Shown here: one piece after another, positions 1 to 64,000 of the stretch
How the letters are laid out: each line of letters begins with the position of its first letter
Numbering within the stretch: the stretch's first letter is position 1
Virus record (IMG/VR): IMGVR_UViG_3300026522_001173
Length of the DNA: 64,000 nt
Origin: an uncultured virus (IMG/VR IMGVR_UViG_3300026522_001173)
Taxonomy: Duplodnaviria; Heunggongvirae; Uroviricota; Caudoviricetes
Reading direction: 5' to 3' (one strand)
Program-made: the position numbers and the translations under genes
Notes under the pieces: generated by a model
What the model was told of the DNA's origin: nothing
What the model saw: the letters and a program-made list of their open reading frames with translations, nothing else
The model's database searches: none

Positions 1-1188
1 TCATTTTGACTTCTCCTCTTTGACCCTTTCTCTATATTCATCCCGGATAAGCGCATACGATATAAAGTTCTCTATGACCGCCATTACATCCGGCTCGTCC
101 AAATTCCAGAGATGATCACATAAAAGCGTTCCGAGATTAAATCGCTTGCCATCTATGATGCCTGGATACTTTTCTGAGACAAACTGACGTAACTCATCAA
201 TTTTGCCACTTCCAATTTTGCCTACTCCAATCCTACCGCTGTGATAGAAGGTGACCTCATTCCCAACAACCGTGACATTATCATCAACAGATAATTGTAG
301 CGAATGGTGTGATGTTTCTTCTTTGTCTATCGCAACATTAATGGCTGTTTTTCGTACGTTCTGATTGCTCCAAGTGACATAGGGACTGAAGCCTATCGAT
401 ACAAATTCCGCATTTCCATTGTACTCAATAAGAAACGAACGGTATGCTCCATAAAATTGTCCACCGGAAGCATTGCCATACGACAAAAGTCGCACACCAT
501 AGTCTTCAATCAGTTTGAAGATTTTGTACTGCTTTACTGGCAATCTATGATCCGGGTACAGAAGACACTCCCAAAGATTAACAGATGGTGTCAGCAATTT
601 ATTAGGCGTAGATTCTCCCATATCCGCTTCAAGATAAGCATCCGGATGCTCATAAATTTCTTTAAGCGTAAGCCTGGGTCGTGGCACTGTTTGAGGAATC
701 TCCTGATACTCCTTCTTCAGCATTTGCAGATACTTCGGGAACTCTGCAATTTCAACATAATGGCCCGCCTCTGAATCATAATAAAACAGAAAAGTATATG
801 ATCCGTTTGTAAGCATGCAGTAATCGCAGCCAAGCCTGTTAGCGTAGCTGACGATCTGATTTTCCTGTTTTTCTCCTATAAACACGCCGGGAGCCTTACA
901 CTCAATAATGGCAAGCGGATAATATGCCTGCTCCTCCTCAGAATAGCGGTTTACGATTATATCGGCTCTGTCCTTTGTATTGACTCCGTATTGTGATAAA
1001 CGTTCCTCGACCCGAATCATGGTGTGGGGAATATCAAGTTCGTCAAGTAGGTATGATACCACTTGCTGACGAATCGTTTCTTCTGGGGTTATCTGTATCA
1101 GTTTTTCTCTTATGGGATCAAGGTAGCACTGCTTACCATTCCTCATATATATCGGAGGCAACTTGGTCTTGCTAAAATCAATCCTCAA
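1..1188 (-). CDS. Stand-alone type I restriction HsdR N-terminal-like PD-(D/E)XK nuclease
   Basis: DPIR..TPEE..RQ followed by RADI...IIECKA...Q..SY is the HSDR_N pattern. There is no helicase domain in the 395 aa. Confidence 0.7.
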   Translation of the reverse strand: MRIDFSKTKLPPIYMRNGKQCYLDPIREKLIQITPEETIRQQVVSYLLDELDIPHTMIRVEERLSQYGVNTKDRADIIVNRYSEEEQAYYPLAIIECKAPGVFIGEKQENQIVSYANRLGCDYCMLTNGSYTFLFYYDSEAGHYVEIAEFPKYLQMLKKEYQEIPQTVPRPRLTLKEIYEHPDAYLEADMGESTPNKLLTPSVNLWECLLYPDHRLPVKQYKIFKLIEDYGVRLLSYGNASGGQFYGAYRSFLIEYNGNAEFVSIGFSPYVTWSNQNVRKTAINVAIDKEETSHHSLQLSVDDNVTVVGNEVTFYHSGRIGVGKIGSGKIDELRQFVSEKYPGIIDGKRFNLGTLLCDHLWNLDEPDVMAVIENFISYALIRDEYRERVKEEKSK

Positions 1189-1405
1189 CGTTTGCCACCT
1201 CTCGTTTCACATAGGTCAGTTCCACATCGTACCCAAGCGCCTCCATGATGGAAACGAAGGTCTTGTTCACGACCTTATCACCGCCATTGATCACACGGCT
1301 GACATAGGATGCTGAAGTGCCGACTTCCTCGGCCACCTTTGCCTGTGTTGTATTACCCTCGATGCACTTCACCTTGACATCAAGTTCTATATTATTTCTC
1401 AGCAT
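1178..1405 (-). CDS. Small XRE-like HTH DNA-binding protein
   Basis: 75 aa with the HTH segment TQAKVAEEVGTSASYVSRVIN. GGAGG RBS; overlaps the downstream nuclease start. Confidence 0.75.
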   Translation of the reverse strand: MLRNNIELDVKVKCIEGNTTQAKVAEEVGTSASYVSRVINGGDKVVNKTFVSIMEALGYDVELTYVKREVANVED

Positions 1406-1494
1406 GATATTCCTCCGAAGTACGGTTCATAAGTTTCACGAATCGTTAAATTTATTTTAACACAGAATTATAAACATTTCTACCCCTGCCACGA

Positions 1495-1522
1495 AAAAAG
1501 CACCCCGCCGAAACGAGGTGCA
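1495..1522 (-). terminator. Rho-independent terminator after the recombinase cluster
   Basis: Minus strand reads GCACCTCGTTTCGGCGGGGTGC followed by TTTTTT. Confidence 0.7.
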
Positions 1523-1541
1523 TGCATATGTGCCTGTTCTG

Positions 1542-3113
1542 TTATGCGTCTACATCTATCTTAAGACCGGATTTAAACTCCACGGTAAGTTTCTCATCGT
1601 AAACCGTAATCTTCTCGATCAGCCTTCTGACCAGTGCTTCAGAGTATTCGGTGATCGCCTGTGTCTGTTCATCGAGAAATGAAATCATGTCATTGACCTG
1701 ATCGATCGCGCCTTGCCTTGCTGCTGCATCCGCAAGGATCGCCTGTCGTTCCTCCCGGAGGGTAATGATGGCATCTCCAATCTCATCGATTTTCGTCTGG
1801 TCATTTCCGGCATTCAGAAGTTCCATCTGTTTGACCTTGATTTCTTTGTCAACCTCGGCAAGCTGCCCCTCTGTATCCCCGGTAAGTTCCAGCTGAATGT
1901 TCTGCTTGAGAACAGGGAGGACGCTGTCTTTTTTCGACCAGGCATCGTTTATTGCCGTGACCACCGCCGCCTGCAGGTCTTCCTCACGAATGGTTCTCGC
2001 CGGACATTCAATTCCGCTCTTTTTCTTTTCCACCCGGCTGACGCAGCGCCAGACCGTTGACTTGCAGCCCCGGTTGTTCCATTTTATTCTGCGGTAGATG
2101 TCTCCGCAGTGGGCGCAGACAACCAGACTCGACAGAGCGTATTTTGCACTGTAGATCCTGCGTCTGCCGTCAGTATTGATATTCGCCCTTCTTACGATCT
2201 CCGCCTGGACTCGCAGGAAAATATCCCGGTCAATGATTGCCTCATGGCTGCCTTCCACGTAGTACTTGGGTGCAATACCGTTATTGGCAACACGCTTCTT
2301 TTCAAGGGTGTTGACCGTATAAGTCTTCTGCAGGAGTGCATCCCCGATGTATTTTTCGTTTGTGAGGATCTGCTTGATGTTGCTTTCCCACCATTTTCCG
2401 TTCCCGGCGCCGTTCAAAATGCCATCATTCTCAAGCCCTGTCTTTATTTGCAGAAAACTTCTGCCATCCAGATATTCGGCATAGATTCGTTTTACGACCT
2501 CTGCCTCCTCCGGGACAATAATCAGCTTTCCTTCCTTGTCCTTGGTGTATCCGAGGAACCGATTGTGGTTGACCTGGACTTTGCCCTGCTGATTTCTGAA
2601 TTGAAGACCGAGCCGTACATTTGCCGAAAGCGACTCTGATTCCTGCTGCGCCAGCGCCGCCATGATGGTCATGAGAACTTCGCCCTTGGCATCCAAGGTG
2701 TTTATGTTCTCTTTTTCAAAGAAAACGGCAATGTTAAGCCCCTTCAGTTCCCGAGTATATTTCAGGCAATCCACGGTGTTTCGGGAGAAGCGGCTAATCG
2801 ACTTGGTGAGTATCAGGTCGATCTTTCCGTCCCTGGCATCCTGTATCATGCGATTAAATGCCTCGCGCTTGGCTGTGTTGGTTGCACTGATCCCATCGTC
2901 AGCGTACACTTCGACCAGTTCCCATTCCGGCTTGGAGAGGATATAGGAAGTGTAATGCTCCACCTGTACCTCGTAGCTTGATTCCTGCTCTTCGAACTCA
3001 GTGGAAACACGGCAGTAGGCCGCCACTCTTGTTTTCTGCGCTTTCTCGGTTTTCTTCTGTGTCCCGACCGTACGTCTTGCCGGGATAACCGTAATGTTCT
3101 GTGCAAGTGCCAT
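1542..3113 (-). CDS. Large serine recombinase (resolvase, recombinase and Zn-ribbon domains)
   Basis: AAYCRVST catalytic motif, KSISRFSRN, and CAHCG...WRC Zn ribbon. Confidence 0.95.
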
Positions 3114-3535
3114 TAACTGCTCACCTCATTTCTGACCAGCCCGTAGGCGAATTCCACCTGTTTGACCGGATCATCGTATTTCCTCGGAATCTCCGGCATG
3201 GAGAAAGAATCGTAGTACTTCGCCTGTGGCAATGGCTTCGTTTGTCTACAGTCTCTGCCGAGCGCTACTTCACGGCGTTTACGTTCCTCCTCTGCGGCAT
3301 CAAAGGTCTCTTTATCGATGATCGTCGGGTAGCTATCGCTGCCGAGGTACTTCTTGTTCTGCAGGATATTTTTTACACCACTGTGCTTAAGCGGCAGACC
3401 AGCAGCCTTCGCAGCCGCTTTATAGGAACCGCCAATTAAATACACAGCGTACATGAGTTTTATCAGTTCTGCTTCTTCCTCGTTTATGACGATTTTTCCT
3501 TCGACCACGTCATATCCGAATGGTGTGTGCTTCAT
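3113..3535 (-). CDS. Recombinase-domain-only accessory protein
   Basis: PFGY...[14 protein letters not shown] is the DNA-binding part of a large serine recombinase without the catalytic domain. It sits between two full recombinases. Confidence 0.8.
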
Positions 3536-3536
3536 T

Positions 3537-5075
3537 CTAATCCATCCTTTCCCGGAAGACGGGTCCGCATTTCATAGCAAACCCCACTTCTGTTTTACTG
3601 TACAGCACGATGTGGTCAACAAAGGCAGAAAACAGTTCATCGTCAAATTCTGTAATGTACTGTTCCTGTGCTGTGTACCGCATCAGGTCTGCAAGATTCT
3701 CTCTGCGTTTTTTATCTGCATCCGATGACTGCAGCTTTTTCTCTGCCAGGAGCTGCTCCTCCTTCTTCAGAAGAAGGTCGTTCTCCTCCTGATAAACAGC
3801 CGGGTCCAGAAGCCCTTTACTGAAGAACTGATGAATCTGCTGTCTGCGCTGCATGTTCTGTTCGAGAAGCATATCGATATTGTCAAGCCTTTCGAGCCGC
3901 GCCTTGGTGTGTCCCTGTCTCAGCATGACGGAATACGGTATCAGTATCTTGTCTCTTGCATATGTCAGCTTGTTCATCATAGTGACAAATGCGCCTCTCA
4001 CAGGCTCCTCCGGTACTGAGGTCAATCCGCACACCGTTTTATCCTTGATATGGGTCTGACAGGAGAATCCGAAATAGTTGTACAGTTTTGTTCTCTTGCA
4101 CTTGCCGCCGCACTGTCCGCAGACGATCTTGCCGGAGTACACATACCTTTTCTTGTATTTTTCCCGATCATCCCGGTTTCCTTTTTCACTGGCGTTCAGA
4201 TCCAGAATCGCATTTGCAGCTTCATGCTGCTCCCGGCTGATAATCGCCTCGTGGTGATCCTTGAAATAATACTGTGTTCTTTCGCCGTTATTTTCATGCC
4301 GGATGAAGCGGTCATCCGTGTAGGTCTTCTGACAGAGAACATCGCCCTTGTACTTCTCATTTCGAATCATCTGGGCAATGACTCCGCTTGTCCATTTGCT
4401 GCCTCTTTTCGTCTGAACCCCCGCTTCGTTCAGTTCTTTCGCAATTGCACTTGAGGACTTTCCTGCAAGAAGTTCATCGAAAACAAATCGGACAATATCA
4501 GCCTGCTCTTTATTGATGACCATCTTGCCGTCAATGTTGTCATAGCCGTAAGGCGGATATGAAATCTTGAAGGTTCCGTTCTGGAATCTTTTCTGCATAC
4601 TCCACTTGGTGTTCTCTGCTATGGAGTGGGATTCGCTCTCTGCCAGGCTTGAAAGAATGGAGAGCAGAAGCTCGCCCTCCATCTTGCCCGTGTCGATATT
4701 TTCTTTCTCGAAAAAGATGTAGATGCCCTTCTCACAGAGTTTTCTGACCGTTTCAATGCTGTCTACCGTGTTGCGGGAAAAGCGGCTGATGGACTTCACG
4801 ATAATGTAGTCAATCAGCCCTCGGTCGCAATCATCCAGCATGCGGAGCAGACCGTCACGCTTGGCCATTGAAGTGCCGCTCACACCTTCGTCATAATACA
4901 GTCCGGCATATTCCCAGTCCGGTCTTGCCTTGATGTAACGCTCATAATGGTTCTTTTGCGTTTCCAGGCTGACCAACTGTTCATTGGAATCGGTGGATAC
5001 CCTGGCATAGGCTGCAACACGGAGTTTCCGTTTGCTGCTGTTCTTCGCCGCCTCGATCTTCGTTATCCGTTTCAT
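3537..5075 (-). CDS. Large serine recombinase
   Basis: [22 protein letters not shown] and CGQCG motifs. Confidence 0.95.
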   Translation of the reverse strand: MKRITKIEAAKNSSKRKLRVAAYARVSTDSNEQLVSLETQKNHYERYIKARPDWEYAGLYYDEGVSGTSMAKRDGLLRMLDDCDRGLIDYIIVKSISRFSRNTVDSIETVRKLCEKGIYIFFEKENIDTGKMEGELLLSILSSLAESESHSIAENTKWSMQKRFQNGTFKISYPPYGYDNIDGKMVINKEQADIVRFVFDELLAGKSSSAIAKELNEAGVQTKRGSKWTSGVIAQMIRNEKYKGDVLCQKTYTDDRFIRHENNGERTQYYFKDHHEAIISREQHEAANAILDLNASEKGNRDDREKYKKRYVYSGKIVCGQCGGKCKRTKLYNYFGFSCQTHIKDKTVCGLTSVPEEPVRGAFVTMMNKLTYARDKILIPYSVMLRQGHTKARLERLDNIDMLLEQNMQRRQQIHQFFSKGLLDPAVYQEENDLLLKKEEQLLAEKKLQSSDADKKRRENLADLMRYTAQEQYITEFDDELFSAFVDHIVLYSKTEVGFAMKCGPVFRERMD

Positions 5076-5100
5076 TGTCTCGACCTCCTTCCCAGTCGGG

Positions 5101-5140
5101 GTAGTCTATACATCACTCTTTTTGCCCGAAATAGCAACTC
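5101..5140 (-). promoter_or_regulatory. Sigma-A-like promoter with AGAGTGAT box upstream of the recombinases
   Basis: Minus strand TTGCTA...AGAGTGATGTATAG. The same motif occurs near 43496, 45346 and 46660. Confidence 0.55.
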
Positions 5141-5142
5141 AT

Positions 5143-5358
5143 TTACGGGATTATCTTCGATATATACGGGGAGAAAGTTTCGCGGTTTTTTGCCATGATC
5201 TTGTTGAATTCATCAACACTTATACGCCCCTCGTCGAGCAGCTTTTTTGTCAGCTGCTCTGCAAGCAGATAGTCATATTCGTTCTGCATTTCTTCATTGG
5301 TCGGCTTCGGGACATCCGCCGGATTTACCCTGCCGTCTATCGTCTGTATTACCTGCAT
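5143..5358 (-). CDS. SHOCT-domain small protein
   Basis: KKLLDEGRISVDEFNKI motif, AGGAGG RBS, and the usual position before the recombinase triplet. Confidence 0.7.
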   Translation of the reverse strand: MQVIQTIDGRVNPADVPKPTNEEMQNEYDYLLAEQLTKKLLDEGRISVDEFNKIMAKNRETFSPYISKIIP

Positions 5359-5376
5359 AGAAAACACCTCCTACCA

Positions 5377-5410
5377 GGTAGCCCCGGCGGGAGGTGAAAT
5401 CTGACGGTTT
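5377..5410 (-). promoter_or_regulatory. Bipartite motif AAACCGTCAGATT-N14-GGCTACC (putative phage sigma promoter), copy 1
   Basis: Both blocks and the spacing are identical to the copy at 9890-9923. Confidence 0.6.
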
Positions 5411-5421
5411 GAGAGAATTTA

Positions 5422-7410
5422 TCAATCTTTTCTGTAGAAGTCACAGACATATCCATCTGCCCGGAGGATCAGCCCGTTCGCCCAAGGAGGGACACGCGCC
5501 ATCTGCTCACACAGGACGTCAAGGCTCATCTTCGGGTTAGCCTCGATGATCAGTTCGTCATGCACATGGGCAACGATGCTGCAGCACCGGAGCGTCTTCA
5601 TGGCATACATCAGAATATCTCTCGATGTGGCCTGCACAATGTTCTCCACGAACTTGGGACCATAGCTTTCGATCCGTTCCCATTTCTTTGTGCCGCCGAC
5701 ACCTTCATAGGTAACGGACGCGCCGCCGAAACGGTTCTCTCCGATACGTGGTTTTACATAGGCAAGTGTGCGGCCGGAAGGGAGGAGGATGAAGAGCATC
5801 CCGCTCTGATAATAGAACTTCACACCTTTTACCATCTGCGGCTGTTTCTCTTTTATAACTTTCTTTACAGCCGTATCCACATCCCACCAGAAGCGGACGA
5901 TATGAGGATTGGACTGCCTCCATGCATTTACAAGCGGCTGCAGTTCCTCCTCGGCAAGACCCATCTCAAGAGCGCCCATTGCTTTGAGCGCCCCGACTGA
6001 TCCGCCGTACCCGAGAGCCAGTTCTGCGATTTTTCCTTTCTGCCGGAGATGCCCATTCACGCCATGCTTCTCAACAGGCACCTTAAACATCTGACTTGCG
6101 GATGCACAGTAGATATCGCCGCCGTCCTTAAAGACCTGTGTCCGCCAGTCCTCTCCGGCAAACCAGGCGATAACCCTTGCCTCGATAGCTGAGAAGTCCG
6201 CTACATAGAACTTCTGCCCGTCAGCCGGGATGAACGCCGTCCGTATCAGCTGTGAAAGCGTATCGGGGATATCCTCATAAAGCATATCCAGAGCGTCCAT
6301 GTCACCGCTTCGGACAAGACTCCGTGCCTGCTCCAGATCCGGCACATGATTTTGCGGAAGATTCTGCAACTGGACAAGCCTTCCGGCAAACCGACCTGTC
6401 CGGTTGGCACCGTAGAACTGGAACATTCCTCTGCACCTGTTATCCAGGCAGGCAGCATTCTGCATCGCCTGATATTTTTTCACTGATGATTTGGCAAGCT
6501 GCTGCCGGAGAGACAGTGCCTCCGATACCTCGCCATCCGTTTCTTCGATCAGGGCAGCCACAGTTTTTTTGCCGAGCGTATCTGTTTCCAGACCGTTATC
6601 CGAAAGCCAGGACTTCATCTGCACCACGCTGTTCGGATTATCAAGCTCGGTGATATCCTTCATGGCTGCCGTGAGCCTTTTCCGGGACAGTTCATCTATG
6701 GCGATTGCCTGCTCCACAAACGGCATATCCACACGGATGCCCCTGTCGTTGATCTCCTGGTCGATGTGGTATTCATCCCATATCTCATCCGGCACAGGAA
6801 ACTTTGACAGCTTCTGCTGTATCTGCATTTCCGTCTCCACGTCACGGATGTTATACGACTTGTACCTCTGCCATTTTTCTGTATCATGCTCCGGCAGATT
6901 CCTTGTACGTCCGCCGTTAGACTTGGTCGGATTGCACGGCACAGAGAAATACCGGATTAGGTCTTTTCCTTCGGTCAGCTTCTGTTTTTCAAGCCCCAGC
7001 ACCGCACCGACCCCTTCCAGGGAGAGAGGAAGGCCCATATACGCAGACCAGACCATCGAACACCGCCAGGATTCGGGATTCAGAAACCTCGTGCATTCCC
7101 TTGAAAGCGGATGATTGTCGTGAAACGAATCAAGGCTGATACCCATATCCGCGAGATACCTGGACAGGCAGATACGCTCAAACTGCGCATTGAACGCCCA
7201 TTTGGTCACGTTATCGTCTGTCAGGGCATCCAGGATATCCGCCGGGATCTCTTCACCGCAGGCAAGGTCTATGGTCCTGACCTCACCACCGTCTATGCTG
7301 TACCCGAACAACAGAATCTCAAAATCAGGGCTTTCCGCATATTTGTACACACCGCATTTCGACAGGCTGACGGAGGAATATGTCTCGATATCAATTTCAA
7401 TGTTTCTCAT
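5422..7410 (-). CDS. Phage family A DNA polymerase with 3'-5' exonuclease
   Basis: DIET (ExoI), FNAQFE, ADFSAIEAR (motif A), RQKGKIAELALGYG (motif B) and HVHDE (motif C). Confidence 0.95.
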   Translation of the reverse strand: MRNIEIDIETYSSVSLSKCGVYKYAESPDFEILLFGYSIDGGEVRTIDLACGEEIPADILDALTDDNVTKWAFNAQFERICLSRYLADMGISLDSFHDNHPLSRECTRFLNPESWRCSMVWSAYMGLPLSLEGVGAVLGLEKQKLTEGKDLIRYFSVPCNPTKSNGGRTRNLPEHDTEKWQRYKSYNIRDVETEMQIQQKLSKFPVPDEIWDEYHIDQEINDRGIRVDMPFVEQAIAIDELSRKRLTAAMKDITELDNPNSVVQMKSWLSDNGLETDTLGKKTVAALIEETDGEVSEALSLRQQLAKSSVKKYQAMQNAACLDNRCRGMFQFYGANRTGRFAGRLVQLQNLPQNHVPDLEQARSLVRSGDMDALDMLYEDIPDTLSQLIRTAFIPADGQKFYVADFSAIEARVIAWFAGEDWRTQVFKDGGDIYCASASQMFKVPVEKHGVNGHLRQKGKIAELALGYGGSVGALKAMGALEMGLAEEELQPLVNAWRQSNPHIVRFWWDVDTAVKKVIKEKQPQMVKGVKFYYQSGMLFILLPSGRTLAYVKPRIGENRFGGASVTYEGVGGTKKWERIESYGPKFVENIVQATSRDILMYAMKTLRCCSIVAHVHDELIIEANPKMSLDVLCEQMARVPPWANGLILRADGYVCDFYRKD

Positions 7411-7462
7411 AAAGCCTCCTATAAAACCAGGCGGCAAGGTTGCCCCCGCCGCCCGGACACTG

Positions 7463-7618
7463 TTATTCTTCGGTTGTTTCCTGTTCCTCTTTACGCTTAC
7501 GGCGCTTCTCCCTGAACTTGCTAATCCAGTCTTTGACGATGATTACCCATCCGGCGATCACGATCCCCGCCGCCACACCGAAGCAGGTCGAGAGCATAAA
7601 ACTCTGATATGTTGTCAT
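7463..7618 (-). CDS. 51-aa single-pass membrane protein (absent from the ORF track)
   Basis: MTTYQSFMLSTCFGVAAGIVIAGWVIIVKDWISKFREKRRKRKEEQETTEE, preceded by AGGAGG. Confidence 0.6.
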   Translation of the reverse strand: MTTYQSFMLSTCFGVAAGIVIAGWVIIVKDWISKFREKRRKRKEEQETTEE

Positions 7619-7632
7619 AGGTCACGCCCTCC

Positions 7633-8184
7633 TTATGCCAGGAAATCATCGTCATCGAGGGTAGCGAAATCATCCGCTGCGTTCGTTCTGCCGCCGAGAG
7701 GCTCCCCGTCACGCACCTTCTGGATGTTGCCCAGACCGCATGCGATACCTTTATTGCCGTTGGAGTTGAAGGCATAGAAGTTCAGAGACACTCTCGCATA
7801 GCAGCCGGAGTAGACTTCGCTCCTGTCGAGGATCGGCTTGACCGCCCTGTCAACGATCTGGGGAGCGGTATTGGAGTTGGCGTTGATGAAGTAATGCCCC
7901 TTATAGGCCTCATCATCACGCTCCACATCACCGTCACGGAGAGGCAGCTTGATCGCAGCCTTGTTGGGCTTCTTGCCGCCGAACTTAGCGATACCGTCCT
8001 CGATAGCAGCATCGATCGCCGCGTTGATGGAGTTTACCGTGGCGGTATCATCCTTCGGGATGAGAACGGATACGGAATACTTCTCCGCTCCGCCGTTGAT
8101 GGATACAGGCTCCCAACCGTGGAAGTAAGAGAGTCTCGTGTTAATACCAGTGATAACCTTTGTCTTATTATTCGTGTTTGCCAT
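7633..8184 (-). CDS. Phage ssDNA-binding protein (DUF2815, T7 gp2.5-like)
   Basis: RLSY, KYS, PLRDGD, YSGCY and LGNIQK..DGEPL motifs with an acidic DDDDFLA tail. Confidence 0.9.
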   Translation of the reverse strand: MANTNNKTKVITGINTRLSYFHGWEPVSINGGAEKYSVSVLIPKDDTATVNSINAAIDAAIEDGIAKFGGKKPNKAAIKLPLRDGDVERDDEAYKGHYFINANSNTAPQIVDRAVKPILDRSEVYSGCYARVSLNFYAFNSNGNKGIACGLGNIQKVRDGEPLGGRTNAADDFATLDDDDFLA

Positions 8185-8186
8185 TT

Positions 8187-9329
8187 TTACATATCCTCCT
8201 TAATTTCATTAAATTCGTTCATGGCGTTTGTTACATTCATTGCCGGCCTCTTATCCGATCTCGGAACCAGTGTCGGCTTACCCGGCGGTTTGTAGATGAG
8301 GCCGCCGAGAACCTCTTCAAACTTTGCCTTGCCCATAAGCTTCTGCATCTCGGTGAGCGTGATCAGGCTCTTGCGGTAGATGTCCGTGTATCCGGCTTCC
8401 TGTGCCGCTTCAGCAACTTTTGCTTCGTCCCGGTATTTACGGACGGATCTGCCCTCGACCACCTTGAACCCGCTCCACTCCTTGCCGTGATTGACTGCTG
8501 CATCGGTAGCATAGGCTGTGATCTCATTTGCCCATTTGGTAAGGTCGGGAAGAACGGTCAGGATCTCCTCGATTTCCGCATCCGTCAGAAGCGGCGGCAT
8601 TTTGAACTCTGTCTGTGCCAGCTTCAGTTTTTCTTCCGCTCTCGCCCTGCATTTGACTGCCGCACGGCAGAAGGTACACCACTCTCCGGGGAGATATTCG
8701 CCCTCGCCGTTAAAGGCCATCTGCGCTTTCGGCTTCAACGTGTTCTCTGCCCAGTCCTTCAGTTCCGTGACCGGGATCGTCCATGTGCTGACATTTTCCC
8801 GCCTCGGCTGGAAGATGGTCATGGAAACCTCCCGGATGTCATACAGGGCATCGTAAAGTTCCAATGCACCCAGCGCATACAGTTTCATCTGCGGATTATC
8901 TTCAGCTTCGACCAGGATGCCCATGCCATACTTGAAGTCCACGATGTGCAGCCTGTCATCGGAAATGATGATGCAGTCCCCGGTACCAAATCCCTCCGGC
9001 ACATAGCAGGAGAAGTCGAGATGCTGTTCGATCAGGACAATCGGGTCTTTGCAGATCTGCTTTGCCGCCTCATACTGCTCCATAACGAAGTCCACATAGG
9101 CATCGGTGCATTCTTCCATCTCATCAGAGTCGTAGTCTGACACCGGACGCTTGCTCCTTCTCTTGAGCGCGCGTTTCAGCTTGTGTTCGCAGAGAGCGTG
9201 TGCCGCCGTACCTTCTCTTGCCGCCTCGGACTCGGTGCCTTCAAACTCCTGCTCCAGCCTTGCTGACGGAGTGCAGTTCGTCCACCTGTGAGCGCCGGAA
9301 GGAGATAGGATGGAGTGTTTTCCCATCAC
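8187..9329 (-). CDS. DUF2800 Cas4-like PD-(D/E)XK exonuclease
   Basis: LSPS..HRW..C, EGTAAH, FGTGD, IVDFKYG, QMKLY and C..C....C motifs. Confidence 0.9.
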   Translation of the reverse strand: MMGKHSILSPSGAHRWTNCTPSARLEQEFEGTESEAAREGTAAHALCEHKLKRALKRRSKRPVSDYDSDEMEECTDAYVDFVMEQYEAAKQICKDPIVLIEQHLDFSCYVPEGFGTGDCIIISDDRLHIVDFKYGMGILVEAEDNPQMKLYALGALELYDALYDIREVSMTIFQPRRENVSTWTIPVTELKDWAENTLKPKAQMAFNGEGEYLPGEWCTFCRAAVKCRARAEEKLKLAQTEFKMPPLLTDAEIEEILTVLPDLTKWANEITAYATDAAVNHGKEWSGFKVVEGRSVRKYRDEAKVAEAAQEAGYTDIYRKSLITLTEMQKLMGKAKFEEVLGGLIYKPPGKPTLVPRSDKRPAMNVTNAMNEFNEIKEDM

Positions 9330-9652
9330 AGCACCTCCGCTTCTGCAAGCACCGCCGGATAGTCCTTCGGGTCGATATCGCTCAAACGGTCTGCGCCATA
9401 CTTCTGAATAATGGCTCTGACCTCGGCTGTATGACCACTGCGGCTCTTTTCCGCAAGTACGCCCCTGACCTTTTCAAGCGGGATCTGCTCAGGCTTTTTC
9501 TCCGGCAGCGCTTTCGGTTCATCCGTCTCTTTCGGCAGACTGTCAATCACAAGGCTGCATACCGCCTGGATGCTGTCTGCCAGGGAGCGGATGTCCTCCA
9601 CCACCTTAAGAAGTCTCTGTGCCGCTTCAAGCACTAACGTGGCTTTGTCCAT
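9326..9652 (-). CDS. Conserved phage replication-module protein
   Basis: C-terminal LEKVRGVLAEKSR...KYGADRLSDIDPKDY is typical of the gene preceding DUF2800. Confidence 0.7.
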   Translation of the reverse strand: MDKATLVLEAAQRLLKVVEDIRSLADSIQAVCSLVIDSLPKETDEPKALPEKKPEQIPLEKVRGVLAEKSRSGHTAEVRAIIQKYGADRLSDIDPKDYPAVLAEAEVL

Positions 9653-9845
9653 TACCGTCTCCTCCTTCCTTTGTCTCGCAGATGGCGATCTCTCCGATGC
9701 TGTCTCCCGGTATCAGGACGGTCACTCTGCGTTTATCCCCGAGGAGAAACTTCAGCAGCCTTTCCCTTACCGTGAGGCTCTTGCAGGTCACGATCCCGCC
9801 AGTCTGCGGTTTCTTTGAAACACTGATTTTCAATTTGTGCTTCAT
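9627..9845 (-). CDS. Conserved hypothetical phage protein
   Basis: 72 aa with AAGGAG RBS; first gene behind the bipartite promoter motif. Confidence 0.6.
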   Translation of the reverse strand: MKHKLKISVSKKPQTGGIVTCKSLTVRERLLKFLLGDKRRVTVLIPGDSIGEIAICETKEGGDGNGQSHVSA

Positions 9846-9889
9846 GGCTTTCGCTCCTTTCCGAGAGCCTTATTTCCTGCCCTCTATCT

Positions 9890-9923
9890 GGTAGCCTTGG
9901 GAAGGACGGTAATCTGACGGTTT
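9890..9923 (-). promoter_or_regulatory. Bipartite motif AAACCGTCAGATT-N14-GGCTACC, copy 2
   Basis: Matches 5377-5410 and lies upstream of the PolA operon. Confidence 0.6.
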
Positions 9924-9933
9924 TGAAAAAAGA

Positions 9934-9979
9934 AAATAAAAAAAGCCTGCAGGCTCCCCAAAGAGATACCCGCAGGCAT
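9934..9979 (-). repeat. 46-bp terminator hairpin and direct repeat, left boundary of the cargo island
   Basis: 42 of 46 bases match 23903-23948. Minus strand forms a GCCTGC...GCAGGC stem followed by T7. Confidence 0.85.
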
Positions 9980-9997
9980 GTAATACTGTTTATTCAG

Positions 9998-10660
9998 CTA
10001 TAACAAGCTTATATATAGATATGACTTTCCGTCCATATCCGTATTATCGAGTTTTAATTTTACTGTAACTTGGCTCAGTTCTACCCCTGATAATAGCCTT
10101 ACTTTTGGCAAGTAAAACGTCAGCACCTGATTACCTTCAATATGTCTGTCGTAATCAAATTGGCATTGTTCAACATTAAGCTGTTCAAACGAGAGTCCTT
10201 TTGCAATTTCAAGAAGGTCTTCATCTCTCAGACTATACTCCTCTGCAAGATTAGTAGTGTCATCTGGAATATACAGTCTCTCCACTTTATTGCAGTCTTG
10301 AACCTTATCAAGAAGGCTTGGAACGTCATCTTCACTGATCCAGCGATTCTGCGATTCATATCTGACAAGATACTTTTTCTGCCTGTCACTTAATTGCTGA
10401 TACAGTTCTTCACTGGACAAAGCAATTCTATGCAGAAGGTATAGATTTTCAATTCTTACCAGTTCAGTCTGTGAAATACAACTAAAAAAGCTGTCACCCT
10501 CTGCCAAATTACAAAGATCCATTTCCTCCTGGTCGTACCACCAAGGATTGTCCGGATGCGTTGCACGAGGCTTGATTTCTCCACCTGGAAATTGATCTTC
10601 AATCTTACCGCAGTAGACTAAAAGCTTTATTTTTCCTATCGGGTCATTTCCCATCTTCAC
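9998..10660 (-). CDS. Hypothetical protein with C-terminal MqsR/RelE-like domain
   Basis: YSLRDEDLLEIAKGLSFEQ...VLTF...VTVKLKL...YLYIS resembles MqsR-type toxins, but the terminal SFH reads SLL. Confidence 0.4.
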   Translation of the reverse strand: MKMGNDPIGKIKLLVYCGKIEDQFPGGEIKPRATHPDNPWWYDQEEMDLCNLAEGDSFFSCISQTELVRIENLYLLHRIALSSEELYQQLSDRQKKYLVRYESQNRWISEDDVPSLLDKVQDCNKVERLYIPDDTTNLAEEYSLRDEDLLEIAKGLSFEQLNVEQCQFDYDRHIEGNQVLTFYLPKVRLLSGVELSQVTVKLKLDNTDMDGKSYLYISLL

Positions 10661-11660
10661 TGTCAGGCTCCTTCAATCCCGCAAGAATCATGCCTTCTGA
10701 GGTATATGCATTCGGCATCATACTCTTTGTATGTTCCTGTAAAAGAATCTCGTGGTAGGCATTCCCGAAAAGTCCCAGATCAATCTCACCTTTGAGAAGA
10801 CTGCTCGCTGCCTTAAGTGTGCGCTTGATTCCGGTAAGCTCTCCACGATAATATTCAAGGTTCATGTAGTTATGTTGGCATTCGTGGTAGAGGCTGCCGT
10901 CATCCCATTGAAAATAGCCAAAGCCCGTCATATCTGTGTTATCTGCACTCTTTAATCTGCGTTCGTAGGCTTTCTTATCTTTAACCGGGTCCGTATTGAT
11001 TTCAGTTACCACGAAGGGGCCGCAATTGAGTCCATCGCTTTCAGGATACCTCAGGTCAACCACAATATCACCCTTCTGGAATGGTGTCGGGAAATAAAAC
11101 CACAGCCCTTCAAAGCTATTCCAACAAAGGTCTGTTTCATGCTCGTTAAGTCCGACAGCCGTAATGTCGATAATATCTCCGTTGCTTTTGATACGCATAC
11201 ACATATCGAGATTGCGGTCATTTATCTTCAGCTTCTCTACTTTAATCTCAACGACATCCATTCCTTCGTTTTCGCTATCAGCCTCCTTCATGCATTCCTC
11301 ATAGGAAGAAAACACACCATCTGAATCCGCAAAACACCTATCGCCTTGATAAAGGCTGGAATACCGATACACCCAGCCTTCCTGATATTTCCGAAAGTCA
11401 GATATGAGTCTTTTGTGGAGATCAATATACTCGGCGAGAAAACTATGCAGGCTTGGAATTTCAATACAGTTTATTCTTTCTGCCACGCTGCAATCCGGCA
11501 TTGTATCGATTATCTCCGTCCATGCCATAAACTTCTCTTCTAAGTTCATACTGCGATTCTGGTAGATAAGCCACGCAGCTTCAAGCGAATTAAAGACATA
11601 CCCTGTCTCAGTCAGATAATCTCGGATATCTTTGGAATTAATGAAGTTTGTTATGTTCAT
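10644..11660 (-). CDS. Unknown-domain protein, paralogue 1
   Basis: Aligns by eye with 11657-12775: INSKDIRDYL...EKFMAW..IIDT.PDC and PTPFQKGDIV. Confidence 0.8.
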   Translation of the reverse strand: MNITNFINSKDIRDYLTETGYVFNSLEAAWLIYQNRSMNLEEKFMAWTEIIDTMPDCSVAERINCIEIPSLHSFLAEYIDLHKRLISDFRKYQEGWVYRYSSLYQGDRCFADSDGVFSSYEECMKEADSENEGMDVVEIKVEKLKINDRNLDMCMRIKSNGDIIDITAVGLNEHETDLCWNSFEGLWFYFPTPFQKGDIVVDLRYPESDGLNCGPFVVTEINTDPVKDKKAYERRLKSADNTDMTGFGYFQWDDGSLYHECQHNYMNLEYYRGELTGIKRTLKAASSLLKGEIDLGLFGNAYHEILLQEHTKSMMPNAYTSEGMILAGLKEPDSEDGK

Positions 11661-12775
11661 TTTGGTTCTCCTCTCTGCAGTAAGCTTTTTATATCCGCAT
11701 CATACTCGCCGCATAAGGCTGTCCTGGCACATCTAAGTTCGCCCTCTCTGACAAGAAAACGATATACATTTGCAAATGTATCTTCACCGATTTTCCTTTG
11801 CAGTTTCATAGACAATAGTTTAAGAATTTTATCTTCGGCAGATTCACTCGGCTCGTAGTATTCCATATCAAGGATTTCTCTTGCGCCCATAATCCCGAAT
11901 CCATCAAAATCGATATAATAGGCACCCTTATACATAGAATAATTTCTTGATTTCGGTGTGATAACCGCATACCCGTATGCCATCATATCGGATGAATCGA
12001 CATGGTGCTTTCTCCCTTCAAGCTGTCGGTCTGCCCGTGATATTCGTCTATCATCTGCCGGAACACCGCGTTCAAGCATTGTTCTTGAATCCCAATAGTC
12101 AAAAGTATCAAGAACCAGTTTTTCTTCACAGGATTGTATAATATCTCCATGTCTGAACGGTGTCGGAATAATGAAATACAGCCCCATGAGTTCAGCTTCA
12201 ATATCCAGATCTCTATCGTTCATTCCTTCAGAAAAAGAGACATCGATAATATCAAGGTTCTCGTCACATTCAAGATAGATATGCGGCTTGGAATCCGGAG
12301 AGTTCAGTTCCGCTCTGGATATCCTGTAAAAATCAGCTCCGCCATCATCCTCCATAAGGACCGACTTGATGTACTTTACGCAAGCCTCATAGGTTGTAAA
12401 ATAACATTCCTGCCCATTTCTCCATCCATCGTCATCAGCGTTGTAACGGAAAGTCTTGTGATGCCATCGGCTGACATAGTAGATATATTTCCCGTGAGAA
12501 TTATCCTTAAACCGATCGATCTTTCTGAATTGCAGATCCATATACTCCCGCAGAAACGCATGATAAGAAGAAAGCTCCATATGATAGACACCTGCCGCTT
12601 GCGTACAGTCTGGTTCTGTGTCTATGAGTTCTTTCCATGCAGCAAATTTCTCATTAAATGTCGTGCGACTATTATGGTAAATGATTGCCGCCTTTTCCGG
12701 GAGTGTAAACTCATGTCCAATTTCTTTGATATAATCCGTTATTGCCCTTGAAGGTATGTACTTGTATATATCCAT
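11657..12775 (-). CDS. Unknown-domain protein, paralogue 2
   Basis: IPSRAITDYI...EKFAAW..LIDT.PDC and PTPFRHGDII. ATGA overlap with the next gene. Confidence 0.8.
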   Translation of the reverse strand: MDIYKYIPSRAITDYIKEIGHEFTLPEKAAIIYHNSRTTFNEKFAAWKELIDTEPDCTQAAGVYHMELSSYHAFLREYMDLQFRKIDRFKDNSHGKYIYYVSRWHHKTFRYNADDDGWRNGQECYFTTYEACVKYIKSVLMEDDGGADFYRISRAELNSPDSKPHIYLECDENLDIIDVSFSEGMNDRDLDIEAELMGLYFIIPTPFRHGDIIQSCEEKLVLDTFDYWDSRTMLERGVPADDRRISRADRQLEGRKHHVDSSDMMAYGYAVITPKSRNYSMYKGAYYIDFDGFGIMGAREILDMEYYEPSESAEDKILKLLSMKLQRKIGEDTFANVYRFLVREGELRCARTALCGEYDADIKSLLQRGEPK

Positions 12776-12777
12776 AG

Positions 12778-13485
12778 TTACCCATCCAATCGAAATTCTT
12801 TCATATCGTTCAGTCTAAGCAGTACCGGCTCCTCGCCATAAGCAGCTCCGACATCAATATCAATCCATGTGTCTGTCTTTATGATTTTCCCTCTGAAAGT
12901 CTCCCCATAACTCATGCTTGGAGTGTGACCGAACACGGTTACGATATCTCCATAATATTTGTCCGTAAGTTCCGGCCATGCCCACAGCAGTTCCTCTGCA
13001 GTATAGTCTGAAGGTCTTTTTTTAGGGCTGAAATTATCAAGTCCGGCATGCACCAACAGATATCGTTTCCCTTCAACTGCGATTTCTTCATGAAGTGGAC
13101 AGTTCCGTAAAAAATCAAAGATTTTTCTCTGCTGCCTGCGGGGGATATTCTTTAAGGCTGCAAGGGTAACATCTCCGCCGTTTAACATATAATTGTTCAG
13201 AAGTTCCATGTTATCGGCAGATGTGATTGTATTTATATTCTCTTCCGTGACCTCATCAAGAATAAACTCACAGGAAAGCAGCATCGCTTCATGGTTGCCC
13301 ATAAGCATATGAACATTATCCTGTCCTATGATCCACTGGAGCATTTCCACTCCGCCATCTCCGTTGCGGTCTATAACATCACCTAAAATATATAGTTCGT
13401 CCTCGCCGTTAAAGTCGGCTCTGTTAAGGAGCAACTTAAAACTGCTCAGCGGGTAACCGTGCAGATCAGATATGACGTACACCAT
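12778..13485 (-). CDS. Calcineurin-like metallophosphoesterase (PPP / lambda phosphatase type)
   Basis: SDLHG, GDVIDR, GNHE, VHAG, FGHTP and IDVG motifs. Confidence 0.92.
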   Translation of the reverse strand: MVYVISDLHGYPLSSFKLLLNRADFNGEDELYILGDVIDRNGDGGVEMLQWIIGQDNVHMLMGNHEAMLLSCEFILDEVTEENINTITSADNMELLNNYMLNGGDVTLAALKNIPRRQQRKIFDFLRNCPLHEEIAVEGKRYLLVHAGLDNFSPKKRPSDYTAEELLWAWPELTDKYYGDIVTVFGHTPSMSYGETFRGKIIKTDTWIDIDVGAAYGEEPVLLRLNDMKEFRLDG

Positions 13486-13500
13486 GTTTTTCAGTTCTCC

Positions 13501-13833
13501 TCATTCATCAAGATAGCAGTGATAGTGCCTGCTATAATCCCGCTTAAGTTGATACTCCTTAAGCCCAAAGGCACAAGCGATCTTCTCAATAGTCGCATCA
13601 TCAATGTGAGGGCTGCAGTATATAATTGCTGTTCCTCTTGCACCTATAACGACACGTCCTCTCGGATAGTAATCAAAGCTCTTTCCTGTATTCAAGCAGT
13701 TCCATGCTTTCCACAGTCTTTCGTGATTATATGAATCTCCGGCTTTTGATACTGCCTCCGGAGCATCTACACTCCCGAATGGAAACATCTTGATCTCATC
13801 ATCTACAATCCAAAACACGCCCTGTACTGCCAT
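13501..13833 (-). CDS. Hypothetical protein with FDYYPRGRV motif
   Basis: Coupled ORF inside the operon with conserved-looking NH..LW, YYPRGRV and HYHC segments. Confidence 0.65.
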   Translation of the reverse strand: MAVQGVFWIVDDEIKMFPFGSVDAPEAVSKAGDSYNHERLWKAWNCLNTGKSFDYYPRGRVVIGARGTAIIYCSPHIDDATIEKIACAFGLKEYQLKRDYSRHYHCYLDE

Positions 13834-13844
13834 ATCGCAACTTC

Positions 13845-14366
13845 CTATTCGACATAATCCATCCACGGTATTTGTATTACTTCTCGTCCTTTCATCTGCG
13901 CATACTGAATCGTATTAAAGGTTCCGCCTTTCTTTCCGCTTCTTTCATCGTAAACGGCGATAACAATCCCGCTATGATCAACCATATACTGGTTTCTTTC
14001 ATGGTAGGCGCGAACATGGTATGGAATCGTAGTAACCACATGTACTAAATCCGCCTTTTCTTGTACTGCACATGCCTCCGGAGATAATTTATTATGCCCC
14101 TCAAACGGCAATGCAATCTCAAGTTTGATAGCCGGATCAGTTTCTTTCTTCTTCAATACAATTTCTGCAGCCCATGTATCAACTCCCAGAGCGTTACCGC
14201 AGATAAAATGAGTAACCCCATCCGAAATAGCAGTGTTAATTGCATCTTCAAGCGCAGAGAGTAGTTTCATGCACCGAGAATCTTCCTTATCATCACTCCA
14301 GGGGAATGCATTAGGCCTGTGCCCGGTAAAGCAGCATGTATTTATAATTTCTTTAGTTATGCCCAT
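13845..14366 (-). CDS. SLOG-family protein (YpsA/DUF1273-like)
   Basis: CFTGHRP, FICGNALGVDTWAAE, RNQYMVDHS..VIAVYD and GGT motifs. Confidence 0.9.
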   Translation of the reverse strand: MGITKEIINTCCFTGHRPNAFPWSDDKEDSRCMKLLSALEDAINTAISDGVTHFICGNALGVDTWAAEIVLKKKETDPAIKLEIALPFEGHNKLSPEACAVQEKADLVHVVTTIPYHVRAYHERNQYMVDHSGIVIAVYDERSGKKGGTFNTIQYAQMKGREVIQIPWMDYVE

Positions 14367-14398
14367 GAGATCAGGCCTCCTCTAATCCTTGTGATCAA

Positions 14399-14432
14399 AT
14401 TATATCAAGCAATATGGAGTAAAAAGCGGACA
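14399..14432 (-). promoter_or_regulatory. Promoter: 18-bp box, N10, TATAAT
   Basis: Minus strand TGTCCGCTTTTTACTCCA-N10-TATAAT upstream of the SLOG operon. Confidence 0.6.
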
Positions 14433-14492
14433 TCAAATTTATGATAGAAATGAGTAACATTTCACCGACTCTTTCAATCGTCTTCAGCAGAA

Positions 14493-16775
14493 TCATACTT
14501 GCTTAGACCTACGAGAAGGTAAATTCCTTAATTTTACATCCATGCAGACCTTTTGATATGTTTCCGGGTAGTTAGCTTTAAACCATAGCATTTTCATTAC
14601 CGCTATCGAATAGGAGACTGCGTGGCTTTTAGGGAACAGGTACTTTATTTTCTTAAGCGACTCGGTGTACCATTCCGGCACATTGTGTTCTCTTAAGATT
14701 TCATCCCACTTCTCACTGTACTGTCCTTTTCTTGTTGTCTCCATAATCGTATATGCAGTTTCCTTATCAATTCCCATCTTTAAAAGATAGATGTAGATAT
14801 CATCACGGAATGCAATCACCTCGGACATGGTGGCAGTTCCATTTTCAATCAGCTCAACATTTTCACTGAATACCCCGGTTCCGTGTTCAAGGCCGTATGC
14901 TTTAACAAATTCACCCCAGTTTTGAAAATGCGTCTGGTTAATATCTTCCAGAAAATAATCCGATGAAAAATCCGGCAGCTTCAGTAATCCGGAATCAAAA
15001 TTGATTTCTGACAACTCGACTCCTGTTCGCTCTGACAGCATACGCAATATTGTAGGATTATCGTGTCCGAGAATATCCATATCAATGAAATTGGTTTCAA
15101 GCGTATGCCAATCAAAATGCGTCTTTATGCCGCTTGTTTCATCTCCAGGAACGCAATATTCAATCGGCGTGTACTCGAATATCTCTTCATCGTTCGGGAT
15201 GAACAAGTACTTACCTGGGTTGATTCCCGTGTCCCGTTTTATTCCGGTTAATCTGTCAACAACTTCACTGATTTCATCACTGCTAACATCCGGGCAAAGA
15301 TCGTTATCCTCGGAGTAATACGCATCAACCAGTCCTCGTGCATGTTTCCAAGCTATTGTTGCTATCGTACCTGCCCGGCAAACCTTGTACTGCTTAAGAA
15401 TACCTGATGTGTAATTTACTATGTCACTTTGAATCTCACCGGAAAAATTCAAATCAATATCGATTTTCTTGTTGCCGTTCAATCCGAAGAATGTTTCAGG
15501 AACAATGTTGTAACCATCTTTGTGCATAGGTTTGCCGCAATGAGGACAAACCTTATCGGGCATATCCTGATATATCAGATCAACAAGTTTGTTCTCCGAC
15601 TGCACTGCATATTCAAAATATGAATCCTCGCTGCAGTAATAATGTGCAGGCAGAGGATTAACACCCGTTATCCCGAGGAAATATGCCGCAAGGCTTGCTG
15701 CTACACAGCCTCTGGATGTCACAGGATATCCTTTACTTTTTGAATATTCCACCTGCTTCATAGCAATCCAAAAAGATAGATAATCTTCATCTGAGATAAC
15801 CTTCAATTCATCATCCAGTCTCGAAATGACACTGCTCGGTAGATCGTCCTTGCCGTATTTTCTATGAGCTTCATTGTAGATATCAGCTGTGAGTTTTTGG
15901 ATTTCACTATTGTCGATGGCGGGAATGTATCTTTTCTCAGAGAGAGGACTGATATTTTCTATTCTGTCCGCAATTCTTTGAGTATTGGTAACGACTACCT
16001 CCATAGCCTTATCTTCGCCAAGCCATGCGAACTCGGATAGCATCTCATCCGTAGACAGCAGGCTCATACAGCAGTCTTTTTTATAATCGTCATACCCATG
16101 CCTTAACACCTTGTAAATGTCGACATCTTCTTTGTTAAGGTAGTACGCATCACTTGCGGCACATACAGGAATATGAAACCTCTGTCCAAGCTTAACAATC
16201 TCTGAGGAGGCACCTCTACTCAGCTCTGCCTTTTCCTGATCGGAGATCTGCCTTTCTTTCAACGCTCCTATTAAAGCTTCCTCCGGCACTATCTCAAGAT
16301 AGTCAAACCATTCAGCCATATGACAAACTCTGTCGGCATCTCCCATAAGGAATGCCCGGTAAAGGCATCCATCTGCGCCTGCGGAGCCTATAATGATGCC
16401 TTCACGGTGCTTGTCAAGCACTCTTTTCGGAAGAATCGGCATATCCCTGTAATATTCCATGTTTGCCTTTGAGAGAAGCTTATACAGATTCTTTCTTCCT
16501 GTTTCGTTTTGCACGAGAAGTACAACAGGAAATGTACCGTTTTCCAACTCAACGCTGATTTCAAGACCATAGATGATTTTATATCCGAGAAAACTTTTTG
16601 ATGCTCTGTAAGCATCAGGAAACGCCTGCACCGAATCGATGTCGGTCACAGCGACAGCATCCATTCCAAGGTCTATGGCTTTGCTTATTATTTCCCCGGC
16701 ATCGTAAAGTCCGGCCTTCCGGGACATTTTCGTATGACAATGCAGTTCTACTCTCGACAGCTTTATATTTTCCAT
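14493..16775 (-). CDS. polC: Truncated PolC-type DNA polymerase III alpha homologue (PHP, palm, thumb and fingers only)
   Basis: RVELHCHTKMS, SRGCVAAS, VNPLPAHY, CPHCG, DIDLNFSGE, DILGHDNPT and KIKYLFPKSHA are PolC motifs. At 760 aa it lacks the OB domain, exonuclease insert and C-terminal domains. Confidence 0.9.
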   Translation of the reverse strand: MENIKLSRVELHCHTKMSRKAGLYDAGEIISKAIDLGMDAVAVTDIDSVQAFPDAYRASKSFLGYKIIYGLEISVELENGTFPVVLLVQNETGRKNLYKLLSKANMEYYRDMPILPKRVLDKHREGIIIGSAGADGCLYRAFLMGDADRVCHMAEWFDYLEIVPEEALIGALKERQISDQEKAELSRGASSEIVKLGQRFHIPVCAASDAYYLNKEDVDIYKVLRHGYDDYKKDCCMSLLSTDEMLSEFAWLGEDKAMEVVVTNTQRIADRIENISPLSEKRYIPAIDNSEIQKLTADIYNEAHRKYGKDDLPSSVISRLDDELKVISDEDYLSFWIAMKQVEYSKSKGYPVTSRGCVAASLAAYFLGITGVNPLPAHYYCSEDSYFEYAVQSENKLVDLIYQDMPDKVCPHCGKPMHKDGYNIVPETFFGLNGNKKIDIDLNFSGEIQSDIVNYTSGILKQYKVCRAGTIATIAWKHARGLVDAYYSEDNDLCPDVSSDEISEVVDRLTGIKRDTGINPGKYLFIPNDEEIFEYTPIEYCVPGDETSGIKTHFDWHTLETNFIDMDILGHDNPTILRMLSERTGVELSEINFDSGLLKLPDFSSDYFLEDINQTHFQNWGEFVKAYGLEHGTGVFSENVELIENGTATMSEVIAFRDDIYIYLLKMGIDKETAYTIMETTRKGQYSEKWDEILREHNVPEWYTESLKKIKYLFPKSHAVSYSIAVMKMLWFKANYPETYQKVCMDVKLRNLPSRRSKQV

Positions 16776-16801
16776 TTGTATAACCCCCTGTTCTAATCGC
16801 T

Positions 16802-16979
16802 TTATGCCAGATGGATGTCATGGTGATACAGATACATCCATGCGTTAAAATCCGGGATATTGTCAAACACCTGATTATCCAAGAGTTTTTTGTGATATCC
16901 GGGAATATCCAACTTACTGCAATCCATAGTACCTGTTTTTTGTATGTTCGTTATAATCGGGAAAGTTTATAATGTTCAT
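16802..16979 (-). pseudogene. Small ORF apparently frameshifted in an A6 run
   Basis: AGGAGG plus ATG at 16979 gives 21 aa. Removing one A at 16936-16941 joins it to MDCSKLDIPG...HDIHLA. Confidence 0.35.
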
Positions 16980-17020
16980 CTTAGACCTCCTGTTTACTGT
17001 AATCATATTTGTGTGCCGAT

Positions 17021-18637
17021 TTATGGCTCATCAGTTTGTATGGCTCTCTGAAGAAGCGGCCAGACCTTTTCTTTTCCGTAAGGGTCATTCACACCGCTGG
17101 TTTTCCAATCGCGCTCATGTTCCGTATTGTTCCAAAGCTCCCAGAACTTTGCAGCACACTGTTCATTGTCTCTGAGCACTTTCTGTATCTCTTTCAGAAA
17201 ACTTTCATCCGCTATTTCTTCTTCACTGGAAAGTCTAAGCTTGTACAGCGGAGACAGTAGAGGACCATAGCTGTGGAGTTCAAGATCCTGATAAAGCCTG
17301 CCTGACTTTAGCGGCTCCAACCTCCATTCTCCATCTATGTATGGCACTTCAAATAGTATATTGGGAAATACATAATCGTGCTGACTGACAGACTCTATAA
17401 CAATGGCGTTAAATGCTGGTGCATATGGGCGGCAGTCAATCCTTATAATGTCCCCGGTTGTAAAAGGGGTATCTAAATTTAAAGGCAATGATCCGTGACT
17501 GTATTTACTGCTTCGTGACAAGCTAAACGAAGCTTCATCTGTCATAAGCGTTTCAAACCAATTCTCATATGGTTCAAACCAACAAACCTCTCCATCCGGC
17601 GTCAAGTAATACTCATATTTAAGAGAATATTCCCGGCATGCTATGCTCCACAGCTGCACCTTATAAAAACATTCCAGTGACGCTTCTCCTGCCAATCTTT
17701 CAAAGTCTATATACTGAAGTATGCTGTCTCTTCCTGCAAAGAGTCCAACAGGAAACTCTTTAAGAGTATATACATCCTGATCGTACCAGCAGAAAAAGAG
17801 ATACAGCACAGACTGCTCCTGTTTTGAATCAGCATAACTTTCTAAAGCCTGTTCAATATCCTCGAGAGAATTCTGAAAGGAATGCCCGATTACCCAATCT
17901 ATACCCATCCGAATATGCCGGATATCAGCATTTTCTTCTTTCCTTCTAACAACCTCTTCACATATATCATGCAGGATATTTTCCGTTTCAACGAGTCCAT
18001 GAAGTAATTTTATCTTTGTTTCCAAACTGACAGGCGCCTGGCAGATTATTTTATTCAGCTGTATTACACCTAATCCTGTGCTGCAAAGGTGAGATACCAT
18101 AGCAGCCGACATTCCGCATATAGCGAGAATATCTTCTGTACTTAGGTTTTCAGAAATCACATCCCGTCTTTCTTTGCAATCTTCTGCCAAGGCCCTTATA
18201 TCATCAAGCCTGTTAATATCCGTCCAGCATTTTACATCAAGGCGGTATAGCTTTATCTGTTTACCCAGCGAAACAAGCACTGCCATATTGATAAAAGCAC
18301 CGAGGCTTTTACCATCCCATACAGTAAGCCCCGCATCTGCTATTTCACAAAGACGATAATCCAATGCATTGTGTTCATCGTTATCGAATCTGCTGATACC
18401 GCTTCCATCGATACACAAATCCGGATACGGCATGACCTGTTCCGTTTCATCATCTATGAAATAAGCTGTGGCGTTCCCATACCACTTGTCCGACAGATAC
18501 TCCTGCACAGCCCATTCAAAACCGATCCGGCTGCCGAGTACTATATGCGTATCACTTTCAATCAGCTTGTCGAGTCCTGATTTGACCGCATCATCCAGTC
18601 TGAGGTTCATATGTGAGCCAAACACAAATACTGTCAT
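17021..18637 (-). CDS. SLOG-like domain fused to unknown-domain paralogue 3
   Basis: N-terminal VFVFGS...IVLG..G...AVQEYL...ADAGLTVWDGKSLG fits SLOG. The C-terminal part has II..APVSLETK and DTPFTTGDII. Confidence 0.7.
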   Translation of the reverse strand: MTVFVFGSHMNLRLDDAVKSGLDKLIESDTHIVLGSRIGFEWAVQEYLSDKWYGNATAYFIDDETEQVMPYPDLCIDGSGISRFDNDEHNALDYRLCEIADAGLTVWDGKSLGAFINMAVLVSLGKQIKLYRLDVKCWTDINRLDDIRALAEDCKERRDVISENLSTEDILAICGMSAAMVSHLCSTGLGVIQLNKIICQAPVSLETKIKLLHGLVETENILHDICEEVVRRKEENADIRHIRMGIDWVIGHSFQNSLEDIEQALESYADSKQEQSVLYLFFCWYDQDVYTLKEFPVGLFAGRDSILQYIDFERLAGEASLECFYKVQLWSIACREYSLKYEYYLTPDGEVCWFEPYENWFETLMTDEASFSLSRSSKYSHGSLPLNLDTPFTTGDIIRIDCRPYAPAFNAIVIESVSQHDYVFPNILFEVPYIDGEWRLEPLKSGRLYQDLELHSYGPLLSPLYKLRLSSEEEIADESFLKEIQKVLRDNEQCAAKFWELWNNTEHERDWKTSGVNDPYGKEKVWPLLQRAIQTDEP

Positions 18638-18648
18638 AATCGATCCTC

Positions 18649-19227
18649 CTACACCAGATATTCCTTATCGGCAAATGAAACTTTTCTTCCGTCCGGCCCT
18701 ACACGGAGATATGCCTTCCCACCATGATAATCATTGATGTTGAGCCTTTCCCACTCGTATTCCGTATAGGCATCCATCGTTTCAATACCAATTTCGGATA
18801 TAGCAGTGTACGGTTCGATTCCCCAGTGGTGAACATCCCGGAAAGCATATACCTTGTCGTTATAGACCGCTCCTGCGACAGCATAAGCCCCTTCTGAAAC
18901 ATGGATGACCTTATGAGCCTTTGTATCCCAGATAAAAATCACTCCGCCCTGACCGCTGGCTGTGATAAGAATGAAAAGCAGATTATCACCGTCAAGAAGC
19001 GTAGCACGGACAGACTCCACATCCGCCTTGCTTGCATAGAACCAATACGGTTTTATTGTTGAGTAATTGATTTCATACTCCTTTCCTTCGCTTAGATATT
19101 TTGCTATCACATCATCTTTGCAGACCAGCTTGAACTTTAATATATTTCGCATATTATCCTCCGATCTTCTGAACTCAGTCAGAGTCTTTGTTTTTTTCCG
19201 CATTACTTCTTGTTTGCTTCTTTCCAA
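18649..19227 (-). CDS. Hypothetical beta-rich protein
   Basis: 192-aa ORF coupled to the Ada-domain gene; start codon uncertain. Confidence 0.6.
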   Translation of the reverse strand: MERSKQEVMRKKTKTLTEFRRSEDNMRNILKFKLVCKDDVIAKYLSEGKEYEINYSTIKPYWFYASKADVESVRATLLDGDNLLFILITASGQGGVIFIWDTKAHKVIHVSEGAYAVAGAVYNDKVYAFRDVHHWGIEPYTAISEIGIETMDAYTEYEWERLNINDYHGGKAYLRVGPDGRKVSFADKEYLV

Positions 19228-19472
19228 AGCTTATATTTATCTCTCATGCATCTGCCGCAGGGACGGTACCCGGCTGCAATCGCTGTTTCCTCGTCCTTGA
19301 AGAAAACCCTGTGGCTGATATATGCATTTCTGTACTTACTCCTCAGAACAGCATTTGCCGAAGGACAATCCATCCTGCCGTAAATCTTCATATTGCTGTT
19401 CCCACCGTATTCTCCTTTTGTCTCGGAGAGATATGTTGAGCCGTCAGCGGCGGTCAGCTTATACATCTTCAT
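19203..19472 (-). CDS. Stand-alone Ada metal-binding-domain protein
   Basis: IYGRMDC...RVFFKDEETAIAAGYRPCGRC motif with GGAGG RBS. Confidence 0.8.
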   Translation of the reverse strand: MKMYKLTAADGSTYLSETKGEYGGNSNMKIYGRMDCPSANAVLRSKYRNAYISHRVFFKDEETAIAAGYRPCGRCMRDKYKLWKEANKK

Positions 19473-19511
19473 GAGCATTACCTCCAAGTCACTTGTTTTT
19501 TTTCTGATATA

Positions 19512-19545
19512 ATCATACAATACGGCATGGGCACAAAATGACGCA
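19512..19545 (-). promoter_or_regulatory. Promoter: 18-bp box, N10, TATGAT
   Basis: Minus strand TGCGTCATTTTGTGCCCA-N10-TATGAT. Confidence 0.6.
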
Positions 19546-19547
19546 TC

Positions 19548-19578
19548 AAAAAAATAGCGACACCGAAGTGCCGCCATC
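19548..19578 (-). terminator. Rho-independent terminator with UUCG loop
   Basis: Minus strand ATGGCGGCAC-TTCG-GTGTCGCTAT followed by a T run. Confidence 0.75.
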
Positions 19579-19782
19579 TACAGTACAGATTGCTAGGTGA
19601 CAAATTATTTTCTGAACCGATGCCAATTCTGCTACAAATTAAAATCCGCTCTTTTTTTGAACACAGGAACAACTTGCTGTTCCTTGTTTATCTAACTGCA
19701 TCACAGCATATAGGGTCTTGTCGGTACAGCCTTGCTGCTTTAATTAAATTCCCTGATCTGTCTGTTTATATCCTGTTATTCT

Positions 19783-20235
19783 TTATTGGTTTGAAATATC
19801 TTTATTTAACCGTTCATATATTTCTTCCGGTGTATCTTCGTTTAGATCAAAAGACCGAGAGAACAGATGACTTGGAACATCATCTTTGTAACCTTCTGTA
19901 AACATAAGCCTGTCAAGCGTAGTGAACACTTCAATTGCGAATACCTGATAGATTTCATTTTCTTTCAGGTAAATATTACCTTCTGAAAATGCAATAAAAC
20001 TCAAATGACGATAAGGGATCATTGCCAGAACGACAGAATCTCTTTCTCCGTAGCATATTACCTGATAAATCAAATCCGCAAAATTACAATATTGTTTGAA
20101 GTGATTCATATCATGCTCTATTTCAGATAATTCATCGGGGTTGCCGCTGAAATATTCATCCTTTAAATCCAATAGGAATTCAGCAGCGGATTCTAATTCT
20201 TCCTTATAGTTCTGATTCTGATTGGCCATAATCAA
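19783..20235 (-). CDS. Acidic hypothetical protein
   Basis: 150-aa ORF with GAGGAG RBS. Confidence 0.65.
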   Translation of the reverse strand: MIMANQNQNYKEELESAAEFLLDLKDEYFSGNPDELSEIEHDMNHFKQYCNFADLIYQVICYGERDSVVLAMIPYRHLSFIAFSEGNIYLKENEIYQVFAIEVFTTLDRLMFTEGYKDDVPSHLFSRSFDLNEDTPEEIYERLNKDISNQ

Positions 20236-20271
20236 TTAACTCCTCTTTTATTTTTATAAGATATTAACATA

Positions 20272-20997
20272 TCAGTCATTGTCAAGTTCTGATGCGAGTA
20301 CATGGATCATATCTATATCCTCCCGAAAAAGGAATTTAACTCTTTCCTTGTCTTCCACAAGATAAGCCAATCCCTTGATTATTTCATTGGCAGTTTTTAT
20401 AGCTTTACTCTGTTCCCAGACAATAAAATCCCCCTCCAGTAATGAATTAATATCCTGTTTCTTCAAAGCTTCTTTAATGCTTCTCTGGATTGTTATGTAC
20501 TCATCATAATCAGCAATCTTATTCCATTTCTTATCATTAAATCCAAACCAGTCAAGAATATAACTGTCAAGCGGAATATGGCACTGTTCAAAATCAAAGG
20601 CACTGATTTCGCTGTAATACTCACGCACACAATAGACATATTTGAATGTCATATTGATCAGTTTCTGCCATAGTCCGACAGACATGCCGTACATATTGTT
20701 TTCACATGTATCTCTATGCCATTTTGAGTAGTTGACCTGTTTTCCGGCAATCACGTTTTCAAAGAATTTATAAATTATCCCTACGATCTGATCTTTGTTG
20801 TCGGACTTGTCTTTATATGAGGGCTGCATTCTCTCATACATAACAGCATCAACCCAGGCTTTATTGATGCAGTATGATAAGACATCTCTATCACTATGAT
20901 TCATAAAATCGATCTTATTATTTTCGATTTTCTGTTTAATTTCTTTTGAGAAAGCCTGATCATAAAAGGCTTTTACATACTTCCTAATTTCATTCAT
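20272..20997 (-). CDS. Hypothetical protein, HhH-GPD DNA-glycosylase-like
   Basis: G..QKLINMTFKY...HIPLDSYIL...W...DFIVW pattern; ORF is solid but the function is tentative. Confidence 0.45.
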   Translation of the reverse strand: MNEIRKYVKAFYDQAFSKEIKQKIENNKIDFMNHSDRDVLSYCINKAWVDAVMYERMQPSYKDKSDNKDQIVGIIYKFFENVIAGKQVNYSKWHRDTCENNMYGMSVGLWQKLINMTFKYVYCVREYYSEISAFDFEQCHIPLDSYILDWFGFNDKKWNKIADYDEYITIQRSIKEALKKQDINSLLEGDFIVWEQSKAIKTANEIIKGLAYLVEDKERVKFLFREDIDMIHVLASELDND

Positions 20998-21044
20998 GGT
21001 ATCTATATCCTTTCACTGTATTTAGCTATCCTAAAGTAGAAGCG

Positions 21045-22511
21045 TTACCACCATTCTCTATCAGGCAGTGGTAATTCTGGCAGGCCTTTTCTACGCCTCT
21101 CATCGTTTAATTTCTTCACCCGCTCCCATTCTCTCTGAGATGCAACGGCTCGTCTGTGCCGTTCTTCAGAATCCTTGCGGCGTTGTTCATCCTCAAACCT
21201 ACGGTCGCGCTCCTCCTGTTCTCTTCTACGGCGTTTATCCGAGATACGGTTTCCTACTGCCGTACCAACTGCAACGGCTGCAGCATCACGTATAAAGCTG
21301 TGACCACTGTCACCGCCTGAGTACTCGTCAGCTTCATCGTATCCCATTTCTGCACGTTCCTGTCTAAGTAGGATACTTTTCTGACGATTCCTTTCAAGCT
21401 GCTCCTGATAAGCCTTTTCCTGCTCTTCATACTCTCGGTCGATGCGATCTATATAATGCTTGACCGCTTCTTCAATGGTCATTGTTGTCCCACTCATTTC
21501 TGCAATCAAAGCACGTATACCGTCTATGGTATTGAATGTAATATTGCCTTTATGCTTTGACTCTACGCATTCTGGCAAATGAAGTTCTGCAAACATTTTA
21601 TTGAACCGAGACTGGTTAACATTGGCTGCTCGAACAACCTCATTTCTAATGTCTCCAAACGGAACACCTCTCATAAACTTATCATAGAGCGTAGGATAAT
21701 TTCCGGTTAAAATAGGCAGCCCTGCATTAAACACCTCTCGACTGATTGGCTGCCTTCTGTCATACAGATCCTTTAATCTAACATATTCTTTAAACTCAAA
21801 AAACTTCATCAGTATTTTTTTGTGTTCAAGGAAAGGCTTATACCGCATATCAAGCTCTGTCAGAACGGAATGTGAGAACAGATCTCCAAGCATATATGCA
21901 AATTCTGTTCTCTGCAAAAACACATACTGGAATATAGGATCATCATTCAGTTGTTGTAAGTCATAATCCTCCCATAAATATACGCTGTAATAAGAGGTAA
22001 ATTCAATGACTCTTCTTTTTGATAAGGCGAGAACGAGCTCGTCTTGTTTTTTAGCAGGATTCGGGTTAACGCATAGCTTTACAAGAGATTTTTTACCGGG
22101 CAAAGACGGAATATCAACCCATACCTCGGTTTCCTTTTCGTAGACAGTTCTTAACTGATGCTCGATTTCTTTAGCTGCATCTTCTGTCTCACTGTCATAC
22201 ATCACATTAACCGTAATCCCGTAAACATATGGGTACGTGTTTATATAATCAACATCTACAGTGCTGACATTGCCATCCTCATTCTTAACAAGGTATTGTC
22301 CACATGCAGTTGTGAAATTTGCATTTGTTCCCACAACCACAGCCGGAAAGCAAATCCTCTTTTCCTTTCGATCTGTCTTGTAGTTCATAAATGTGCTGCC
22401 ACCATAATATGATACAGGGAAATCCACATGGATTCTGTTTGCAATATCAGCGACAACAGCATCTGTATATCGATTGGTGGCTGCATCACTGCACAGCTTT
22501 CTGTCCATCAT
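21045..22511 (-). CDS. Hypothetical protein with charged coiled-coil C-terminus
   Basis: 488 aa with ATGA overlap with the WYL gene. E/R/Q-rich tail surrounds AAAVAVGTAVG. Confidence 0.75.
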   Translation of the reverse strand: MMDRKLCSDAATNRYTDAVVADIANRIHVDFPVSYYGGSTFMNYKTDRKEKRICFPAVVVGTNANFTTACGQYLVKNEDGNVSTVDVDYINTYPYVYGITVNVMYDSETEDAAKEIEHQLRTVYEKETEVWVDIPSLPGKKSLVKLCVNPNPAKKQDELVLALSKRRVIEFTSYYSVYLWEDYDLQQLNDDPIFQYVFLQRTEFAYMLGDLFSHSVLTELDMRYKPFLEHKKILMKFFEFKEYVRLKDLYDRRQPISREVFNAGLPILTGNYPTLYDKFMRGVPFGDIRNEVVRAANVNQSRFNKMFAELHLPECVESKHKGNITFNTIDGIRALIAEMSGTTMTIEEAVKHYIDRIDREYEEQEKAYQEQLERNRQKSILLRQERAEMGYDEADEYSGGDSGHSFIRDAAAVAVGTAVGNRISDKRRRREQEERDRRFEDEQRRKDSEERHRRAVASQREWERVKKLNDERRRKGLPELPLPDREWW

Positions 22512-23680
22512 TTTACATCACTCCTACTCAACGTCTCATATGCAATCCGATATATCTCGCACAGTTCTTCCCTTAAATATTCCGGTTCAAGTACAACGAC
22601 ATTTCGTGCGTAGGTCTTGGCAAACTCCTTCATGGCTCGGTCGTTAGTCCTAACAACAAGCCTGTATTCACCGCTGACTGCATTTTCGGATTTCTCAATT
22701 CTGATATTTGCCTTGCCAAAATAATCGATAGCATCGGAAAGATTGCCGTCCTGATCGTTTTTGAAGACCAACTTTGCAGTTATACTGCGTCCGGGACTTA
22801 ACGAGCTGTTTTGTCTGGCATAGTCGAACACATTATTCCAACTATGATTGATGTCCTTTAATGAAAAACTTGCGACTATGCGCTTTTCCTCATTGCTCAT
22901 TTCTTCGTTATCAGTAATACAAAGCTCTCTGATCCTGTCGATTCGGAAAGTGTCTAAAAATCTGGAACCTTGCTCGACATTTTCTATGAGCTTCTTTACA
23001 TCACTTATCAGGTCTTCCGGAGAACTGTGGCTGCTCCCGCATACCAGACCCACCAGATAAAAATCATTATTGTTCGCAGCAATTCCAAACGGGAACACCT
23101 TCCACACGCGACCGTCTATATGGAACTTTAAATTCTCATCATATGAACCATACTGAAATTCAATCACCCTGTGGTCAGAAATGGCTCTGTCAATCTCCTC
23201 AAGATTATAGAACAGCGGAGAAAACTCGCTGCCCGGATCTTGGGTATCAAGAATATAATGCTTCAAGTTGTGCCTGATGGAAGAAGGCCATAGCTTTTCC
23301 AGCTTTTTGACGATCTCTTCTTTCTGCTTTCTTGAAATGTGCTTTGCAAAGATAACGTTATAGATCAACGATTGCAGTTCACTCTTTTCAAATTCGTGTT
23401 CATAATAAAAATCAGTATAAACTGCGCTCTCTTCATCATCCTCCACATCAATCTCTTCGCCGTTTCTTTTCCTGATACTGCATTTGATATGCTCCGGATC
23501 ATAGTACATGACCTGTTTAAGGTTTCTGCTCAGCGTTTTTCGATTGACGGTAAGATTATAATCCGATTTGAGTTTTTTACTGATTTCCTCCTGTTTAAGC
23601 ACATGATCAGCATCTGTGTATTTCCTCAAAACCTCAATAATAAAGGGAATGATCATTTTCTTTGGCACATCTGAACTCAT
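22508..23680 (-). CDS. WYL-domain transcriptional regulator (wHTH-WYL-WCX)
   Basis: IIEVLRKYTDADH.L...VNRKTLSRNL wHTH; IDRAI...IEFQY...VFPFGI...FYLVG...FRIDRI WYL domain; VVVLEPEYLRE WCX domain. Confidence 0.92.
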   Translation of the reverse strand: MSSDVPKKMIIPFIIEVLRKYTDADHVLKQEEISKKLKSDYNLTVNRKTLSRNLKQVMYYDPEHIKCSIRKRNGEEIDVEDDEESAVYTDFYYEHEFEKSELQSLIYNVIFAKHISRKQKEEIVKKLEKLWPSSIRHNLKHYILDTQDPGSEFSPLFYNLEEIDRAISDHRVIEFQYGSYDENLKFHIDGRVWKVFPFGIAANNNDFYLVGLVCGSSHSSPEDLISDVKKLIENVEQGSRFLDTFRIDRIRELCITDNEEMSNEEKRIVASFSLKDINHSWNNVFDYARQNSSLSPGRSITAKLVFKNDQDGNLSDAIDYFGKANIRIEKSENAVSGEYRLVVRTNDRAMKEFAKTYARNVVVLEPEYLREELCEIYRIAYETLSRSDVK

Positions 23681-23710
23681 TAGAAATCCCTCCTGATATC
23701 TTATACAGAT

Positions 23711-23890
23711 ATTCTATCTCATTAGGTGGCACTTATTTGCCCCATGTATTGAAGCATCATCGGCAGTAATTAAAATATTCGAGTCACTTTCAAAAGAACT
23801 GCTTATCACATACCTTTGATTCTATTATAAATACATATATGGGGCTTTTTTTACTCATCACTATTATAGCAGAAAATGCCGAAAACTCAA
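23711..23890 (-). promoter_or_regulatory. WYL gene control region: two box-N10-(-10) units plus a sigma-A promoter
   Basis: TGGGGCAAATAAGTGCCA-N10-TAGAAT (23711-23744), TGAGTAAAAAAAGCCCCA-N10-TATAAT (23824-23857) and TTGAGT-N16-TATAAT with extended TG (23863-23890). Confidence 0.6.
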
Positions 23891-23902
23891 TGAAATTTTT
23901 GT

Positions 23903-23948
23903 AAATAAAAAAAGCCTGCAGGCACTCCGAAGAGATACCCACAGGCAT
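23903..23948 (-). repeat. 46-bp terminator and direct repeat, right boundary of the cargo island (lysis operon terminator)
   Basis: 42 of 46 bases match 9934-9979; lies directly after the endolysin stop. Confidence 0.85.
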
Positions 23949-23965
23949 AAAGATGATATATGGAT

Positions 23966-24910
23966 TTACAGTTTTACTGTATAATCAAGTGCGACCCAAC
24001 CCGCACCGGACTTCAATTTGCCCCAACCCTTGTCAGAGCCTTTGCCGGACTTGACCTCAACGATGGTATAAACCCCTTTCGGAATGTACTGCGTTCTGGC
24101 ATAATCCGTTCCCGGTCCCTTGCGGATGTTAAGGTCGGAGATGCTGACCTTAACTTTAAACGGCACCTTGACAGCAGATGCAGAAGTTTTCGGCTCGTAT
24201 ACGACCTTTCCGTTTGCATCGAACACCTTGTACCCGACATTCTTATCCGCGCACGTCTTTGCATTGGCAAGCACCTTATAAGCGCCCTTCTGCGTTTTGG
24301 AATCAGCCCAGGTCTTTCTTACGCGGTAAAGCTGCGTAGGTGTCACCTGGGGAGTTGTTGAACCGCTGCCGCCAAGCTGTGCTGTGACCTTAGTTGCCAG
24401 ATCACCCATCCTCGCATACATCCAGTTGCCGGGACAACTTTTATTAGCAAACCATCTGTGGACAGTCAGTACCATCTCATCTGCCTTTGGATTGTAATTA
24501 AGGGTCTTGTCCTTATCACCAAGCCACAGAAGCTTCTTCTTGCCGTTTCTCTTGCAGATGTCTACGCATAATGCAATCAGCTTTTTGTAGACTACATCAC
24601 GAAAAGCGTAAGGCTCTGTGGTGTCGGATGCGCACTCGATGGTGATAGCCCTCTGGTCATTGGCATTAGAGGAAGAACACCAGGAGCGGTTCTTTTCCTC
24701 CACATACATGCCGACACGGCCGTCAGCACCAATACCGTAATTGCAGGATGCCTGTCTGCTGACAGGCGCAAAGATACTGCCAAGTGTTTCCACACTGCAC
24801 TGACCGACTACACAGTGCGGCGTAATACGGTCGATGGAGTGTGTCCTCTGCCCGGAGTGATTAGGGCTGAGTTTTGTGTAGGAAACCATAGAACTGTTTG
24901 TGTAAGCCAT
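23966..24910 (-). CDS. Endolysin: N-acetylmuramoyl-L-alanine amidase with SPOR-like and SH3 cell-wall domains
   Basis: ITPHC, ASCNYGI, ITIEC and HRWFANKSCPG motifs; LNIRKGPGT...WGKLKSGAGWV SH3 domain. Confidence 0.93.
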   Translation of the reverse strand: MAYTNSSMVSYTKLSPNHSGQRTHSIDRITPHCVVGQCSVETLGSIFAPVSRQASCNYGIGADGRVGMYVEEKNRSWCSSSNANDQRAITIECASDTTEPYAFRDVVYKKLIALCVDICKRNGKKKLLWLGDKDKTLNYNPKADEMVLTVHRWFANKSCPGNWMYARMGDLATKVTAQLGGSGSTTPQVTPTQLYRVRKTWADSKTQKGAYKVLANAKTCADKNVGYKVFDANGKVVYEPKTSASAVKVPFKVKVSISDLNIRKGPGTDYARTQYIPKGVYTIVEVKSGKGSDKGWGKLKSGAGWVALDYTVKL

Positions 24911-24911
24911 A

Positions 24912-25325
24912 TTATTTGTCCTCCTTCTCTGCTCTGTCGTGCAGCTGTTCAAGCACGACTTTTAGTTTTTCCGGGATTGGAAGTCCCAGATGGCCTGCAT
25001 TCTCCACGAGAGATACACCCTCGTTGGAAAGATAAAAGAAGATGACGGCTGTCCGAAGTACGGAGCCGGCACCGATCACAAAGGCATCAATGATGTGTCC
25101 GATACCTACCAAAGCAAAGATCAGTACTTTGCGACAGATGCCTTTGAATCCGATTTCTGAACTCAGGTTGTGGTCTGCAATAGCACACATGATACCTGTG
25201 ATGTAATCAAGCACCACGAATGCCAGAAGTGCATAAAGCAAACCGTCACAGCCGCCGAGAAACCAGCCGAGCCAACCTCCGACAGCCGCAAAAACAAGCT
25301 GAATCGTGTTCCAGAATTCTTTCAT
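24912..25325 (-). CDS. Phage holin (toxin secretion/phage lysis family)
   Basis: DYITG, SEIGFKGI.RK and NEGVSLVEN...GLPIP motifs with hydrophobic helices. Confidence 0.93.
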   Translation of the reverse strand: MKEFWNTIQLVFAAVGGWLGWFLGGCDGLLYALLAFVVLDYITGIMCAIADHNLSSEIGFKGICRKVLIFALVGIGHIIDAFVIGAGSVLRTAVIFFYLSNEGVSLVENAGHLGLPIPEKLKVVLEQLHDRAEKEDK

Positions 25326-25404
25326 GTGATAAAACCTCCATTTCTTAAAATAGGTATGAAAAAAGCACCTCTTGCGAGATGCCCGTTCCCAGAGTAAATA
25401 TTGA

Positions 25405-27408
25405 TTAAGCGATTCGTATCGCTCTCATATATGACGATGTGACATTGAGTGCCGATCCGGTGTCCTGGTATGCCTGCAGCTTTATCACCAGTCCGTTTGC
25501 TGATGTGGTGTAAGCAATAAGTGTTGAATGCACCGTTATCGTTGCACTTGTACTTCCTCCGGCAGCAACAACAGATCCGTATGCGGATGTGGAGAAATTC
25601 GTCCCTCCGTCCGTAGAAGCCAGGAATCTCAGTCCTCTCCGTTTTGCCGTTGCCGCCGCAAAGGTCATAGATGCCACAATGATATAGTTTCCTGTGGTCA
25701 GCGTTACCTTGGAGTTGGTATCTGTCCACGCCCCTGTGGGTATGGACTTCGCAGTGGAGGAGTTAGAATCAGTCACTGTGCCGATAGCTGTACTGTGGTT
25801 TCCCACGGTCAATGCTCCGGTAACTTTTGTCGCACCGTTTATCACATTGGTCTTTGCCGTCAGTGAATTGCGATAGATCAGCCAGTCACCGAGCGTACTA
25901 TCGTAAAGTCCTCTGTTTACGCCGCCGCTGCCGATACCAAATCCGATCTTTGCCTGCACAGCGCCATCGGATCCATATCTTGTATGTGTCATCGCCAGAT
26001 CATTGTTCTCGCTTGTCACCAGCTTTGTATGATTGGTGGTCAGTGCAATTTCCAGGGTGTTGTCCTTCTCAGCCACCTTTCCGATTGCCAGCCCCTTGCC
26101 GCCTGCCTTGAAATCCATAAGCACCGCTGCAGTAGAAACGATATCCACGATGGTAACCGTAGTAAAAGCATCTTTTATGGTGTATTTCACATCATAGGAA
26201 CTCTCGGTTGAGATGTTCCCGCCGCCAAAGGTGATGGCTGTACCGGAAGTGAACGCCTTGCTTGCGTTCGTCCATGAGGTAGCCGTGGACTTCTTATAAT
26301 GGGTAGTTGTCGTGACGGTATTTTTGCTTGAACAGGACGAATAGCTGAATTTCACAAGTCCCCTGATATACGTACCGTCATCATTGACCGTACCTCCGCT
26401 CGTTGCTCTCTGCGAGAGATAGCTTGTAAAGGATGGAGCAGAATATGCCACAACAGAGATGCTCACGGTTTTGGCATCAGATGTCCGTCCTCGAGAGTCT
26501 GTGACTTTTGCTGTAAAGGTAATCGTACCGGAGGTTGTCAGAAAGCCCGTGGTGAGCGTTGATGCAGTTCCGGAAAAGCCTCCGCCCGTAATGGAATACG
26601 AGGAAATTGTCGAACCTTGCGCTCCTGCCGCACCGTTTATCGTCAGCTTTGCTTTTGATTTCGACTGCACATAAATACCCCAGTCTGTCGGCACTGTTCC
26701 GTCAACCTTCTCAGCGGTAAGACTGGCTATTGTTGGCTTCACCGATGCCGGCACCGTCAGTGTCAGAGTACAGGTCTTAGAGCCGATTTTCGTGCTGCCG
26801 TTGTAGGTATCACAGGTGATCGTACATGTCCCTGACACGGCATTCGGTATCTGAGCCGCAAGAGATACAGCAGGCGTCCATGATACCGATGTCGATGTGG
26901 TCTTTGTCGCAATCGTCCCCGTAGATTTGCCGAAAGAATAGGTCAATGTATGCGTAAAGGACGATGAGGCACGAGTAATGGTGATCGTTGTCGCAGACCC
27001 CATCGTACCGTTTGCTGCCTTGACCGTGGATGCCCTCGGTATGGTATTCAGCGTATGTGTAGCACTTGCCGTGACACTGACCGCATAAGTATATACACCC
27101 GCCTCACAGCTTAATGCAAAGGACTTTGTGCCGTCTGCGTTATGGGTAATTTTCGTTGTGCCGGATGCGATAACCTGGTCTTTTTTCAGCTGAATACGGG
27201 TATCGCTCGAATACACCGTAGTCCCGTTAATGACTGCCTTGAACGCGCCGGACATAACCCAGCTTGTACCACCGGAGGAACCGGAGCCTTTCAGCGTCCA
27301 CGCAATCGTAGATGTATTGTTCGCTACATCCTGGCTGGATAGTGACCACGATAAGGTTATAGAGCGGCCTTCTTTTTCATTTGTTGTAATACTTCCGCTT
27401 GAAGCCAT
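25405..27408 (-). CDS. Tail fibre / receptor-binding protein (DUF859-like)
   Basis: SQDVANNTST, HNADGTKS, LNTIPRAS and GLAIGK motifs; S/T-rich. Confidence 0.85.
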   Translation of the reverse strand: MASSGSITTNEKEGRSITLSWSLSSQDVANNTSTIAWTLKGSGSSGGTSWVMSGAFKAVINGTTVYSSDTRIQLKKDQVIASGTTKITHNADGTKSFALSCEAGVYTYAVSVTASATHTLNTIPRASTVKAANGTMGSATTITITRASSSFTHTLTYSFGKSTGTIATKTTSTSVSWTPAVSLAAQIPNAVSGTCTITCDTYNGSTKIGSKTCTLTLTVPASVKPTIASLTAEKVDGTVPTDWGIYVQSKSKAKLTINGAAGAQGSTISSYSITGGGFSGTASTLTTGFLTTSGTITFTAKVTDSRGRTSDAKTVSISVVAYSAPSFTSYLSQRATSGGTVNDDGTYIRGLVKFSYSSCSSKNTVTTTTHYKKSTATSWTNASKAFTSGTAITFGGGNISTESSYDVKYTIKDAFTTVTIVDIVSTAAVLMDFKAGGKGLAIGKVAEKDNTLEIALTTNHTKLVTSENNDLAMTHTRYGSDGAVQAKIGFGIGSGGVNRGLYDSTLGDWLIYRNSLTAKTNVINGATKVTGALTVGNHSTAIGTVTDSNSSTAKSIPTGAWTDTNSKVTLTTGNYIIVASMTFAAATAKRRGLRFLASTDGGTNFSTSAYGSVVAAGGSTSATITVHSTLIAYTTSANGLVIKLQAYQDTGSALNVTSSYMRAIRIA

Positions 27409-27421
27409 AGATTTTCACTCC

Positions 27422-27979
27422 TTATGATGTCGGGTCACGCCATTTGATGGAGAGATTTCCGTTTGCACGGGGTATGAAATCAAACCACCCTCGGGTGTCA
27501 TTCCCGAGGGATAACTTGTTTCTGATCTCCGCATTGGTGATAACCAGACTGTTATTTGAGATATATGCGATCTTCTGTCCGTTCTCCTTGAATGCAAGTT
27601 CCTTGTTGGACAGTTCCGCAGTAAATGCGTTTCCGACCTTCCCAAGTTCGATCAGTGCGCCTTTGAAACGGATATACTCCTCAAGCAGTTCCTGATTTGC
27701 CGCCACATTACCTTTGATCTCGTTTGTTATGGATGTAAAATCCATACGTATCTCTTTGCTGTTCTGTGTAATGCTCGACTGGAAATCCTGCTGTATGCTC
27801 TGAAGCTCCGACTTCTGAAGATAGGTCTCCCGGACGGTACTCAGAATATCGCTTGAAGTCTTGGTGATCTCCGAGTAGCACTCACGCACACTGACCTGCA
27901 GAGCCGCCACATCATTCACGGCATCGTCATAGGCAGTGACATTCTGGAAGGTGTGCTGACAGCTTGTGAGCAGTGCCAT
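27422..27979 (-). CDS. Minor tail protein
   Basis: Coiled coil followed by YIRF...IELG...NG.KIAYISN..L.ITNAEI. Confidence 0.75.
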   Translation of the reverse strand: MALLTSCQHTFQNVTAYDDAVNDVAALQVSVRECYSEITKTSSDILSTVRETYLQKSELQSIQQDFQSSITQNSKEIRMDFTSITNEIKGNVAANQELLEEYIRFKGALIELGKVGNAFTAELSNKELAFKENGQKIAYISNNSLVITNAEIRNKLSLGNDTRGWFDFIPRANGNLSIKWRDPTS

Positions 27980-27991
27980 AAGACCACCTCC

Positions 27992-29815
27992 TCACTTTGA
28001 AACGTCACACTGCAGCGTAACAAGGCTGTCGATATCGGCAGCCGACAGATAGATGACCTTTCCGGTTTTTCCGAATGTCATAGCATTCCCGTCCTTGTCC
28101 TGGGCATACCAGGTATAGGTGAGGGATTGCTTTTCCGTTGCGGCTTTCCATGCGGAGCCGTTATATTTCATCAGTGTGACTTTCTTTCCGCTGTGGTCGA
28201 CCTGATACCAGAAGTCCCCGGATGCCGGAGAGGAAGGAGCCGTCTCGCTGATATTGCCCATCAGAGGATCGACCTCCTTCTGGTTGGTACGAACGATGAT
28301 ATACGGCACTACGCCGCCGAGATTATTCTTAACGGTAAAGCCGCCGATGGAGAGCATCTCCGAAACATACGGATCGGACTTATCTTCCACAGTAATAACA
28401 TCCACATAATTCTTGCTCGAATAGGTCATAGTACAGCGGTAGGACTGGACATTCACTATATCAGAACCGTTGACAGTCAGAGTTGAAGCTGTCGCGCCAC
28501 TGATATTCGTCCATGAGCCGCTGACATATTTTGCCCACTGATATGTGCCTGTGGTGATAGCCGTTGTGCCGCTGTAAGCAGATGTGGCAAGCTGCAGTGA
28601 ACCGGACTGATTCTGCACGACTGTTCCGTTCGGTGCATATACTGAGAAAACCACAGCGGACGTACCGTTTGACCCTCTCACGGATTTAGACCATGCAAAG
28701 TTCTTCTTGATGGTCGCGCCGGACAGCGAAAAACTCAGTTCAATGACTCCGTTGTAAGTGGTCTTGCTGCCGAGCGTACCGTTTGCGGCAAAGGTCAAAA
28801 CAACTGAGCCTGCCGCTGTTGCCGTGGCAGCTGTGTTGGATTTAAGGGTAACGCCGGAAGGCAGTGTCCCCGGAGTGCAGGTACAAGCCGTCTGCGTAAT
28901 GCCGACATACCCGGTAAATGGAATAGTGACATCCACCGCTGCCTGGACCACACCGGCGGCTGTGCAGGCTATGGTCTGCGCTTCGTTTCCGAGGATAATG
29001 GAAAGACCGCCCTTTCCGGCTGTTCCCGGATCACCCTTGCCGCCCTGATCGCCCTTCGCTCCGTCATAGAGTTTGGAGATAGTGACGGTATCATAGACGT
29101 TGCTGTCGCTTGTCAGCAGCTTTATCTGCGCTACATTGCTCACAAATACAGCGTGGGCAGGCTTTACCACAAGTGTTCCGCTCGTGATATTGGCATTATC
29201 CGTGGTAGTCGGATAATCCGCCCATTTGCCGGAACTGTTCTTATACTGCCATTTGCTGATGGTCACACCCTGTATCTGCGCCGACAGGGTTGCCTGGGAC
29301 GCGCCCACGAGCGAGGAACTCGTGTCGTACTTGAACACATAGGTGTCCGAGGTCACATAGGCAAGACGGGCATTCTCGGCGTTCTTCACCAGCGTATAGG
29401 TGATATCCGAAGAGATATTCACCGTATTCTTTGTTTCGGAATCATAGTAGCTGATGTAGCAGAGGTAAGTGATCATACCGCTTGCAGATGAAGCCAGAAC
29501 ATTCTTCTTGACCGTCAGCACACCGCCGGATGCAGTTTCTCCCGTCACAAGAGCCGTTTCAGAAGCGTTGCCGTCACGCCGTTTCCACTGAATCGTCAGA
29601 CCCGTAGATGTCAGCGGAACGCTCGTCTGGTCAAGGAAAATGACCGGAGTCAGCTTAAGGTTTGTTGATGCCCAGCTTGGTGCATAGGTATGCGGTAGGA
29701 CGTTCGGGTCCTCACTCTGCGTCTTCGGCAGATTAGATGTAATATATGCCGACAGCTTTCTCTGGTCTGTGATGTCCACGAAAGTCTGTTGGCTGGAAGT
29801 CAGTATAGTTGCCAT
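27992..29815 (-). CDS. Tail structural protein with Ig-like repeats and short collagen-like segment
   Basis: IQWKR, YQWAK and YRC repeats; GAKGDQGGKGDPGTAG segment. Confidence 0.75.
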   Translation of the reverse strand: MATILTSSQQTFVDITDQRKLSAYITSNLPKTQSEDPNVLPHTYAPSWASTNLKLTPVIFLDQTSVPLTSTGLTIQWKRRDGNASETALVTGETASGGVLTVKKNVLASSASGMITYLCYISYYDSETKNTVNISSDITYTLVKNAENARLAYVTSDTYVFKYDTSSSLVGASQATLSAQIQGVTISKWQYKNSSGKWADYPTTTDNANITSGTLVVKPAHAVFVSNVAQIKLLTSDSNVYDTVTISKLYDGAKGDQGGKGDPGTAGKGGLSIILGNEAQTIACTAAGVVQAAVDVTIPFTGYVGITQTACTCTPGTLPSGVTLKSNTAATATAAGSVVLTFAANGTLGSKTTYNGVIELSFSLSGATIKKNFAWSKSVRGSNGTSAVVFSVYAPNGTVVQNQSGSLQLATSAYSGTTAITTGTYQWAKYVSGSWTNISGATASTLTVNGSDIVNVQSYRCTMTYSSKNYVDVITVEDKSDPYVSEMLSIGGFTVKNNLGGVVPYIIVRTNQKEVDPLMGNISETAPSSPASGDFWYQVDHSGKKVTLMKYNGSAWKAATEKQSLTYTWYAQDKDGNAMTFGKTGKVIYLSAADIDSLVTLQCDVSK

Positions 29816-29830
29816 TTATTTCTCCTCCTG

Positions 29831-31288
29831 TCAGATAGTGATTTCGCAATAAAAGGATGCGTTATCCTGCACATCCTCAGTCGTAACGATGATGGATTTC
29901 ATTCCTTTGTGGGCATTGTCCCATTCAGCATCAGTCTCCTCATTGCCGGAATACCTGTGCCAGTTGAAAGATGATGCGTCAAGTCTGCCAGTGATATCTG
30001 TATCCCAGGAATAGACCTTGCACCGCATTCTGCTCTGCTGGCCTTTATCCCGAAAGATGTTCACTCCATCCACCACAAGCTCCGTGCGATACATCTTTGC
30101 GTCTGTGATCTCATCTACCTTGCCGTAGATGATCTCTATCTTTTCGGTCTTGCCGAGCAAGTCCTCTGTCAGGTCGGTTATATTTTGACCTTGTCGGGCA
30201 GATGCGGAGGACAGCGTGATACCGCTTGCTCCGATCGTGATAGTATTGCCGGAAGGATTAAGGTAGTCTATCGTTCTGCTCATACATAGAAAGGTACCGT
30301 AAATCCCGTGAGGCTTTGAGATGCACTTTACATACATCCTCGCCCTGATATCCCCGATATCCGCTCCGGCATCGGACTCATCCACAATGGTCAGTTCCAT
30401 TGAGGTGATACCCTTGGACAGTTCCTGCATTCGAGCCTTTGCTTTACGCAGAAGATTTCCGGGAAGTGTAACATCCTCCCAGACCTCGCTTGTCCAGATC
30501 CAGCCGATCTCAGAAACGGCGTCATCGTCACAGACATAGTTTTTACCGTCATTGACGGAAGTGATATCCACCCTTTTATCGGTTTCAATCTCCTGACCCT
30601 CTGCATTCTTTTCCTTGATTTTCGCACCGAGCGGGATAAGCGCAGTGGCTCTTTCCGTATGGTCGCGGCTGATTTTCACATCAAGAAGGTTCTTTCCAAA
30701 CTCGACTGTCTGAAGAGAAGTCAGATTAAAATCGGCAAGGTAATCCAGGTACTTTCCGTCCTTTTCATAGCGCACCTGCAGATAGCCGCCGTGAGTGTTA
30801 ATGAGTTTGCTTTTTATCGCATCAAGTGTCACGGAGTAAGAGGTGCTGCTGTAAGAGATATAGTCGTTATCGTCCGTTACCGTTACATTGCCGATCTTGA
30901 ATTTCTTTTTCTCTTCGACTGCAGCATTATGTTTGGATATGAAGTATTCCAGCAGTCCGCGGAGCGTTCCCTTGTAAGAGTACGGCGGCTGCATGGTGTC
31001 CTTGAGATACGCAAGGCAGGATTCGCAAGTCCATGTGTGGGTGTTATAAAAATCCGTGCCGTCATCCAGGGCTCTGCCTTCAAATACCGTTTCATCGTCT
31101 TTCTTGCAGACGATAACAGACTGCATCGGCTTGATGCTGTCAATATACGGATGGTTATGCGGAGCGGACAATGTCAGGCTGTCAATGTTCTCTGCATCCT
31201 CCGTGATTTTTGCTTCGGTCACCGCAAGCTGTGACAGGTTCGGATGATAGAATACCGCACCGTCCACAAATACACGAAAGGTACTCAT
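29831..31288 (-). CDS. Tal / tail endopeptidase-like baseplate hub protein
   Basis: FEGR, CES.LAYL.D, GGYL.VR..YLDY and FGKNLLD...TALIPLG motifs; follows Dit. Confidence 0.85.
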   Translation of the reverse strand: MSTFRVFVDGAVFYHPNLSQLAVTEAKITEDAENIDSLTLSAPHNHPYIDSIKPMQSVIVCKKDDETVFEGRALDDGTDFYNTHTWTCESCLAYLKDTMQPPYSYKGTLRGLLEYFISKHNAAVEEKKKFKIGNVTVTDDNDYISYSSTSYSVTLDAIKSKLINTHGGYLQVRYEKDGKYLDYLADFNLTSLQTVEFGKNLLDVKISRDHTERATALIPLGAKIKEKNAEGQEIETDKRVDITSVNDGKNYVCDDDAVSEIGWIWTSEVWEDVTLPGNLLRKAKARMQELSKGITSMELTIVDESDAGADIGDIRARMYVKCISKPHGIYGTFLCMSRTIDYLNPSGNTITIGASGITLSSASARQGQNITDLTEDLLGKTEKIEIIYGKVDEITDAKMYRTELVVDGVNIFRDKGQQSRMRCKVYSWDTDITGRLDASSFNWHRYSGNEETDAEWDNAHKGMKSIIVTTEDVQDNASFYCEITI

Positions 31289-31935
31289 AGGCGTCCCTCC
31301 CTGTAAGTGAAGGTGGTCGTTCCGGTTCCGGTTAAGGTGACTGCATTCATTCCGCTTTGCAGTTCCAGTTCAGGGAATATCCATTCTCCGGCACTGACTG
31401 ATTTACGGAAAGAGTCGCTGCCTATTTTCCATGCAAACGCTGTTTCTGCCGTGGTTTTTATCTTCGGTACAACAGGCATAAAGTCATTGGACAGAGTGAC
31501 CTTGCCGCCACCTGTCTTGGTAACAACGGTCTCCTCAGTGTGATAGCGATAGGCATCCCCGTCTTCACAGGAGAAGACAATCTGCCCTTTGCCAGTCAGC
31601 GGATCATAAGACGGTTCGGCTTCAACCGTTCCGACAGCATACAGATCAGTTTCTTCACTCAAAATCACCTTTACAAGCCTGCCTGAGAAACGGTTGATGA
31701 CTTCTGTTGACATTGCATTGAACCGCTCTCTGTCACCAAGCATGGTGAGTGTAACGGTAAAGCTGCGCTGCTGGTAAGATACTCTGCCCAAAGCCTCGGT
31801 AAAGCGTATCGGGGAATCTCTTCCCGGTACAACAACTGTATCCGACTGAGACTTCGGAGCAGGAAAGCTAATGCTCTCACGAAGCCAGCCGAGATCGTTC
31901 ATCGATATTCCGTTAAATGATATATCCGGTTTCAT
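31285..31935 (-). CDS. Distal tail protein (Dit)
   Basis: VPGRD..TEALG..Y..R and YREG.L motifs; directly after the tape measure gene. Confidence 0.8.
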   Translation of the reverse strand: MKPDISFNGISMNDLGWLRESISFPAPKSQSDTVVVPGRDSPIRFTEALGRVSYQQRSFTVTLTMLGDRERFNAMSTEVINRFSGRLVKVILSEETDLYAVGTVEAEPSYDPLTGKGQIVFSCEDGDAYRYHTEETVVTKTGGGKVTLSNDFMPVVPKIKTTAETAFAWKIGSDSFRKSVSAGEWIFPELELQSGMNAVTLTGTGTTTFTYREGRL

Positions 31936-34900
31936 AGTGAGAGCCTCCTGTTCAGTTTCTGCTGTTTGCCGAGTCCGCTGTCGATTGCCGGAAGCAGATG
32001 CCCCACAAGCGTACCGTCCTCAAGGTATATGCCCTTGGAGGAATTGTCCGCGATAATGGCGAGGTATTTCTCCATGCCGCTCATGTTCAGCTTGCTGTCG
32101 AGCATGGCGGACAGCTGATCGTAGAATCCCTTCAGAGGCAGAATTGCCTCTGCACCCGCCTCGCCGCCTGCCATCAAAGAACTGCCGTTAAGACCGAACA
32201 TAGTAGGTTTGGTCATAATACCGCCTTCCTTGTACCACTGAATCGAGAAGTGCGGAACGGACGGCGGAGCAATCGAGAACGACCCGGTAATGGAGAGGTG
32301 CGGCAGTTTCAGCTTCGGCAGAGACCAGGAGAAGTTGAAAAAGCCCTTGATCCTGTCGATAGCGTTCTTGACTGCATCCCTTGCCGCATTGATCGGAGTG
32401 GTGATAGCGGTTTTAATCGCATTCCATACCGATGTGACCGTTGATTTTATGCCGTTAAATATATTGCTGACGGTAGTTTTCACAGTATTGAATGCCGTGG
32501 ATACTGCGTTCTTGATACCGTTCACTACAGTGGAAATCGTGTTCTTGATACCGTTCCACACTGTACTGACTGTATTTTTGATGGCATTCAGCACGGTAGT
32601 AACAGTCGTCTTGATGGCGTTCCAGGCAGTTGTGACCGTAGTCTTGATGGTGTTTACCACCGTGGTCACTGTCTGCTTTATGGCATTCCACACGGTCGTA
32701 AACACCGTTTTTATGGCATTTAGCACCGTGGTAACAACTGTTTTTATTGCATTCCAGACCGTTTCAATGGTGGTCTTTATGGCATCCATCACTGTCGTGA
32801 CCGCCGTTTTTATCGCATCCCATGCTGTGGTAAAGGCTGTTTTCAGTGCTTCAAGGATCGGTGTCAGGAAGGCAACGATAGCATTCCACACATTTGTGAT
32901 GGTAGTATTGATGGTTTCAATGACCGTCCTGACCGTATCGCAGATACCGTTCCATATTCCTGTGAAGAACTCAGCTATACCAGTCAGCACTCCCGTGATA
33001 AATAGAACGATGGAATTCCAAATGCCCACAAAGAAATCCTTGATAGCGTTCCAGATATTAATGAAGAAGGATTTTATACCTTCCCACAGCGCACCCCAGT
33101 CACCGTCAAATTTCTCGATCTCAACTCCGAATAGGGAGAATATGGCTCTGAACGGGATAAGCAGTGCATTGATAACACCTGTGAACAGATCTGAAAGTCC
33201 CTGCAGGAATACAGTCCAGTCACCGTCCTTAAAGCCCTTGATAAGACCCACGATAATCTGGATCACACCGCCCACAACATCAATAACACTTTCGATACTG
33301 TCTCCGATGGACTGGATAACTGCCGTCACCAGCGGCTCTAATGTATTGCACAGCCAGTCCCATGCAGCGGAAATTGCCTGTCCAAGGTCATCAAAGGAAA
33401 AGCCCAGAGAGTTGATGGCGCTTAATATTTTGTCTGCCATCTGGGAGAATTTCGCCTTGACGCTCTCCCAGATACCGATGACCTTGTTACGGAATTCCTC
33501 GTTGTTCTTCCATAAATGCACAAAAGCCGCAGTAAGCAATGCTACCACTGCAATGATTGCCCAACCGATAGGGCCTATTCCGGCAATGGCTGCAGCCAGT
33601 TTCCCGCCTGCGCCTACACCCATTTTCGCCTGGTTTACAAAGGTCAATATGCCTTTTCCCATTTTGGAGAATGCCTGCATACCCTGTCCGATACCCGTGG
33701 TGAGTTTTCCGAATACCACAAGTGCGGGACCGATTGCAGCCACCACGAGGCCGATCTTCACAATGGTTTCCTGCTGGGCAGGCGTTAAGGCATTGAACTT
33801 ATCGACCAGTTTCTGTATGGCATCAGTCACTTTTGTGATGGTCGGCGCAAGTGCCTCACCTATGGAAGTCATGAGGACATCGATAGAACTCTTCAGCTTT
33901 TCCAGGGAACCTCCGAAACCGCTCATCATGGCCTGGGCCATTTCTTCTGTAGTTCCGGCACAGTTCTCGAGTGAATCATTCAGCGCGTCCACATCGCCGG
34001 GAGCCGTATTGATAAGCGCCAGCCACGGTGCCATCTGGTTCTTGCCAAAGATGGCAGATGCCGCCGCGATCTGCTCTGACTCAGATAGTTTTCCGAATGC
34101 CTCATGCAGTTCCCTCTGGATGGTCACGGAATCTTTCATCGTGCCATCTGCATTGGTAACGGAGATACCAAGTTCCGCCATTTTCTCCGCGCCTTCTTTG
34201 GCAGGAGATATCAGACGGGCAAGACCTGTCTTTAAGGAGTTAGCCGCCTTGTCTGCATCGATACCGTTGTTTGCCATTACACCCATGTAAAGGGCTGCAT
34301 CATTCACGGAATATCCGGCTGCGGAAAAGATAGGCGCTGCCACCGACATGGCATTCGACAGGCTGTCTACATCAAGTGCGGAATTGTTGCAGGCTGCAGC
34401 AAATACATCCGCATACTTTCCGGCATCATCAAAACTGCCGTGGAAACCGTTGATCGTTGCCACAAGCCCGGCGGATACCGTATCCAGGTTACCGCCTTCG
34501 CCTGCCGCAAGGTTCATGGACGGTGCAAGCGCAGATGCAGCCTGCTCCGCATTCAGTCCGGCACGGGCAAAGTTCAATGTCGCAGTGGCGGCATCGTTCA
34601 TACCGAAGGTGGAGTTGGCGGCAGCCTCTTTCATGGCCTTGTTCAGAAGCTCCGCCTCTTCCTCGGTATTGCCCATCGTCTTGTTGGTAAGCTGCATGGT
34701 CTTATCGACTTCAGCGAAACTCTTAGCCCCGGCAACACCAACTGCTACAAGCGGAAGCGTCACATGTGTGGTGAGGTCCTGCCCTACGGCGGTCATCTTA
34801 CCGCCGACTTCCTCGAACTTCTTACCGACCGCATCGATCTTGTTCAAGGTCTCGTTTGCCTCGGCAGCCTCCCGGATGAGATTTTTCAGTTCCTGCTCGG

Positions 34901-35219
34901 TCTCTACGATCTCCCTCTGCAGGGCATCGTATTTGTCTTTTCCGAGATCACCGGATTCAAGCTGCTGTTTCGCCTGTTCCTGGGCAGTTTTCAGGGCATC
35001 CAGTTTTTCCTTGGTCGCACCAATCTTTTCCTTTAAGACCGCCTGTTTCTGCGAGAGCAGTTCTGTATTGGTAGGGTCCAGTTTCAGCAGTTTATTGATA
35101 TCCTTCAGCTGTGACTGGGTGCTTTTGATGGTGGAATTGACCCCTTTTAATGCTTTGTCCAGACCTGTGGTATCGCCGCCGATCTCTACTGTAATACCCT
35201 TTATCCTGCTGCCTGCCAT
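31932..35219 (-). CDS. Tail tape measure protein (TP901 family core)
   Basis: RIKGITVEIGGDTT, TP901-type core, 11-aa Trp repeats and WY..GG C-terminus. Confidence 0.95.
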   Translation of the reverse strand: MAGSRIKGITVEIGGDTTGLDKALKGVNSTIKSTQSQLKDINKLLKLDPTNTELLSQKQAVLKEKIGATKEKLDALKTAQEQAKQQLESGDLGKDKYDALQREIVETEQELKNLIREAAEANETLNKIDAVGKKFEEVGGKMTAVGQDLTTHVTLPLVAVGVAGAKSFAEVDKTMQLTNKTMGNTEEEAELLNKAMKEAAANSTFGMNDAATATLNFARAGLNAEQAASALAPSMNLAAGEGGNLDTVSAGLVATINGFHGSFDDAGKYADVFAAACNNSALDVDSLSNAMSVAAPIFSAAGYSVNDAALYMGVMANNGIDADKAANSLKTGLARLISPAKEGAEKMAELGISVTNADGTMKDSVTIQRELHEAFGKLSESEQIAAASAIFGKNQMAPWLALINTAPGDVDALNDSLENCAGTTEEMAQAMMSGFGGSLEKLKSSIDVLMTSIGEALAPTITKVTDAIQKLVDKFNALTPAQQETIVKIGLVVAAIGPALVVFGKLTTGIGQGMQAFSKMGKGILTFVNQAKMGVGAGGKLAAAIAGIGPIGWAIIAVVALLTAAFVHLWKNNEEFRNKVIGIWESVKAKFSQMADKILSAINSLGFSFDDLGQAISAAWDWLCNTLEPLVTAVIQSIGDSIESVIDVVGGVIQIIVGLIKGFKDGDWTVFLQGLSDLFTGVINALLIPFRAIFSLFGVEIEKFDGDWGALWEGIKSFFINIWNAIKDFFVGIWNSIVLFITGVLTGIAEFFTGIWNGICDTVRTVIETINTTITNVWNAIVAFLTPILEALKTAFTTAWDAIKTAVTTVMDAIKTTIETVWNAIKTVVTTVLNAIKTVFTTVWNAIKQTVTTVVNTIKTTVTTAWNAIKTTVTTVLNAIKNTVSTVWNGIKNTISTVVNGIKNAVSTAFNTVKTTVSNIFNGIKSTVTSVWNAIKTAITTPINAARDAVKNAIDRIKGFFNFSWSLPKLKLPHLSITGSFSIAPPSVPHFSIQWYKEGGIMTKPTMFGLNGSSLMAGGEAGAEAILPLKGFYDQLSAMLDSKLNMSGMEKYLAIIADNSSKGIYLEDGTLVGHLLPAIDSGLGKQQKLNRRLSL

Positions 35220-35239
35220 CTGATCACCTCCCTCGCAGC

Positions 35240-35404
35240 TTAAAATTTGTCAAAATCACTCTGGTCGGCTATGCGCCGATACTTCACGCCGTCATTGGAC
35301 TTTTCCGTCCAGATATCGAGAACAAGCCCGATCGTAAGAAGGTCGAGATCCGCAATAGAGATCCCGACCTCCGTGCAGCGCAGAAGGAACAGCGGCGTGG
35401 TCAT
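35240..35404 (-). CDS. Tail assembly chaperone -1 frameshift extension (gpT-like)
   Basis: MTTPLFLLRC...DQSDFDKF is in the -1 frame of the upstream chaperone after A AAA AAA at 35428-35434. Confidence 0.8.
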   Translation of the reverse strand: MTTPLFLLRCTEVGISIADLDLLTIGLVLDIWTEKSNDGVKYRRIADQSDFDKF

Positions 35405-35775
35405 TTCCCGCTCACTTCTGCCAGTCCTTTTTTTGCCTGTACATCTGTCATGAGGTTATCGCCCCACAGTTCAAGGATCTGAGGAAGCACCTGGTAGATG
35501 GAGAACATATCAAACTGGTCGAGCCACTCATCAATAGTCTTCGGAATGGACGGATCAGCGTGGTACGCCATGATGTATGCCACGTTCTCGAAAATCTCCA
35601 GGTCTTCGATCTGCAGCTCATCGCCATTCTCCGTGCGCTTGGTATAGGACTTTTCCAGCTTGGTCAGGTCCTTGAAGATGTCCCTCTTGAATTTTGCCCG
35701 GTAAAGACGAGGCACCGTTGCCGAAGAACGGAACGGTACCTGCTTGCCGGAGATCTCAATCGTGCGTTCGATCAT
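35401..35775 (-). CDS. Tail assembly chaperone (gpG-like)
   Basis: Located between the major tail and tape measure genes; PRLYR..F.RDI and EWLDQF motifs. Confidence 0.85.
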   Translation of the reverse strand: MIERTIEISGKQVPFRSSATVPRLYRAKFKRDIFKDLTKLEKSYTKRTENGDELQIEDLEIFENVAYIMAYHADPSIPKTIDEWLDQFDMFSIYQVLPQILELWGDNLMTDVQAKKGLAEVSGK

Positions 35776-35789
35776 GGTGCGTTACCCCC

Positions 35790-36401
35790 TTAACCCTTGC
35801 TGCCGGATGTGCCGGAAGTGGATGCCGCAGCCTGCTCGGTCGGCAGATACACGGACTTATACCAGTTGTCATAGGCGGTCTTATCGGTCGTATCTCCGGT
35901 ACGCGCCTTTACAAGACCGTCCGCTCTCGGATCAGCCGTAATGGACAGCTTCTCCGTACCCGGCTCGATGGTGTCCTCCTTGGTCTCCGACTCGATGGAC
36001 GGACGGGAGGAGGTGCAGTTATAGAGGACGTGGCGGATGCAGTTCACATCGCCATCGAACTCAAAGAGCAGCGCGAACTTCACGCTCTCCGCATTGGTAC
36101 TCTTTTCGATGAGTACGCCCTTGCTATCCAGCGCCTCCTGCAGAACATCGGTGCGGAACCACTCAGGCACGAGCGCCATCTCAAGGTCACCGGAATATCC
36201 GTTGTTGGTGACGGAGCGGAAATACACGATGCCGTCCGCATAGAACGGACTGGACTCACCTTCAGCATCCAGGCTGATGCTCACCGCGCCGGGGATTGCT
36301 TTCGGTGTACCGTAGGAAAATGTGCTGACACCGTTATTAACTGTTTCCGTCAGAATGGCGGCATGGACGTTTTTCAGATTGTATTTGACTTTATTAGCCA
36401 T
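35790..36401 (-). CDS. Major tail protein (phi13 family)
   Basis: NKVKYNLKNVH, PGAV, FYAD, NNGYSGDLE and FALLFE motifs. Confidence 0.92.
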   Translation of the reverse strand: MANKVKYNLKNVHAAILTETVNNGVSTFSYGTPKAIPGAVSISLDAEGESSPFYADGIVYFRSVTNNGYSGDLEMALVPEWFRTDVLQEALDSKGVLIEKSTNAESVKFALLFEFDGDVNCIRHVLYNCTSSRPSIESETKEDTIEPGTEKLSITADPRADGLVKARTGDTTDKTAYDNWYKSVYLPTEQAAASTSGTSGSKG

Positions 36402-36404
36402 GAT

Positions 36405-36722
36405 TTAACCCTCCAGTTCAAATGAATAAAGGACCTCATAGAGTTTCTCGGTGTCGATCCATACCTCGGTCTTGTCATAAAAAATGCCGTGGCTGTCAAG
36501 CACGGCTTCGACCTTCTGTTCCACGGACGGGTCCTTTTCATCCGTGTACAGTTCGATATGGACTTCATCGACTTTGAAATACACCCGTCCATCCGCCGGG
36601 AAGTTATTGCTCCCCGGACAGAGGTAGGTGATAAAAGGCGGAGACGGCGATTCGCCCTCTGCGAAATGGTCATAGGCAGAAGGAATATCCATCTCCGATA
36701 TCAATTTCAGCAGCTTATCCAT
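36405..36722 (-). CDS. Tail terminator / head-tail joining protein
   Basis: P.AYDHF, PPFITY, ADG and IELYTD motifs; position before the major tail gene. Confidence 0.75.
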   Translation of the reverse strand: MDKLLKLISEMDIPSAYDHFAEGESPSPPFITYLCPGSNNFPADGRVYFKVDEVHIELYTDEKDPSVEQKVEAVLDSHGIFYDKTEVWIDTEKLYEVLYSFELEG

Positions 36723-37101
36723 TCTGCAGCCTCCTTGTGATCTCACGCTCCAGCTGTTCGATGCCTTGCTGCTCGGCGGGAGCAATATGGGGAATCGCCC
36801 TTGTCCTGCCGCCGTTTCGCTTGGCGTGACCGTGTTCCAGAAGATGCGCCAACTGATAGCGATTCCTGGAATACACGGTCACCTCAAGAGCGTGGGCATT
36901 TTCCTTTGTATTCTTCACCGACCAGCTTTTCGCATACTTTCCGGTCTTTACGGGAGCTCCTTCGCCGATGGCTTTTTTCACCGTGTTCCCGGCGTCCCTG
37001 ACTGCCTTTTTCATCTCATCCGATGCCATATCCGCATAATCGGTCAGCATCTCCGAGACGGTATCTGCAAGCTTATCGATGGGTATCGTTGTTCCCGACA
37101 T
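36715..37101 (-). CDS. HK97 gp10-like tail component
   Basis: APVKTG.Y.KSW, LAHLLEHGH and PHIAPA motifs. Confidence 0.85.
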   Translation of the reverse strand: MSGTTIPIDKLADTVSEMLTDYADMASDEMKKAVRDAGNTVKKAIGEGAPVKTGKYAKSWSVKNTKENAHALEVTVYSRNRYQLAHLLEHGHAKRNGGRTRAIPHIAPAEQQGIEQLEREITRRLQNG

Positions 37102-37433
37102 CACTTCCTCACTTTCCGGCACCGGAATTTGATGCCATGTTTTTTGAAGTTCAGATGGTCGATGCCGAGGATATCGTAGGCTTCTTCCTGGAAGAGAAGA
37201 CGAAAGCCTGTGGAGGTGACGGCGGCAGTTTCATTGCAGTAGCGCACCGTGACATTCATATCCGTATGCTCTACCGTTTCTCCCACGATCGCCTGTTCCT
37301 GCCCGGTTTCTCCGCTGATGGTGGCATAGCAGGAAAAGTAATCCGCCCAGGTGTTTTTATGGTTTCCGTATTTGTCCGTGACCACGGAGTTTTTCTGAAT
37401 GGTCACACGGACATTCATTGCCGCAATATCCAT
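37101..37433 (-). CDS. Head closure (head-tail adaptor) protein
   Basis: RVTIQ...D.YGN...W and YDILGID motifs; neck-module position. Confidence 0.85.
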   Translation of the reverse strand: MDIAAMNVRVTIQKNSVVTDKYGNHKNTWADYFSCYATISGETGQEQAIVGETVEHTDMNVTVRYCNETAAVTSTGFRLLFQEEAYDILGIDHLNFKKHGIKFRCRKVRK

Positions 37434-37711
37434 CAGAAAAATTCTCCTTCCCGGATACCGAACAGCATGGCACGGAGCGTAAGTGTCAGGTCATGGTGGT
37501 CAGCCTCCTCGCGATGTTCATAAAGATATGCCACCGCATACATGACGGCGATCTTTGCGACAGGTTTTTCCCGGAACTGTTCCGCATCCGTGATCCTTGC
37601 CACATCCATGCACAGGCTTTCAGCGGAGGATATGAGCTGCGTAATCAGCGCATCGTCCTCAGAGAAATCAACACGCAGATACCCTTTCATTTCTTCGGTC
37701 GTTACGATCAT
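37433..37711 (-). CDS. Head-tail connector (gp6-like)
   Basis: K.YLRVD...DDALI...AV..LYEHRE motif. Confidence 0.9.
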   Translation of the reverse strand: MIVTTEEMKGYLRVDFSEDDALITQLISSAESLCMDVARITDAEQFREKPVAKIAVMYAVAYLYEHREEADHHDLTLTLRAMLFGIREGEFF

Positions 37712-37775
37712 ATCCTCACCTCCGTAAAACAGGAGGCAGCACCATAAGATACTGCCTCCCAATTATTCTTTATAA

Positions 37776-38960
37776 TCAGGAACCCTTCTTCATCTGAAGA
37801 AGCTGGATGGCCTCCGGCAGGATGACCTTGCCGTCCACACGCTCGGTTGCCACATAGCCGATCTGACCGTTAGTAGCGTAAAGCTCGTTCAGACGCTGTA
37901 CAGTTCTGCCTGCACGATCACCGATCCAGTAGTTCTGGAAGTCACCGAATGCGATAGCATATGCACCCGCTGCAACAGTAGGAACGTACGGAGAGGTGTA
38001 GATATCGTAGCCGAGCAGCTTATCAGGCTGACCTGCCTGTACAGAAGGCTGCCACAGGTATGCGCCGTTGCTGTCCTTCAACTTACGGAGCAGTGCAACA
38101 GTTGCATCGTTCATAAGGAACTTTGCGTTTCTGCGATAAGGAGACTTAAGCGCATAGACAAGAGAAAGCACCTCGTCAACAGTGATTGCCGTTGCACTTG
38201 CCGCTGTTACACCGACAGTACCGCCATCCTTGGTGAAAATACCTGTAGGCTGTCCGTTTCCGGTGCCCACGCAGAACGCCTGCTCTTCGGCAATGCCGAA
38301 AGCTCTGGCAAACTCTGCAGCGATATAGTCCTCCAGATCAAACTCGGAATCCTGCAGAAGTTCCACGCTGACACGGATCAGATCTGTCAGCTTGAAAGAG
38401 TCGATTTTCTTCTGACCGAAGGTCGGATTCATCTCAGTGAAAGGCGCATTCTCCGCAGTCCAGGTCGCAGCAGAATGTCCGAGTGCAACGGGAATCTTTC
38501 TATCGTGATGGGTAGTGATGACCTTTGCGATAGAACGGATCACATTAGCCTCGTCAAGCCCTCTGACGATCTGCTGTTCGAATTCCTCCGGCACGAGATA
38601 ACCGCCCTCTTCATCTGTGCTTTCAGAAAGCACATTGTGGATGAGATTCTTACCGCGAAGATGTCTGCCGAAATCTTCCTTGTAGGCGTTTGATGCACGT
38701 CCGGCCTTTTCAGGCTCATTCTTTTCGGGCTTCTGGGTAAGCGGTCTGTCTACAGGCTTATTCAGTTCAGCCTCGATAGCATCTCTGCGCTCCATACGCT
38801 TGATCTCATTGGTGAGGTCGGAGAGGTCTTTCTCCATGTCGGTATAGGTGGCATCGTCCTCTGCGGATAGGACGCCCTTGTCGTTCCTGTGGGTATCGAG
38901 GAATCCCTCCATCGTAGCCCACAGCTTTGCTCTCTTTTCACGCATTTCGATAATAGTCAT
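37776..38960 (-). CDS. Major capsid protein, HK97 family
   Basis: GGYLVPEEF, VS.ELL.DS, G.G.GQP.G, LKDSNG.YLW and FGDF motifs. Confidence 0.97.
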   Translation of the reverse strand: MTIIEMREKRAKLWATMEGFLDTHRNDKGVLSAEDDATYTDMEKDLSDLTNEIKRMERRDAIEAELNKPVDRPLTQKPEKNEPEKAGRASNAYKEDFGRHLRGKNLIHNVLSESTDEEGGYLVPEEFEQQIVRGLDEANVIRSIAKVITTHHDRKIPVALGHSAATWTAENAPFTEMNPTFGQKKIDSFKLTDLIRVSVELLQDSEFDLEDYIAAEFARAFGIAEEQAFCVGTGNGQPTGIFTKDGGTVGVTAASATAITVDEVLSLVYALKSPYRRNAKFLMNDATVALLRKLKDSNGAYLWQPSVQAGQPDKLLGYDIYTSPYVPTVAAGAYAIAFGDFQNYWIGDRAGRTVQRLNELYATNGQIGYVATERVDGKVILPEAIQLLQMKKGS

Positions 38961-38975
38961 TGTCTTTTACCTCCG

Positions 38976-39740
38976 TTAAATAAAGTTTTTGATAGTATTC
39001 AGCTGTTCCTTGAGCATATCAACGGAACGGCCGCAGATTTCTTCCTGCACTTCGGACGCGGATTCCATTTCCGCCTTTGGTGCAGTCTTTGCTTTGGCAG
39101 AGATTTTATTAAGCAGCGCTGCCTCTGCCGCTTTCCCGGAGAACGCATAAGCCGGAATATCCGTTACAGACTTTTCATCCTCAAGAATGCCGTCTGCGAA
39201 GCCCAGTTCCACAGCTTTCTTTGCATTCATCCAGGTTTCGCTGTCCATAAGGTGTGACAGCTTCGCTCTCGACTGGCTGGTTTTGATCTCATAAGCATTG
39301 ATAATGCTCTCTTTGACCTCGTCCAGCATTTCGATTGCTTTCTGCATATCGGTATAATCGCCGTATGCCAGTGTTGCGGGATTATGGATCATCATAAGTG
39401 CGGTAGGTGCCATCAGCACTTCAGTGCCTGCCATTGCAATGACAGAAGCTGCAGATGCCGCAACACCATCGATCTTTACGGTCACATCATCCTTGTAGTC
39501 CATAAGCATGGTATAAATCTGACTTGCAGCGATGCAGTCTCCACCGGGTGAGTTGATCCACACAGTAATGGGGCCGCTGCCTGCGAACAGTTCCTCACGG
39601 AACATAGCGGGAGTAATATCATCATCGAACCAGCTCTCCTCCGCAATTGTTCCATACAGCTCCAGTTCACGAGCCTCTTGTGAGTCTTCGCTTTCCGTCT
39701 GATTCTTCCAAACCCAGAACTTCTTCGGTTTGTTCTTCAT
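38976..39740 (-). CDS. ClpP-type prohead protease
   Basis: INSPGG, AASAASVIAMAG, MMIHNP and ETW..A..AVELGFAD motifs. Confidence 0.95.
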   Translation of the reverse strand: MKNKPKKFWVWKNQTESEDSQEARELELYGTIAEESWFDDDITPAMFREELFAGSGPITVWINSPGGDCIAASQIYTMLMDYKDDVTVKIDGVAASAASVIAMAGTEVLMAPTALMMIHNPATLAYGDYTDMQKAIEMLDEVKESIINAYEIKTSQSRAKLSHLMDSETWMNAKKAVELGFADGILEDEKSVTDIPAYAFSGKAAEAALLNKISAKAKTAPKAEMESASEVQEEICGRSVDMLKEQLNTIKNFI

Positions 39741-40995
39741 CGGTTGATTCCTCCTTCATAGGTTCACTTGTATCTGCAAAAGCTCCCGCTCTTTTCAGAG
39801 GGAGCATATTGCCGTTGATAAGGTATAAATCGCCGCCTTCCTCGGCAGGTATACGGTCAAGATTTTCCAGTTCCCGGATGTCATTAGCGCTCATCCAGCC
39901 GTTCTGTCTTGCCGTAGCATATCCGTTCATGCGACTCTGGTAATCGCCCCTGAGAAGACCGTCTACATTGAATTTCACATAGTAGCGTTTCTTCTCATCG
40001 TCCGTAAAAAGGCGTCTGACAATAGACTGTTCCCACCTTGCGACCCACGGATCCAGCGTATATTTCACGAACTCCAGTGACTGCTGCTCAATATTGGAAA
40101 AGCTCGACTTTTCAAGGTCTCCAACCATGTGGGGAGGTACTCTGAAAATTCGAGCTATCTCATTGATCTGGAACTTCCGTGTTTCCAAAAACTGTGCCTG
40201 TTCCGGTGATATGGAGATGGGTGTATATTTCATGCCTTCTTCGAGGACTGCGACCTTGTTGCTGTTATGAGAGCCGCCGAAGGTCTGTTGCCAGCTGTCA
40301 CGGATACGGGCAGGATCTTTGAGTGTGCCGGGATGTTCCAGAACTCCACTTGGCGCTGCACCATTTGCAAAGAATTTACTGCCGTATTCCTCTGTTGCGA
40401 TAGCAAGTCCGATGGCGTTTTTAGCCATTGCAATGGGGGAGTAGCCCACAAGACCATCAAACCCCAGCCCCGGAATATGCAGCACATCATTCGGTGTCAA
40501 CTTTACGGAAGACTGTTTATTGATCGGTGCATCATCCTGGCTGGTGCGGTATTCATAATAAAGCTGCCCGTCACTGTCACGGTCAACTGTCATTCTGTCC
40601 GGCATCAGCGGGTAAAGGGCGATGATCTCGCTTTTACCGTTTCTGATGATCTGTGCGTAGGCATTACCCCACAAAAGCAGATGAGTCATGAGCGTTTCCC
40701 GGAATACAAAGGAAGTCATTTCCGGATTCGGCTCATCATGCAGAATTTTATACAGAGGATGCTCCACCGCTTTCGCCGTACCCTCATCCTTCACTTCATA
40801 AACATGAAGCGGAAGACTTGCGATTGCCTCCGATAATATACGGACGCAGGAATACACCGCTGTCATCTGCATTGCTGACCGCTCATTGACACGCTTGCCG
40901 GATGAAGTTCCTCCCATAAAGAAACTGTAGGCGCTCCCGGCCGTCCTGTTCTGAGGCTTATCCCTCGATTTAAACAGTCCGCTGAATATACTCAT
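39667..40995 (-). CDS. Portal protein, HK97 family
   Basis: VYSCV..LSE.IASLP, PNP.MT, GNAY, GYSPI and IARIFRVPP motifs. Confidence 0.97.
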   Translation of the reverse strand: MSIFSGLFKSRDKPQNRTAGSAYSFFMGGTSSGKRVNERSAMQMTAVYSCVRILSEAIASLPLHVYEVKDEGTAKAVEHPLYKILHDEPNPEMTSFVFRETLMTHLLLWGNAYAQIIRNGKSEIIALYPLMPDRMTVDRDSDGQLYYEYRTSQDDAPINKQSSVKLTPNDVLHIPGLGFDGLVGYSPIAMAKNAIGLAIATEEYGSKFFANGAAPSGVLEHPGTLKDPARIRDSWQQTFGGSHNSNKVAVLEEGMKYTPISISPEQAQFLETRKFQINEIARIFRVPPHMVGDLEKSSFSNIEQQSLEFVKYTLDPWVARWEQSIVRRLFTDDEKKRYYVKFNVDGLLRGDYQSRMNGYATARQNGWMSANDIRELENLDRIPAEEGGDLYLINGNMLPLKRAGAFADTSEPMKEESTDEEQTEEVLGLEESDGKRRLTRGS

Positions 40996-41013
40996 CTTCA
41001 TCACGCTCCTTTT

Positions 41014-42621
41014 CTAAAGTACGAGCAATCCTCTGCTGTCATATACAGACTCGCTGTTGACATTTCCGCATCGTATCGCTCTGTCCAGTCCCATGATGGT
41101 GGCAATTGCGCCATCGATCTTTTCTGTTGATTTTTCCTTGTCCGCCTTGATGTTGCCTGCCGGATCCTGGCGGATATAAATGTTGTCCATCATCCACCGA
41201 AGAAGCGGATGTCCGCCGTGTGCGATCCGTTTCTCCAATGTCAGTTTCATCAGTTCCTTGGTCGGCGGAGACATATCTTTAAAGCCCTGGCCGAACGGCA
41301 CGACCGTAAAGCCCATGTCCTCAAGGTTCTGCACCATCTGTACCGCGCCCCATCGGTCAAAAGCGATCTCACGGATGTTGAAGTGCTCACCGAGGTTCTC
41401 GATGAACTTTTCGATATATCCGTAATGCACCACGTTTCCTTCCGTGGTCATGAGGTACCCCTGTTTCTCCCAGACATCGTATGGAACATGGTCGCGCCTG
41501 ACTCGAAGCTCCAGCGTATCCTCCGGCACCCAGAAGTATGGCAGGATGCTGTATTTATCCTCCTCATCCTCCGGTGGGAATACCAGAACGAATGCCGTGA
41601 TATCTGTGGTGCTTGAAAGGTCAAGGCCGCCGTAGCAGACACGCCCTTCCAGATCCTCCTCGTTTACCGGGAAGGCGCAGGCATCCCATTTATCCATAGG
41701 CATCCAGCGCACAGACTGTTTGACCCACTGGTTCAGCCTGAGCTGCCGGAAGGTATTCTCATCGGCAGGATTATCCTTTGCCTCCTCGCAGGCGGTTTCC
41801 ACTTTGTCGATCCCGACCGTGATGCCCAGGGACGGATTGGCCTTCATCCACACCTTTGGATCTGTCCAGTCATCCTCCTCATCCGCGCCATATATAACGG
41901 GGTAGAAGGTAGGATCGATCTTTCTGCCTTCGATGATGTCCTTGGCTTTCTGGTGGATCTCATAGCAGATGGAGTTTGTATCGTTTCCGGCTGTGGTGAT
42001 CAGAAAATACAGCGGCTGCATCCTGGCATCACCGCTGCCCTTGGTCATTACATCAAACAGCTTTCTATTCGGCTGCGTGTGCAGCTCATCAAAAATAACC
42101 CCGTGGGTGTTGAAACCGTGCTTATTGGCCACATCCGCCGACAGCGCCTGGTACCGGCTGCCGTCCCGGAGGACTTCCATTTCCTTGGTGCTGTCCTTTA
42201 TCTTGATCAGCTGGCTCAGCTTCCTTGATTTCTTCACCATGTCCGCAGCAACATTGAATACAATCTTTGCCTGGTTGCGGTCGGCAGCACAGCCGTACAC
42301 CTCTGCGCTCGGCTCAAAGTCCATGCAGAGAAGATAAAGCGCCACCGCAGCGGCAAGTTCGCTCTTGCCCTGCTTTTTCGGGATCTCGATATATGCCGTA
42401 TTGAACTGGCGGTATCCATTTTCTTTCAGCGTACCGAAGATGTCCCGGATGATCTGTTCCTGCCAGTCGATCAGTTCAAAGGGCTTTCCATCCCATCTGC
42501 CCTTGGTGTGACAGCAGTATTTTTCTATAAAACAGACCGCATGGTCGGCAGCATCCTTATCGTAGTAGGACCCCTCCGCCATGAACCTGGTCGGCTTGTA
42601 GTTCTTCAGTTTCCGTATCAT
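41014..42621 (-). CDS. terL: Terminase large subunit
   Basis: EIPKKQGKS Walker A, IFDELH Walker B, ITTAG, GLDLS and KIDG motifs. Confidence 0.97.
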   Translation of the reverse strand: MIRKLKNYKPTRFMAEGSYYDKDAADHAVCFIEKYCCHTKGRWDGKPFELIDWQEQIIRDIFGTLKENGYRQFNTAYIEIPKKQGKSELAAAVALYLLCMDFEPSAEVYGCAADRNQAKIVFNVAADMVKKSRKLSQLIKIKDSTKEMEVLRDGSRYQALSADVANKHGFNTHGVIFDELHTQPNRKLFDVMTKGSGDARMQPLYFLITTAGNDTNSICYEIHQKAKDIIEGRKIDPTFYPVIYGADEEDDWTDPKVWMKANPSLGITVGIDKVETACEEAKDNPADENTFRQLRLNQWVKQSVRWMPMDKWDACAFPVNEEDLEGRVCYGGLDLSSTTDITAFVLVFPPEDEEDKYSILPYFWVPEDTLELRVRRDHVPYDVWEKQGYLMTTEGNVVHYGYIEKFIENLGEHFNIREIAFDRWGAVQMVQNLEDMGFTVVPFGQGFKDMSPPTKELMKLTLEKRIAHGGHPLLRWMMDNIYIRQDPAGNIKADKEKSTEKIDGAIATIMGLDRAIRCGNVNSESVYDSRGLLVL

Positions 42622-42718
42622 CTGTGCCGTCACCTTCCTCCTCAATCGGAATCAGCCACGATGGGTCCGGGACCATCGCATCGTATGGCAGTTCCGTTCT
42701 GTCTATCAAAAATTTCAT
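42557..42718 (-). CDS. Small acidic hypothetical protein overlapping terL
   Basis: GGAGG plus ATG at 42718; 53 aa. Confidence 0.4.
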   Translation of the reverse strand: MKFLIDRTELPYDAMVPDPSWLIPIEEEGDGTDDTETEELQADQVHGGGVLLR

Positions 42719-42823
42719 AAGCCCTCCGAGGCATAAAAAATAGCCGCCATAAGCGACCTTCAAAAAAGTATGTGTACGAGAGACAGAGCCTCTCGGCTCC
42801 GTTCCCGGAATGCTCCGTGGTTG

Positions 42824-43102
42824 TTAAGCGTTCATGGCCCAGGCGATGGCGTGTCCGTCATCTTCAAATTCGACCTCGCTGACCTCCGCCAGTCCGATGG
42901 TGCTTTCGCAGTCGTGTTTGCCATCCTCCAGGAATTCGTAAGCTGCTCCAAAGTAGCAAGGCTTGTTCTGTCCGTTGTAGTAGTATCCTGCCATGATCAC
43001 CTTATCTCCAAAGGTCAGCACCTTGCTCCATCTGCATTCCAGATCTTCCGGTGTGGTGGGGTTCGGCAGTCTAAATTTTCTCATTGCTTCGTTAATCGTC
43101 AT
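42824..43102 (-). CDS. Hypothetical moron protein
   Basis: 92 aa with GGAGG RBS. Confidence 0.65.
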   Translation of the reverse strand: MTINEAMRKFRLPNPTTPEDLECRWSKVLTFGDKVIMAGYYYNGQNKPCYFGAAYEFLEDGKHDCESTIGLAEVSEVEFEDDGHAIAWAMNA

Positions 43103-43123
43103 GTCCGTGCCCTCCGTCCTTCC

Positions 43124-43447
43124 TTAGAATGTTTCTGTCCAAATGATGTTCATGTTCTGAAGCTCTGCAGTAAGTTCCGCGCCGCGCCGTATCTCATCGG
43201 CTGTTTTCAGAAGTCCCTCGACCGTAGGCTGTCCGCCCATCTTCCGGACGCTTGCTGTAACCGTCAGGCTCTGCTCGATCCTGTGCGCCGCCCAGTCGGT
43301 GTTTTCCGTAGTCTGTACCGTGAAGGTGAAGTTCAGTTCCTCGCTGATGATTTCCGTCAGCCCCTGGAATCCCGGCTGCTTGCTTGTTTCAAATCCGTGC
43401 GCCTGCGCCGCTGATCTGATTGCCTCGTTAACCTGTGCCTTTGTCAT
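43124..43447 (-). CDS. Hypothetical moron protein
   Basis: 107 aa with GGAGG RBS and its own promoter at 43476-43522. Confidence 0.65.
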   Translation of the reverse strand: MTKAQVNEAIRSAAQAHGFETSKQPGFQGLTEIISEELNFTFTVQTTENTDWAAHRIEQSLTVTASVRKMGGQPTVEGLLKTADEIRRGAELTAELQNMNIIWTETF

Positions 43448-43475
43448 GTCTGTATCCTCCGTTTTCTGTGGTTTT

Positions 43476-43522
43476 CCCTTTCGGTATGTACATATATCAC
43501 TCTAAACCACATTATTATCAAG
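43476..43522 (-). promoter_or_regulatory. Repeated moron promoter (AGAGTGAT box)
   Basis: Near-identical to 45326-45372 and related to 46640-46686 and 5101-5140. Confidence 0.7.
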
Positions 43523-43583
43523 TCATTTTCGAGAAATATATGTACCAGAGATAGGGGAAAATCCACGGCAGGAATTGTGTATA

Positions 43584-43784
43584 TTATTCCTGCGTGTGAC
43601 GGTGGATCGTCTCGATGATCTGCTCCTGCTCCTTCTCATCCACGCCGATAGACCGGAGTGCCTGTCTCGTCCCACAATCCGGGCAGATAAGCGTTTTGTT
43701 GTCTGTTCTCGAAAGAGCCGGAACAGCACCGTATGTTTGTCCGCAAAGCGGGCATGTCCTTATTTCTCTGATTTCCGCTTTCAT
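43584..43784 (-). CDS. Small Zn-finger protein
   Basis: CPLCG...ALSR.DN...ICPDCG motif. Confidence 0.75.
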   Translation of the reverse strand: MKAEIREIRTCPLCGQTYGAVPALSRTDNKTLICPDCGTRQALRSIGVDEKEQEQIIETIHRHTQE

Positions 43785-44248
43785 ATCTGCATTGCCTCCT
43801 TGCTGTCTTTTACAGCCTTCCACAGTTTTTCTTCATCGAATCCAAATGATCTGTATCCCTCAAGACAGGTCTGCATATAATAACGGCTCGGAATCCCGCA
43901 GCGTCTGTCCTCGTGCATGATGTATACGAAGGTGTTCCGTATCCGAATCCGTCCGCTGCGAATTCCCTTGATGGGGAGCTTCATCTCTGCCTTGTAGTAG
44001 AAGCGAGGAAAGCCCTCATAGCGGTCAAGTGCCCTTTCGTCGTCCTCTGTGACTTCCCATGCTGTCACGGGTACGCTTGCTCCTTCAAACGGTTCGATGG
44101 TGAGGTAGGAACCAGTCTGACTGCCCTTGAACAGTAAACGGTAGTTCGTAATCTCGCTTGTGCCGATGATTCGTGCCGAAGGGCAGCGCATCCGCATCTG
44201 CGGGATATTAAGGTTGCTGCCGTAGGCGATGTAGTATTTTTTTGCCAT
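43781..44248 (-). CDS. Gamma-glutamylcyclotransferase (AIG2-like)
   Basis: YIAYGSNL..QM..RCP and LDRYEGFP motifs. Confidence 0.9.
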   Translation of the reverse strand: MAKKYYIAYGSNLNIPQMRMRCPSARIIGTSEITNYRLLFKGSQTGSYLTIEPFEGASVPVTAWEVTEDDERALDRYEGFPRFYYKAEMKLPIKGIRSGRIRIRNTFVYIMHEDRRCGIPSRYYMQTCLEGYRSFGFDEEKLWKAVKDSKEAMQI

Positions 44249-44334
44249 ATTCGTTCATCCTTTCCGAAGGTTACCCCTTCTACCACCCTAAGACCGCCGA
44301 AGCGGTCGTGGGCAGGGCATTTAACCTAATTCCT

Positions 44335-45282
44335 TCAAGCGGCGGCTCTGCCGTGCCGGAAGGCTGTGTCCCCGGAAAGATTTCTTGTCAGGAAGTCCCT
44401 TGCCGTTGCGAATTCGTCTCCGATGAATCCGAGGCGGAGGAGCCAGGTTCTCATGGCGTATTTCGGATTCTCTTTCTGCTGCTCCTTTGGGCTTGCCGTC
44501 CGCACATCCTTTGCCATCTGGCTGAGTGCGAGGCAAAGCTGAATGTAGCTTTTCAGCTGTCCGGCGTGAATGCCGCCCTTACGTTCTGCTGTCGGCTCAT
44601 CGAACTGGAAAAGTCTGAACTCGATGGTACCTTTGGAGAAGGTAGCGTGGAGATTCAGCATATGATAGCGGCTATCGTTGTAATGCTGTGTTCTGCCATA
44701 ATTTGCACCGTTTTCGGTGTACCAGATATCGGCAAGCTGGCTCATTGTCTTTGGTTTGCGCTTATTGACCTCCTTGAGAAAATGCGGGTCTACCGTGCGG
44801 CAGTAGCGGTCCATTCGGTAGGTGTCGAGCTTCAAAGCCTCGGCAATCAGCGTCTCGTGGCTTGCCATGATGTTGGCGAGGTTTCTGAGCGTCTGTGGTG
44901 TATGACCGTTCGCTCCTATGTGGATGTGGACTCCGCAGCCTCGGCTGGCATCGCTTTTCGCTCCTGCGTGTCTCAGTTGTCTGCAAAGCTCCTGCAATGT
45001 TCCGATGTCCTCGTAGCGGAGGATTGGCGTAACCATCTCGCATTTTTCATCGTCTGCGCCGTGAATGGAAACATCCCTCTGGAATTTCCACTCTCGTCCT
45101 TCGCTGTCCCATGCGCTCCAGGTGTGGTAGCCGTTTCTGTAGGCCGTATCCTCGTATCGGCCTGTTCCGAAGAAGTCTGCGGCAATCTTCGCTGCTCTGT
45201 TCCTTTTGATGTTGTTCATCTCGACTTCGACCCCAATGGTCTGCTTCTTCATTTCAGTCTGCTGACGCTCTGTGTTCTTCAT
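44335..45282 (-). CDS. Putative amidoligase (COOH-NH2 ligase family)
   Basis: GVEVE, DVSI, EMVTP, CGVHIHIG, RY..LN and TIEFR motifs. Confidence 0.9.
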   Translation of the reverse strand: MKNTERQQTEMKKQTIGVEVEMNNIKRNRAAKIAADFFGTGRYEDTAYRNGYHTWSAWDSEGREWKFQRDVSIHGADDEKCEMVTPILRYEDIGTLQELCRQLRHAGAKSDASRGCGVHIHIGANGHTPQTLRNLANIMASHETLIAEALKLDTYRMDRYCRTVDPHFLKEVNKRKPKTMSQLADIWYTENGANYGRTQHYNDSRYHMLNLHATFSKGTIEFRLFQFDEPTAERKGGIHAGQLKSYIQLCLALSQMAKDVRTASPKEQQKENPKYAMRTWLLRLGFIGDEFATARDFLTRNLSGDTAFRHGRAAA

Positions 45283-45325
45283 GGTGTGAACCTCCGAATT
45301 TTCTTGATTTCCGCGGGTTTCTTGT

Positions 45326-45372
45326 CCCTTTCGGTATGTATATATATCACTCTAAACCACACTTATATCAAG
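45326..45372 (-). promoter_or_regulatory. Repeated moron promoter (AGAGTGAT box)
   Basis: Near-identical to 43476-43522. Confidence 0.7.
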
Positions 45373-45441
45373 TTATTTCGGAGCATAAATGTACCAAAGT
45401 TTCAGCCCTTTTTTCGGGCATAACTGTGTATATTATGTCGG

Positions 45442-45834
45442 TCATTCCACATCATCTGAACAGATATCCAGTCCCTCTATCAGCTTTGCATAGATGGTCG
45501 TGTACCGTTCGCATTCAGCGCCTTCCGAGCCTGCAATGCCTTGCAGGAAGAAGTTTGCTGCCTCCGTCCTGCTGTCCCAGACACGTTTCTCTCCGTAGCA
45601 GATGGTTGTCACGCTGTCGAGTTTCTTTACGATATCCTCGCCGTAGACCACGTTCAGTCCGCTGCCGTTATCCCATCTGACCATGACCGATGCCGTATCA
45701 TCGACACCGATCACGGTCCCTTTCGTTCCGATGGGAGGTGCCTGGACATCGTCCATCCGTTCCAGTTCCACACGGGAGCCTGCAGGGTACTGCCTGCGTA
45801 TCCGCTCCACAATCTCCTTACTCGGAAATTTCAT
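45442..45834 (-). CDS. DUF4314-domain protein
   Basis: YPAGSRVEL..MDD...PP.GT.GTV..VDD...WDNGS.L motif. Confidence 0.85.
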   Translation of the reverse strand: MKFPSKEIVERIRRQYPAGSRVELERMDDVQAPPIGTKGTVIGVDDTASVMVRWDNGSGLNVVYGEDIVKKLDSVTTICYGEKRVWDSRTEAANFFLQGIAGSEGAECERYTTIYAKLIEGLDICSDDVE

Positions 45835-46537
45835 GGTCAGCACCTCCGTTCTTGAAAGCAGAAGATCCGGTCAGGTTCTTCAGCAGGATCTTGCGGTCTT
45901 TCTTGTACTCCGCTCCAATGAAGCCAAGCCGGAGGAGAAAGCACCGGAATGCGTATTTCTCATTGTCGACTTCTTTCTCAGTTGCTGTGACTCGCTTGGC
46001 TTCTTTTGCCATCTTGCAGAGCGCTGCGATGAACTTGGTGTATGCCATCGCCGTATCCGGTTCGACCTCATCAAACCAGGGGAATGCCACCCGGTCTTCC
46101 TTGATCTCGATTCGGATATCGTCTGTGCCAAGCGCCTTCTTTATCAGGCTGCCTTTGGCGTCCAGAAGTTTCGTAAGGTTTCCCACGTTCATCTTGTCGA
46201 GCGGAATCTCCACCGTAAGCCCCGTGGTTTCGCCCTGTGGCGCGTTCTCCGGCTCTTTGGTCGTTTCCTTTGCCATTCCTTCCACGGTAGTTTCTCCGCC
46301 CTCCTGCGGCTCACATTCAAAGCCTGCCGCAACGATGGCTTCAAGCACCTGCTCGACCTCTTCAGAATAGGCTCTGTCATCGAATTCCAGAGTGCCGTCC
46401 TTCGTGACTGTGAAGTAATCGATCTCGTAATTGCAGGTCGGCATGAACTTGTAGACTGCCTTGGCACCTGTGGTGTCGGAGATGATCTTGACCAGGTCTT
46501 TTCTCCTCTGTCCTGTTACGTTGTAGCGTACCTTCAT
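45818..46537 (-). CDS. Conserved phage 'virulence-related' protein
   Basis: RK.LV..I...G..A.Y...P, FPWF and NEKYAFRCFLLRLGFIG motifs. The C-terminus resembles the end of the amidoligase. Confidence 0.75.
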   Translation of the reverse strand: MKVRYNVTGQRRKDLVKIISDTTGAKAVYKFMPTCNYEIDYFTVTKDGTLEFDDRAYSEEVEQVLEAIVAAGFECEPQEGGETTVEGMAKETTKEPENAPQGETTGLTVEIPLDKMNVGNLTKLLDAKGSLIKKALGTDDIRIEIKEDRVAFPWFDEVEPDTAMAYTKFIAALCKMAKEAKRVTATEKEVDNEKYAFRCFLLRLGFIGAEYKKDRKILLKNLTGSSAFKNGGADHEISE

Positions 46538-46723
46538 CTGTGCGTACCTCCTTGTTTTTCGCTTGTTTTCTTTTCTCGGCTGTCGCCTCGGTCGGTGCTT
46601 CTCAGCCTGCGGCTGAGAGGTGTCCACCGGACACCCGCACCCTTTCGGCATGTATATACATCACTCTAAAGCCCCGAAATAGCAAGCAAATAAGCGATAA
46701 TTCCGAGGTAGAATTACCACCCT

Positions 46724-48538
46724 TTATTCGCCCGGAAACTGTGAGTAATACACAATGCCGGAAAGCACGAAGCATACGCACGGAAGTGCCACACCGTTGC
46801 CCCACATTTTATATTCTGCAGAGTCGGAATACGGGTCTGTCAGCCATTTCCTGATCTGCTTTGAGGTCTTCGGCTTGCCGTCAGGATTCGTTGCCTTTCG
46901 CCATGTCTCGAACACCTTATACCAGAAGTACATCTCCTCATCAGTCGGCTTCTCCGTTCCGAGGTCATCGCACCACCAGTCAGGAAAGCCCTGCAGCCTT
47001 GCACACTCGGTCGGTGTCAGCCTGCGGACGATATAGTCTGTATCATCCTTATCATTGATGAGCGGCGGGTCTTTATAGTCCGTTGCCACAAGCGTGGATG
47101 CCAGTTCCTCAGTCGCTTCGGTAAAGAAGGATGCCTTGCTCGAAGAGTATGTCGGCTCTGCAACTGCACCCGGACCTTTTGCCACGATGGTCGGCTCTAC
47201 TTCCGTTTCCACGGCAAAGCCGAACTTAGCGTTCTGCCCCTGGTTGAATGCCGCACGGTCGATGCCATAGGCAACAGCATGCTGTTCTGTGGCATTGAGC
47301 GTATACATGACATCGGATTCCTTATAACCGTCACCCTTATGGGAAGGCCGTGTTCCGTTGCCTTCGATCACTGCCATGCCGCCCTGGTTGCAGGAGGGAT
47401 TGCCGCCGTTTCCGTCAAGCGTTCTTGAGGTTGTGGCCTCATAAAAACCGCTGTGAGGATTGGCAGACTTCATGGCATTGCTGTCTTTGGAGCAGATGCC
47501 ATAAACCTTCGGCTGGAACAACGTCTGGTCGTTATGGGTGCCGAGCGTAGCGGACTTATCATCCTGTATCAAAGCGCCCTTGCCGCCGCCTTCACAGCCG
47601 GAGCGGATCTTCAGCGTTTTCGGTGTCTCCACCACGAACGGCTGATTGTACCCGCCGGTCCCGAAGGTGGAAAGAACAGTCTGTGCCACATCAAGCGGAC
47701 CCGTATATCTGGAATCCTGCGAGTGGTTCTCAAATACGAGCGGAGGATGGTTTGCCCCGGCACGAAGCGTACAGGTAACATCCTCTGTCACGTCCATCCG
47801 CTGACCGCCCTGGTCGTTTAAGCACAGGTGGCTTGCCTTTGCAATGCTCTCTGCAGCATCGGCGGCAGCTCCTTGCCACGAGCGGAAGCCCTCCGCAGAA
47901 TACCCAGACAGGCCTTCTGACTCAAATAATATTTTTCCGGCACTCCCGTCTGCAAAATCTGCGACAAGGTAGATACGTTTTCTTCTCTGGGGGACTCCCC
48001 AGTATTGCGCGTCCAGGAGTCTCCAGGCAACGGAGTAACCGTCTCCCACGATCTCTCCTGCGTACTGCCACTTCTTAACAGAAGGAACTGATACGGTCTC
48101 ATCTGCGATGTGGCAGATGCTTTTGAGGACGCATCGGAAGTCCTCTCCTTTGTTTGAGGAGAAGGCGCCGGGAACGTTTTCCCAGACGATATATCTTGGA
48201 TATTTGCCATTGGTCTTTACCCTCATTTCCTTAATGATACGGACGGCTTCATAAAAAAGACCGGAGCGGTTGCCGTCCAGTCCTTCACGCTTGCCTGCGA
48301 TGCTCATATCCTGGCACGGGCTGCCGAATGTAATGATATCCACAGGCTCGACCTCTCCGCCGTCCATAAGGGAGACATCGCCGTAGTGCTTCATCTGAGG
48401 CAGGCGTTTCGTGGTCACCCGGATGGGGAAAGGTTCGATCTCCGATGCCCATACCGGAGTGATACCGGAAAGCAGACCGCCGAGGGGAAAGCTACCGGAG
48501 CCGTCAAACAGGCTCCCAAGTGTCAGTTTATTCTCCAT
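46724..48538 (-). CDS. C5-cytosine DNA methyltransferase with long multi-TRD variable region
   Basis: SLFDGSG, GSPCQD, ENVPG, QRRKRIY, RRLTPTECARLQGFP and GNGV motifs. Confidence 0.95.
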   Translation of the reverse strand: MENKLTLGSLFDGSGSFPLGGLLSGITPVWASEIEPFPIRVTTKRLPQMKHYGDVSLMDGGEVEPVDIITFGSPCQDMSIAGKREGLDGNRSGLFYEAVRIIKEMRVKTNGKYPRYIVWENVPGAFSSNKGEDFRCVLKSICHIADETVSVPSVKKWQYAGEIVGDGYSVAWRLLDAQYWGVPQRRKRIYLVADFADGSAGKILFESEGLSGYSAEGFRSWQGAAADAAESIAKASHLCLNDQGGQRMDVTEDVTCTLRAGANHPPLVFENHSQDSRYTGPLDVAQTVLSTFGTGGYNQPFVVETPKTLKIRSGCEGGGKGALIQDDKSATLGTHNDQTLFQPKVYGICSKDSNAMKSANPHSGFYEATTSRTLDGNGGNPSCNQGGMAVIEGNGTRPSHKGDGYKESDVMYTLNATEQHAVAYGIDRAAFNQGQNAKFGFAVETEVEPTIVAKGPGAVAEPTYSSSKASFFTEATEELASTLVATDYKDPPLINDKDDTDYIVRRLTPTECARLQGFPDWWCDDLGTEKPTDEEMYFWYKVFETWRKATNPDGKPKTSKQIRKWLTDPYSDSAEYKMWGNGVALPCVCFVLSGIVYYSQFPGE

Positions 48539-49784
48539 CCGGCACCTCCACTTCCGCGTAAGGGATCTCTTTCCCGTCACGCACAACAAACACATCCGAG
48601 GCATCGCCGTTTTTGAATTCGATGTATCTTTTCACTGCTACGTCCACAAACTTCGGTTCCAGTTCGATGCCGCAGCAGATACGGTTCAGCTGTTCACAGG
48701 CGATCAGCGTGGAAGCAGACCCGAGGAAACCGTCCAGGACGATCCCATTGGTCTGCGTACACTGCTTGATGAGGTATGCAATCAGCGGCACAGGCTTGCT
48801 TGATGGGTGCCCATGTCCGTCCTCCTTGGCATTTTTGATACCGTCAAACTCGAATACGGCCTTCTGCTTTTGATCCCCATACCAGATGTGCTTGCCATCT
48901 TTGCGCCAGCCCCAGATGATAGGTTCCATGTTGAACTTCCAGTCGGTACGCATAAGTGGCGCTCTCGGTTTCTTCCAGATCAGCCCCGCGCCGACCTTGA
49001 ATCCGGCATCCTCGTAGGCATCGTAGAACACCCTCGCCTTCATCGTGGCGTAGAAGACATAGATAGAGGCATCCGTTGCCATCGCATCATGGAAGCAATC
49101 GAATGCCTTCTTTAAGAACTTATATCCGTCCTCATCGGAGAGATCATCGTTTTTGATTTTGCCTACAGAGCTTTCCAATGCAACGAGATACGGAGGATCG
49201 GTGCAGACAAGGTTTACCTTGTTATCGCCCAGGACCGCTGCATAGCTTTCCGTCAGCGTGGAATCACCGCAATAGACTGTGTGCCTTCCAAGATGCCAGA
49301 TGTCTCCAGCCTTTGAAAAGACCGGACGCTCCAGTTCCGCATCGACATCAAAATCATCGTCTTCGGCATCTGTGCCATCATCAAATAGTTTTGACAGCTC
49401 CTTTTCATCGAAGCCCGTCAAGGCGATATCGAATGCTTCCGCCTGCAATGCTTCGATTTCCACCCGCAGAAGCTCCTCATCCCATCCGGCATCCATCGCC
49501 ATGCGGTTGTCGGCAATGATATATGCCTTTTTCTGTGCCTCGGTCAGATGGTCGGCAAACACGCACGGGACTTCCTTGATGTTTTCTTCCTTCGCCGCCA
49601 TGATCCTGCCGTGTCCGGCGATCACACCATAGTCACGGTCGATGATGACCGGATTGATAAAGCCGAACTCTCTGAGGGAGGAGCGGAGTTTATTGATCTG
49701 TTCCGGGGAATGGGTACGTGCATTGTTGACATACGGCACCAGCTTCTCGATCGAAACAAGCTGCATTTCTGTTGTAGTCTTCAT
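48528..49784 (-). CDS. ParB-N fused N6-A/N4-C DNA methyltransferase
   Basis: ParB motifs NARTH and AGHGR; methyltransferase motifs TDPPY, HPSSKP and LDGFLGS. Confidence 0.93.
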   Translation of the reverse strand: MKTTTEMQLVSIEKLVPYVNNARTHSPEQINKLRSSLREFGFINPVIIDRDYGVIAGHGRIMAAKEENIKEVPCVFADHLTEAQKKAYIIADNRMAMDAGWDEELLRVEIEALQAEAFDIALTGFDEKELSKLFDDGTDAEDDDFDVDAELERPVFSKAGDIWHLGRHTVYCGDSTLTESYAAVLGDNKVNLVCTDPPYLVALESSVGKIKNDDLSDEDGYKFLKKAFDCFHDAMATDASIYVFYATMKARVFYDAYEDAGFKVGAGLIWKKPRAPLMRTDWKFNMEPIIWGWRKDGKHIWYGDQKQKAVFEFDGIKNAKEDGHGHPSSKPVPLIAYLIKQCTQTNGIVLDGFLGSASTLIACEQLNRICCGIELEPKFVDVAVKRYIEFKNGDASDVFVVRDGKEIPYAEVEVPDGE

Positions 49785-50566
49785 CGCACAAGCCCCCATT
49801 CCGCAAATTTCTCAAAGCCTCCGATGGACCTGATATAGTCCCTGGCCGTCTCTACGATCTCACTGTAAGGAATGCCATCGATCTCTTCATCGCCGATGGC
49901 GCAGCAGACTTCCACGGGGATTCCTGTTTCCTGCGCCTGAAGCCATGCGTAGATGTTTACCGACACATCAGCTTTACTAAGGTCTTTGCCGTGCAGACCG
50001 CCGCCTGTAACGGAGTCCGCCATATCGCTGCCCAGTTTCCGGTTGGTAGCGCCGGAATCCACATCCGTACCGCCTGTCCAATCACCGATAGGATTGACTT
50101 CGGCAGCCGGATACACCTCTTTCAAATGTCTGCTGTCAGCATTGCTCTGGCAGATGATGAGCCGTGCCTGGTCGAGAATGTACTTTCCGTCTGCGTGATA
50201 TGTGTTATACATAAATTTCGCAATGTCGGTCAGCGCCTTCTGCTCCTCCGTCACGGGAACACCTTTAAAAATGCCGTTATCACCACAGCGGATCATCCCA
50301 TCCTGATTATCGGAAAGATGTACATCTTGCGGCACTTCTCTGTAATCACAGATAAGATTTCCAGCGATACGCTTTACAATGTTCTCCACATCCTCACGCG
50401 GAATGGAAACAGAAGTCTCCGCAATAATATGGCAGATTCCGTGTCCGACCAGGACCTCAACAGCGATCCTCGGATCTTTTTCTTTTGCATAAGCCGCATC
50501 CACAAGGGCCCCGGCGATGCGGTCAGCCACCTTGTCGGGATGGGCCGGATTTACTTTTTCGTACAT
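49781..50566 (-). CDS. metK: Phage S-adenosylmethionine synthetase-like protein (short MetK)
   Basis: EKV.PAHPDKVAD, GDNG, DSGATNRK and GGGLHGKDLSKAD motifs. Confidence 0.85.
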   Translation of the reverse strand: MYEKVNPAHPDKVADRIAGALVDAAYAKEKDPRIAVEVLVGHGICHIIAETSVSIPREDVENIVKRIAGNLICDYREVPQDVHLSDNQDGMIRCGDNGIFKGVPVTEEQKALTDIAKFMYNTYHADGKYILDQARLIICQSNADSRHLKEVYPAAEVNPIGDWTGGTDVDSGATNRKLGSDMADSVTGGGLHGKDLSKADVSVNIYAWLQAQETGIPVEVCCAIGDEEIDGIPYSEIVETARDYIRSIGGFEKFAEWGLVR

Positions 50567-50567
50567 A

Positions 50568-51116
50568 TCAAATGCCCTTCCTTTCATGTAGTAATTTGTC
50601 GAGATCATCGTTTGGATTCATTCCGGAGTAGTCTGCGGAACAGTTCTCCTTGACGATCTGCATGATGGCATCCCATTGCCGGGTAGCCTGATTCATATAG
50701 TTGATGCCAATATTGATAAACGGCGATGTGATTGGCTTATTGGTAGTCGGATGCCGTGAAAGAAATCCCAGTTCATTCGTCATTTCCTCGCACTGCAGCC
50801 ACCTCGCACGACACATCGCATACTGCTCAATGACCTGCGGGGACACATACGCTGTTGCATTCAGTTTGTCAAGCCATTTCCATACGGCTTCATATATCTC
50901 GGCGGCTTTCAGCTTTGTGCCATCCTTCTGTGTGGCGGACAGGATCTCATCGGGCTTAGGCATGTCACTACCTTCCACATCTGGAATATCCAGGACAGTA
51001 AGTTTCCTGCCGCCAGGATTACCATTGGCTGCTTTTTCTGCGACACCTTTGGCTTTCCTGCCTGCGCCCGGCCTTCTGCCGCCGCGTCCGCCTGTGTTAT
51101 TCGATTTTGTCGGCAC
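50568..51116 (-). CDS. terS: Terminase small subunit (P27 family)
   Basis: GGRRPGAGRK, GNPG.R.L and SPF motifs; follows the HNH gene and cos region. Confidence 0.85.
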   Translation of the reverse strand: MPTKSNNTGGRGGRRPGAGRKAKGVAEKAANGNPGGRKLTVLDIPDVEGSDMPKPDEILSATQKDGTKLKAAEIYEAVWKWLDKLNATAYVSPQVIEQYAMCRARWLQCEEMTNELGFLSRHPTTNKPITSPFINIGINYMNQATRQWDAIMQIVKENCSADYSGMNPNDDLDKLLHERKGI

Positions 51117-51179
51117 GTTCTCACCGCCCTTTCTATCAGATTTTTATACAGGGTCCTTTATTACCCTTTTGATTTCGCC

Positions 51180-51249
51180 ATTTTTGAACACGACACCCCG
51201 CGCCGTTGCCCGGAGGGACCACACACAGAGATTTGACCCGCCCCTCCTG
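51180..51249 (-). other. Probable cos packaging region
   Basis: GC-rich GGGGCGGGTCAAATCTCT...AACGGCGCGGGG between HNH and terS, the usual location in HNH-dependent cos phages. Confidence 0.55.
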
Positions 51250-51609
51250 TCACCGCCTGATCTGCCGATCGCCCATCTCAAGATGGATCTTCGTATGACA
51301 GGACTGGCAAAGACTCATCAAATTTGCCGGATCATGCGTCCCGCCCTCGGACAACGGCACGATGTGGTGGACTTCCTCCACCGCAACATACCGTCCGTTC
51401 TTCAAGCACTGTTCACAAAGAGGATGCTTGGTTGCGTAACGGTGACGGATACGCACCCAGGCTCTGCCGTAGCGTTTTCCGGGAGAATACCCACGCTGGA
51501 ACTTCTCGTAGTGCTGCTCCATCTGTTTCGCGTGTTCCTCACAATAAACGCCGTCCGTAAGATTCGGACAGCCGGGATAGCGGCACGGTCTCTTTGGTTT
51601 CCTTGGCAT
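51250..51609 (-). CDS. Terminase-associated HNH endonuclease
   Basis: PLCEQC, VHHIVPLSEGGTH...NL.SLC.SCH motifs. Confidence 0.93.
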   Translation of the reverse strand: MPRKPKRPCRYPGCPNLTDGVYCEEHAKQMEQHYEKFQRGYSPGKRYGRAWVRIRHRYATKHPLCEQCLKNGRYVAVEEVHHIVPLSEGGTHDPANLMSLCQSCHTKIHLEMGDRQIRR

Positions 51610-51750
51610 AGCCGCCTCCTTTCCGCGCATAAGAAAAGCCCCGGAAGGATCGCTCCCATGAGGCTCGTCTCATTCTGCTTTTCGCTGATTATACTATAAC
51701 ATAGACGGCACTGTGGTTACTTGTTGCAAAGTGTTGCAAACCGTGCAAGT

Positions 51751-52176
51751 TTATATCCGTATGGGATCCTCCGGCAGCGTCACATGGTTCAGCGCCGAGT
51801 TATGCCAGCGGTATACGGTCGTGCGGTCAGCATTCAATTCATCCCCGATCTGTTCCCAGGTCATGTTGTGGATATAACGGTAGCGGAGAACCATCTGCTC
51901 ATCCGCATTGGATGCCGTTGCGATTACCTCCCGCATCTGTGCCTTGAGGTCAATGAGCCGGTCGATTTCAGAATTGATCTTCTGCTCCAGGTCCCAGACC
52001 TTCTCAAGGCACCGCACAAAGGGCGCTTCCGTCGGACGGTTCGGATTATGCCGTTCCTCCAGGCTTGGGGAGGAGACGCTTCCCGCCATATCGCGCAGAC
52101 GCTCCATTTCCTCGATGTCGGAATTGATCCTGTGGTCGAGGCGGTACGCCTGTCTGAGGTATTCTTTCGATGTCAT
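51751..52176 (-). CDS. ArpU/RinA-like late transcriptional activator (DUF1492-like)
   Basis: KEYL.Q...LD..I and a C-terminal sigma-4-like VLRYRY...WEQIG..L..DRTTVYRWH. Confidence 0.85.
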   Translation of the reverse strand: MTSKEYLRQAYRLDHRINSDIEEMERLRDMAGSVSSPSLEERHNPNRPTEAPFVRCLEKVWDLEQKINSEIDRLIDLKAQMREVIATASNADEQMVLRYRYIHNMTWEQIGDELNADRTTVYRWHNSALNHVTLPEDPIRI

Positions 52177-52391
52177 AATTCTTCCTCCTGTAATTTTCGC
52201 AGCAGCGCCTCACCGTCGATATCTGTGAGCGCCGCGAACCAGTCGGAACGGAAGAATGCCTCACAATCCGTTATCATGAGCTTCGCGTCTTCGTTCTTCG
52301 GCCGTTTTTTTTGTTTTTTCCTCGCCTCGCGGTAATCCTTTACGGCTTGCAGGACGATCGCGTTTGCGAGGTTTTCCCAGGGGTCGGTCAT
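52173..52391 (-). CDS. Conserved hypothetical phage protein
   Basis: LANAIV.QAVKDYR...FF.S.WF..LT.IDG motif. Confidence 0.75.
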   Translation of the reverse strand: MTDPWENLANAIVLQAVKDYREARKKQKKRPKNEDAKLMITDCEAFFRSDWFAALTDIDGEALLRKLQEEEL

Positions 52392-53740
52392 ACGGACGCC
52401 CTCAGATGCGCCTTGACCGCGTCGATGAGCGCGTTCTGCGTCCGCTCCTTTTTGCGTAGCGCCTTCATAACGTCCTCATCTATCGTGCCGGCGGTGATGA
52501 TGTGGTGGATGATGACCGTGTCCTTCTGTCCCTGGCGGTGAAGGCGGGCGTTTGTCTGCTGATACAGTTCAAGGCTCCATGTGAGACCAAACCATATGAG
52601 CGTGGAACCGCCGGACTGGAGATTCAGCCCGTGACCCGCGGAGGCAGGATGGATGATTGCCGCAGAAATCCTTCCCGCATTCCAGTCATCGATATCCTTC
52701 GAGGTCTTGATCTCCCTCACGGGAAATCTCGCCTTTATCCGCTCCGCATCGTGCTGATACCAGTAGGCGATCAGCACGGGCTTGCCGTTTGCGCCTTCGA
52801 TAAGGTCTTCCAGGGCGTCCAGTTTGCGGTCATGGATGTAGTGGCTGTTTTTATCCTCGTCATATACCGCTCCGTTCGCCATCTGGAGGAGCTTGCCGGA
52901 AAGCACCGCCGCATTTGCCGCGTCGATCTCCGTACCCTTTATCTTTGCGACCATATCCTCCCTGAAATTGTCGTATACAGCCTGTTCCTGTTCGTTCATA
53001 TATACGGGAACGGCGTTTATGACGCATTCCGGCAGCTTGAGGTAGTCGCAGGACTTCATGGAGATCGTGATGTCCGATATCTGCGCGTAGATCCGTTCCT
53101 CCGCGCCGGGGAGAGGCTTGTAGCTGAACACCACTTCGCCGTTCCGCTTGTCCGGGATAAAATAGGCATTCCGGTAATACGTGATGTACCGTCCGAGCCG
53201 TTTTCCGAGATCGAGCAGACGGAACTGCGCCCACAGATCCATGAGACCGTTGGAGGACGGCGTTCCCGTCAGCCCCACGACGCGCTTTACATGAGGCCGG
53301 ACTTTCAGAAGGCTTTTGAATCGTTTTGCCTGCCAGGACTTGAAGGACGAAAGCTCGTCGATGACGATCATGTCATAATCGAACGGCAGACCGCTTTTGT
53401 TTACGAGCCAGTCCACATTTTCGCGGTTGATGATATACAGGGATGATTTCTGCATGAGCGCCGCCTTCCGTTCGGCCTCCGTACCGACTGCTACGGAGTA
53501 TGTCAGTCCTGCGAGGTGATCCCATTTCCTTATTTCCGAAGGCCATGTGTCCCGCGCCACTCGCAGCGGGGCGATCACAAGCACTTTCCGTATAAGGAAG
53601 CTGTCGAGACACAGGTCGAAAAGCGCCGTCAACGTGATCACGCTTTTTCCGAGACCCATTTCAAGCAGTACCGCCGCTATGGGATGCGACAGGATGAACC
53701 GCGTCGCGTATGTCTGATATTCATGGGGTTCGTATCGCAT
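52388..53740 (-). CDS. SNF2-family helicase
   Basis: MGLGKS, IDELS, LTGTP, GHGLNLQ and QTNARL.RQGQ motifs. Confidence 0.95.
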   Translation of the reverse strand: MRYEPHEYQTYATRFILSHPIAAVLLEMGLGKSVITLTALFDLCLDSFLIRKVLVIAPLRVARDTWPSEIRKWDHLAGLTYSVAVGTEAERKAALMQKSSLYIINRENVDWLVNKSGLPFDYDMIVIDELSSFKSWQAKRFKSLLKVRPHVKRVVGLTGTPSSNGLMDLWAQFRLLDLGKRLGRYITYYRNAYFIPDKRNGEVVFSYKPLPGAEERIYAQISDITISMKSCDYLKLPECVINAVPVYMNEQEQAVYDNFREDMVAKIKGTEIDAANAAVLSGKLLQMANGAVYDEDKNSHYIHDRKLDALEDLIEGANGKPVLIAYWYQHDAERIKARFPVREIKTSKDIDDWNAGRISAAIIHPASAGHGLNLQSGGSTLIWFGLTWSLELYQQTNARLHRQGQKDTVIIHHIITAGTIDEDVMKALRKKERTQNALIDAVKAHLRASV

Positions 53741-54002
53741 TGAGTACCTCCTCGATCTGTTCTGTTCCGTCCACGCAGAAGACTCTGAAGCCGAGACTTT
53801 CCAATTGCCTCTTCCGTCTTACCTGCAGTGGACGCATTGTTTTGCCGGGGCTTTTCAGTTCCACAAACCCGGCACAGCCTCCGGGGAAGAGAACGATACG
53901 GTCCGGCACTCCGTCAAAGCCGGGAGATACAAACTTCAGCGCGATTCCTCCCATGTTTTTCGCCGTTTTTACGAGTTTTCTCTCGATATACTTTTCATTC
54001 AC
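53721..54002 (-). CDS. VRR-NUC nuclease
   Basis: E..IE...GVPDR...FVELK.PG...PLQ motif. Confidence 0.9.
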   Translation of the reverse strand: MNEKYIERKLVKTAKNMGGIALKFVSPGFDGVPDRIVLFPGGCAGFVELKSPGKTMRPLQVRRKRQLESLGFRVFCVDGTEQIEEVLNAIRTP

Positions 54003-54198
54003 TGTATTTCTCCCAGACCTGCCCCGGATCGAACCAGAGCCATATTTTCTCTCCATCACCATTGTCCACCTCCACTGTTTTGATGCCCTCTTCACGCTTC
54101 ATGCGTCTGACGGCGTATTTTGACAGTCCCTGTTTCTGGCAGATATCCTGCACTTTCCGGCAGTCCATAAATTCGCTGCCCACGATTTCTCTGATCAT
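53995..54198 (-). CDS. Small hypothetical protein (possible winged helix)
   Basis: 67 aa with GGAGG RBS, coupled to the VRR-NUC gene. Confidence 0.55.
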   Translation of the reverse strand: MIREIVGSEFMDCRKVQDICQKQGLSKYAVRRMKREEGIKTVEVDNGDGEKIWLWFDPGQVWEKYSE

Positions 54199-54219
54199 TT
54201 CAATTACCTCCGCTCGAAT

Positions 54220-54430
54220 GGAACAACAGCCGCAAAATTTCCTTACGCGCGCAAAAATGCGTGCCGTGATACGGTTTTTCTTTATATTTTTGTTTTGTTT
54301 TGTACTATATAGAAAAAGATGTTCCGTTGTTCCGAATTGCTCCGTTTCTGCCTGTATTCAATAGGTTTTACGGTGGAACAGCCACAACCGTCCTGTTCCG
54401 TTTGTTCAGTTGTTCCACCGCCTTGTTCCA
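54220..54430. repeat. TGTTCC iteron cluster with AT-rich tract (candidate replication origin)
   Basis: TGTTCC at 54320, 54328, 54394, 54411 and 54424; inverted copies at 54220 and 54375; T-rich tract at about 54274-54318. Confidence 0.6.
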
Positions 54431-54431
54431 C

Positions 54432-56762
54432 TTATTTGCGCTGATAGACTCGCTGCTTTCCGTAGATGGGGAGTCTCACCGATCTTGTCGTCCGCTCCCA
54501 CTCTCCGAACCTTGTCATGATGGATGCGATAGCATAGCTGTCAGAAGGCCTGATGTCCTCCTTCGCCTTGCCAAAGCACTCACACCATATCTCAATATTG
54601 GTGACCGTTTCGCGGCGTACCGTCCCTTTTACATTGAGGGGACCGTCCGGGTCCTGAACATACTCACGGCGCTGATAGACGTCCATCGTATCCCAGGTTT
54701 CCGGCAGGAGCATATCAAGGTAACGGGCAACAAGCCCCTCGCGGTCATCCCGCTCCATTGCCTCGGACTGTTCCTTTTTGGCAAACTCCTCCAGTTCGTA
54801 GCTTAAGAACAGGTCCTCTCCGGCATCGGCAAGGACGATGACCTCCGCCCAGATCTGGTCGACTGTCTCCTGCGTAAGATCCCAGGGTTTCATCCTGCCT
54901 GTACCCGGAACACGCACGTTCCAGAATCTGCGGTTGCCGGTGATATCACGCAGGTAGCCGTTCTCGCTGTTGGTGGTTCCGAAGAAGATGCACTGCCTCG
55001 GATGGGGAGTGACCCTTCTGCCGAAGGAGGCGCGGTACTTGTCATCGCAGCGGGACACGAAGGCTTTGACCTTCTCAAGGTCGGCTTTTCGCATGCCTGC
55101 CATTTCACCGATCTCGTGGATCCAGTAGCCCTGGAGTTTCTCCGCCGCCGTCTTGTCGTTCATGTCCGAAAGCGTCAGGCTGTCCGCAAACCACTCCATG
55201 CCGAGTTTGGCGATCAGCGTACTCTTGCCGATGCCCTGTTCGCCGTTCAGCACGGTAATGTAATCGAACTTGATGCCGGGATGGTAGATACGCATATAGG
55301 CGGCGCAGAGCGCCTTGCGTGTCACCGCCCGGACATACTCATTGTCCTGTGCGCCGAGATAGTCAATCAGCACCGTATCCACTCTCGGTATCTCATCCCA
55401 GACAGGCAGTGACTCGAAATACTCTTTGATGGGATGATAGGAACGGTCATCGGCGGCTTTGGTCACGGCGATGTCGTAGTTCCTCGCCGAAAAGCTGCCA
55501 TAGCAGGCATCGATATAGCAGATAAGCTGCGCATCGTCCGCATCCCGCCAGAACTTCGCCGGATGTTTCCAAGGAACCTCTCCGCAGATCTCCATGCCGT
55601 CCGCCAGCTGATTAAAGCGGATGTTTTTCATGTACAAGTCGTTTTCCATGATCAGGCGGATGTTATGAAGGGAGTTTTCCAGGACGCCGTTCTTGTTGCG
55701 CTGCAGTTTCTTCTTCCAGTCATCGTCCCCGGCATCGGCAAAATCCGTCTCCGCCTCCGCAAGCCTCTCGTTCGCCGCCGCGACCTTCACCTCATCCTGC
55801 TGCATGGCAAAATCGCACATCGCGCGGAAGGACGCCTTGTCATCCAAATCGCCGAACTTATGAATGCGGACGATATCAAAGGCGTTGCAGAGATGAAGAT
55901 ATGCCGGGTCTTTTGCATGGTGGGAATATACGAATTTATCATCCTTGATCTCCACGCCCGCCATGCTGTGTGACTCGATCAGATGCCAGCGGTTTTCGTT
56001 GTCCGTAGGCTCATACACATCCGAAAGAAATACCTCAAGTGCACGGGTAACGGGGAAGAAGACCCTGTTGAACAGACCGACCGTTCCGTCCTTCGTCAGC
56101 GGATCCTGCACTTTCTGCTGTGCGGTCGTATTTGCCTTGCTCTCACGGGAAGAGGTCGGCAGCCTTGTCGGATCCGTCCATTCCGGATGCGTGGACAGAA
56201 TATCGTCAGGGTTCAGCCAGCCGCCGTCCGTTTCCTTATACACGAATACGCCGTTTTGCGGAGAGGACGGCCAGTACATCAGCTGATTGGGCTGATAGCT
56301 GCATTCATCAAAAAAATCGATACCAAGCATCTGCGCCAGATACCTGGACACCGCCACGAATTCCTCTGGACTCAAATCCCGTGTCAGCGGGAATACAAGC
56401 CTTGCCCTCGGATTCTCGTCCGTATGGCTGTGCGTGGTATAAAGCGCGGATGTATACGGGCAGAGGGTTTCATAGTTATCCAGGAACTCCTTTGTGATAC
56501 GGTCGCCGTCCAGAGCGATCATGGAACGTTTCTCCACGGTCTCGACCTTTCGGCGACCGCCGATCAGGACGCCCGCGACAAAACCTCCGTGGTCTTTCGC
56601 AGCGTCCCTCTGTGCCTTTGACATCTTTGCGTATTCTTCAGCGGACTCCGTAGTTCGTATGGTCACCTTGAGCCGCTCCTTCAGATCATCAAACCGTATG
56701 GTCTTGTTGACCCATTTCTTTGCCTGACGGTTGTTGCCGTAGGCGATAGCAAGATCCCTCAT
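54432..56762 (-). CDS. Primase-helicase with virulence-associated E (VapE) domain
   Basis: N-terminal LDGD, TTHSH and PRARL primase-like motifs; GEQGIGKST Walker A; GTTN...L.D.TGNRRF. Confidence 0.92.
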   Translation of the reverse strand: MRDLAIAYGNNRQAKKWVNKTIRFDDLKERLKVTIRTTESAEEYAKMSKAQRDAAKDHGGFVAGVLIGGRRKVETVEKRSMIALDGDRITKEFLDNYETLCPYTSALYTTHSHTDENPRARLVFPLTRDLSPEEFVAVSRYLAQMLGIDFFDECSYQPNQLMYWPSSPQNGVFVYKETDGGWLNPDDILSTHPEWTDPTRLPTSSRESKANTTAQQKVQDPLTKDGTVGLFNRVFFPVTRALEVFLSDVYEPTDNENRWHLIESHSMAGVEIKDDKFVYSHHAKDPAYLHLCNAFDIVRIHKFGDLDDKASFRAMCDFAMQQDEVKVAAANERLAEAETDFADAGDDDWKKKLQRNKNGVLENSLHNIRLIMENDLYMKNIRFNQLADGMEICGEVPWKHPAKFWRDADDAQLICYIDACYGSFSARNYDIAVTKAADDRSYHPIKEYFESLPVWDEIPRVDTVLIDYLGAQDNEYVRAVTRKALCAAYMRIYHPGIKFDYITVLNGEQGIGKSTLIAKLGMEWFADSLTLSDMNDKTAAEKLQGYWIHEIGEMAGMRKADLEKVKAFVSRCDDKYRASFGRRVTPHPRQCIFFGTTNSENGYLRDITGNRRFWNVRVPGTGRMKPWDLTQETVDQIWAEVIVLADAGEDLFLSYELEEFAKKEQSEAMERDDREGLVARYLDMLLPETWDTMDVYQRREYVQDPDGPLNVKGTVRRETVTNIEIWCECFGKAKEDIRPSDSYAIASIMTRFGEWERTTRSVRLPIYGKQRVYQRK

Positions 56763-57385
56763 TATCTGTACCTCCTTGCTCCGGGTGTTTCTCCATGTTC
56801 AAACCGCGCCTGCCGTGCTGTGCGGTATGCACGCTCAGTTGCAGAAGAATTCATGCTCCATATATAGCTGCTGTCATCACCGAACAGATTAAATACACCG
56901 TGCTTATCCACACCGGGATAGGCGCCGAAATAATCGCCGTCTATGGTCTCAAAATTGTAGTAATTCGGCCATTCCTTGTGGTCGTTATATGCTTCATCAT
57001 GAAGATGATTCAGGATATCCATCATGTTATCGCCTTCCGGTATATTGCCTACAACAAGGACAGCCGACCTTGAAACGCCAATATCAAACTCTCCCTTATA
57101 TCCCATTTGGTAAAACCGTTTGATTTTTTCAGAATCCGCATCATTCATCCTGCCCTTTACCTCAACATAAATATCACATCCTTTTCTGAAACATCCATGA
57201 TTAACAGTTACCCCATGCAACAAGAAGTCGGGCAGATAATAAAGTCCGTCACCAAGGTCATATCCCTCCGGCTCATACTCCCAGTCCACACCGCAGGCAT
57301 CGAAAAATACAGCCCAACGAGCCTCAAGACGGGAGCGAAAAAGGTATCCTTTATACTCCGTCTGTATCGCTTTCAGTTCACTCAT
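56762..57385 (-). CDS. PD-(D/E)XK nuclease-like protein
   Basis: FRSRLEARWA.FFD...WEYEPE..YLPDF...YVEVKG motif. Confidence 0.8.
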   Translation of the reverse strand: MSELKAIQTEYKGYLFRSRLEARWAVFFDACGVDWEYEPEGYDLGDGLYYLPDFLLHGVTVNHGCFRKGCDIYVEVKGRMNDADSEKIKRFYQMGYKGEFDIGVSRSAVLVVGNIPEGDNMMDILNHLHDEAYNDHKEWPNYYNFETIDGDYFGAYPGVDKHGVFNLFGDDSSYIWSMNSSATERAYRTARQARFEHGETPGARRYR

Positions 57386-57741
57386 AACGACTCCACCTCC
57401 TGAAACTTGCTGTTGAAATATCGAATCATTTGTCTTCGTTTCTTCGCTACCTCAATCTCCGTTCGCATTCCGGCGGAAACGGTATCGCCGAATACCCACA
57501 ATTCGCTGCACTTGCCAAGGAGAACGATATCCATAAACAGTGCCAACTCACGTTCTGCGGGATCATCCTCATTTACGAACTGGGGAAACATCAGATGCGG
57601 AGCAAGGGGTATCTGTCCCTTCTCCAAAGCGAACCTGCAGCACTTACGCGCCTTTTCTGTATTGCTTGGTACATCGCCGGATAGTGGGCTGCAAATGTAA
57701 ACGAGCGGCCTGTATGTCCGGTCTTTCGGTTTGTTTGACAT
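57382..57741 (-). CDS. Nucleoside 2-deoxyribosyltransferase-like protein (DUF4406-like)
   Basis: VYICSP..G, P.APH and LL.KC.ELWVFG...S.GM..EI..A motifs. Confidence 0.75.
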   Translation of the reverse strand: MSNKPKDRTYRPLVYICSPLSGDVPSNTEKARKCCRFALEKGQIPLAPHLMFPQFVNEDDPAERELALFMDIVLLGKCSELWVFGDTVSAGMRTEIEVAKKRRQMIRYFNSKFQEVESL

Positions 57742-57779
57742 ATCAACTGCCTCCTTATAAAAAGATTTGCCGAGGCTAA

Positions 57780-57926
57780 GCCTCTAATACCCTCAGTGTT
57801 TCAGGCGACCAGCCTCTCATCAATATCGAGGAAATGAGCGTCAGAAGCGACGACGATATCCGGAAGATTTCTCAGCAGCTCAATACTCTTCTGACTGCCG
57901 GACGCAGGGCGAAAGGACTGGTGTAA
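57780..57926 (+). pseudogene. C-terminal remnant of a tape measure gene
   Basis: SGDQPLINIEEMSVRSDDDIRKISQQLNTLLTAGRRAKGLV* ends 1 nt before Dit. An in-frame TAA at 57777 leaves no room for the rest of the gene. Confidence 0.75.
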
Positions 57927-57927
57927 C

Positions 57928-58707
57928 ATGGGATTTTCATTTAACGGAACAACCTCCCAGTCTATGGGACTTGCGACAAGAATTACAAACGAATACCGTA
58001 TGCCGGATCTTAGAAACAACACGATCACCATGCCCGGACGGCACGGTGTATTTGATTTTGGAGAAACGGTATCTGAGCGAAAGATACTGATTTCCTGCTT
58101 CATTCCTCCGGGAAAGACAGACGAGCAGTTTCTTTCAAAGAAGGACGCTATTATTGAATGGCTGAATCCGGATAACGGCCTCTGCCAGCTCATTCTGGAC
58201 AAGGAACCGGGACGAGTGTATGAAGCAAGGCTTACGTCCGGATTCTCCTTTGACCGGGCAGTCCGTAATTCCTGCACCTTCGATTTGGAATTTTTCTGCC
58301 CAGACCCTTATGGCTATGCCATATCAGACGAGACCTTTGATTTTGCGGAAACCGGAACCTTTACTGCGTCTCGCGCTCTTGGGAATATCGAGTCCTACCC
58401 GGTCTACTCCTTAACGGGTGTAATTCCTTCCGGGACGGACTCGTATATCTCCATAACCACAAACGGCAGTGAGCTTCAGATCATTGGACGGCTTGCCGCC
58501 GGAGAAACATTGATTATTGACTCCGATCTGATGACAGCAAAAGTAGTTGATTCTAATGGAGAAACCCTCCGAAACGGTCTCCCGCTTTTGTCTGAGCTGA
58601 ATTTCCCGGTCTTAAATACGGGAGATAATACCATCGTGATTGCTGTGGTCGGTACGAGTACAACATTTACGGAACTGAACATTCAAGCCAGAAGCCGCTG
58701 GAGGTGA
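57928..58707 (+). CDS. Distal tail protein (Dit) of a second phage
   Basis: FSFNG..S, PGRHG, WL...L.LD.EP...Y.A, F.CPDPY and LNTGDN motifs. Confidence 0.88.
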   Translation: MGFSFNGTTSQSMGLATRITNEYRMPDLRNNTITMPGRHGVFDFGETVSERKILISCFIPPGKTDEQFLSKKDAIIEWLNPDNGLCQLILDKEPGRVYEARLTSGFSFDRAVRNSCTFDLEFFCPDPYGYAISDETFDFAETGTFTASRALGNIESYPVYSLTGVIPSGTDSYISITTNGSELQIIGRLAAGETLIIDSDLMTAKVVDSNGETLRNGLPLLSELNFPVLNTGDNTIVIAVVGTSTTFTELNIQARSRWR

Positions 58708-58713
58708 TATTGC

Positions 58714-61236
58714 ATGGCTCTTAAAAATATATTGAATACCCAAGATGCCTTCACCGGCGAGTTTCCGGCTGCATGGGCTCCAGACGGTCTCTGGCGCTTT
58801 AACGAGTCCGAACCGGATGCAGATGATTATCTGGCGGATTCCTCCGGGAAGGATCGCAAGGCATATATTCATAACTGGAGCGGAACAACCGCAGATATGA
58901 AAACAGGCAATTTCGGTCGCTATTTTCAGATGAACATCAATAATCCTTCATCGGAGAAAACCTACCTGAAAGTAGAAAACGACGGCAGCATCTTCTCAAA
59001 CCTCGGTGAAACCATCGTGGTCGGCGGCTGGATGAAGCCTACGACATATTCAGTCGGCAACACCTATACTCCGATCTTGAATACCCGCTACGGTTCCGGG
59101 CAGCCGATTTTCTATCTGTCGCTGATCAGAGGAAAACCGAGGATTATGCTGTATAGCTCCTCCGGTTCTCTGATCCTCGATACGTCTGTAACGCCATCAT
59201 TCTCTTTGCTAAACGGCTACTGGTATTTTATCGCATGCGTGATTAAGCCAAATGCCAAGACAGCGCAATACATCCTTGGCGATAAGAGCTCCGGCACGAT
59301 TTGGCAGTCAAGTGTGCTGACCTTTACCGGAGAGCTGAACCGTAGCTGCGTGGCTGACCTCATCTGGGGAATGCACGCGGACTCCTACTGGTACGCAGGC
59401 GGCTTTGATGACTGGTTCCTCGACTGCGATTCTGATCTAACCGCCGATGACCTTGCAGAATATTTTCTGGAATCGCTCTCCGCAAACGGTGCAGATCTGA
59501 CCGGTGATGTGGACGCTCTGACGACACCGGATGTCGTTACACTTCGAGCTACAGACTCTGTCTATCCGTCAAGCGGACAGCTCATTACTGCAGCAAGGGA
59601 CTGTGGCGTGACTGGAAACGGCAGAGTTTCTGTGAAGGCGGATTACTCTCCGGGAGAAACCTCTATCTCGCTTGTGGAAACAGCCACCTCGGACGACCTA
59701 ACCACTTGGACAGAGTGGCAGGCTGTCGGTGCAAACGGCGAGCTGGAATCTCCTGCAAAGAAATATATTAAATACCGCGTCACGCTCTCTACCACAAATA
59801 CAGCAAGGACGCCTACGCTGACATCTATCAGCCTGTACGATAATCCAAAGCCGCTCTATACCAAACTTGGCTATGCAAGACCGGTCATTCTGGACTCAGA
59901 CGGGAATGTGGAAGCCGTGCTGGATAACGCCTATGACATCATTGTGACCAGTGAGATCAACGGCGTGGATGAGCTGGAATTTAAGCTGCCGTTTCAGGAC
60001 AGCAAACGCGCCTATATCGATAACGAAAAGACCGTGCGTATTGTCAGCGACACCTATCGCATCCGCACGATTACGGACGACAAGGAAGAAAGCGGCAAGG
60101 CCATCACCACGGTCTATGCGGAAGCGGCATTCTATGATCTTGCCTACTCCGTGAAAAAGGACGAGATTACCTTTAACGCAGACGCGGCTGATGTGCCGAT
60201 GGCTTATGCCCTGCAGGGTACCGACTGGGATGTGGGCACGGTTAATGTCTCCACAAAGCGTACTTGGACTTGCTCTGAGAAAAACGCGCTGGCGATTCTA
60301 CGTGCAGTACAGAACATTCACGGCGGCGACCTGATTTTTGATAACGCAAACAGGATTGTGAAGCTCCTAACCTTCTCCGGTGAGGATTCCGGCGTACTGT
60401 TCTGCTACAAGAAAAATATGAAATCCATCCAACGCGTCATTGATACGACCAGCCTGATTACAAGGCTTTACGCCTATGGCAAGGACGGCATGACCTTTGC
60501 TTCGATCAATGGCGGCAACGAATATGTGCAGGACACGACCTATACTTCCGAAATACGAATTGCTACGCTGGATTGCTCGAACTTCACCAATCCATATCAG
60601 ATGCTGGAATATGCCAACATGCGACTTGCAGACTATGCCTCTCCGCGTATCTCCTATGTGCTAAAGGCGATGGATCTGTCAGTATTGACCGGCTATGAAC
60701 ATGAAACATGGGCGCTGGGCGATACGGTCATGGTGAAGGATGATGACCTGAACCTGTCTGTAAAGACCAGAATCGTCCGCAGGGAATACAACCTGCAGGA
60801 GCCTTGGAATACGGTGCTGGAGCTTTCCACTACCCTCCGGGAGCTGGGCGATTCCTCCTCACGCTGGGATAGCGCAGCCGATACGCTGGAGTCTACCGAT
60901 CTGATAGACAGTCAGGAAATGAAGGATCTGGTGCCGTTTAATCACCTGCGTAATTCCAGAGCAGATTCCGGTCTTACCTACTGGCAAAACTCCGGATTTA
61001 CCGTGGATGCAGATAATGGCGTATCCGGCACGGCTTCCTTCAAATGCGAAGGTGCGCTGAATACCACAAAGAGTCTTTCACAGACCATAACGCCCGCCAA
61101 CCGGCAGTGCTATACCTTTTCGGCGCAGATTGCCTCTGAGAATCTCTCAAAAGGTACGAATGGACAGGTGGGCATTGAGGTGACCTTTGAATACGAGGAT
61201 GGAACAACGGAAACACGATTTATAGACCTGATCTGA
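58714..61236 (+). CDS. LamG-like domain plus tail endopeptidase/spike (Tal) protein
   Basis: LWRFNE...DSSG and WYFIA...FDD lectin-like N-terminus; EING..EL.F, KN.KSI.R..D...ITRLYAYGKDG tail domain. Confidence 0.85.
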   Translation: MALKNILNTQDAFTGEFPAAWAPDGLWRFNESEPDADDYLADSSGKDRKAYIHNWSGTTADMKTGNFGRYFQMNINNPSSEKTYLKVENDGSIFSNLGETIVVGGWMKPTTYSVGNTYTPILNTRYGSGQPIFYLSLIRGKPRIMLYSSSGSLILDTSVTPSFSLLNGYWYFIACVIKPNAKTAQYILGDKSSGTIWQSSVLTFTGELNRSCVADLIWGMHADSYWYAGGFDDWFLDCDSDLTADDLAEYFLESLSANGADLTGDVDALTTPDVVTLRATDSVYPSSGQLITAARDCGVTGNGRVSVKADYSPGETSISLVETATSDDLTTWTEWQAVGANGELESPAKKYIKYRVTLSTTNTARTPTLTSISLYDNPKPLYTKLGYARPVILDSDGNVEAVLDNAYDIIVTSEINGVDELEFKLPFQDSKRAYIDNEKTVRIVSDTYRIRTITDDKEESGKAITTVYAEAAFYDLAYSVKKDEITFNADAADVPMAYALQGTDWDVGTVNVSTKRTWTCSEKNALAILRAVQNIHGGDLIFDNANRIVKLLTFSGEDSGVLFCYKKNMKSIQRVIDTTSLITRLYAYGKDGMTFASINGGNEYVQDTTYTSEIRIATLDCSNFTNPYQMLEYANMRLADYASPRISYVLKAMDLSVLTGYEHETWALGDTVMVKDDDLNLSVKTRIVRREYNLQEPWNTVLELSTTLRELGDSSSRWDSAADTLESTDLIDSQEMKDLVPFNHLRNSRADSGLTYWQNSGFTVDADNGVSGTASFKCEGALNTTKSLSQTITPANRQCYTFSAQIASENLSKGTNGQVGIEVTFEYEDGTTETRFIDLI

Positions 61237-61249
61237 AGGAGGAATTTCT

Positions 61250-61441
61250 ATGGCTTCATTTACACACGTGGCACAGGATGTCTCTCCTCAGTATGGCCGC
61301 GTCACAAAGATCACCATCCGGGTATGCGTGACCGACTGCACCGGAACTGTATATATCACAGATATGCTCCTGCAGGGCGGCTCCATCGCCACCGGCTGGG
61401 TAGGCCATGTATCAGAAATTCAATGGACGGAGGACGGATAA
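61250..61441 (+). CDS. Small tail-associated protein
   Basis: AGGAGG RBS; DCTGTVYITDMLLQGG is paralogous to the N-terminus of the next gene. Confidence 0.7.
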   Translation: MASFTHVAQDVSPQYGRVTKITIRVCVTDCTGTVYITDMLLQGGSIATGWVGHVSEIQWTEDG

Positions 61442-62020
61442 ATGCCGGAGTTTACACGCTTTACAGAGACAATAACAAAAAAGCAGGATAAGCGCGTCGT
61501 AAACATTACGGTAAAGCCAACCGTCATAGATTGCACCGGTTCGGTCTGGTTTACCGACCTGATACTGCAGGAAGGCGATAAAGTCACAGGCTTTGTCATC
61601 AACACCGAAACACTTCTGGAAAAATATGATGGCGATGATGCGAAAGCAGGCAAGAGATTTTATAACGGCATCGTCCGTTCTGCTGCGACCTGCATTATCT
61701 ACAATCTCGGCTCCACTGCTGCCGGTCTTGACTACAAGGTCTATCCGATTCAGGCGATGGCTGCCGGGAGTATATCGCTTGCGCTGGGTGAAGGTGCTCA
61801 TAAGGCAACTTTCAAAGCGGCAGCGGCTGCCGGTGATGAATTTGACCTTTTCGCTTCTACGAGGGAGTGCCTGAAGAACGGCGCTGCAACAGCCAAGGAC
61901 GGCTTTTTCCAATACTCTGCTGCCGGTGACAGCAAGCACCCAATCACAGTCGAGGATAAAAAATCGGCTCGAATCTATGTAGAATTTCAGGAAATGCAGG
62001 ACGGAGGTGATGCCCTGTGA
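61442..62020 (+). CDS. Tail-associated protein
   Basis: 192 aa, coupled on both sides; DCTGSVWFTDLILQEG segment. Confidence 0.7.
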   Translation: MPEFTRFTETITKKQDKRVVNITVKPTVIDCTGSVWFTDLILQEGDKVTGFVINTETLLEKYDGDDAKAGKRFYNGIVRSAATCIIYNLGSTAAGLDYKVYPIQAMAAGSISLALGEGAHKATFKAAAAAGDEFDLFASTRECLKNGAATAKDGFFQYSAAGDSKHPITVEDKKSARIYVEFQEMQDGGDAL

Positions 62021-63789
62021 GCTATGATTATTTGAAAGGCCGCAAGTGCATGGTCTGGACATTCATGGGCAATTCCAGAATGTATCAGGCACTTGCCGCA
62101 TATGGAGACCGCCTGTCACAGGTGGGTCTCTTTTCTTTTAAGGTATCGCGCACCGGTATCATCACGGAAAGCGGCGTGGCTATTTCCAACATGCTGACCT
62201 ACATAAACCGATGGCCGCACATCAAATGGCTCCTGACGATATCCAACGATGGCACGAACAGTATCTTTGCAGCTCTCCGTGATAACACCGACGGCGCTCA
62301 GGATACTTTCCTTTCGGAGATCGTCCGCATTATGGAAAAATACCCGTGGTGCGACGGCATCGACATTGACCTTGAGAAAGGCGACGGATATTCCACGCAC
62401 GCTGCTTCTACGGCGATGTTTCGGAATATCTATAACACAGTAAAAGGATATGACAGCAGCAAGCTCATGAACATATGCCTGCCGGGTATGAATTCCATCA
62501 ACGGCTCGGTCGGAGGTGAAAACTGGTGCGTTTACGGCGATCTCAACGCTTACTGTGATACGGCGGCCATCATGAGCTATGGCATGGCGTGGGCGGGCTC
62601 TGCTCCCGGAGCCGTCTCTCCAAGGGACTGGCTGGAGGGCATTTACGACTACGCGGTCACGGTCATGAATCCGGAGAAGATATTCTTCGGCCTTCCCGCA
62701 TACGGCTGGAACTGGCAGATTTATGACCTTCCTGCAAACCTTGGTAAAACCTATCGCGGCACATCAAATACCTACTATGCGGCAAAGAACTGGATGACCG
62801 GGCAATACAACTTCACGGACGATGCTCCACCGCAGCCCTTCATCCCGATCCTCGCATACTGGGACGATTATGACATGGTACCTTGGGCGCTTCCACAGGT
62901 CTACGACTTCATGGAAGGCAGGGACGCCACAAGCTATGAGTATCCTTTGATGAACGGAACCTATAACAGGCGGCATTACCTGACCGCTTACAGCAAAGAG
63001 CAACACACAGAGTTCGGCACCATTTATGTGGATGCGGATGGAACGACAAGCTCCTACTCCGGCATCGTATCCTTTGAAAACGGCGTGGCCACTCTCGGTG
63101 ATGCTGGCTCTGCCACATATACCTTTTCCGTATCAAGCGCCGGAACCTACGACATCGCCATCCGCCTCTGTTATCCCTTCTGGGATAAAAACGGCATCTA
63201 TGTTTCGATTGACGGCAACACGACGCATTTTACGGAAAGCAGGCTCTGGTGGCCATATTGGAGAAGCACCTTCTGGACGACGCTCGCCAGCAACATTTCA
63301 CTATCTGCCGGGACGCACACCATCGTGATATCCGTAGATGTAAAAGGCGTACAGTTTTACGGCTACCGTGTTTGCAGCAGCTTTTCGGAGGCTCCCTCTG
63401 CAGGCAGCGCGACCTTTACACTCTCTCCACGCCACTTTATCGACGTGGACGGCAACGAGTGTCAGCCGGATAGAGCCTTCAAGCTCACCTGTGAAATGCT
63501 GAGGCGAAAGCCAGACTCTGCCCTCATCTGGTATGAGGATTTCCGGGACTATGGTGTGCTGCAAACAAACTACTGGACGACGCTTTCAGGCTCTTGGACG
63601 GTATGGCGTGAAGATGAATATTCCGAAAGTCGCGTTTACTCTCATCTTGACGGCTCCGGAAAGCTCGCATGGCAATACGATGGTTTTTCCGATATTCACC
63701 TGCGGGCGGCTTGTCCGGGTCAAGTCCAAAATCATGCGCCAGCTTTTTCGCCGCCTCATAGCTGCCCAGGCCAAACAAACGGGCGGTGA
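62017..63789 (+). CDS. GH18-family glycosyl hydrolase tail protein, native sequence apparently cut near 63706
   Basis: DGIDIDLE catalytic motif, IMSYG, EKIFFGLPAYGWNW and a CBM-like segment. The last 27 or so residues are the antisense of the CHC2 gene. Confidence 0.8.
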   Translation: MSYDYLKGRKCMVWTFMGNSRMYQALAAYGDRLSQVGLFSFKVSRTGIITESGVAISNMLTYINRWPHIKWLLTISNDGTNSIFAALRDNTDGAQDTFLSEIVRIMEKYPWCDGIDIDLEKGDGYSTHAASTAMFRNIYNTVKGYDSSKLMNICLPGMNSINGSVGGENWCVYGDLNAYCDTAAIMSYGMAWAGSAPGAVSPRDWLEGIYDYAVTVMNPEKIFFGLPAYGWNWQIYDLPANLGKTYRGTSNTYYAAKNWMTGQYNFTDDAPPQPFIPILAYWDDYDMVPWALPQVYDFMEGRDATSYEYPLMNGTYNRRHYLTAYSKEQHTEFGTIYVDADGTTSSYSGIVSFENGVATLGDAGSATYTFSVSSAGTYDIAIRLCYPFWDKNGIYVSIDGNTTHFTESRLWWPYWRSTFWTTLASNISLSAGTHTIVISVDVKGVQFYGYRVCSSFSEAPSAGSATFTLSPRHFIDVDGNECQPDRAFKLTCEMLRRKPDSALIWYEDFRDYGVLQTNYWTTLSGSWTVWREDEYSESRVYSHLDGSGKLAWQYDGFSDIHLRAACPGQVQNHAPAFSPPHSCPGQTNGR

Positions 63790-63976
63790 ACTCAATCACA
63801 TCGCCGTGAGCCCCGCAGCCAAAGCAGTAGAAATAATCCTTGTTCAGTTTCATGCTGGGGTGCCGGTCATCGTGGAACGGACAGCGGCACATCCCATTCC
63901 GCTGCACCTCCACTCCGTAGTGTTCGGCAGCCTGCGGGACGGTCACGTTTGCCTTTACAAATTCGTAGATACTCAT
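63702..63976 (-). pseudogene. CHC2 zinc-finger (DNA primase-type) gene of another mobile element, 3'-truncated
   Basis: CPFHDD.HPS...FYCFGCGAHGDVI motif with AGGAGG RBS. After DPDKPP the frame runs into the antisense of the GH18 gene. Confidence 0.75.
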
Positions 63977-64000
63977 GTGTTTTCCTCCTTGATTTTTCGT

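Follow-up and report, generated by a model that had tools for sequence, protein, structure and literature searches.

The locus is a block of 14 co-oriented open reading frames on the minus strand, which fill positions 9998-23680 of the window, i.e. the whole 64,000-nucleotide stretch of viral DNA that was analysed (Table 1). The GC content of the block is approximately 41%, compared to approximately 51% in its flanks; 1-kb bins from 10001 to 24000 range from 0.346 to 0.446 and the neighbouring bins from 0.48 to 0.54. In the prophage, it is placed between the endolysin on one side and the exonuclease/SSB/PolA module on the other. ORF calls, GC bins and PHROGs assignments thereby agree with the sequence-only reading of this DNA, which had described 14 co-oriented, AT-richer genes between lysis and PolA modules. 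A fifteenth ORF (52 aa, 23790-23948), the start of which falls within a terminator hairpin, is probably spurious.

The two copies of a 46-nt direct repeat that flank the block are 91% identical, and their outer edges (9934 and 23948) coincide with the limits drawn in the sequence-only reading. That reading had also taken the block for cargo in a prophage slot, which is in line with eight related phages that lack it and in which the lysin is joined directly to the replication module. This cargo-less arrangement (lysin, ~540 nt, phrog_408, Exo, SSB) was found in 8 of 79 other endolysin loci, seven of the eight also having PolA. The segment to the left of the left repeat (9653-9933) shares 69-72% identity with the spacer that separates lysin and phrog_408 in these relatives, and a hairpin similar to the repeat also follows the lysin in locus L114. 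The intact block was furthermore found in a second phage variant with 94.6% nucleotide identity. Hence, a temperate phage of rumen Clostridia has received the block as a cargo island behind its endolysin terminator, and the flanking repeat is this terminator in duplicate.

Table 1 Features of the cargo island and its flanks, from right to left. The table indicates the feature, its position in the window, the strand and its characteristics.
Feature	Position	Strand	Characteristics
Right flank	endolysin 23966-24952		Terminase, portal, capsid, tape measure, tail, holin, endolysin (PHROGs)
46-nt direct repeat, right copy	23903-23948	-	Hairpin and T-run directly after endolysin gene, by eye
Promoter-like site P1	23863-23890	-	TTGAGT-16 nt-TATAAT, preceded by TG; ahead of operon 1 (WYL)
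Perfect palindrome	23696-23712	-	ATATCT-N5-AGATAT; between P1 and WYL ribosome-binding site
WYL regulator, 390 aa (WYL390)	22508-23680	-	N-terminal HTH-like region, WYL, WCX-like C-terminus
p488	21045-22511	-	Start overlaps WYL stop codon; C-terminus charged, repetitive
p241	20272-20997	-	Conserved WYL partner
p150	19783-20235	-	Last gene of operon 1
Intrinsic-terminator-like hairpin	19552-19579	-	After p150, end of operon 1; 12 pairs, then T-run (scan)
Weak extended -10-like element	19507-19515	-	TGATTATAT; ahead of Ada-Zn; by eye, absent from consensus-scan list
Ada-Zn-like small protein, 91 aa	19203-19478	-	Start revised to ATG 19478, GGAGG 6 nt upstream
p192	18649-19227	-	No match in Pfam, PADLOC, PHROGs, NCBIfam
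p538	17021-18637	-	N-terminal ~160-aa Rossmann-like region; divergent domain X, residues ~173-491
Small ORF, 21 codons	16914-16979	-	AGGAGG ribosome-binding site; inside 245-nt p538-PolC gap; read from sequence
Minimal PolC, 760 aa	14493-16775	-	PHP, palm, thumb, fingers
Extended -10 element	14399-14407	-	TGATATAAT; ahead of operon 3 (SLOG gene); by eye
YpsA-type SLOG protein, 173 aa (SLOG173)	13845-14366	-	Pfam YpsA 80.8 bits (cut-off 27.7)
p121 ('YYPRGRV' protein)	13501-13833	-	Likely start Met12, giving 110 aa
PPP-family metallophosphoesterase, 235 aa	12778-13485	-	Like lambda phosphatase, NinI, ApaH
X372, 372 aa	11657-12775	-	Domain X family
X338, 338 aa	10644-11660	-	Domain X family
p220, 220 aa	9998-10660	-	No family match
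46-nt direct repeat, left copy	9934-9979	-	Intrinsic terminator in scan; after last cargo gene
Left flank	PolA 5422-7437		phrog_408, exonuclease, Gp2.5-like SSB, PolA, serine recombinases (PHROGs)

Matches in family libraries confirmed the domains read earlier as WYL, Ada-Zn, PolC core, YpsA-type SLOG and metallophosphoesterase. In Pfam, the regulator heading operon 1 scored 23.4 bits for WYL (cut-off 21.8) and 18.1 bits for WCX, which is under the cut-off of 23.9, and matched an Arg_repressor DNA-binding domain (E 8e-4); it has no relatives among PDB sequences at E ≤ 0.1. The second gene product, p488, showed only a weak match to phrog_5218 in Pfam, PADLOC, PHROGs and NCBIfam (the four family libraries) and has three relatives besides itself among 5.8 billion proteins. 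No match to p150 was found in the same libraries, and none to p241 in Pfam or among PDB sequences using HMMER. The alignment of the p241 family contains eight invariant residues (G108, Q111, K112, N115, K119, H140, P142 and D144). Structure matches to AGOG, Ogg-HhH and DUF2400 clusters in the Atlas (TM 0.42-0.53) were all below the threshold of the tool, and an AGOG/Ogg-type HhH DNA glycosylase fold of p241 is a lead only.

In operon 2, the Ada-Zn-like protein matches Pfam Ada_Zn_binding with 31.3 bits (cut-off 23) and, at the domain level, PADLOC PDC-S40 (E 4e-10); the start of a longer 124-aa ORF falls inside the operon 1 terminator. The following p538 had been read as SLOG fused to domain X, of which the second half held. 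Its family aligns to the X family with an hhalign probability of 97.2% (E 2.8e-11), while BLASTP of the C-terminal 365 aa against X gave an E-value of 0.13, i.e. the kinship is visible only at the profile level. Judged by these profiles, the C-terminal 365 aa are a divergent third copy of domain X. The N-terminus could not be confirmed as a SLOG domain (no Pfam match, BLASTP E 0.43, hhalign probability of 1.2% against the YpsA SLOG). Of the three paralogues proposed earlier, X338 and X372 are clear ones (BLASTP E 6e-37) and p538 joins them at the profile level only.

The polymerase of operon 2 matches PHP and DNA_pol3_alpha in Pfam and scored 688 bits against the NCBIfam PolC model, which is strong but under the cut-off of 873. 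It aligns to residues 115-887 of the 1041-residue Geobacillus kaustophilus PolC chain (3f2b), with which it shares identical catalytic motifs (DIDLNFS and DILGHD). Compared to Firmicutes replicative PolC, it is approximately 40% identical over PHP, palm, thumb and fingers, but it is stripped of the N-terminal and OB domains, the DEDDh exonuclease insert, and the clamp-binding and HhH C-terminus, and it is part of the cargo of a phage with its own PolA. In its PHP domain, one histidine is replaced (TDH to TDI), the protein forms a very long branch in the tree, and only two relatives of similar build were detected (98% and 57% identity).

In operon 3, SLOG173 matches YpsA in the PDB (2nx2, E 2e-8). 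The phosphoesterase scored 48.5 bits for Pfam Metallophos, matches the NinI-like phrog_246 (E 3e-34), stays under the cut-offs of the ApaH NCBIfam models, and is covered in the PDB by 1g5b across its full length and by ApaH across its N-terminus. The label MqsR-like, given to p220 from the sequence, found no support, as there was no match in the four family libraries or among PDB sequences.

The earlier proposal of three operons with the same promoter architecture was upheld in part. P1 matches 10 of 12 consensus positions and was the top minus-strand site of the promoter scan, the p150 terminator was detected, and an extended -10 element was read by eye ahead of each of the other two operons; a common -35 element or shared operator could not be established across the three upstream regions. 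The palindrome downstream of P1, a half-site of which occurs again at 20249-20264, is a candidate operator only. The 21-codon ORF between p538 and PolC is followed by a near-palindrome, GATATTCCCGGATATC.

Contigs from the RNA libraries of two studies span 19583-23825 with hardly a gap. They end 38-45 nt downstream of P1 (23825 and 23818) and, in runs X17 and X18, near the operon 1 terminator (19585 and 19583). Operons 2 and 3 have almost no cover in these two runs and scattered low cover in X16, and the lysis and tail genes at 24343-27000 have none in X16 to X18. As assembled contigs reveal neither strand nor abundance and DNA may be present in RNA libraries, this is a hint that operon 1 is transcribed in the lysogen from its own promoter to its own terminator.

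The domain X family comprises 1,723 representative clusters at E ≤ 0.001 and has no Pfam entry. The structure model of X is confident, yet fold searches gave no clear match, neither to a Y-family polymerase nor to any other solved fold, and neither X nor p121 shows a recognisable fold or motif pointing to repair. Recurrence was scored in 85 independent X loci from metagenomes and genomes, which fall into 50 groups when clustered at 85% identity. At distances of up to 8 kb from X, p121 was the commonest partner (23 of 50 groups), followed by WYL (19), the phosphoesterase (12), p538 and SLOG (8 each) and p241 (6). Together with PolC-like polymerases, these are the seven families counted. Of the 31 groups in which the flank reaches 6 kb or more, 26 contained at least one of them and 18 at least two, while no match to a cargo protein was obtained in the 79 phage loci used as controls (782,571 bases). 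Part of the gene order is shared as well. The island, L020 and L102 have in common the order p538 ... SLOG, p121 ... X and also the WYL-p241 pair, p241 adjoining WYL in both L020 and L102, and the SLOG gene of X loci mostly stands directly before p121. p488, p150, Ada-Zn, p192 and p220 did not recur in the 85 loci, except for a single phmmer match to p192 (L069).

The sequence-only reading had named missing co-occurrence, an accidental pile of morons, as the outcome that would speak against it. The seven families and the X paralogues recur in independent loci, and for these eight recurring genes the moron explanation is largely refuted; the order shared with L020 and L102, the uniformly lower GC and the intact island in the second phage variant also argue against it. 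That a permissive slot following the lysis genes gathered unrelated morons by accident is very unlikely, even if a position behind a terminator is typical for morons, sister loci vary widely in composition, and five genes are without relatives near X. The latter do not bear out the view of all 14 genes as one system and may be unrelated to it. Furthermore, a place for PolC in the core is not supported. It is an accessory: of the 31 groups with enough flank, only 3 have a PolC-like gene beside X, so polymerisation is not a core function. The island is one copy of a recurrent, unnamed and strongly modular gene set. Its core is formed by domain X, present in three copies if divergent p538 is included, p121 and an HTH-WYL-WCX regulator. 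The PPP-family phosphoesterase, YpsA-type SLOG and p241 are frequent additions, and the exonuclease-less minimal PolC is found in a minority of loci. The sequence-only reading had not recognised the combination as a named system. In agreement with this, PADLOC-DB 2.0.0 names no system in the island, and we found no described system matching it in the literature.

Sister loci were inspected for further partners of X. PolC-like genes directly follow X in L046 and L095 and lie ~0.5 kb after it in L060; in L072, X is fused to a DNA_pol3_alpha domain, and in L083 a Pol3-alpha-like gene and RtcB come after it. Other partners are DnaB_C ATPases, some as HHH_6 fusions, Cas4/DUF2779 (Cas4-like nuclease) proteins, a DEDDh exonuclease fused to family u188, which adjoins X, ADP-ribosylglycohydrolase (6 groups), NADAR (4 groups) and an IetA-like AAA ATPase (7 of 50 groups). 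Eight of ten long X proteins tested are X-cREC_REC fusions. ParA, integrases and LexA-like repressors occur near X in 3 of 50 groups each. Together with the DnaB-like ATPases, the direct repeat around the block and a polymerase in a phage that already has PolA, they could indicate the replication-module remnant of a satellite, plasmid or second phage, captured by recombination. We consider this origin most improbable, as the four family libraries revealed no integrase, initiator, primase, helicase or partition gene in the island, the repeat is a terminator that belongs to the phage itself, and a replicase would be expected to have the clamp-binding and duplex-binding domains that are missing from the minimal PolC.

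The ImuA'-ImuB-DnaE2 mutasome combines an exonuclease-less C-family polymerase with accessory proteins under LexA regulation, in the gene order imuA-imuB-dnaE2. This order is mirrored in L072 and L083, where a RecA-like DnaB_C ATPase, X and a Pol3-alpha-like gene follow each other. PafBC-type and DriD-type WYL regulators respond to DNA damage. The island, with its Ada-Zn domain and an exonuclease-less C-family polymerase with an altered PHP motif, might accordingly be a general damage-tolerance or mutagenic synthesis module that serves phage or host replication rather than conflict. However, none of the tests identified X as a Y-family polymerase, the island polymerase is derived from PolC and not DnaE, no DnaB_C or ImuA-like gene is present, regulation is of the WYL type, PolC is rare among X loci, and the ADP-ribose and cyclic-phosphate enzymes of sister loci point to conflict chemistry. 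Overall, this explanation seems improbable.

Our main alternative is an effector- or signal-based anti-phage defence carried by the prophage. BrxR and CapW are regulators of WYL-controlled defence operons and, like WYL390, represent HTH-WYL-WCX-type regulators heading mobile, sporadic operon sets. In such a system, WYL390 would act like them, the SLOG proteins would sense or make a nucleotide, and the role of effector, or of maker of an invader-blocking product, would fall to the polymerase or X. WYL390 matches PADLOC models of defence-associated WYL proteins (E 8.5e-17), and operon 1 is apparently expressed in the lysogen. X is sporadic (6 of 399 class genomes) with a highly modular neighbourhood, both of which are typical of defence islands. 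PADLOC matches lie within 9 kb of X in 10 of 15 scanned loci, a count without a baseline rate (IetA-like AAA, dGTPase, OLD/AriA-like ATPases, type IIG restriction-modification and several PDC candidates); effector-type defence fits them as well. YpsA-clade SLOG proteins are linked to nucleotide-centred conflict systems in the parts of PMC6459960 considered here, according to which prophage SPbeta encodes the YpsA paralogue YoqJ. SLOG173 belongs to the YpsA family but differs in being paired with p121 in X neighbourhoods and not coupled to gpsB. Defence of this kind is nevertheless rather unlikely in our view. No island gene belongs to BREX, CBASS or another PADLOC system, the four family libraries detected no nuclease, TIR, SIR2, pore former or protease among the island proteins, and no cyclase or CD-NTase was found. 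The minimal PolC keeps the parts needed for templated synthesis, and sister loci hold sealing or healing enzymes (RtcB, cREC, phosphoesterase) and not killers.

Among the closest described systems are the ARG-centred WYL/Nudix systems of Iyer, Burroughs, Anantharaman and Aravind (2022, PMC9503650). In the sections of that paper drawn on here, the operon is predicted to be repressed by a WYL factor, the presence of a calcineurin-like phosphatase is shared with the island, the neighbourhoods are modular and fast-diverging with variable accessories, as NADAR and ADP-ribosylglycohydrolase are in sister X loci, and WYL- or Nudix-regulated ARG, phosphatase and NADAR neighbourhoods are proposed to undo invader-made ADP-ribosylation. 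In contrast, the island has no ARG, Macro or NADAR domain, and its core of X and p121 is not described in these sections. They define the partner ARPP by invariant Cys and Gln, both missing in X, report the systems from Actinobacteria, Planctomycetes and Proteobacteria and not from gut Clostridia, and mention no polymerase. A stripped-down, phage-borne C-family polymerase alongside another replicative polymerase is also known from group 2.2 jumbo phages (PMC7824862). In the text consulted, that minimal Pol III alpha is split in two proteins, has no PHP, is discussed as a replication part and is not linked to WYL, SLOG or X.

Of the two mechanisms suggested in the sequence-only reading, the evidence leans to repair or damage tolerance, as the polymerase keeps its thumb, fingers and palm motifs and sister loci add RtcB, DEDDh exonuclease, DnaB_C ATPases, Cas4-like nucleases, NADAR and ADP-ribosylglycohydrolase. 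A signal pathway, in which a nucleotide is made, sensed and removed, is less favoured because no nucleotide cyclase or effector was found among the island proteins. We tentatively prefer, at somewhat below even confidence, to regard the island as an inducible module under WYL repression, by which damage to nucleic acids is reversed or repaired, although Pfam detected no ligase, nuclease, ARG, NADAR or Macro domain among its proteins (9934-23948), which counts against repair. In the lysogen, the WYL operon (WYL-p488-p241-p150) would be transcribed from its own promoter and end at its own terminator. By analogy to other WYL regulators, its product would hold operons 2 and 3 off until a nucleic-acid-derived ligand binds. 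The induced enzymes could then remove a lesion or adduct, for which p241 and SLOG are candidates in the island and NADAR or ADP-ribosylglycohydrolase in sister loci. Ends might be cleaned by the phosphoesterase, or by X-cREC fusions and RtcB in sister loci, and the gap refilled by the proofreading-less minimal PolC, with X and p121 putatively providing recognition or targeting specific to the system. Overall, the lysogen or the phage would be protected, as damage inflicted during phage-host conflict is undone.

PHROGs scans showed the window to be a minus-strand prophage encoding terminase, portal, major head protein, tape measure, tail proteins, holin and endolysin, with phrog_408, an exonuclease, a Gp2.5-like SSB, a family-A polymerase (PolA) and serine recombinases to the left of the cargo island. 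The island itself consists of 14 co-oriented ORFs and is AT-richer than its flanks, as proposed from sequence alone (GC content of 0.35-0.45 per 1-kb bin compared to 0.48-0.54 on either side). Its previously proposed edges coincide with those of a direct repeat. The left repeat copy was scored as an intrinsic terminator, and the right copy, as read from the sequence, carries the same hairpin and T-run directly behind the endolysin stop. Since its start falls within the terminator hairpin, the outermost 52-aa ORF is probably not a gene.

We then examined 80 IMG/VR loci that encode endolysin relatives. One of these (L104) is the same phage with the cargo present, and eight are cargo-free and show the order lysin, approximately 540 nt, phrog_408, exonuclease and SSB (L170, L174, L175, L176, L178, L179, L181, L182). 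PolA follows SSB in seven of the eight, while L181 ends before PolA. The remaining 71 loci contained neither the cargo nor the exonuclease/SSB/PolA module within the fetched flank. Positions 9653-9933 of the window are 69-72% identical to the lysin-phrog_408 spacer in six cargo-less phages, and a similar hairpin also lies behind the lysin of locus L114. Judged by these sequence comparisons, the island is an insertion into the phage. In L023, a second phage variant that shares 94.6% nucleotide identity along 13.9 kb, the island portion covered by the contig is retained. Hypervariability of X338 between the two phage copies was considered and rejected, as protein identities of 89-100% are spread alike over cargo and backbone. 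A search of the island DNA against 50,697 phage records gave no match. Elsewhere in the prophage, we observed three adjacent serine-recombinase genes, of which the 140-aa gene matches only the DNA-invertase part. Two further genes lie beyond the terminase.

Features of the island, its borders and other parts of the prophage, with positions in the window
Feature	Position	Strand	Location	Remarks
Serine-recombinase genes (523, 140, 512 aa)	1542-5075		prophage left end	phrog_95, phrog_7701
Family-A polymerase	5422-7437		left of island	PHROGs
46-nt direct repeat	9934-9979 and 23903-23948		island edges	copies 91% identical
X338	10644-11660	minus	island	domain X
X372	11657-12775	minus	island	domain X
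TTTGATATAATC-like extended -10 words	12721-12736 and 19499-19514	plus	antisense to 5' ends of X372 and Ada-Zn	possible antisense promoters, or chance matches
21-codon ORF	16914-16979		245-nt p538-polymerase gap (16776-17020)	strong AGGAGG site
p538	17021-18637	minus	island	divergent X at C-terminus
Perfect palindrome ATATCT-N5-AGATAT	23696-23712		between P1 and WYL start	candidate operator
52-aa ORF	23790-23948		right island edge	probably not a gene
P1 (TTGAGT, 16 nt, TATAAT with TG)	23890-23863	minus	upstream of WYL	best promoter-like site on coding strand
Endolysin	23966-24952	minus	right of island	PHROGs
Gamma-glutamyl cyclotransferase 'moron'	43781-44248		beyond terminase	phrog_2520, E 5e-50
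626-aa DNA methyltransferase	46724-48604		beyond terminase	phrog_116, phrog_38038

To determine whether the island is more than an accidental pile of genes, its neighbourhoods were compared around relatives of domain X. Of 501 pattern matches in a metagenome scan using a 12-row X alignment, 413 were confirmed as relatives, and the best 80 loci together with five genome loci gave 85 X loci (922,463 bases). In phmmer searches with the 15 cargo proteins, the phosphoesterase was found at 32 of the 85 loci, p121 at 28, WYL at 17, SLOG at 13, p538 and PolC at 12 each (some of the PolC matches being weak and at domain level), p241 at 11 and p192 at one. No locus matched p488, p150, Ada-Zn, p220 or the 52-aa ORF in these searches, and HMMs of 40 neighbour clusters revealed no hidden relatives of p488, p192, p150, p220 or Ada-Zn; five island genes may thus be passengers. 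Dereplication at 85% X identity left 50 groups including the window, whose neighbours were clustered within 8 kb. Here, p121 occurred in 23 groups, WYL in 19, the phosphoesterase in 12, p538 and SLOG in eight each and p241 in six. Families absent from this list of window proteins were a 188-aa family (u188) and a 686-aa AAA protein (nine groups each), DUF2779/Cas4 and AAA-M41 (seven each), ADP-ribosylglycohydrolase (six), NADAR and a YAcAr SLOG (four each), and PAD_porph and RtcB (three each). The conserved co-occurrence that the sequence-only reading had proposed to test for was found: among 31 groups with at least 6 kb of flank, the window excluded, 26 contained at least one of the seven window families and 18 at least two. 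The same procedure applied to 79 control phage loci (782,571 bases) gave no match to any cargo protein. Gene order is partly kept as well. L020 shows WYL, p241, p241 and NADAR, with p538 ... AAA, SLOG, p121 ... X on the opposite strand, and L102 shows WYL, p241, a 1241-aa PolC and NADAR, and SLOG, p121 ... p538. Co-occurrence, clean controls and partly conserved order together argue that the island is not an accidental pile. PolC-like genes accompany X in only three of the 31 groups, and PolC is accessory.

The three proposed X paralogues were recovered, with X338 and X372 being clearly related (30% identity, E 6e-37) and the C-terminal 365 residues of p538 forming a divergent third copy. The latter relation was missed by BLASTP (E 0.13) and detected by hhalign (probability 97.2%, E 2.8e-11, 277 columns; 11-row p538 against 95-row X alignment). 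X338 and X372 share the defining features of the family, a profile match over approximately 340 aa and the motifs PTPFxxGD and DxSDM, and the p538 C-terminus conserves LNLPxPFxxGDI. As a word-based search with X372 recovered only X372 itself, an exhaustive HMMER search with both paralogues was needed, which returned 1,723 representatives at E ≤ 0.001, 1,105 at 1e-10 and 303 at 1e-30. Tblastn of X372 against the phage collection gave no match, and of 92 pattern stretches in an IMG/VR scan with the X alignment the one confirmed was the same phage. Most members are approximately 340 aa long, some are tandemly duplicated, and the family is found sporadically, in 6 of the 399 genomes and 6 of the 217 genera of a class-wide sample. 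None of ten members looked up was named, and among 95 scanned against Pfam three had one sporadic sub-threshold match each. (Near-)invariant residues are S9, P55, D56, H72, P204, P206, F207, G210, D211, D260, D263 and E305. The AlphaFold2 model is confident (pLDDT 88.7, pTM 0.87) and matched neither a Y-family polymerase nor, clearly, any known fold. A complex prediction of X372 with p121, run without control pairs, gave a score of 0.00 and no verdict.

The second core protein, p121, has the conserved motifs GIFW, SKSGxxxNH, YYPRGRV and DxSxHY. It is represented in the Atlas from Met12 only, and its gene start needs revising. Its structure model is confident (pLDDT 88.7), with no clear fold match and no sequence relative in the PDB. 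The domain also occurs inside larger proteins (L092:2104-3417, L093:4095-6257, L083:13733-14677), which combine it with a Cys_rich_CPCC zinc module and LRR_5 repeats or have a region matching FHIPEP (E 6e-29). When the alignments of X, p121 and p241 were used for profile searches of PDB sequences, nothing scored below E 0.02.

Several domain assignments of the sequence-only reading held. WYL390 matched Pfam WYL (23.4 bits, cut-off 21.8) and PADLOC WYL (E 8.5e-17), with its flanking domains below the Pfam cut-offs (Arg_repressor DNA-binding 19.5 versus 27, WCX 18.1 versus 23.9). SLOG173 belongs to the YpsA clade (Pfam YpsA 80.8 bits versus 27.7; B. subtilis YpsA structure 2nx2, E 2e-8), Ada-Zn matched Ada_Zn_binding (31.3 bits, cut-off 23; 91/124-aa protein), and the 235-aa metallophosphoesterase matched Pfam Metallophos and the NinI-like phrog_246 (E 3e-34); among solved proteins it is nearest to lambda phosphatase along its entire length and to ApaH at its N-terminus. 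For Ada-Zn, the ATG at 19478 with GGAGG upstream is the likelier start, as the ORF start sits within a terminator-like hairpin (19552-19579). Two assignments were not sustained. The supposedly MqsR-like 220-aa protein had no match in Pfam, PADLOC, PHROGs or NCBIfam, and its sole PDB row was an unrelated acetyltransferase (E 1.1). The N-terminus of p538, described as SLOG, had no Pfam match, a BLASTP E of 0.43 and an hhalign probability of 1.2% from shallow alignments of four and seven rows. One p538 relative, L091, carries in this region a GDCFGAD stretch, which we take to resemble the SLOG glycine motif. Tblastn against the phage collection gave a single weak match for p538 (25% identity over 55% of the query) and none for p488, which has three relatives besides itself.

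The p241 family has the invariant residues G108, Q111, K112, N115, K119, H140, P142 and D144. HMMER found no match in Pfam or the PDB, and the Atlas structure matches were all under the bar of the tool (AGOG TM 0.51/0.53, Ogg-HhH 0.42/0.49 and DUF2400; range 0.42-0.53). In Pyrobaculum AGOG the catalytic Lys and Asp lie 32 residues apart, as do K112 and D144. An AGOG/HhH-type glycosylase is a lead only; AGOG sequences sought for comparison were found in none of 21 genomes and none of 14 controls.

The 760-aa protein is indeed a PolC core with PHP and DNA_pol3_alpha domains (Pfam DNA_pol3_alpha 112.7 bits), scoring under the NCBIfam PolC cut-offs (NF001688/TIGR01405; 688.4 versus 873 bits and 640.7 versus 1043). 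Its residues 7-744 align to residues 115-887 of the 1041-residue G. kaustophilus PolC chain 3f2b, and it therefore retains PHP, palm, thumb and fingers. The catalytic motifs DIDLNFS and DILGHD are identical in both, and the PHP-domain 'TDH' of 3f2b reads 'TDI' in the island protein. It has neither the N-terminal and OB domains nor the C-terminal clamp-binding and HhH duplex-binding domains (no HHH_6 or tRNA_anti match in Pfam), and the DEDDh 3'-5' exonuclease insert is missing too (no RNase_T match, PHP match unbroken over residues 10-156). The best full-coverage relatives are likewise exonuclease-less. The same build was found in only two of 5.8 billion proteins (98% and 57% identity, the latter partial), followed by cellular PolCs at approximately 40% identity. 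Two single-piece tblastn matches in the phage collection were rejected as short forms, as the genes are full-length (1269 and 1435 aa), and single-protein scans of genome and viral contigs returned the same phage only. In the tree of PolC-like proteins, every X-linked polymerase has a branch 3.7-4.1 changes per column long. The tree tool warns of long-branch artefacts; their placement is therefore unsafe and we make no claim of a common origin. In the nearest genome, G001 (86% complete), a search with the 760-aa protein yielded a phage fragment and a weak PHP match and no full cellular PolC, which may reflect assembly gaps. In the window, the X-bearing p538 lies directly upstream of the polymerase gene. 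Besides its short ORF, the gap between them holds two copies of a ATATCCCGGAT-like word, one within the near-palindrome GATATTCCCGGATATC; these elements could be a leader or attenuator.

Sister loci link X to polymerases in further ways. Genuine PolC-like genes with PHP, palm and fingers are found immediately behind X in L046 (735 aa) and, truncated by the end of the contig, in L095; L060 has one of 853 aa at a distance of approximately 0.5 kb behind X. L072 encodes a fusion of X with a DNA_pol3_alpha domain, and L083 has a separate 488-aa Pol3-alpha-like gene behind X. RtcB comes next in both of these loci, and a 270-aa DnaB_C ATPase lies upstream of X. Their palm protein lacks PHP, and the operon begins with WYL and a 690-aa AAA protein (L072:8214-10238, L083:9989-12500). 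A cREC_REC domain ends eight of ten long X proteins tested, and u188 usually lies within one gene downstream of X, its long forms carrying an RNase_T/DEDDh exonuclease (fusions at L067:11244-12431 and L096:11112-12434). Domains joined in one chain in cellular PolC were also seen as separate fusions of a polymerase-type HHH_6 domain to DnaB_C (L077:9446-11251, L099:9991-11376). Thus, pieces missing from the minimal PolC occur near X as separate genes.

With regard to regulation, the same promoter architecture had been proposed for each operon. Upstream of operon 1 (WYL-p488-p241-p150), operon 2 (from Ada-Zn) and operon 3 (from SLOG), we read P1, the weaker TGATTATAT and TGATATAAT, respectively, so that the shared architecture is reduced to extended -10 elements. 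No operator common to the three upstream regions was found, only short chance-level words. The stretch was present, whole or in part, in twenty runs of nine studies, most labelled bovine gut and four skin metagenome. Four RNA-library runs were compared over 7001-27000 using contigs that carry no strand or abundance information and may include DNA carry-over. Contigs of X16 from one study and of X17 and X18 from one sample of another covered 19583-23825 almost continuously, and their ends at 23825/23818 and 19585/19583 match the predicted promoter and terminator of operon 1. Operons 2 and 3 were almost bare in X17 and X18 with scattered low cover in X16, and 24343-27000 had no cover in the three runs. 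This is a hint that in lysogens the WYL operon is on and the rest off.

We favour the interpretation that the island is a WYL-repressed, inducible module reversing or repairing nucleic-acid damage. This is based on the recurrent enzymes (healers, sealers, ribose/ADP-ribose adduct hydrolases and a templated polymerase), on the lack of any killer domain seen in the window and on the nearest published idea, in which WYL- or Nudix-regulated ARG, phosphatase and NADAR neighbourhoods are proposed to undo invader-made ADP-ribosylation (PMC9503650). However, no ligase, nuclease or ADP-ribose hydrolase was found in the window, the core of X and p121 gives no functional cue, and PolC is accessory. PADLOC matches lay nearby in 10 of 15 X loci scanned, a rate without a baseline (23 of 150 proteins at E ≤ 1e-8, from 259 eligible neighbours), and included IetA-like AAA, dGTPase, OLD/AriA-like ATPases, type IIG restriction-modification and several PDC candidates; an effector-type defence system would fit these matches equally well. 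One such neighbour, at L018:15786-16988, is a defence-type dGTPase (PADLOC E 3e-48; Pfam HD and HD_assoc) divergent beside a WYL gene. Extending the repair interpretation, X and p121 might form a widespread, undescribed 'immunity by repair' system of gut/rumen Firmicutes and their mobile elements, although we consider the full scheme rather unlikely. In it, the WYL sensor would switch on a polymerase III whose parts are spread over several genes: the minimal PolC, a stand-alone DEDDh exonuclease in fusion with u188, and a DnaB-type ATPase bearing HHH_6. X would have a new fold and would direct these enzymes to lesions or adducts produced by enemy enzymes. Fusions of X with cREC or with the polymerase palm do occur.

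The combination, which the sequence-only reading did not recognise as a named system, matches no system in PADLOC either: the 15 proteins matched WYL, ShosA weakly (E 0.0017) and PDC-S40 at domain level, and nothing else, and none of X, p121, p241, p538 and minimal PolC has a model in PADLOC-DB 2.0.0. The portions of the literature covered here do not describe the gene set, and published neighbourhood tables or supplements may already show X-like contexts. Parts of the published accounts describe cREC, SLOG, NADAR and WYL contexts (PMC9503650), a different, split minimal Pol III alpha of jumbo phages (PMC7824862) and YpsA in conflict systems (PMC6459960). With ARG-centred systems the window shares a WYL or Nudix-type regulator and a coupled phosphatase (WYL390 and the 235-aa Metallophos protein), but it lacks the Pfam ADP_ribosyl_GH match seen in 6 of 50 sister X groups. 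In contrast to the ImuA'-ImuB-DnaE2 mutasome, it has no Pfam match to ImuB (inactive Y-family polymerase) or ImuA (RecA-like). We place the island with WYL-controlled, modular nucleic-acid or ADP-ribose processing conflict systems; its core is made up of X and p121, neither of which has an assigned fold or function.

If the repair interpretation is true, it would provide the first functional context for X, a family of at least 1,723 sequence clusters and a confidently modelled fold without a clear known relative, and it would show for the first time that a PolC-derived polymerase can be put to use outside replication. A new WYL-controlled class would join the small set of systems proposed to protect by undoing damage instead of killing. 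With approximately 14 kb in three operons, the island is a compact, testable gene set. Even if the mechanism is wrong, the pairs X-p121, SLOG-p121, WYL-p241, X-polymerase and X-cREC are firm annotation leads, and these conserved pairs could help to annotate thousands of 'hypothetical' genes in gut metagenomes.

What the first reader, a model, noticed from the sequence alone, without database searches (positions are those of the whole stretch)
14493..16775. PolC reduced to PHP plus catalytic core with catalytic aspartates kept
Seen: the ORF starts at the PHP motif (RVELHCHTKMS), so the N-terminal and OB domains are absent. The 3'-5' exonuclease normally inserted in the PHP domain is replaced by a short linker (IYGLE-ISVELENGTF-PVVLLVQN). 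It ends just after KYLFPKSHA...WFK..YP, before the HhH duplex-binding and clamp-binding region. DIDLNF and DILGH aspartates are intact, while several PHP histidines are substituted (TDH to TDI, VHY to AYY) and KLDILG reads DMDILG. Inference: three domain-boundary deletions in an open 760-codon frame look like selected streamlining rather than decay. It could be a non-proofreading distributive polymerase or a repurposed nucleotidyltransferase. The phage already has PolA, so it is unlikely to be the replicase.
Basis: partly seen in the sequence, partly recalled or inferred. Interest (0 to 1): 0.85.

Follow-up and report, generated by a model that had tools for sequence, protein, structure and literature searches.

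The report
Stripped-down, probably crippled PolC in prophage
A prophage carries a shortened copy of the bacterial chromosome-copying enzyme that has lost every part linking it to the replication machinery and probably much of its copying ability, and similar shortened copies have arisen many times in gut bacteria and are kept intact, which points to an undescribed job.

Summary
In detail: 14493-16775 (-) is an open 760-aa PolC core (PHP, palm/thumb, fingers) with no N-terminal, OB, exonuclease, HhH or clamp-binding parts. It is not a one-off. Similar stripped PolCs occur in Clostridia, arose several times (one origin rejected, p=0.0005), and 14 are fused to a DnaB helicase core. They sit in variable WYL-headed islands, often beside a SNF2-MoxR-vWA operon; the window's 14-kb cargo block draws on the same gene pool. 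The frame is under purifying selection (dN/dS 0.14-0.20 against one allele). The primer-binding lysine (E. coli K553, reported essential) is aspartate here, the PHP site is dead, and in a related 54-protein clade 17 lack a catalytic aspartate yet keep 93% of other conserved positions. Best reading: a replisome-uncoupled, catalytically crippled or dispensable polymerase core kept for binding (0.45); slow gap-filling polymerase 0.27; slow decay 0.18; template-independent transferase 0.10. No activity was tested. Not found in ten literature searches.

The parts
14493..16775 (-). Stripped PolC ORF, 760 aa (PHP + palm/thumb/zinc finger + fingers)
   Evidence: model pLDDT 86, TM 0.84 to 3F2B/3F2C
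15921..16754 (-). PHP domain, about residues 8-285; 4 of 9 metal-site residues kept (H12, H14, E72, D209), so predicted inactive
   Evidence: motif from PMC12926913
16533..16559 (-). Short linker (residues 73-81) where the 3'-5' exonuclease is inserted in most PolC
15705..15713 (-). GS motif R355-G356-C357 (serine changed to cysteine)
15537..15635 (-). PolC zinc finger, C381, D384 (Cys in full PolC), C410, C413
15453..15461 (-). Catalytic D439 and D441 (DID)
15264..15431 (-). Codons 449-504: tract holding all 33 nucleotide differences from allele L023, dN/dS 0.14
   Evidence: same tract differs in three public runs
15075..15083 (-). D565-M-D567: third catalytic aspartate kept, primer-binding lysine (E. 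coli K553) replaced by aspartate
14988..14996 (-). Site of an internal loss of about 26 residues in the fingers (near residues 594-596); low model confidence at 595-605
14610..14642 (-). Nucleotide-pocket helix Y712-F714-H718-Y722, steric-gate histidine kept
22508..23680 (-). WYL-WCX regulator at the head of the cargo block
   Evidence: relatives in 30 of 80 MoxR-anchored islands
23863..23890 (-). Best-scoring promoter-like site of the block (10 of 12, extended -10); consensus match only
   Evidence: 41 sites found against 33 expected, so weak
23903..23948 (.). 46-nt repeat copy at the lysin side of the cargo block; reads as a hairpin plus T run on the minus strand
   Evidence: hairpin read from the sequence
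9934..9979 (.). Second copy of the 46-nt repeat (91% identical), closing the 14-kb cargo block
13845..14366 (-). YpsA SLOG-family neighbour
13501..13866 (-). 121-aa unknown protein; a relative lies next to another stripped PolC (L006) and in 3 of 80 islands
12778..13485 (-). Calcineurin-like metallophosphoesterase; relatives in 5 of 80 islands
5422..7437 (-). Phage family A DNA polymerase, outside the cargo block

Best explanation
The gene encodes a PolC core cut free from the replisome and kept as accessory cargo of WYL-headed stress or defence arrays in Clostridia, here captured by a prophage. Shown: it folds as PolC, has lost the N-terminal, OB, exonuclease, HhH and clamp-binding parts, has a degenerate PHP site, and is held open by purifying selection. 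Inferred: primer extension is weak or absent in this copy and is dispensable in the family; what selection keeps is the fold with its nucleotide and DNA-end pocket. Most likely it works by binding: when the WYL regulator switches the array on (ssDNA or phage stress, by analogy), the protein binds Mg-dNTP and, in members that keep the lysine, primer-template ends, capping or slowing synthesis there, or it presents a replicase-like surface to a partner or to a phage protein. Loss of clamp and clamp-loader contacts keeps it out of the host fork.
For: Primer-binding lysine is D565 in all 7 alleles; K553A abolished activity in E. coli Pol III as cited in bioRxiv 10.64898/2026.06.29.735100 section 9; it is K in 134 of 134 full PolC. 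The protein keeps 83 of 109 columns invariant in full PolC (full PolC mean 108, minimum 103) but keeps the dNTP pocket R355, K436, R657, R682, Y712, H718, Y722 and all three aspartates. Closest relative P0003 (57%) lacks D441 and the fingers. Triad intact in 28 of 38 stripped proteins against 134 of 134 full ones. In a 54-protein clade, 37 intact, at least 9 changes of state on the tree; the 17 without a triad keep 93% of 97 other conserved columns, the lysine in 16 of 17, the steric gate in 16 of 17, zinc cysteines in 16-17 of 17. Clamp-like motif in 0 of 38 stripped against 97 of 134 full. Several origins, and a DnaE cut at the same helix (L100). Island context.
Against: No biochemical or genetic test. 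13 of 38 stripped proteins keep all nine key residues and 35 of 54 in the large clade keep triad plus Lys/Arg, so many members may be real polymerases. The searches see only open full-length frames, so broken copies are under-counted, and triad-less members are somewhat less conserved than intact ones (93% against 99%, the latter high by construction). This copy's core is acidic (net -31 against a median of -13) and lacks the lysine, which argues against tight DNA binding. The genus of the nearest genome shows no full PolC in 21 of 21 genomes searched, which weakens a decoy-for-own-PolC role here. No PADLOC match. WYL control is inferred from position only.
Confidence: 0.45

Rival explanations
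1. A slow, distributive, non-proofreading DNA polymerase for gap filling or repair, working apart from the replisome with island helicases, ligases and nucleases; triad-less relatives are its decaying offshoots.
For: Triad, steric gate and triphosphate-binding arginines kept. [quoted passage not shown] Recalled, not checked: E. coli alpha cut to 818 residues keeps low activity. Islands also carry NAD ligase (6 of 80), DUF2779 nuclease (6 of 80), SNF2 helicase and DEDDh exonuclease; 14 relatives carry a DnaB core with Walker A, 11 of them with an intact triad.
Against: K553-equivalent is Asp, GS serine is Cys, the EFGT motif reads DFSS, HhH and OB are gone. A six-member triad-less group persists at 48-86% identity.
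Confidence: 0.27
2. Long-lived but purposeless cargo: partial copies of host polC swept into islands, tolerated once replisome contacts are lost, and decaying slowly.
For: A graded series of losses: L021 (683 aa), P0003 (574 aa), PHP-less cores of 374-474 aa; many origins; rare (2 complete copies among the listed matches of 151 family genomes; 3 of 401 order genomes with a second match; both are floors); only 6 of 80 islands carry one.
Against: Branch of 1.11 plus 0.21 changes per site without a stop; 7 of 7 alleles 760 aa; dN/dS 0.14, binomial p=4e-5 in the divergent tract, similar to neighbours (0.09-0.25); consensus kept more often at more conserved columns (76% down to 19%).
Confidence: 0.18
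3. A repurposed, template-independent nucleotidyltransferase that moves a deoxynucleotide onto a non-DNA acceptor or makes a nucleotide signal read by neighbours such as the SLOG protein and removed by the phosphoesterase.
For: This copy keeps the whole Mg-dNTP site while losing the primer anchor and duplex-binding parts; neighbours are a SLOG protein and a phosphoesterase; L013 also has a SLOG and a cyclic-phosphate receiver gene.
Against: Aspartates are among the less conserved positions in the large clade (76-85% against a median of 91%); the SLOG and phosphoesterase genes occur in islands without a stripped PolC; no fixed partner gene.
Confidence: 0.1

Closest known systems
Replicative PolC (G. 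kaustophilus 3F2B; E. faecium 9QPC; TIGR01405, PRK00448)
   Same: PHP + palm/thumb + zinc finger + fingers in PolC order, PolC-type DxDxN site, about 38-40% identity, TM 0.84
   Different: No NTD, OB, exonuclease, HhH or clamp motif; PHP site degenerate; K553-equivalent is Asp; mobile cargo, not the chromosomal gene
Exonuclease-less PolC of Clostridia and Negativicutes (PMC3919608, 6% of PolC)
   Same: Exonuclease replaced by a short linker at the same place; 32 listed genomes of the nearest genome's family have such a full-length PolC (my count of rows)
   Different: Those keep NTD, OB, HhH, clamp motif and an intact PHP site and are about 1170-1360 aa
DnaE2 (ImuA-ImuB-DnaE2 mutasome)
   Same: Non-essential extra C-family copy, degenerate PHP, shortened C-terminus (PMC3919608 sections 14, 17)
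   Different: DnaE-derived, keeps HhH and catalytic residues, works with ImuA/ImuB; no such neighbours among the window ORFs scanned
ImuB and other catalytically dead polymerase homologues (PMC6511836, search listing only)
   Same: Polymerase fold kept after loss of catalysis
   Different: Y-family, with a known scaffold role; nothing comparable was found described for C-family PolC in my searches
WYL-regulated stress and defence islands (DriD, PMC9186387; BrxR, PMC9122601; abstracts only)
   Same: WYL-WCX regulator at the head of a variable gene array
   Different: No PolC-derived cargo described; no PADLOC model matches this protein

Membership tests
Replicative PolC | Score above curated cut-off of PRK00448 / TIGR01405 | tested here: not met
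   688 < 873 and 641 < 1043 bits
Replicative PolC | PolC fold of PHP and polymerase core | tested here: met
   pLDDT 86, TMq 0.84 to 3F2B/3F2C
Replicative PolC | Three catalytic aspartates with PolC-type Asn | tested here: met
   D439, D441, N443, D567
Replicative PolC | Primer-binding lysine (E. coli K553) and GS-motif serine | tested here: not met
   D565 and C357; K and S in 134 of 134 full PolC
Replicative PolC | N-terminal domain and OB fold before PHP | tested here: not met
   PHP motif starts at residue 8; upstream ORF unrelated
Replicative PolC | (HhH)2 domain and C-terminal clamp motif | tested here: not met
   49 residues from the start of YLFPKSH against 176-179; no motif; next ORF is a SLOG protein
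Replicative PolC | Intact nine-residue PHP metal site | tested here: not met
   4 of 9 kept
Replicative PolC | Four-cysteine zinc finger | tested here: inconclusive
   C381, D384, C410, C413; Asp may still bind zinc
Replicative PolC | Template-directed DNA synthesis | not testable with these tools
   needs purified protein
Exonuclease-less clostridial PolC | No exonuclease insert | tested here: met
Exonuclease-less clostridial PolC | NTD, OB, HhH and clamp motif retained | tested here: not met
DnaE2 mutasome | DnaE-type sequence | tested here: not met
   PolC models 641-688 bits, error-prone DnaE2 model 107 bits
DnaE2 mutasome | ImuA/ImuB or RecA-like partners encoded nearby | tested here: not met
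   none among 59 window ORFs scanned with Pfam; several cargo ORFs have no family
Catalogued anti-phage systems (PADLOC 2.0) | Match to a system protein model | tested here: not met
   0 families for this ORF; SNF2-MoxR-vWA proteins gave only weak partial hits
Template-independent Pol-beta nucleotidyltransferases | Product formed without primer-template DNA | not testable with these tools
   needs LC-MS assay

The most novel reading that the evidence does not exclude
Clostridial WYL islands repeatedly recruit the host's own replicase (PolC, sometimes DnaE, sometimes fused to a DnaB core), strip it of all replisome contacts and often of catalysis, and use it as a C-family pseudo-polymerase: an inducible cap for invader DNA primer ends or a bait for phage proteins aimed at the replisome, possibly read out by the neighbouring SNF2-MoxR-vWA module. 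That would be a class of defence or checkpoint protein built from the replicase itself.
Probability: 0.2. Interest if true: 0.87.

Novelty: new variant of a known kind. Interest (0 to 1): 0.66.

Why it matters
Surveys of C-family polymerases describe the catalytic aspartates as absolutely conserved and the HhH domain as nearly universal (PMC3919608 sections 14, 17), and set truncated or diverged sequences aside (PMC12926913 section 5). Here is a recurring natural form that lacks HhH, OB and the clamp motif, often lacks catalysis, and is still under selection. If active, it is the minimal natural C-family polymerase and includes helicase-polymerase fusions; if not, it is a C-family pseudoenzyme with an unknown, probably stress- or phage-related role. 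Either outcome can be settled with a few purified proteins.

Tried and rejected
Own genome not held, so host identity rests on the nearest genome only. First protein search was swamped by full PolC: only 2 short relatives among 120 listed; a 480-aa query fixed this. Viral scans gave few stripped forms: 1 locus, 1 stripped among 6, none of 2 useful; 0 of 80 viral MoxR loci carry any Pol III alpha hit, so this is not a phage-core gene. Annotated plasmid and phage collections gave 34 and 35 records, the listed ones mostly matching from residue 70-90 like full PolC; I opened none. Class-level search with a strict threshold found 0 of 301 and had no positive control, so it shows nothing. Expression: two metatranscriptome runs gave scattered contigs of depth 2-4 on the gene, which may be DNA; inconclusive. 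One clade of stripped PolC: rejected. An obligate link to MoxR-vWA: rejected, 6 of 80, and the window has none. An active PHP phosphoesterase as the kept function: rejected for this copy (4 of 9 residues). Fixed partner role for the 121-aa neighbour: it occurs without the polymerase and has no usable atlas hit. Promoter scan not above chance. The G. kaustophilus structure paper was not held. No complex prediction was run, as no specific partner is claimed. Earlier-findings look-ups by sequence and place were empty.

Full report
Observation. It aligns to G. kaustophilus PolC over residues 7-744 (E=3e-153), scores below the curated PolC cut-offs and has only PHP and Pol III alpha Pfam domains. 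An AlphaFold model on a 19-row alignment has pLDDT 86 and pTM 0.84 and matches 3F2B/3F2C at TM 0.84. There is also an internal loss of about 26 residues in the fingers. Seven alleles in the 90% cluster are all 760 aa, and contig L023 carries the same gene and downstream neighbours.

Setting. The window is a prophage: terminase, portal, capsid, tail, holin, lysin, then DUF2800, SSB, PolA and three recombinase genes. The gene lies in a 14-kb block between lysin and the PolA module, bounded by two copies of a 46-nt repeat (9934-9979, 23903-23948), with GC 39-43% against 49-53% in flanking phage genes. The main ORFs of the block run on one strand behind a WYL-WCX regulator. WYL regulators sense ssDNA (DriD, PMC9186387, abstract and title) and often head defence islands (BrxR, PMC9122601, abstract); control of this block is my inference.

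Selection. Against L023 all 33 nucleotide differences fall in codons 449-504; 18.5 synonymous and 14.5 non-synonymous, dN/dS 0.20 for the gene and 0.14 for the tract, binomial p=4e-5. Three neighbours give 0.09-0.25 and a fourth is identical. This is one allele pair and one tract. The branch to this protein and its sister P0003 is 1.11 changes per site long without a stop.

A family, of several origins. Of 407 proteins classified, 36 (7 of them alleles of this gene) start at the PHP motif, lack the exonuclease and end before HhH, 7 more keep part or all of HhH. In the search of 50%-cluster representatives, 22 of the best 150 rows are of this kind or its fusions, 5 of them already in or near the profile (7491 rows passed 1e-30, so this is a floor). 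G070, G143, G207, G309 and G843 each have a full PolC as well. On a 50-row tree (22 stripped, 28 full, chosen by me from 172 rows) the stripped state needs 8 changes, 7 forced by starred branches, and one clade is rejected (p-AU 0.0005). The window protein sits in an 11-row all-stripped group (SH-aLRT 96), but branches are long and that grouping may be attraction. A DnaE cut at the same helix (794 aa, L100) lies in the same kind of island in a genome where the query found no PolC. Exonuclease loss alone is known: 6% of PolC, in Clostridia and Negativicutes (PMC3919608 section 14). A clamp-like motif is found in 0 of 38 stripped and 97 of 134 full proteins with one pattern; the 38 are 34 rows left after dropping 9 near-duplicates, plus L021, P0003 and two fusions.

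Fusions. P0329 and P0376 carry a DnaB C-terminal helicase domain in front of the stripped core. A search on the junction gave 53 clusters; with P0376 they form a 54-protein clade at 37-95% identity, 31-37% to the window protein. Fourteen have the DnaB Walker A by my pattern (one more by Pfam only), scattered over the tree (6 changes).

Islands. Of seven stripped-PolC loci with flanks (window/L023, L006, L013, L014, L021, L063, L064), four lie beside a MoxR ATPase and DUF2201 vWA pair, three of these with a SNF2 helicase. In the reverse test, 80 of 576 confirmed MoxR loci from named genomes were returned; 6 of 80 hold a Pol III alpha-like ORF, all stripped: one the same contig as L013, one stripped PolC, one stripped DnaE, three PHP-less cores of 374-474 aa; 0 of 80 viral MoxR loci do. 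Window cargo genes have relatives in those islands: WYL 30 of 80, phosphoesterase 5, 121-aa protein 3, 338-aa 2, 538-aa 2, SLOG 1, 241-aa 1, while four phage genes and the lysin have none. Other island cargo includes NAD ligase, DUF2779, NADAR, RtcB, cyclic-phosphate receiver, GmrSD and a DEDDh exonuclease. So the gene is one variable item of an island gene pool, not a fixed system.

Catalysis. The window protein keeps D439, D441, D567 and the nucleotide pocket (R355, K436, R657, R682, Y712, H718, Y722), but only 83 of 109 columns invariant in full PolC. D565 aligns with E. coli K553, which bridges to the last primer phosphate; K553A is reported to abolish activity, S364 of the GS motif (C357 here) bonds the dNTP phosphates, and H760 (H718 here) is the steric gate (bioRxiv 10.64898/2026.06.29.735100 section 9; PMC8485763 passages). 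The PHP site keeps 4 of 9 residues. P0003 has lost D441 and the fingers. The triad is intact in 28 of 38 stripped proteins against 134 of 134 full. In the 54-protein clade it is intact in 37, changes state at least 9 times, and is less conserved (76-85%) than the median invariant core column (91%). The 17 triad-less members keep 93% of 97 other conserved columns at 38% identity to full PolC. Against this reading: 13 of 38 keep all nine key residues, 35 of 54 keep triad plus Lys/Arg, the searches cannot see broken copies, and PolC without N-terminal and exonuclease domains is active (PMC3656037 passages). That E. coli alpha cut before HhH keeps low activity is recalled, not checked.

Host. The nearest genome G001 carries 13.9 kb of this prophage at 94.5%. 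In its genus, 21 of 21 genomes searched (10 at least 90% complete) gave no full PolC, only DnaE-level matches in 20 and the stripped gene in G001. If the window's host is of this genus, which is not shown, the protein does not act beside a host PolC.

Mechanism. Shown: fold, domain losses, purifying selection, repeated origin, island context, repeated loss of catalytic residues with the rest conserved. Inferred: a binding rather than synthesising role, induced through WYL (0.45). Rivals: slow gap-filling polymerase (0.27), slow decay (0.18), template-independent transferase (0.10).

Novelty. Ten library searches found no description of stripped PolC, DnaB-PolC fusions or PolC in WYL or MoxR islands. 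I read sections 14 and 17 and passages of PMC3919608, passages and section 5 of PMC12926913 (its one supplement was cut when stored and gave no hit), section 20 and passages of PMC8373059, passages of PMC12592400 and PMC7824862. Supplementary tables of PMC3919608 were not opened and could list such forms; subscription papers and bioRxiv supplements are not searched. Verdict: a new variant of a known kind, interest 0.66.

Noticed in passing
proteins P0329, P0376, P0390-P0399, P0403, P0412, P0424: DnaB helicase core (no N-terminal domain) fused in front of a stripped PolC core, 973-1061 aa; Walker A present; gained or lost several times on the tree.
   Followed up: partly
L100:15989-18370: 794-aa DnaE that ends at the same helix as the stripped PolCs, in a WYL-SNF2-MoxR-vWA island of a genome where no PolC was found with the query.
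   Followed up: partly
L067:9116-10537, L081:10027-11148, L103:7295-8638: Even smaller PolC-derived ORFs (374-474 aa) without PHP, in the same islands.
   Followed up: no
L067-L146: A conserved SNF2 helicase - MoxR ATPase - DUF2201 vWA operon (helicase in 78, vWA in 75 of 80 loci), often with WYL (30), LRR protein (18) and a SpoVK-like ATPase (16); only weak PADLOC hits; possibly an uncatalogued system.
   Followed up: partly
genus of G001: No full PolC in 21 of 21 genomes searched: a DnaE-only clostridial lineage.
   Followed up: partly
window 14493-16927: In one public run the gene matches from exactly its stop codon to 16927 with other sequence beyond, and two runs and L023 have about 1.7-1.9 kb extra at 16925-16927: genes of the block are swapped as units.
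   Followed up: no
window 1542-9845 and 51751-57741: The DUF2800-SSB-PolA module lies after the lysin and cargo, next to the recombinases, far from the VapE primase and SNF2 genes; from recall these usually lie together.
   Followed up: no
window 10644-12775: Two adjacent unknown ORFs (338 and 372 aa) are paralogues at about 30% identity, with relatives in islands L073 and L109.
   Followed up: no
L064:4172-6823: Stripped PolC with an unassigned N-terminal extension of about 140 residues, directly before the SNF2 helicase.
   Followed up: no
window 57928-63789: A second set of tail genes and a GH18/CBM35 protein on the plus strand, apparently another element abutting the prophage.
   Followed up: no
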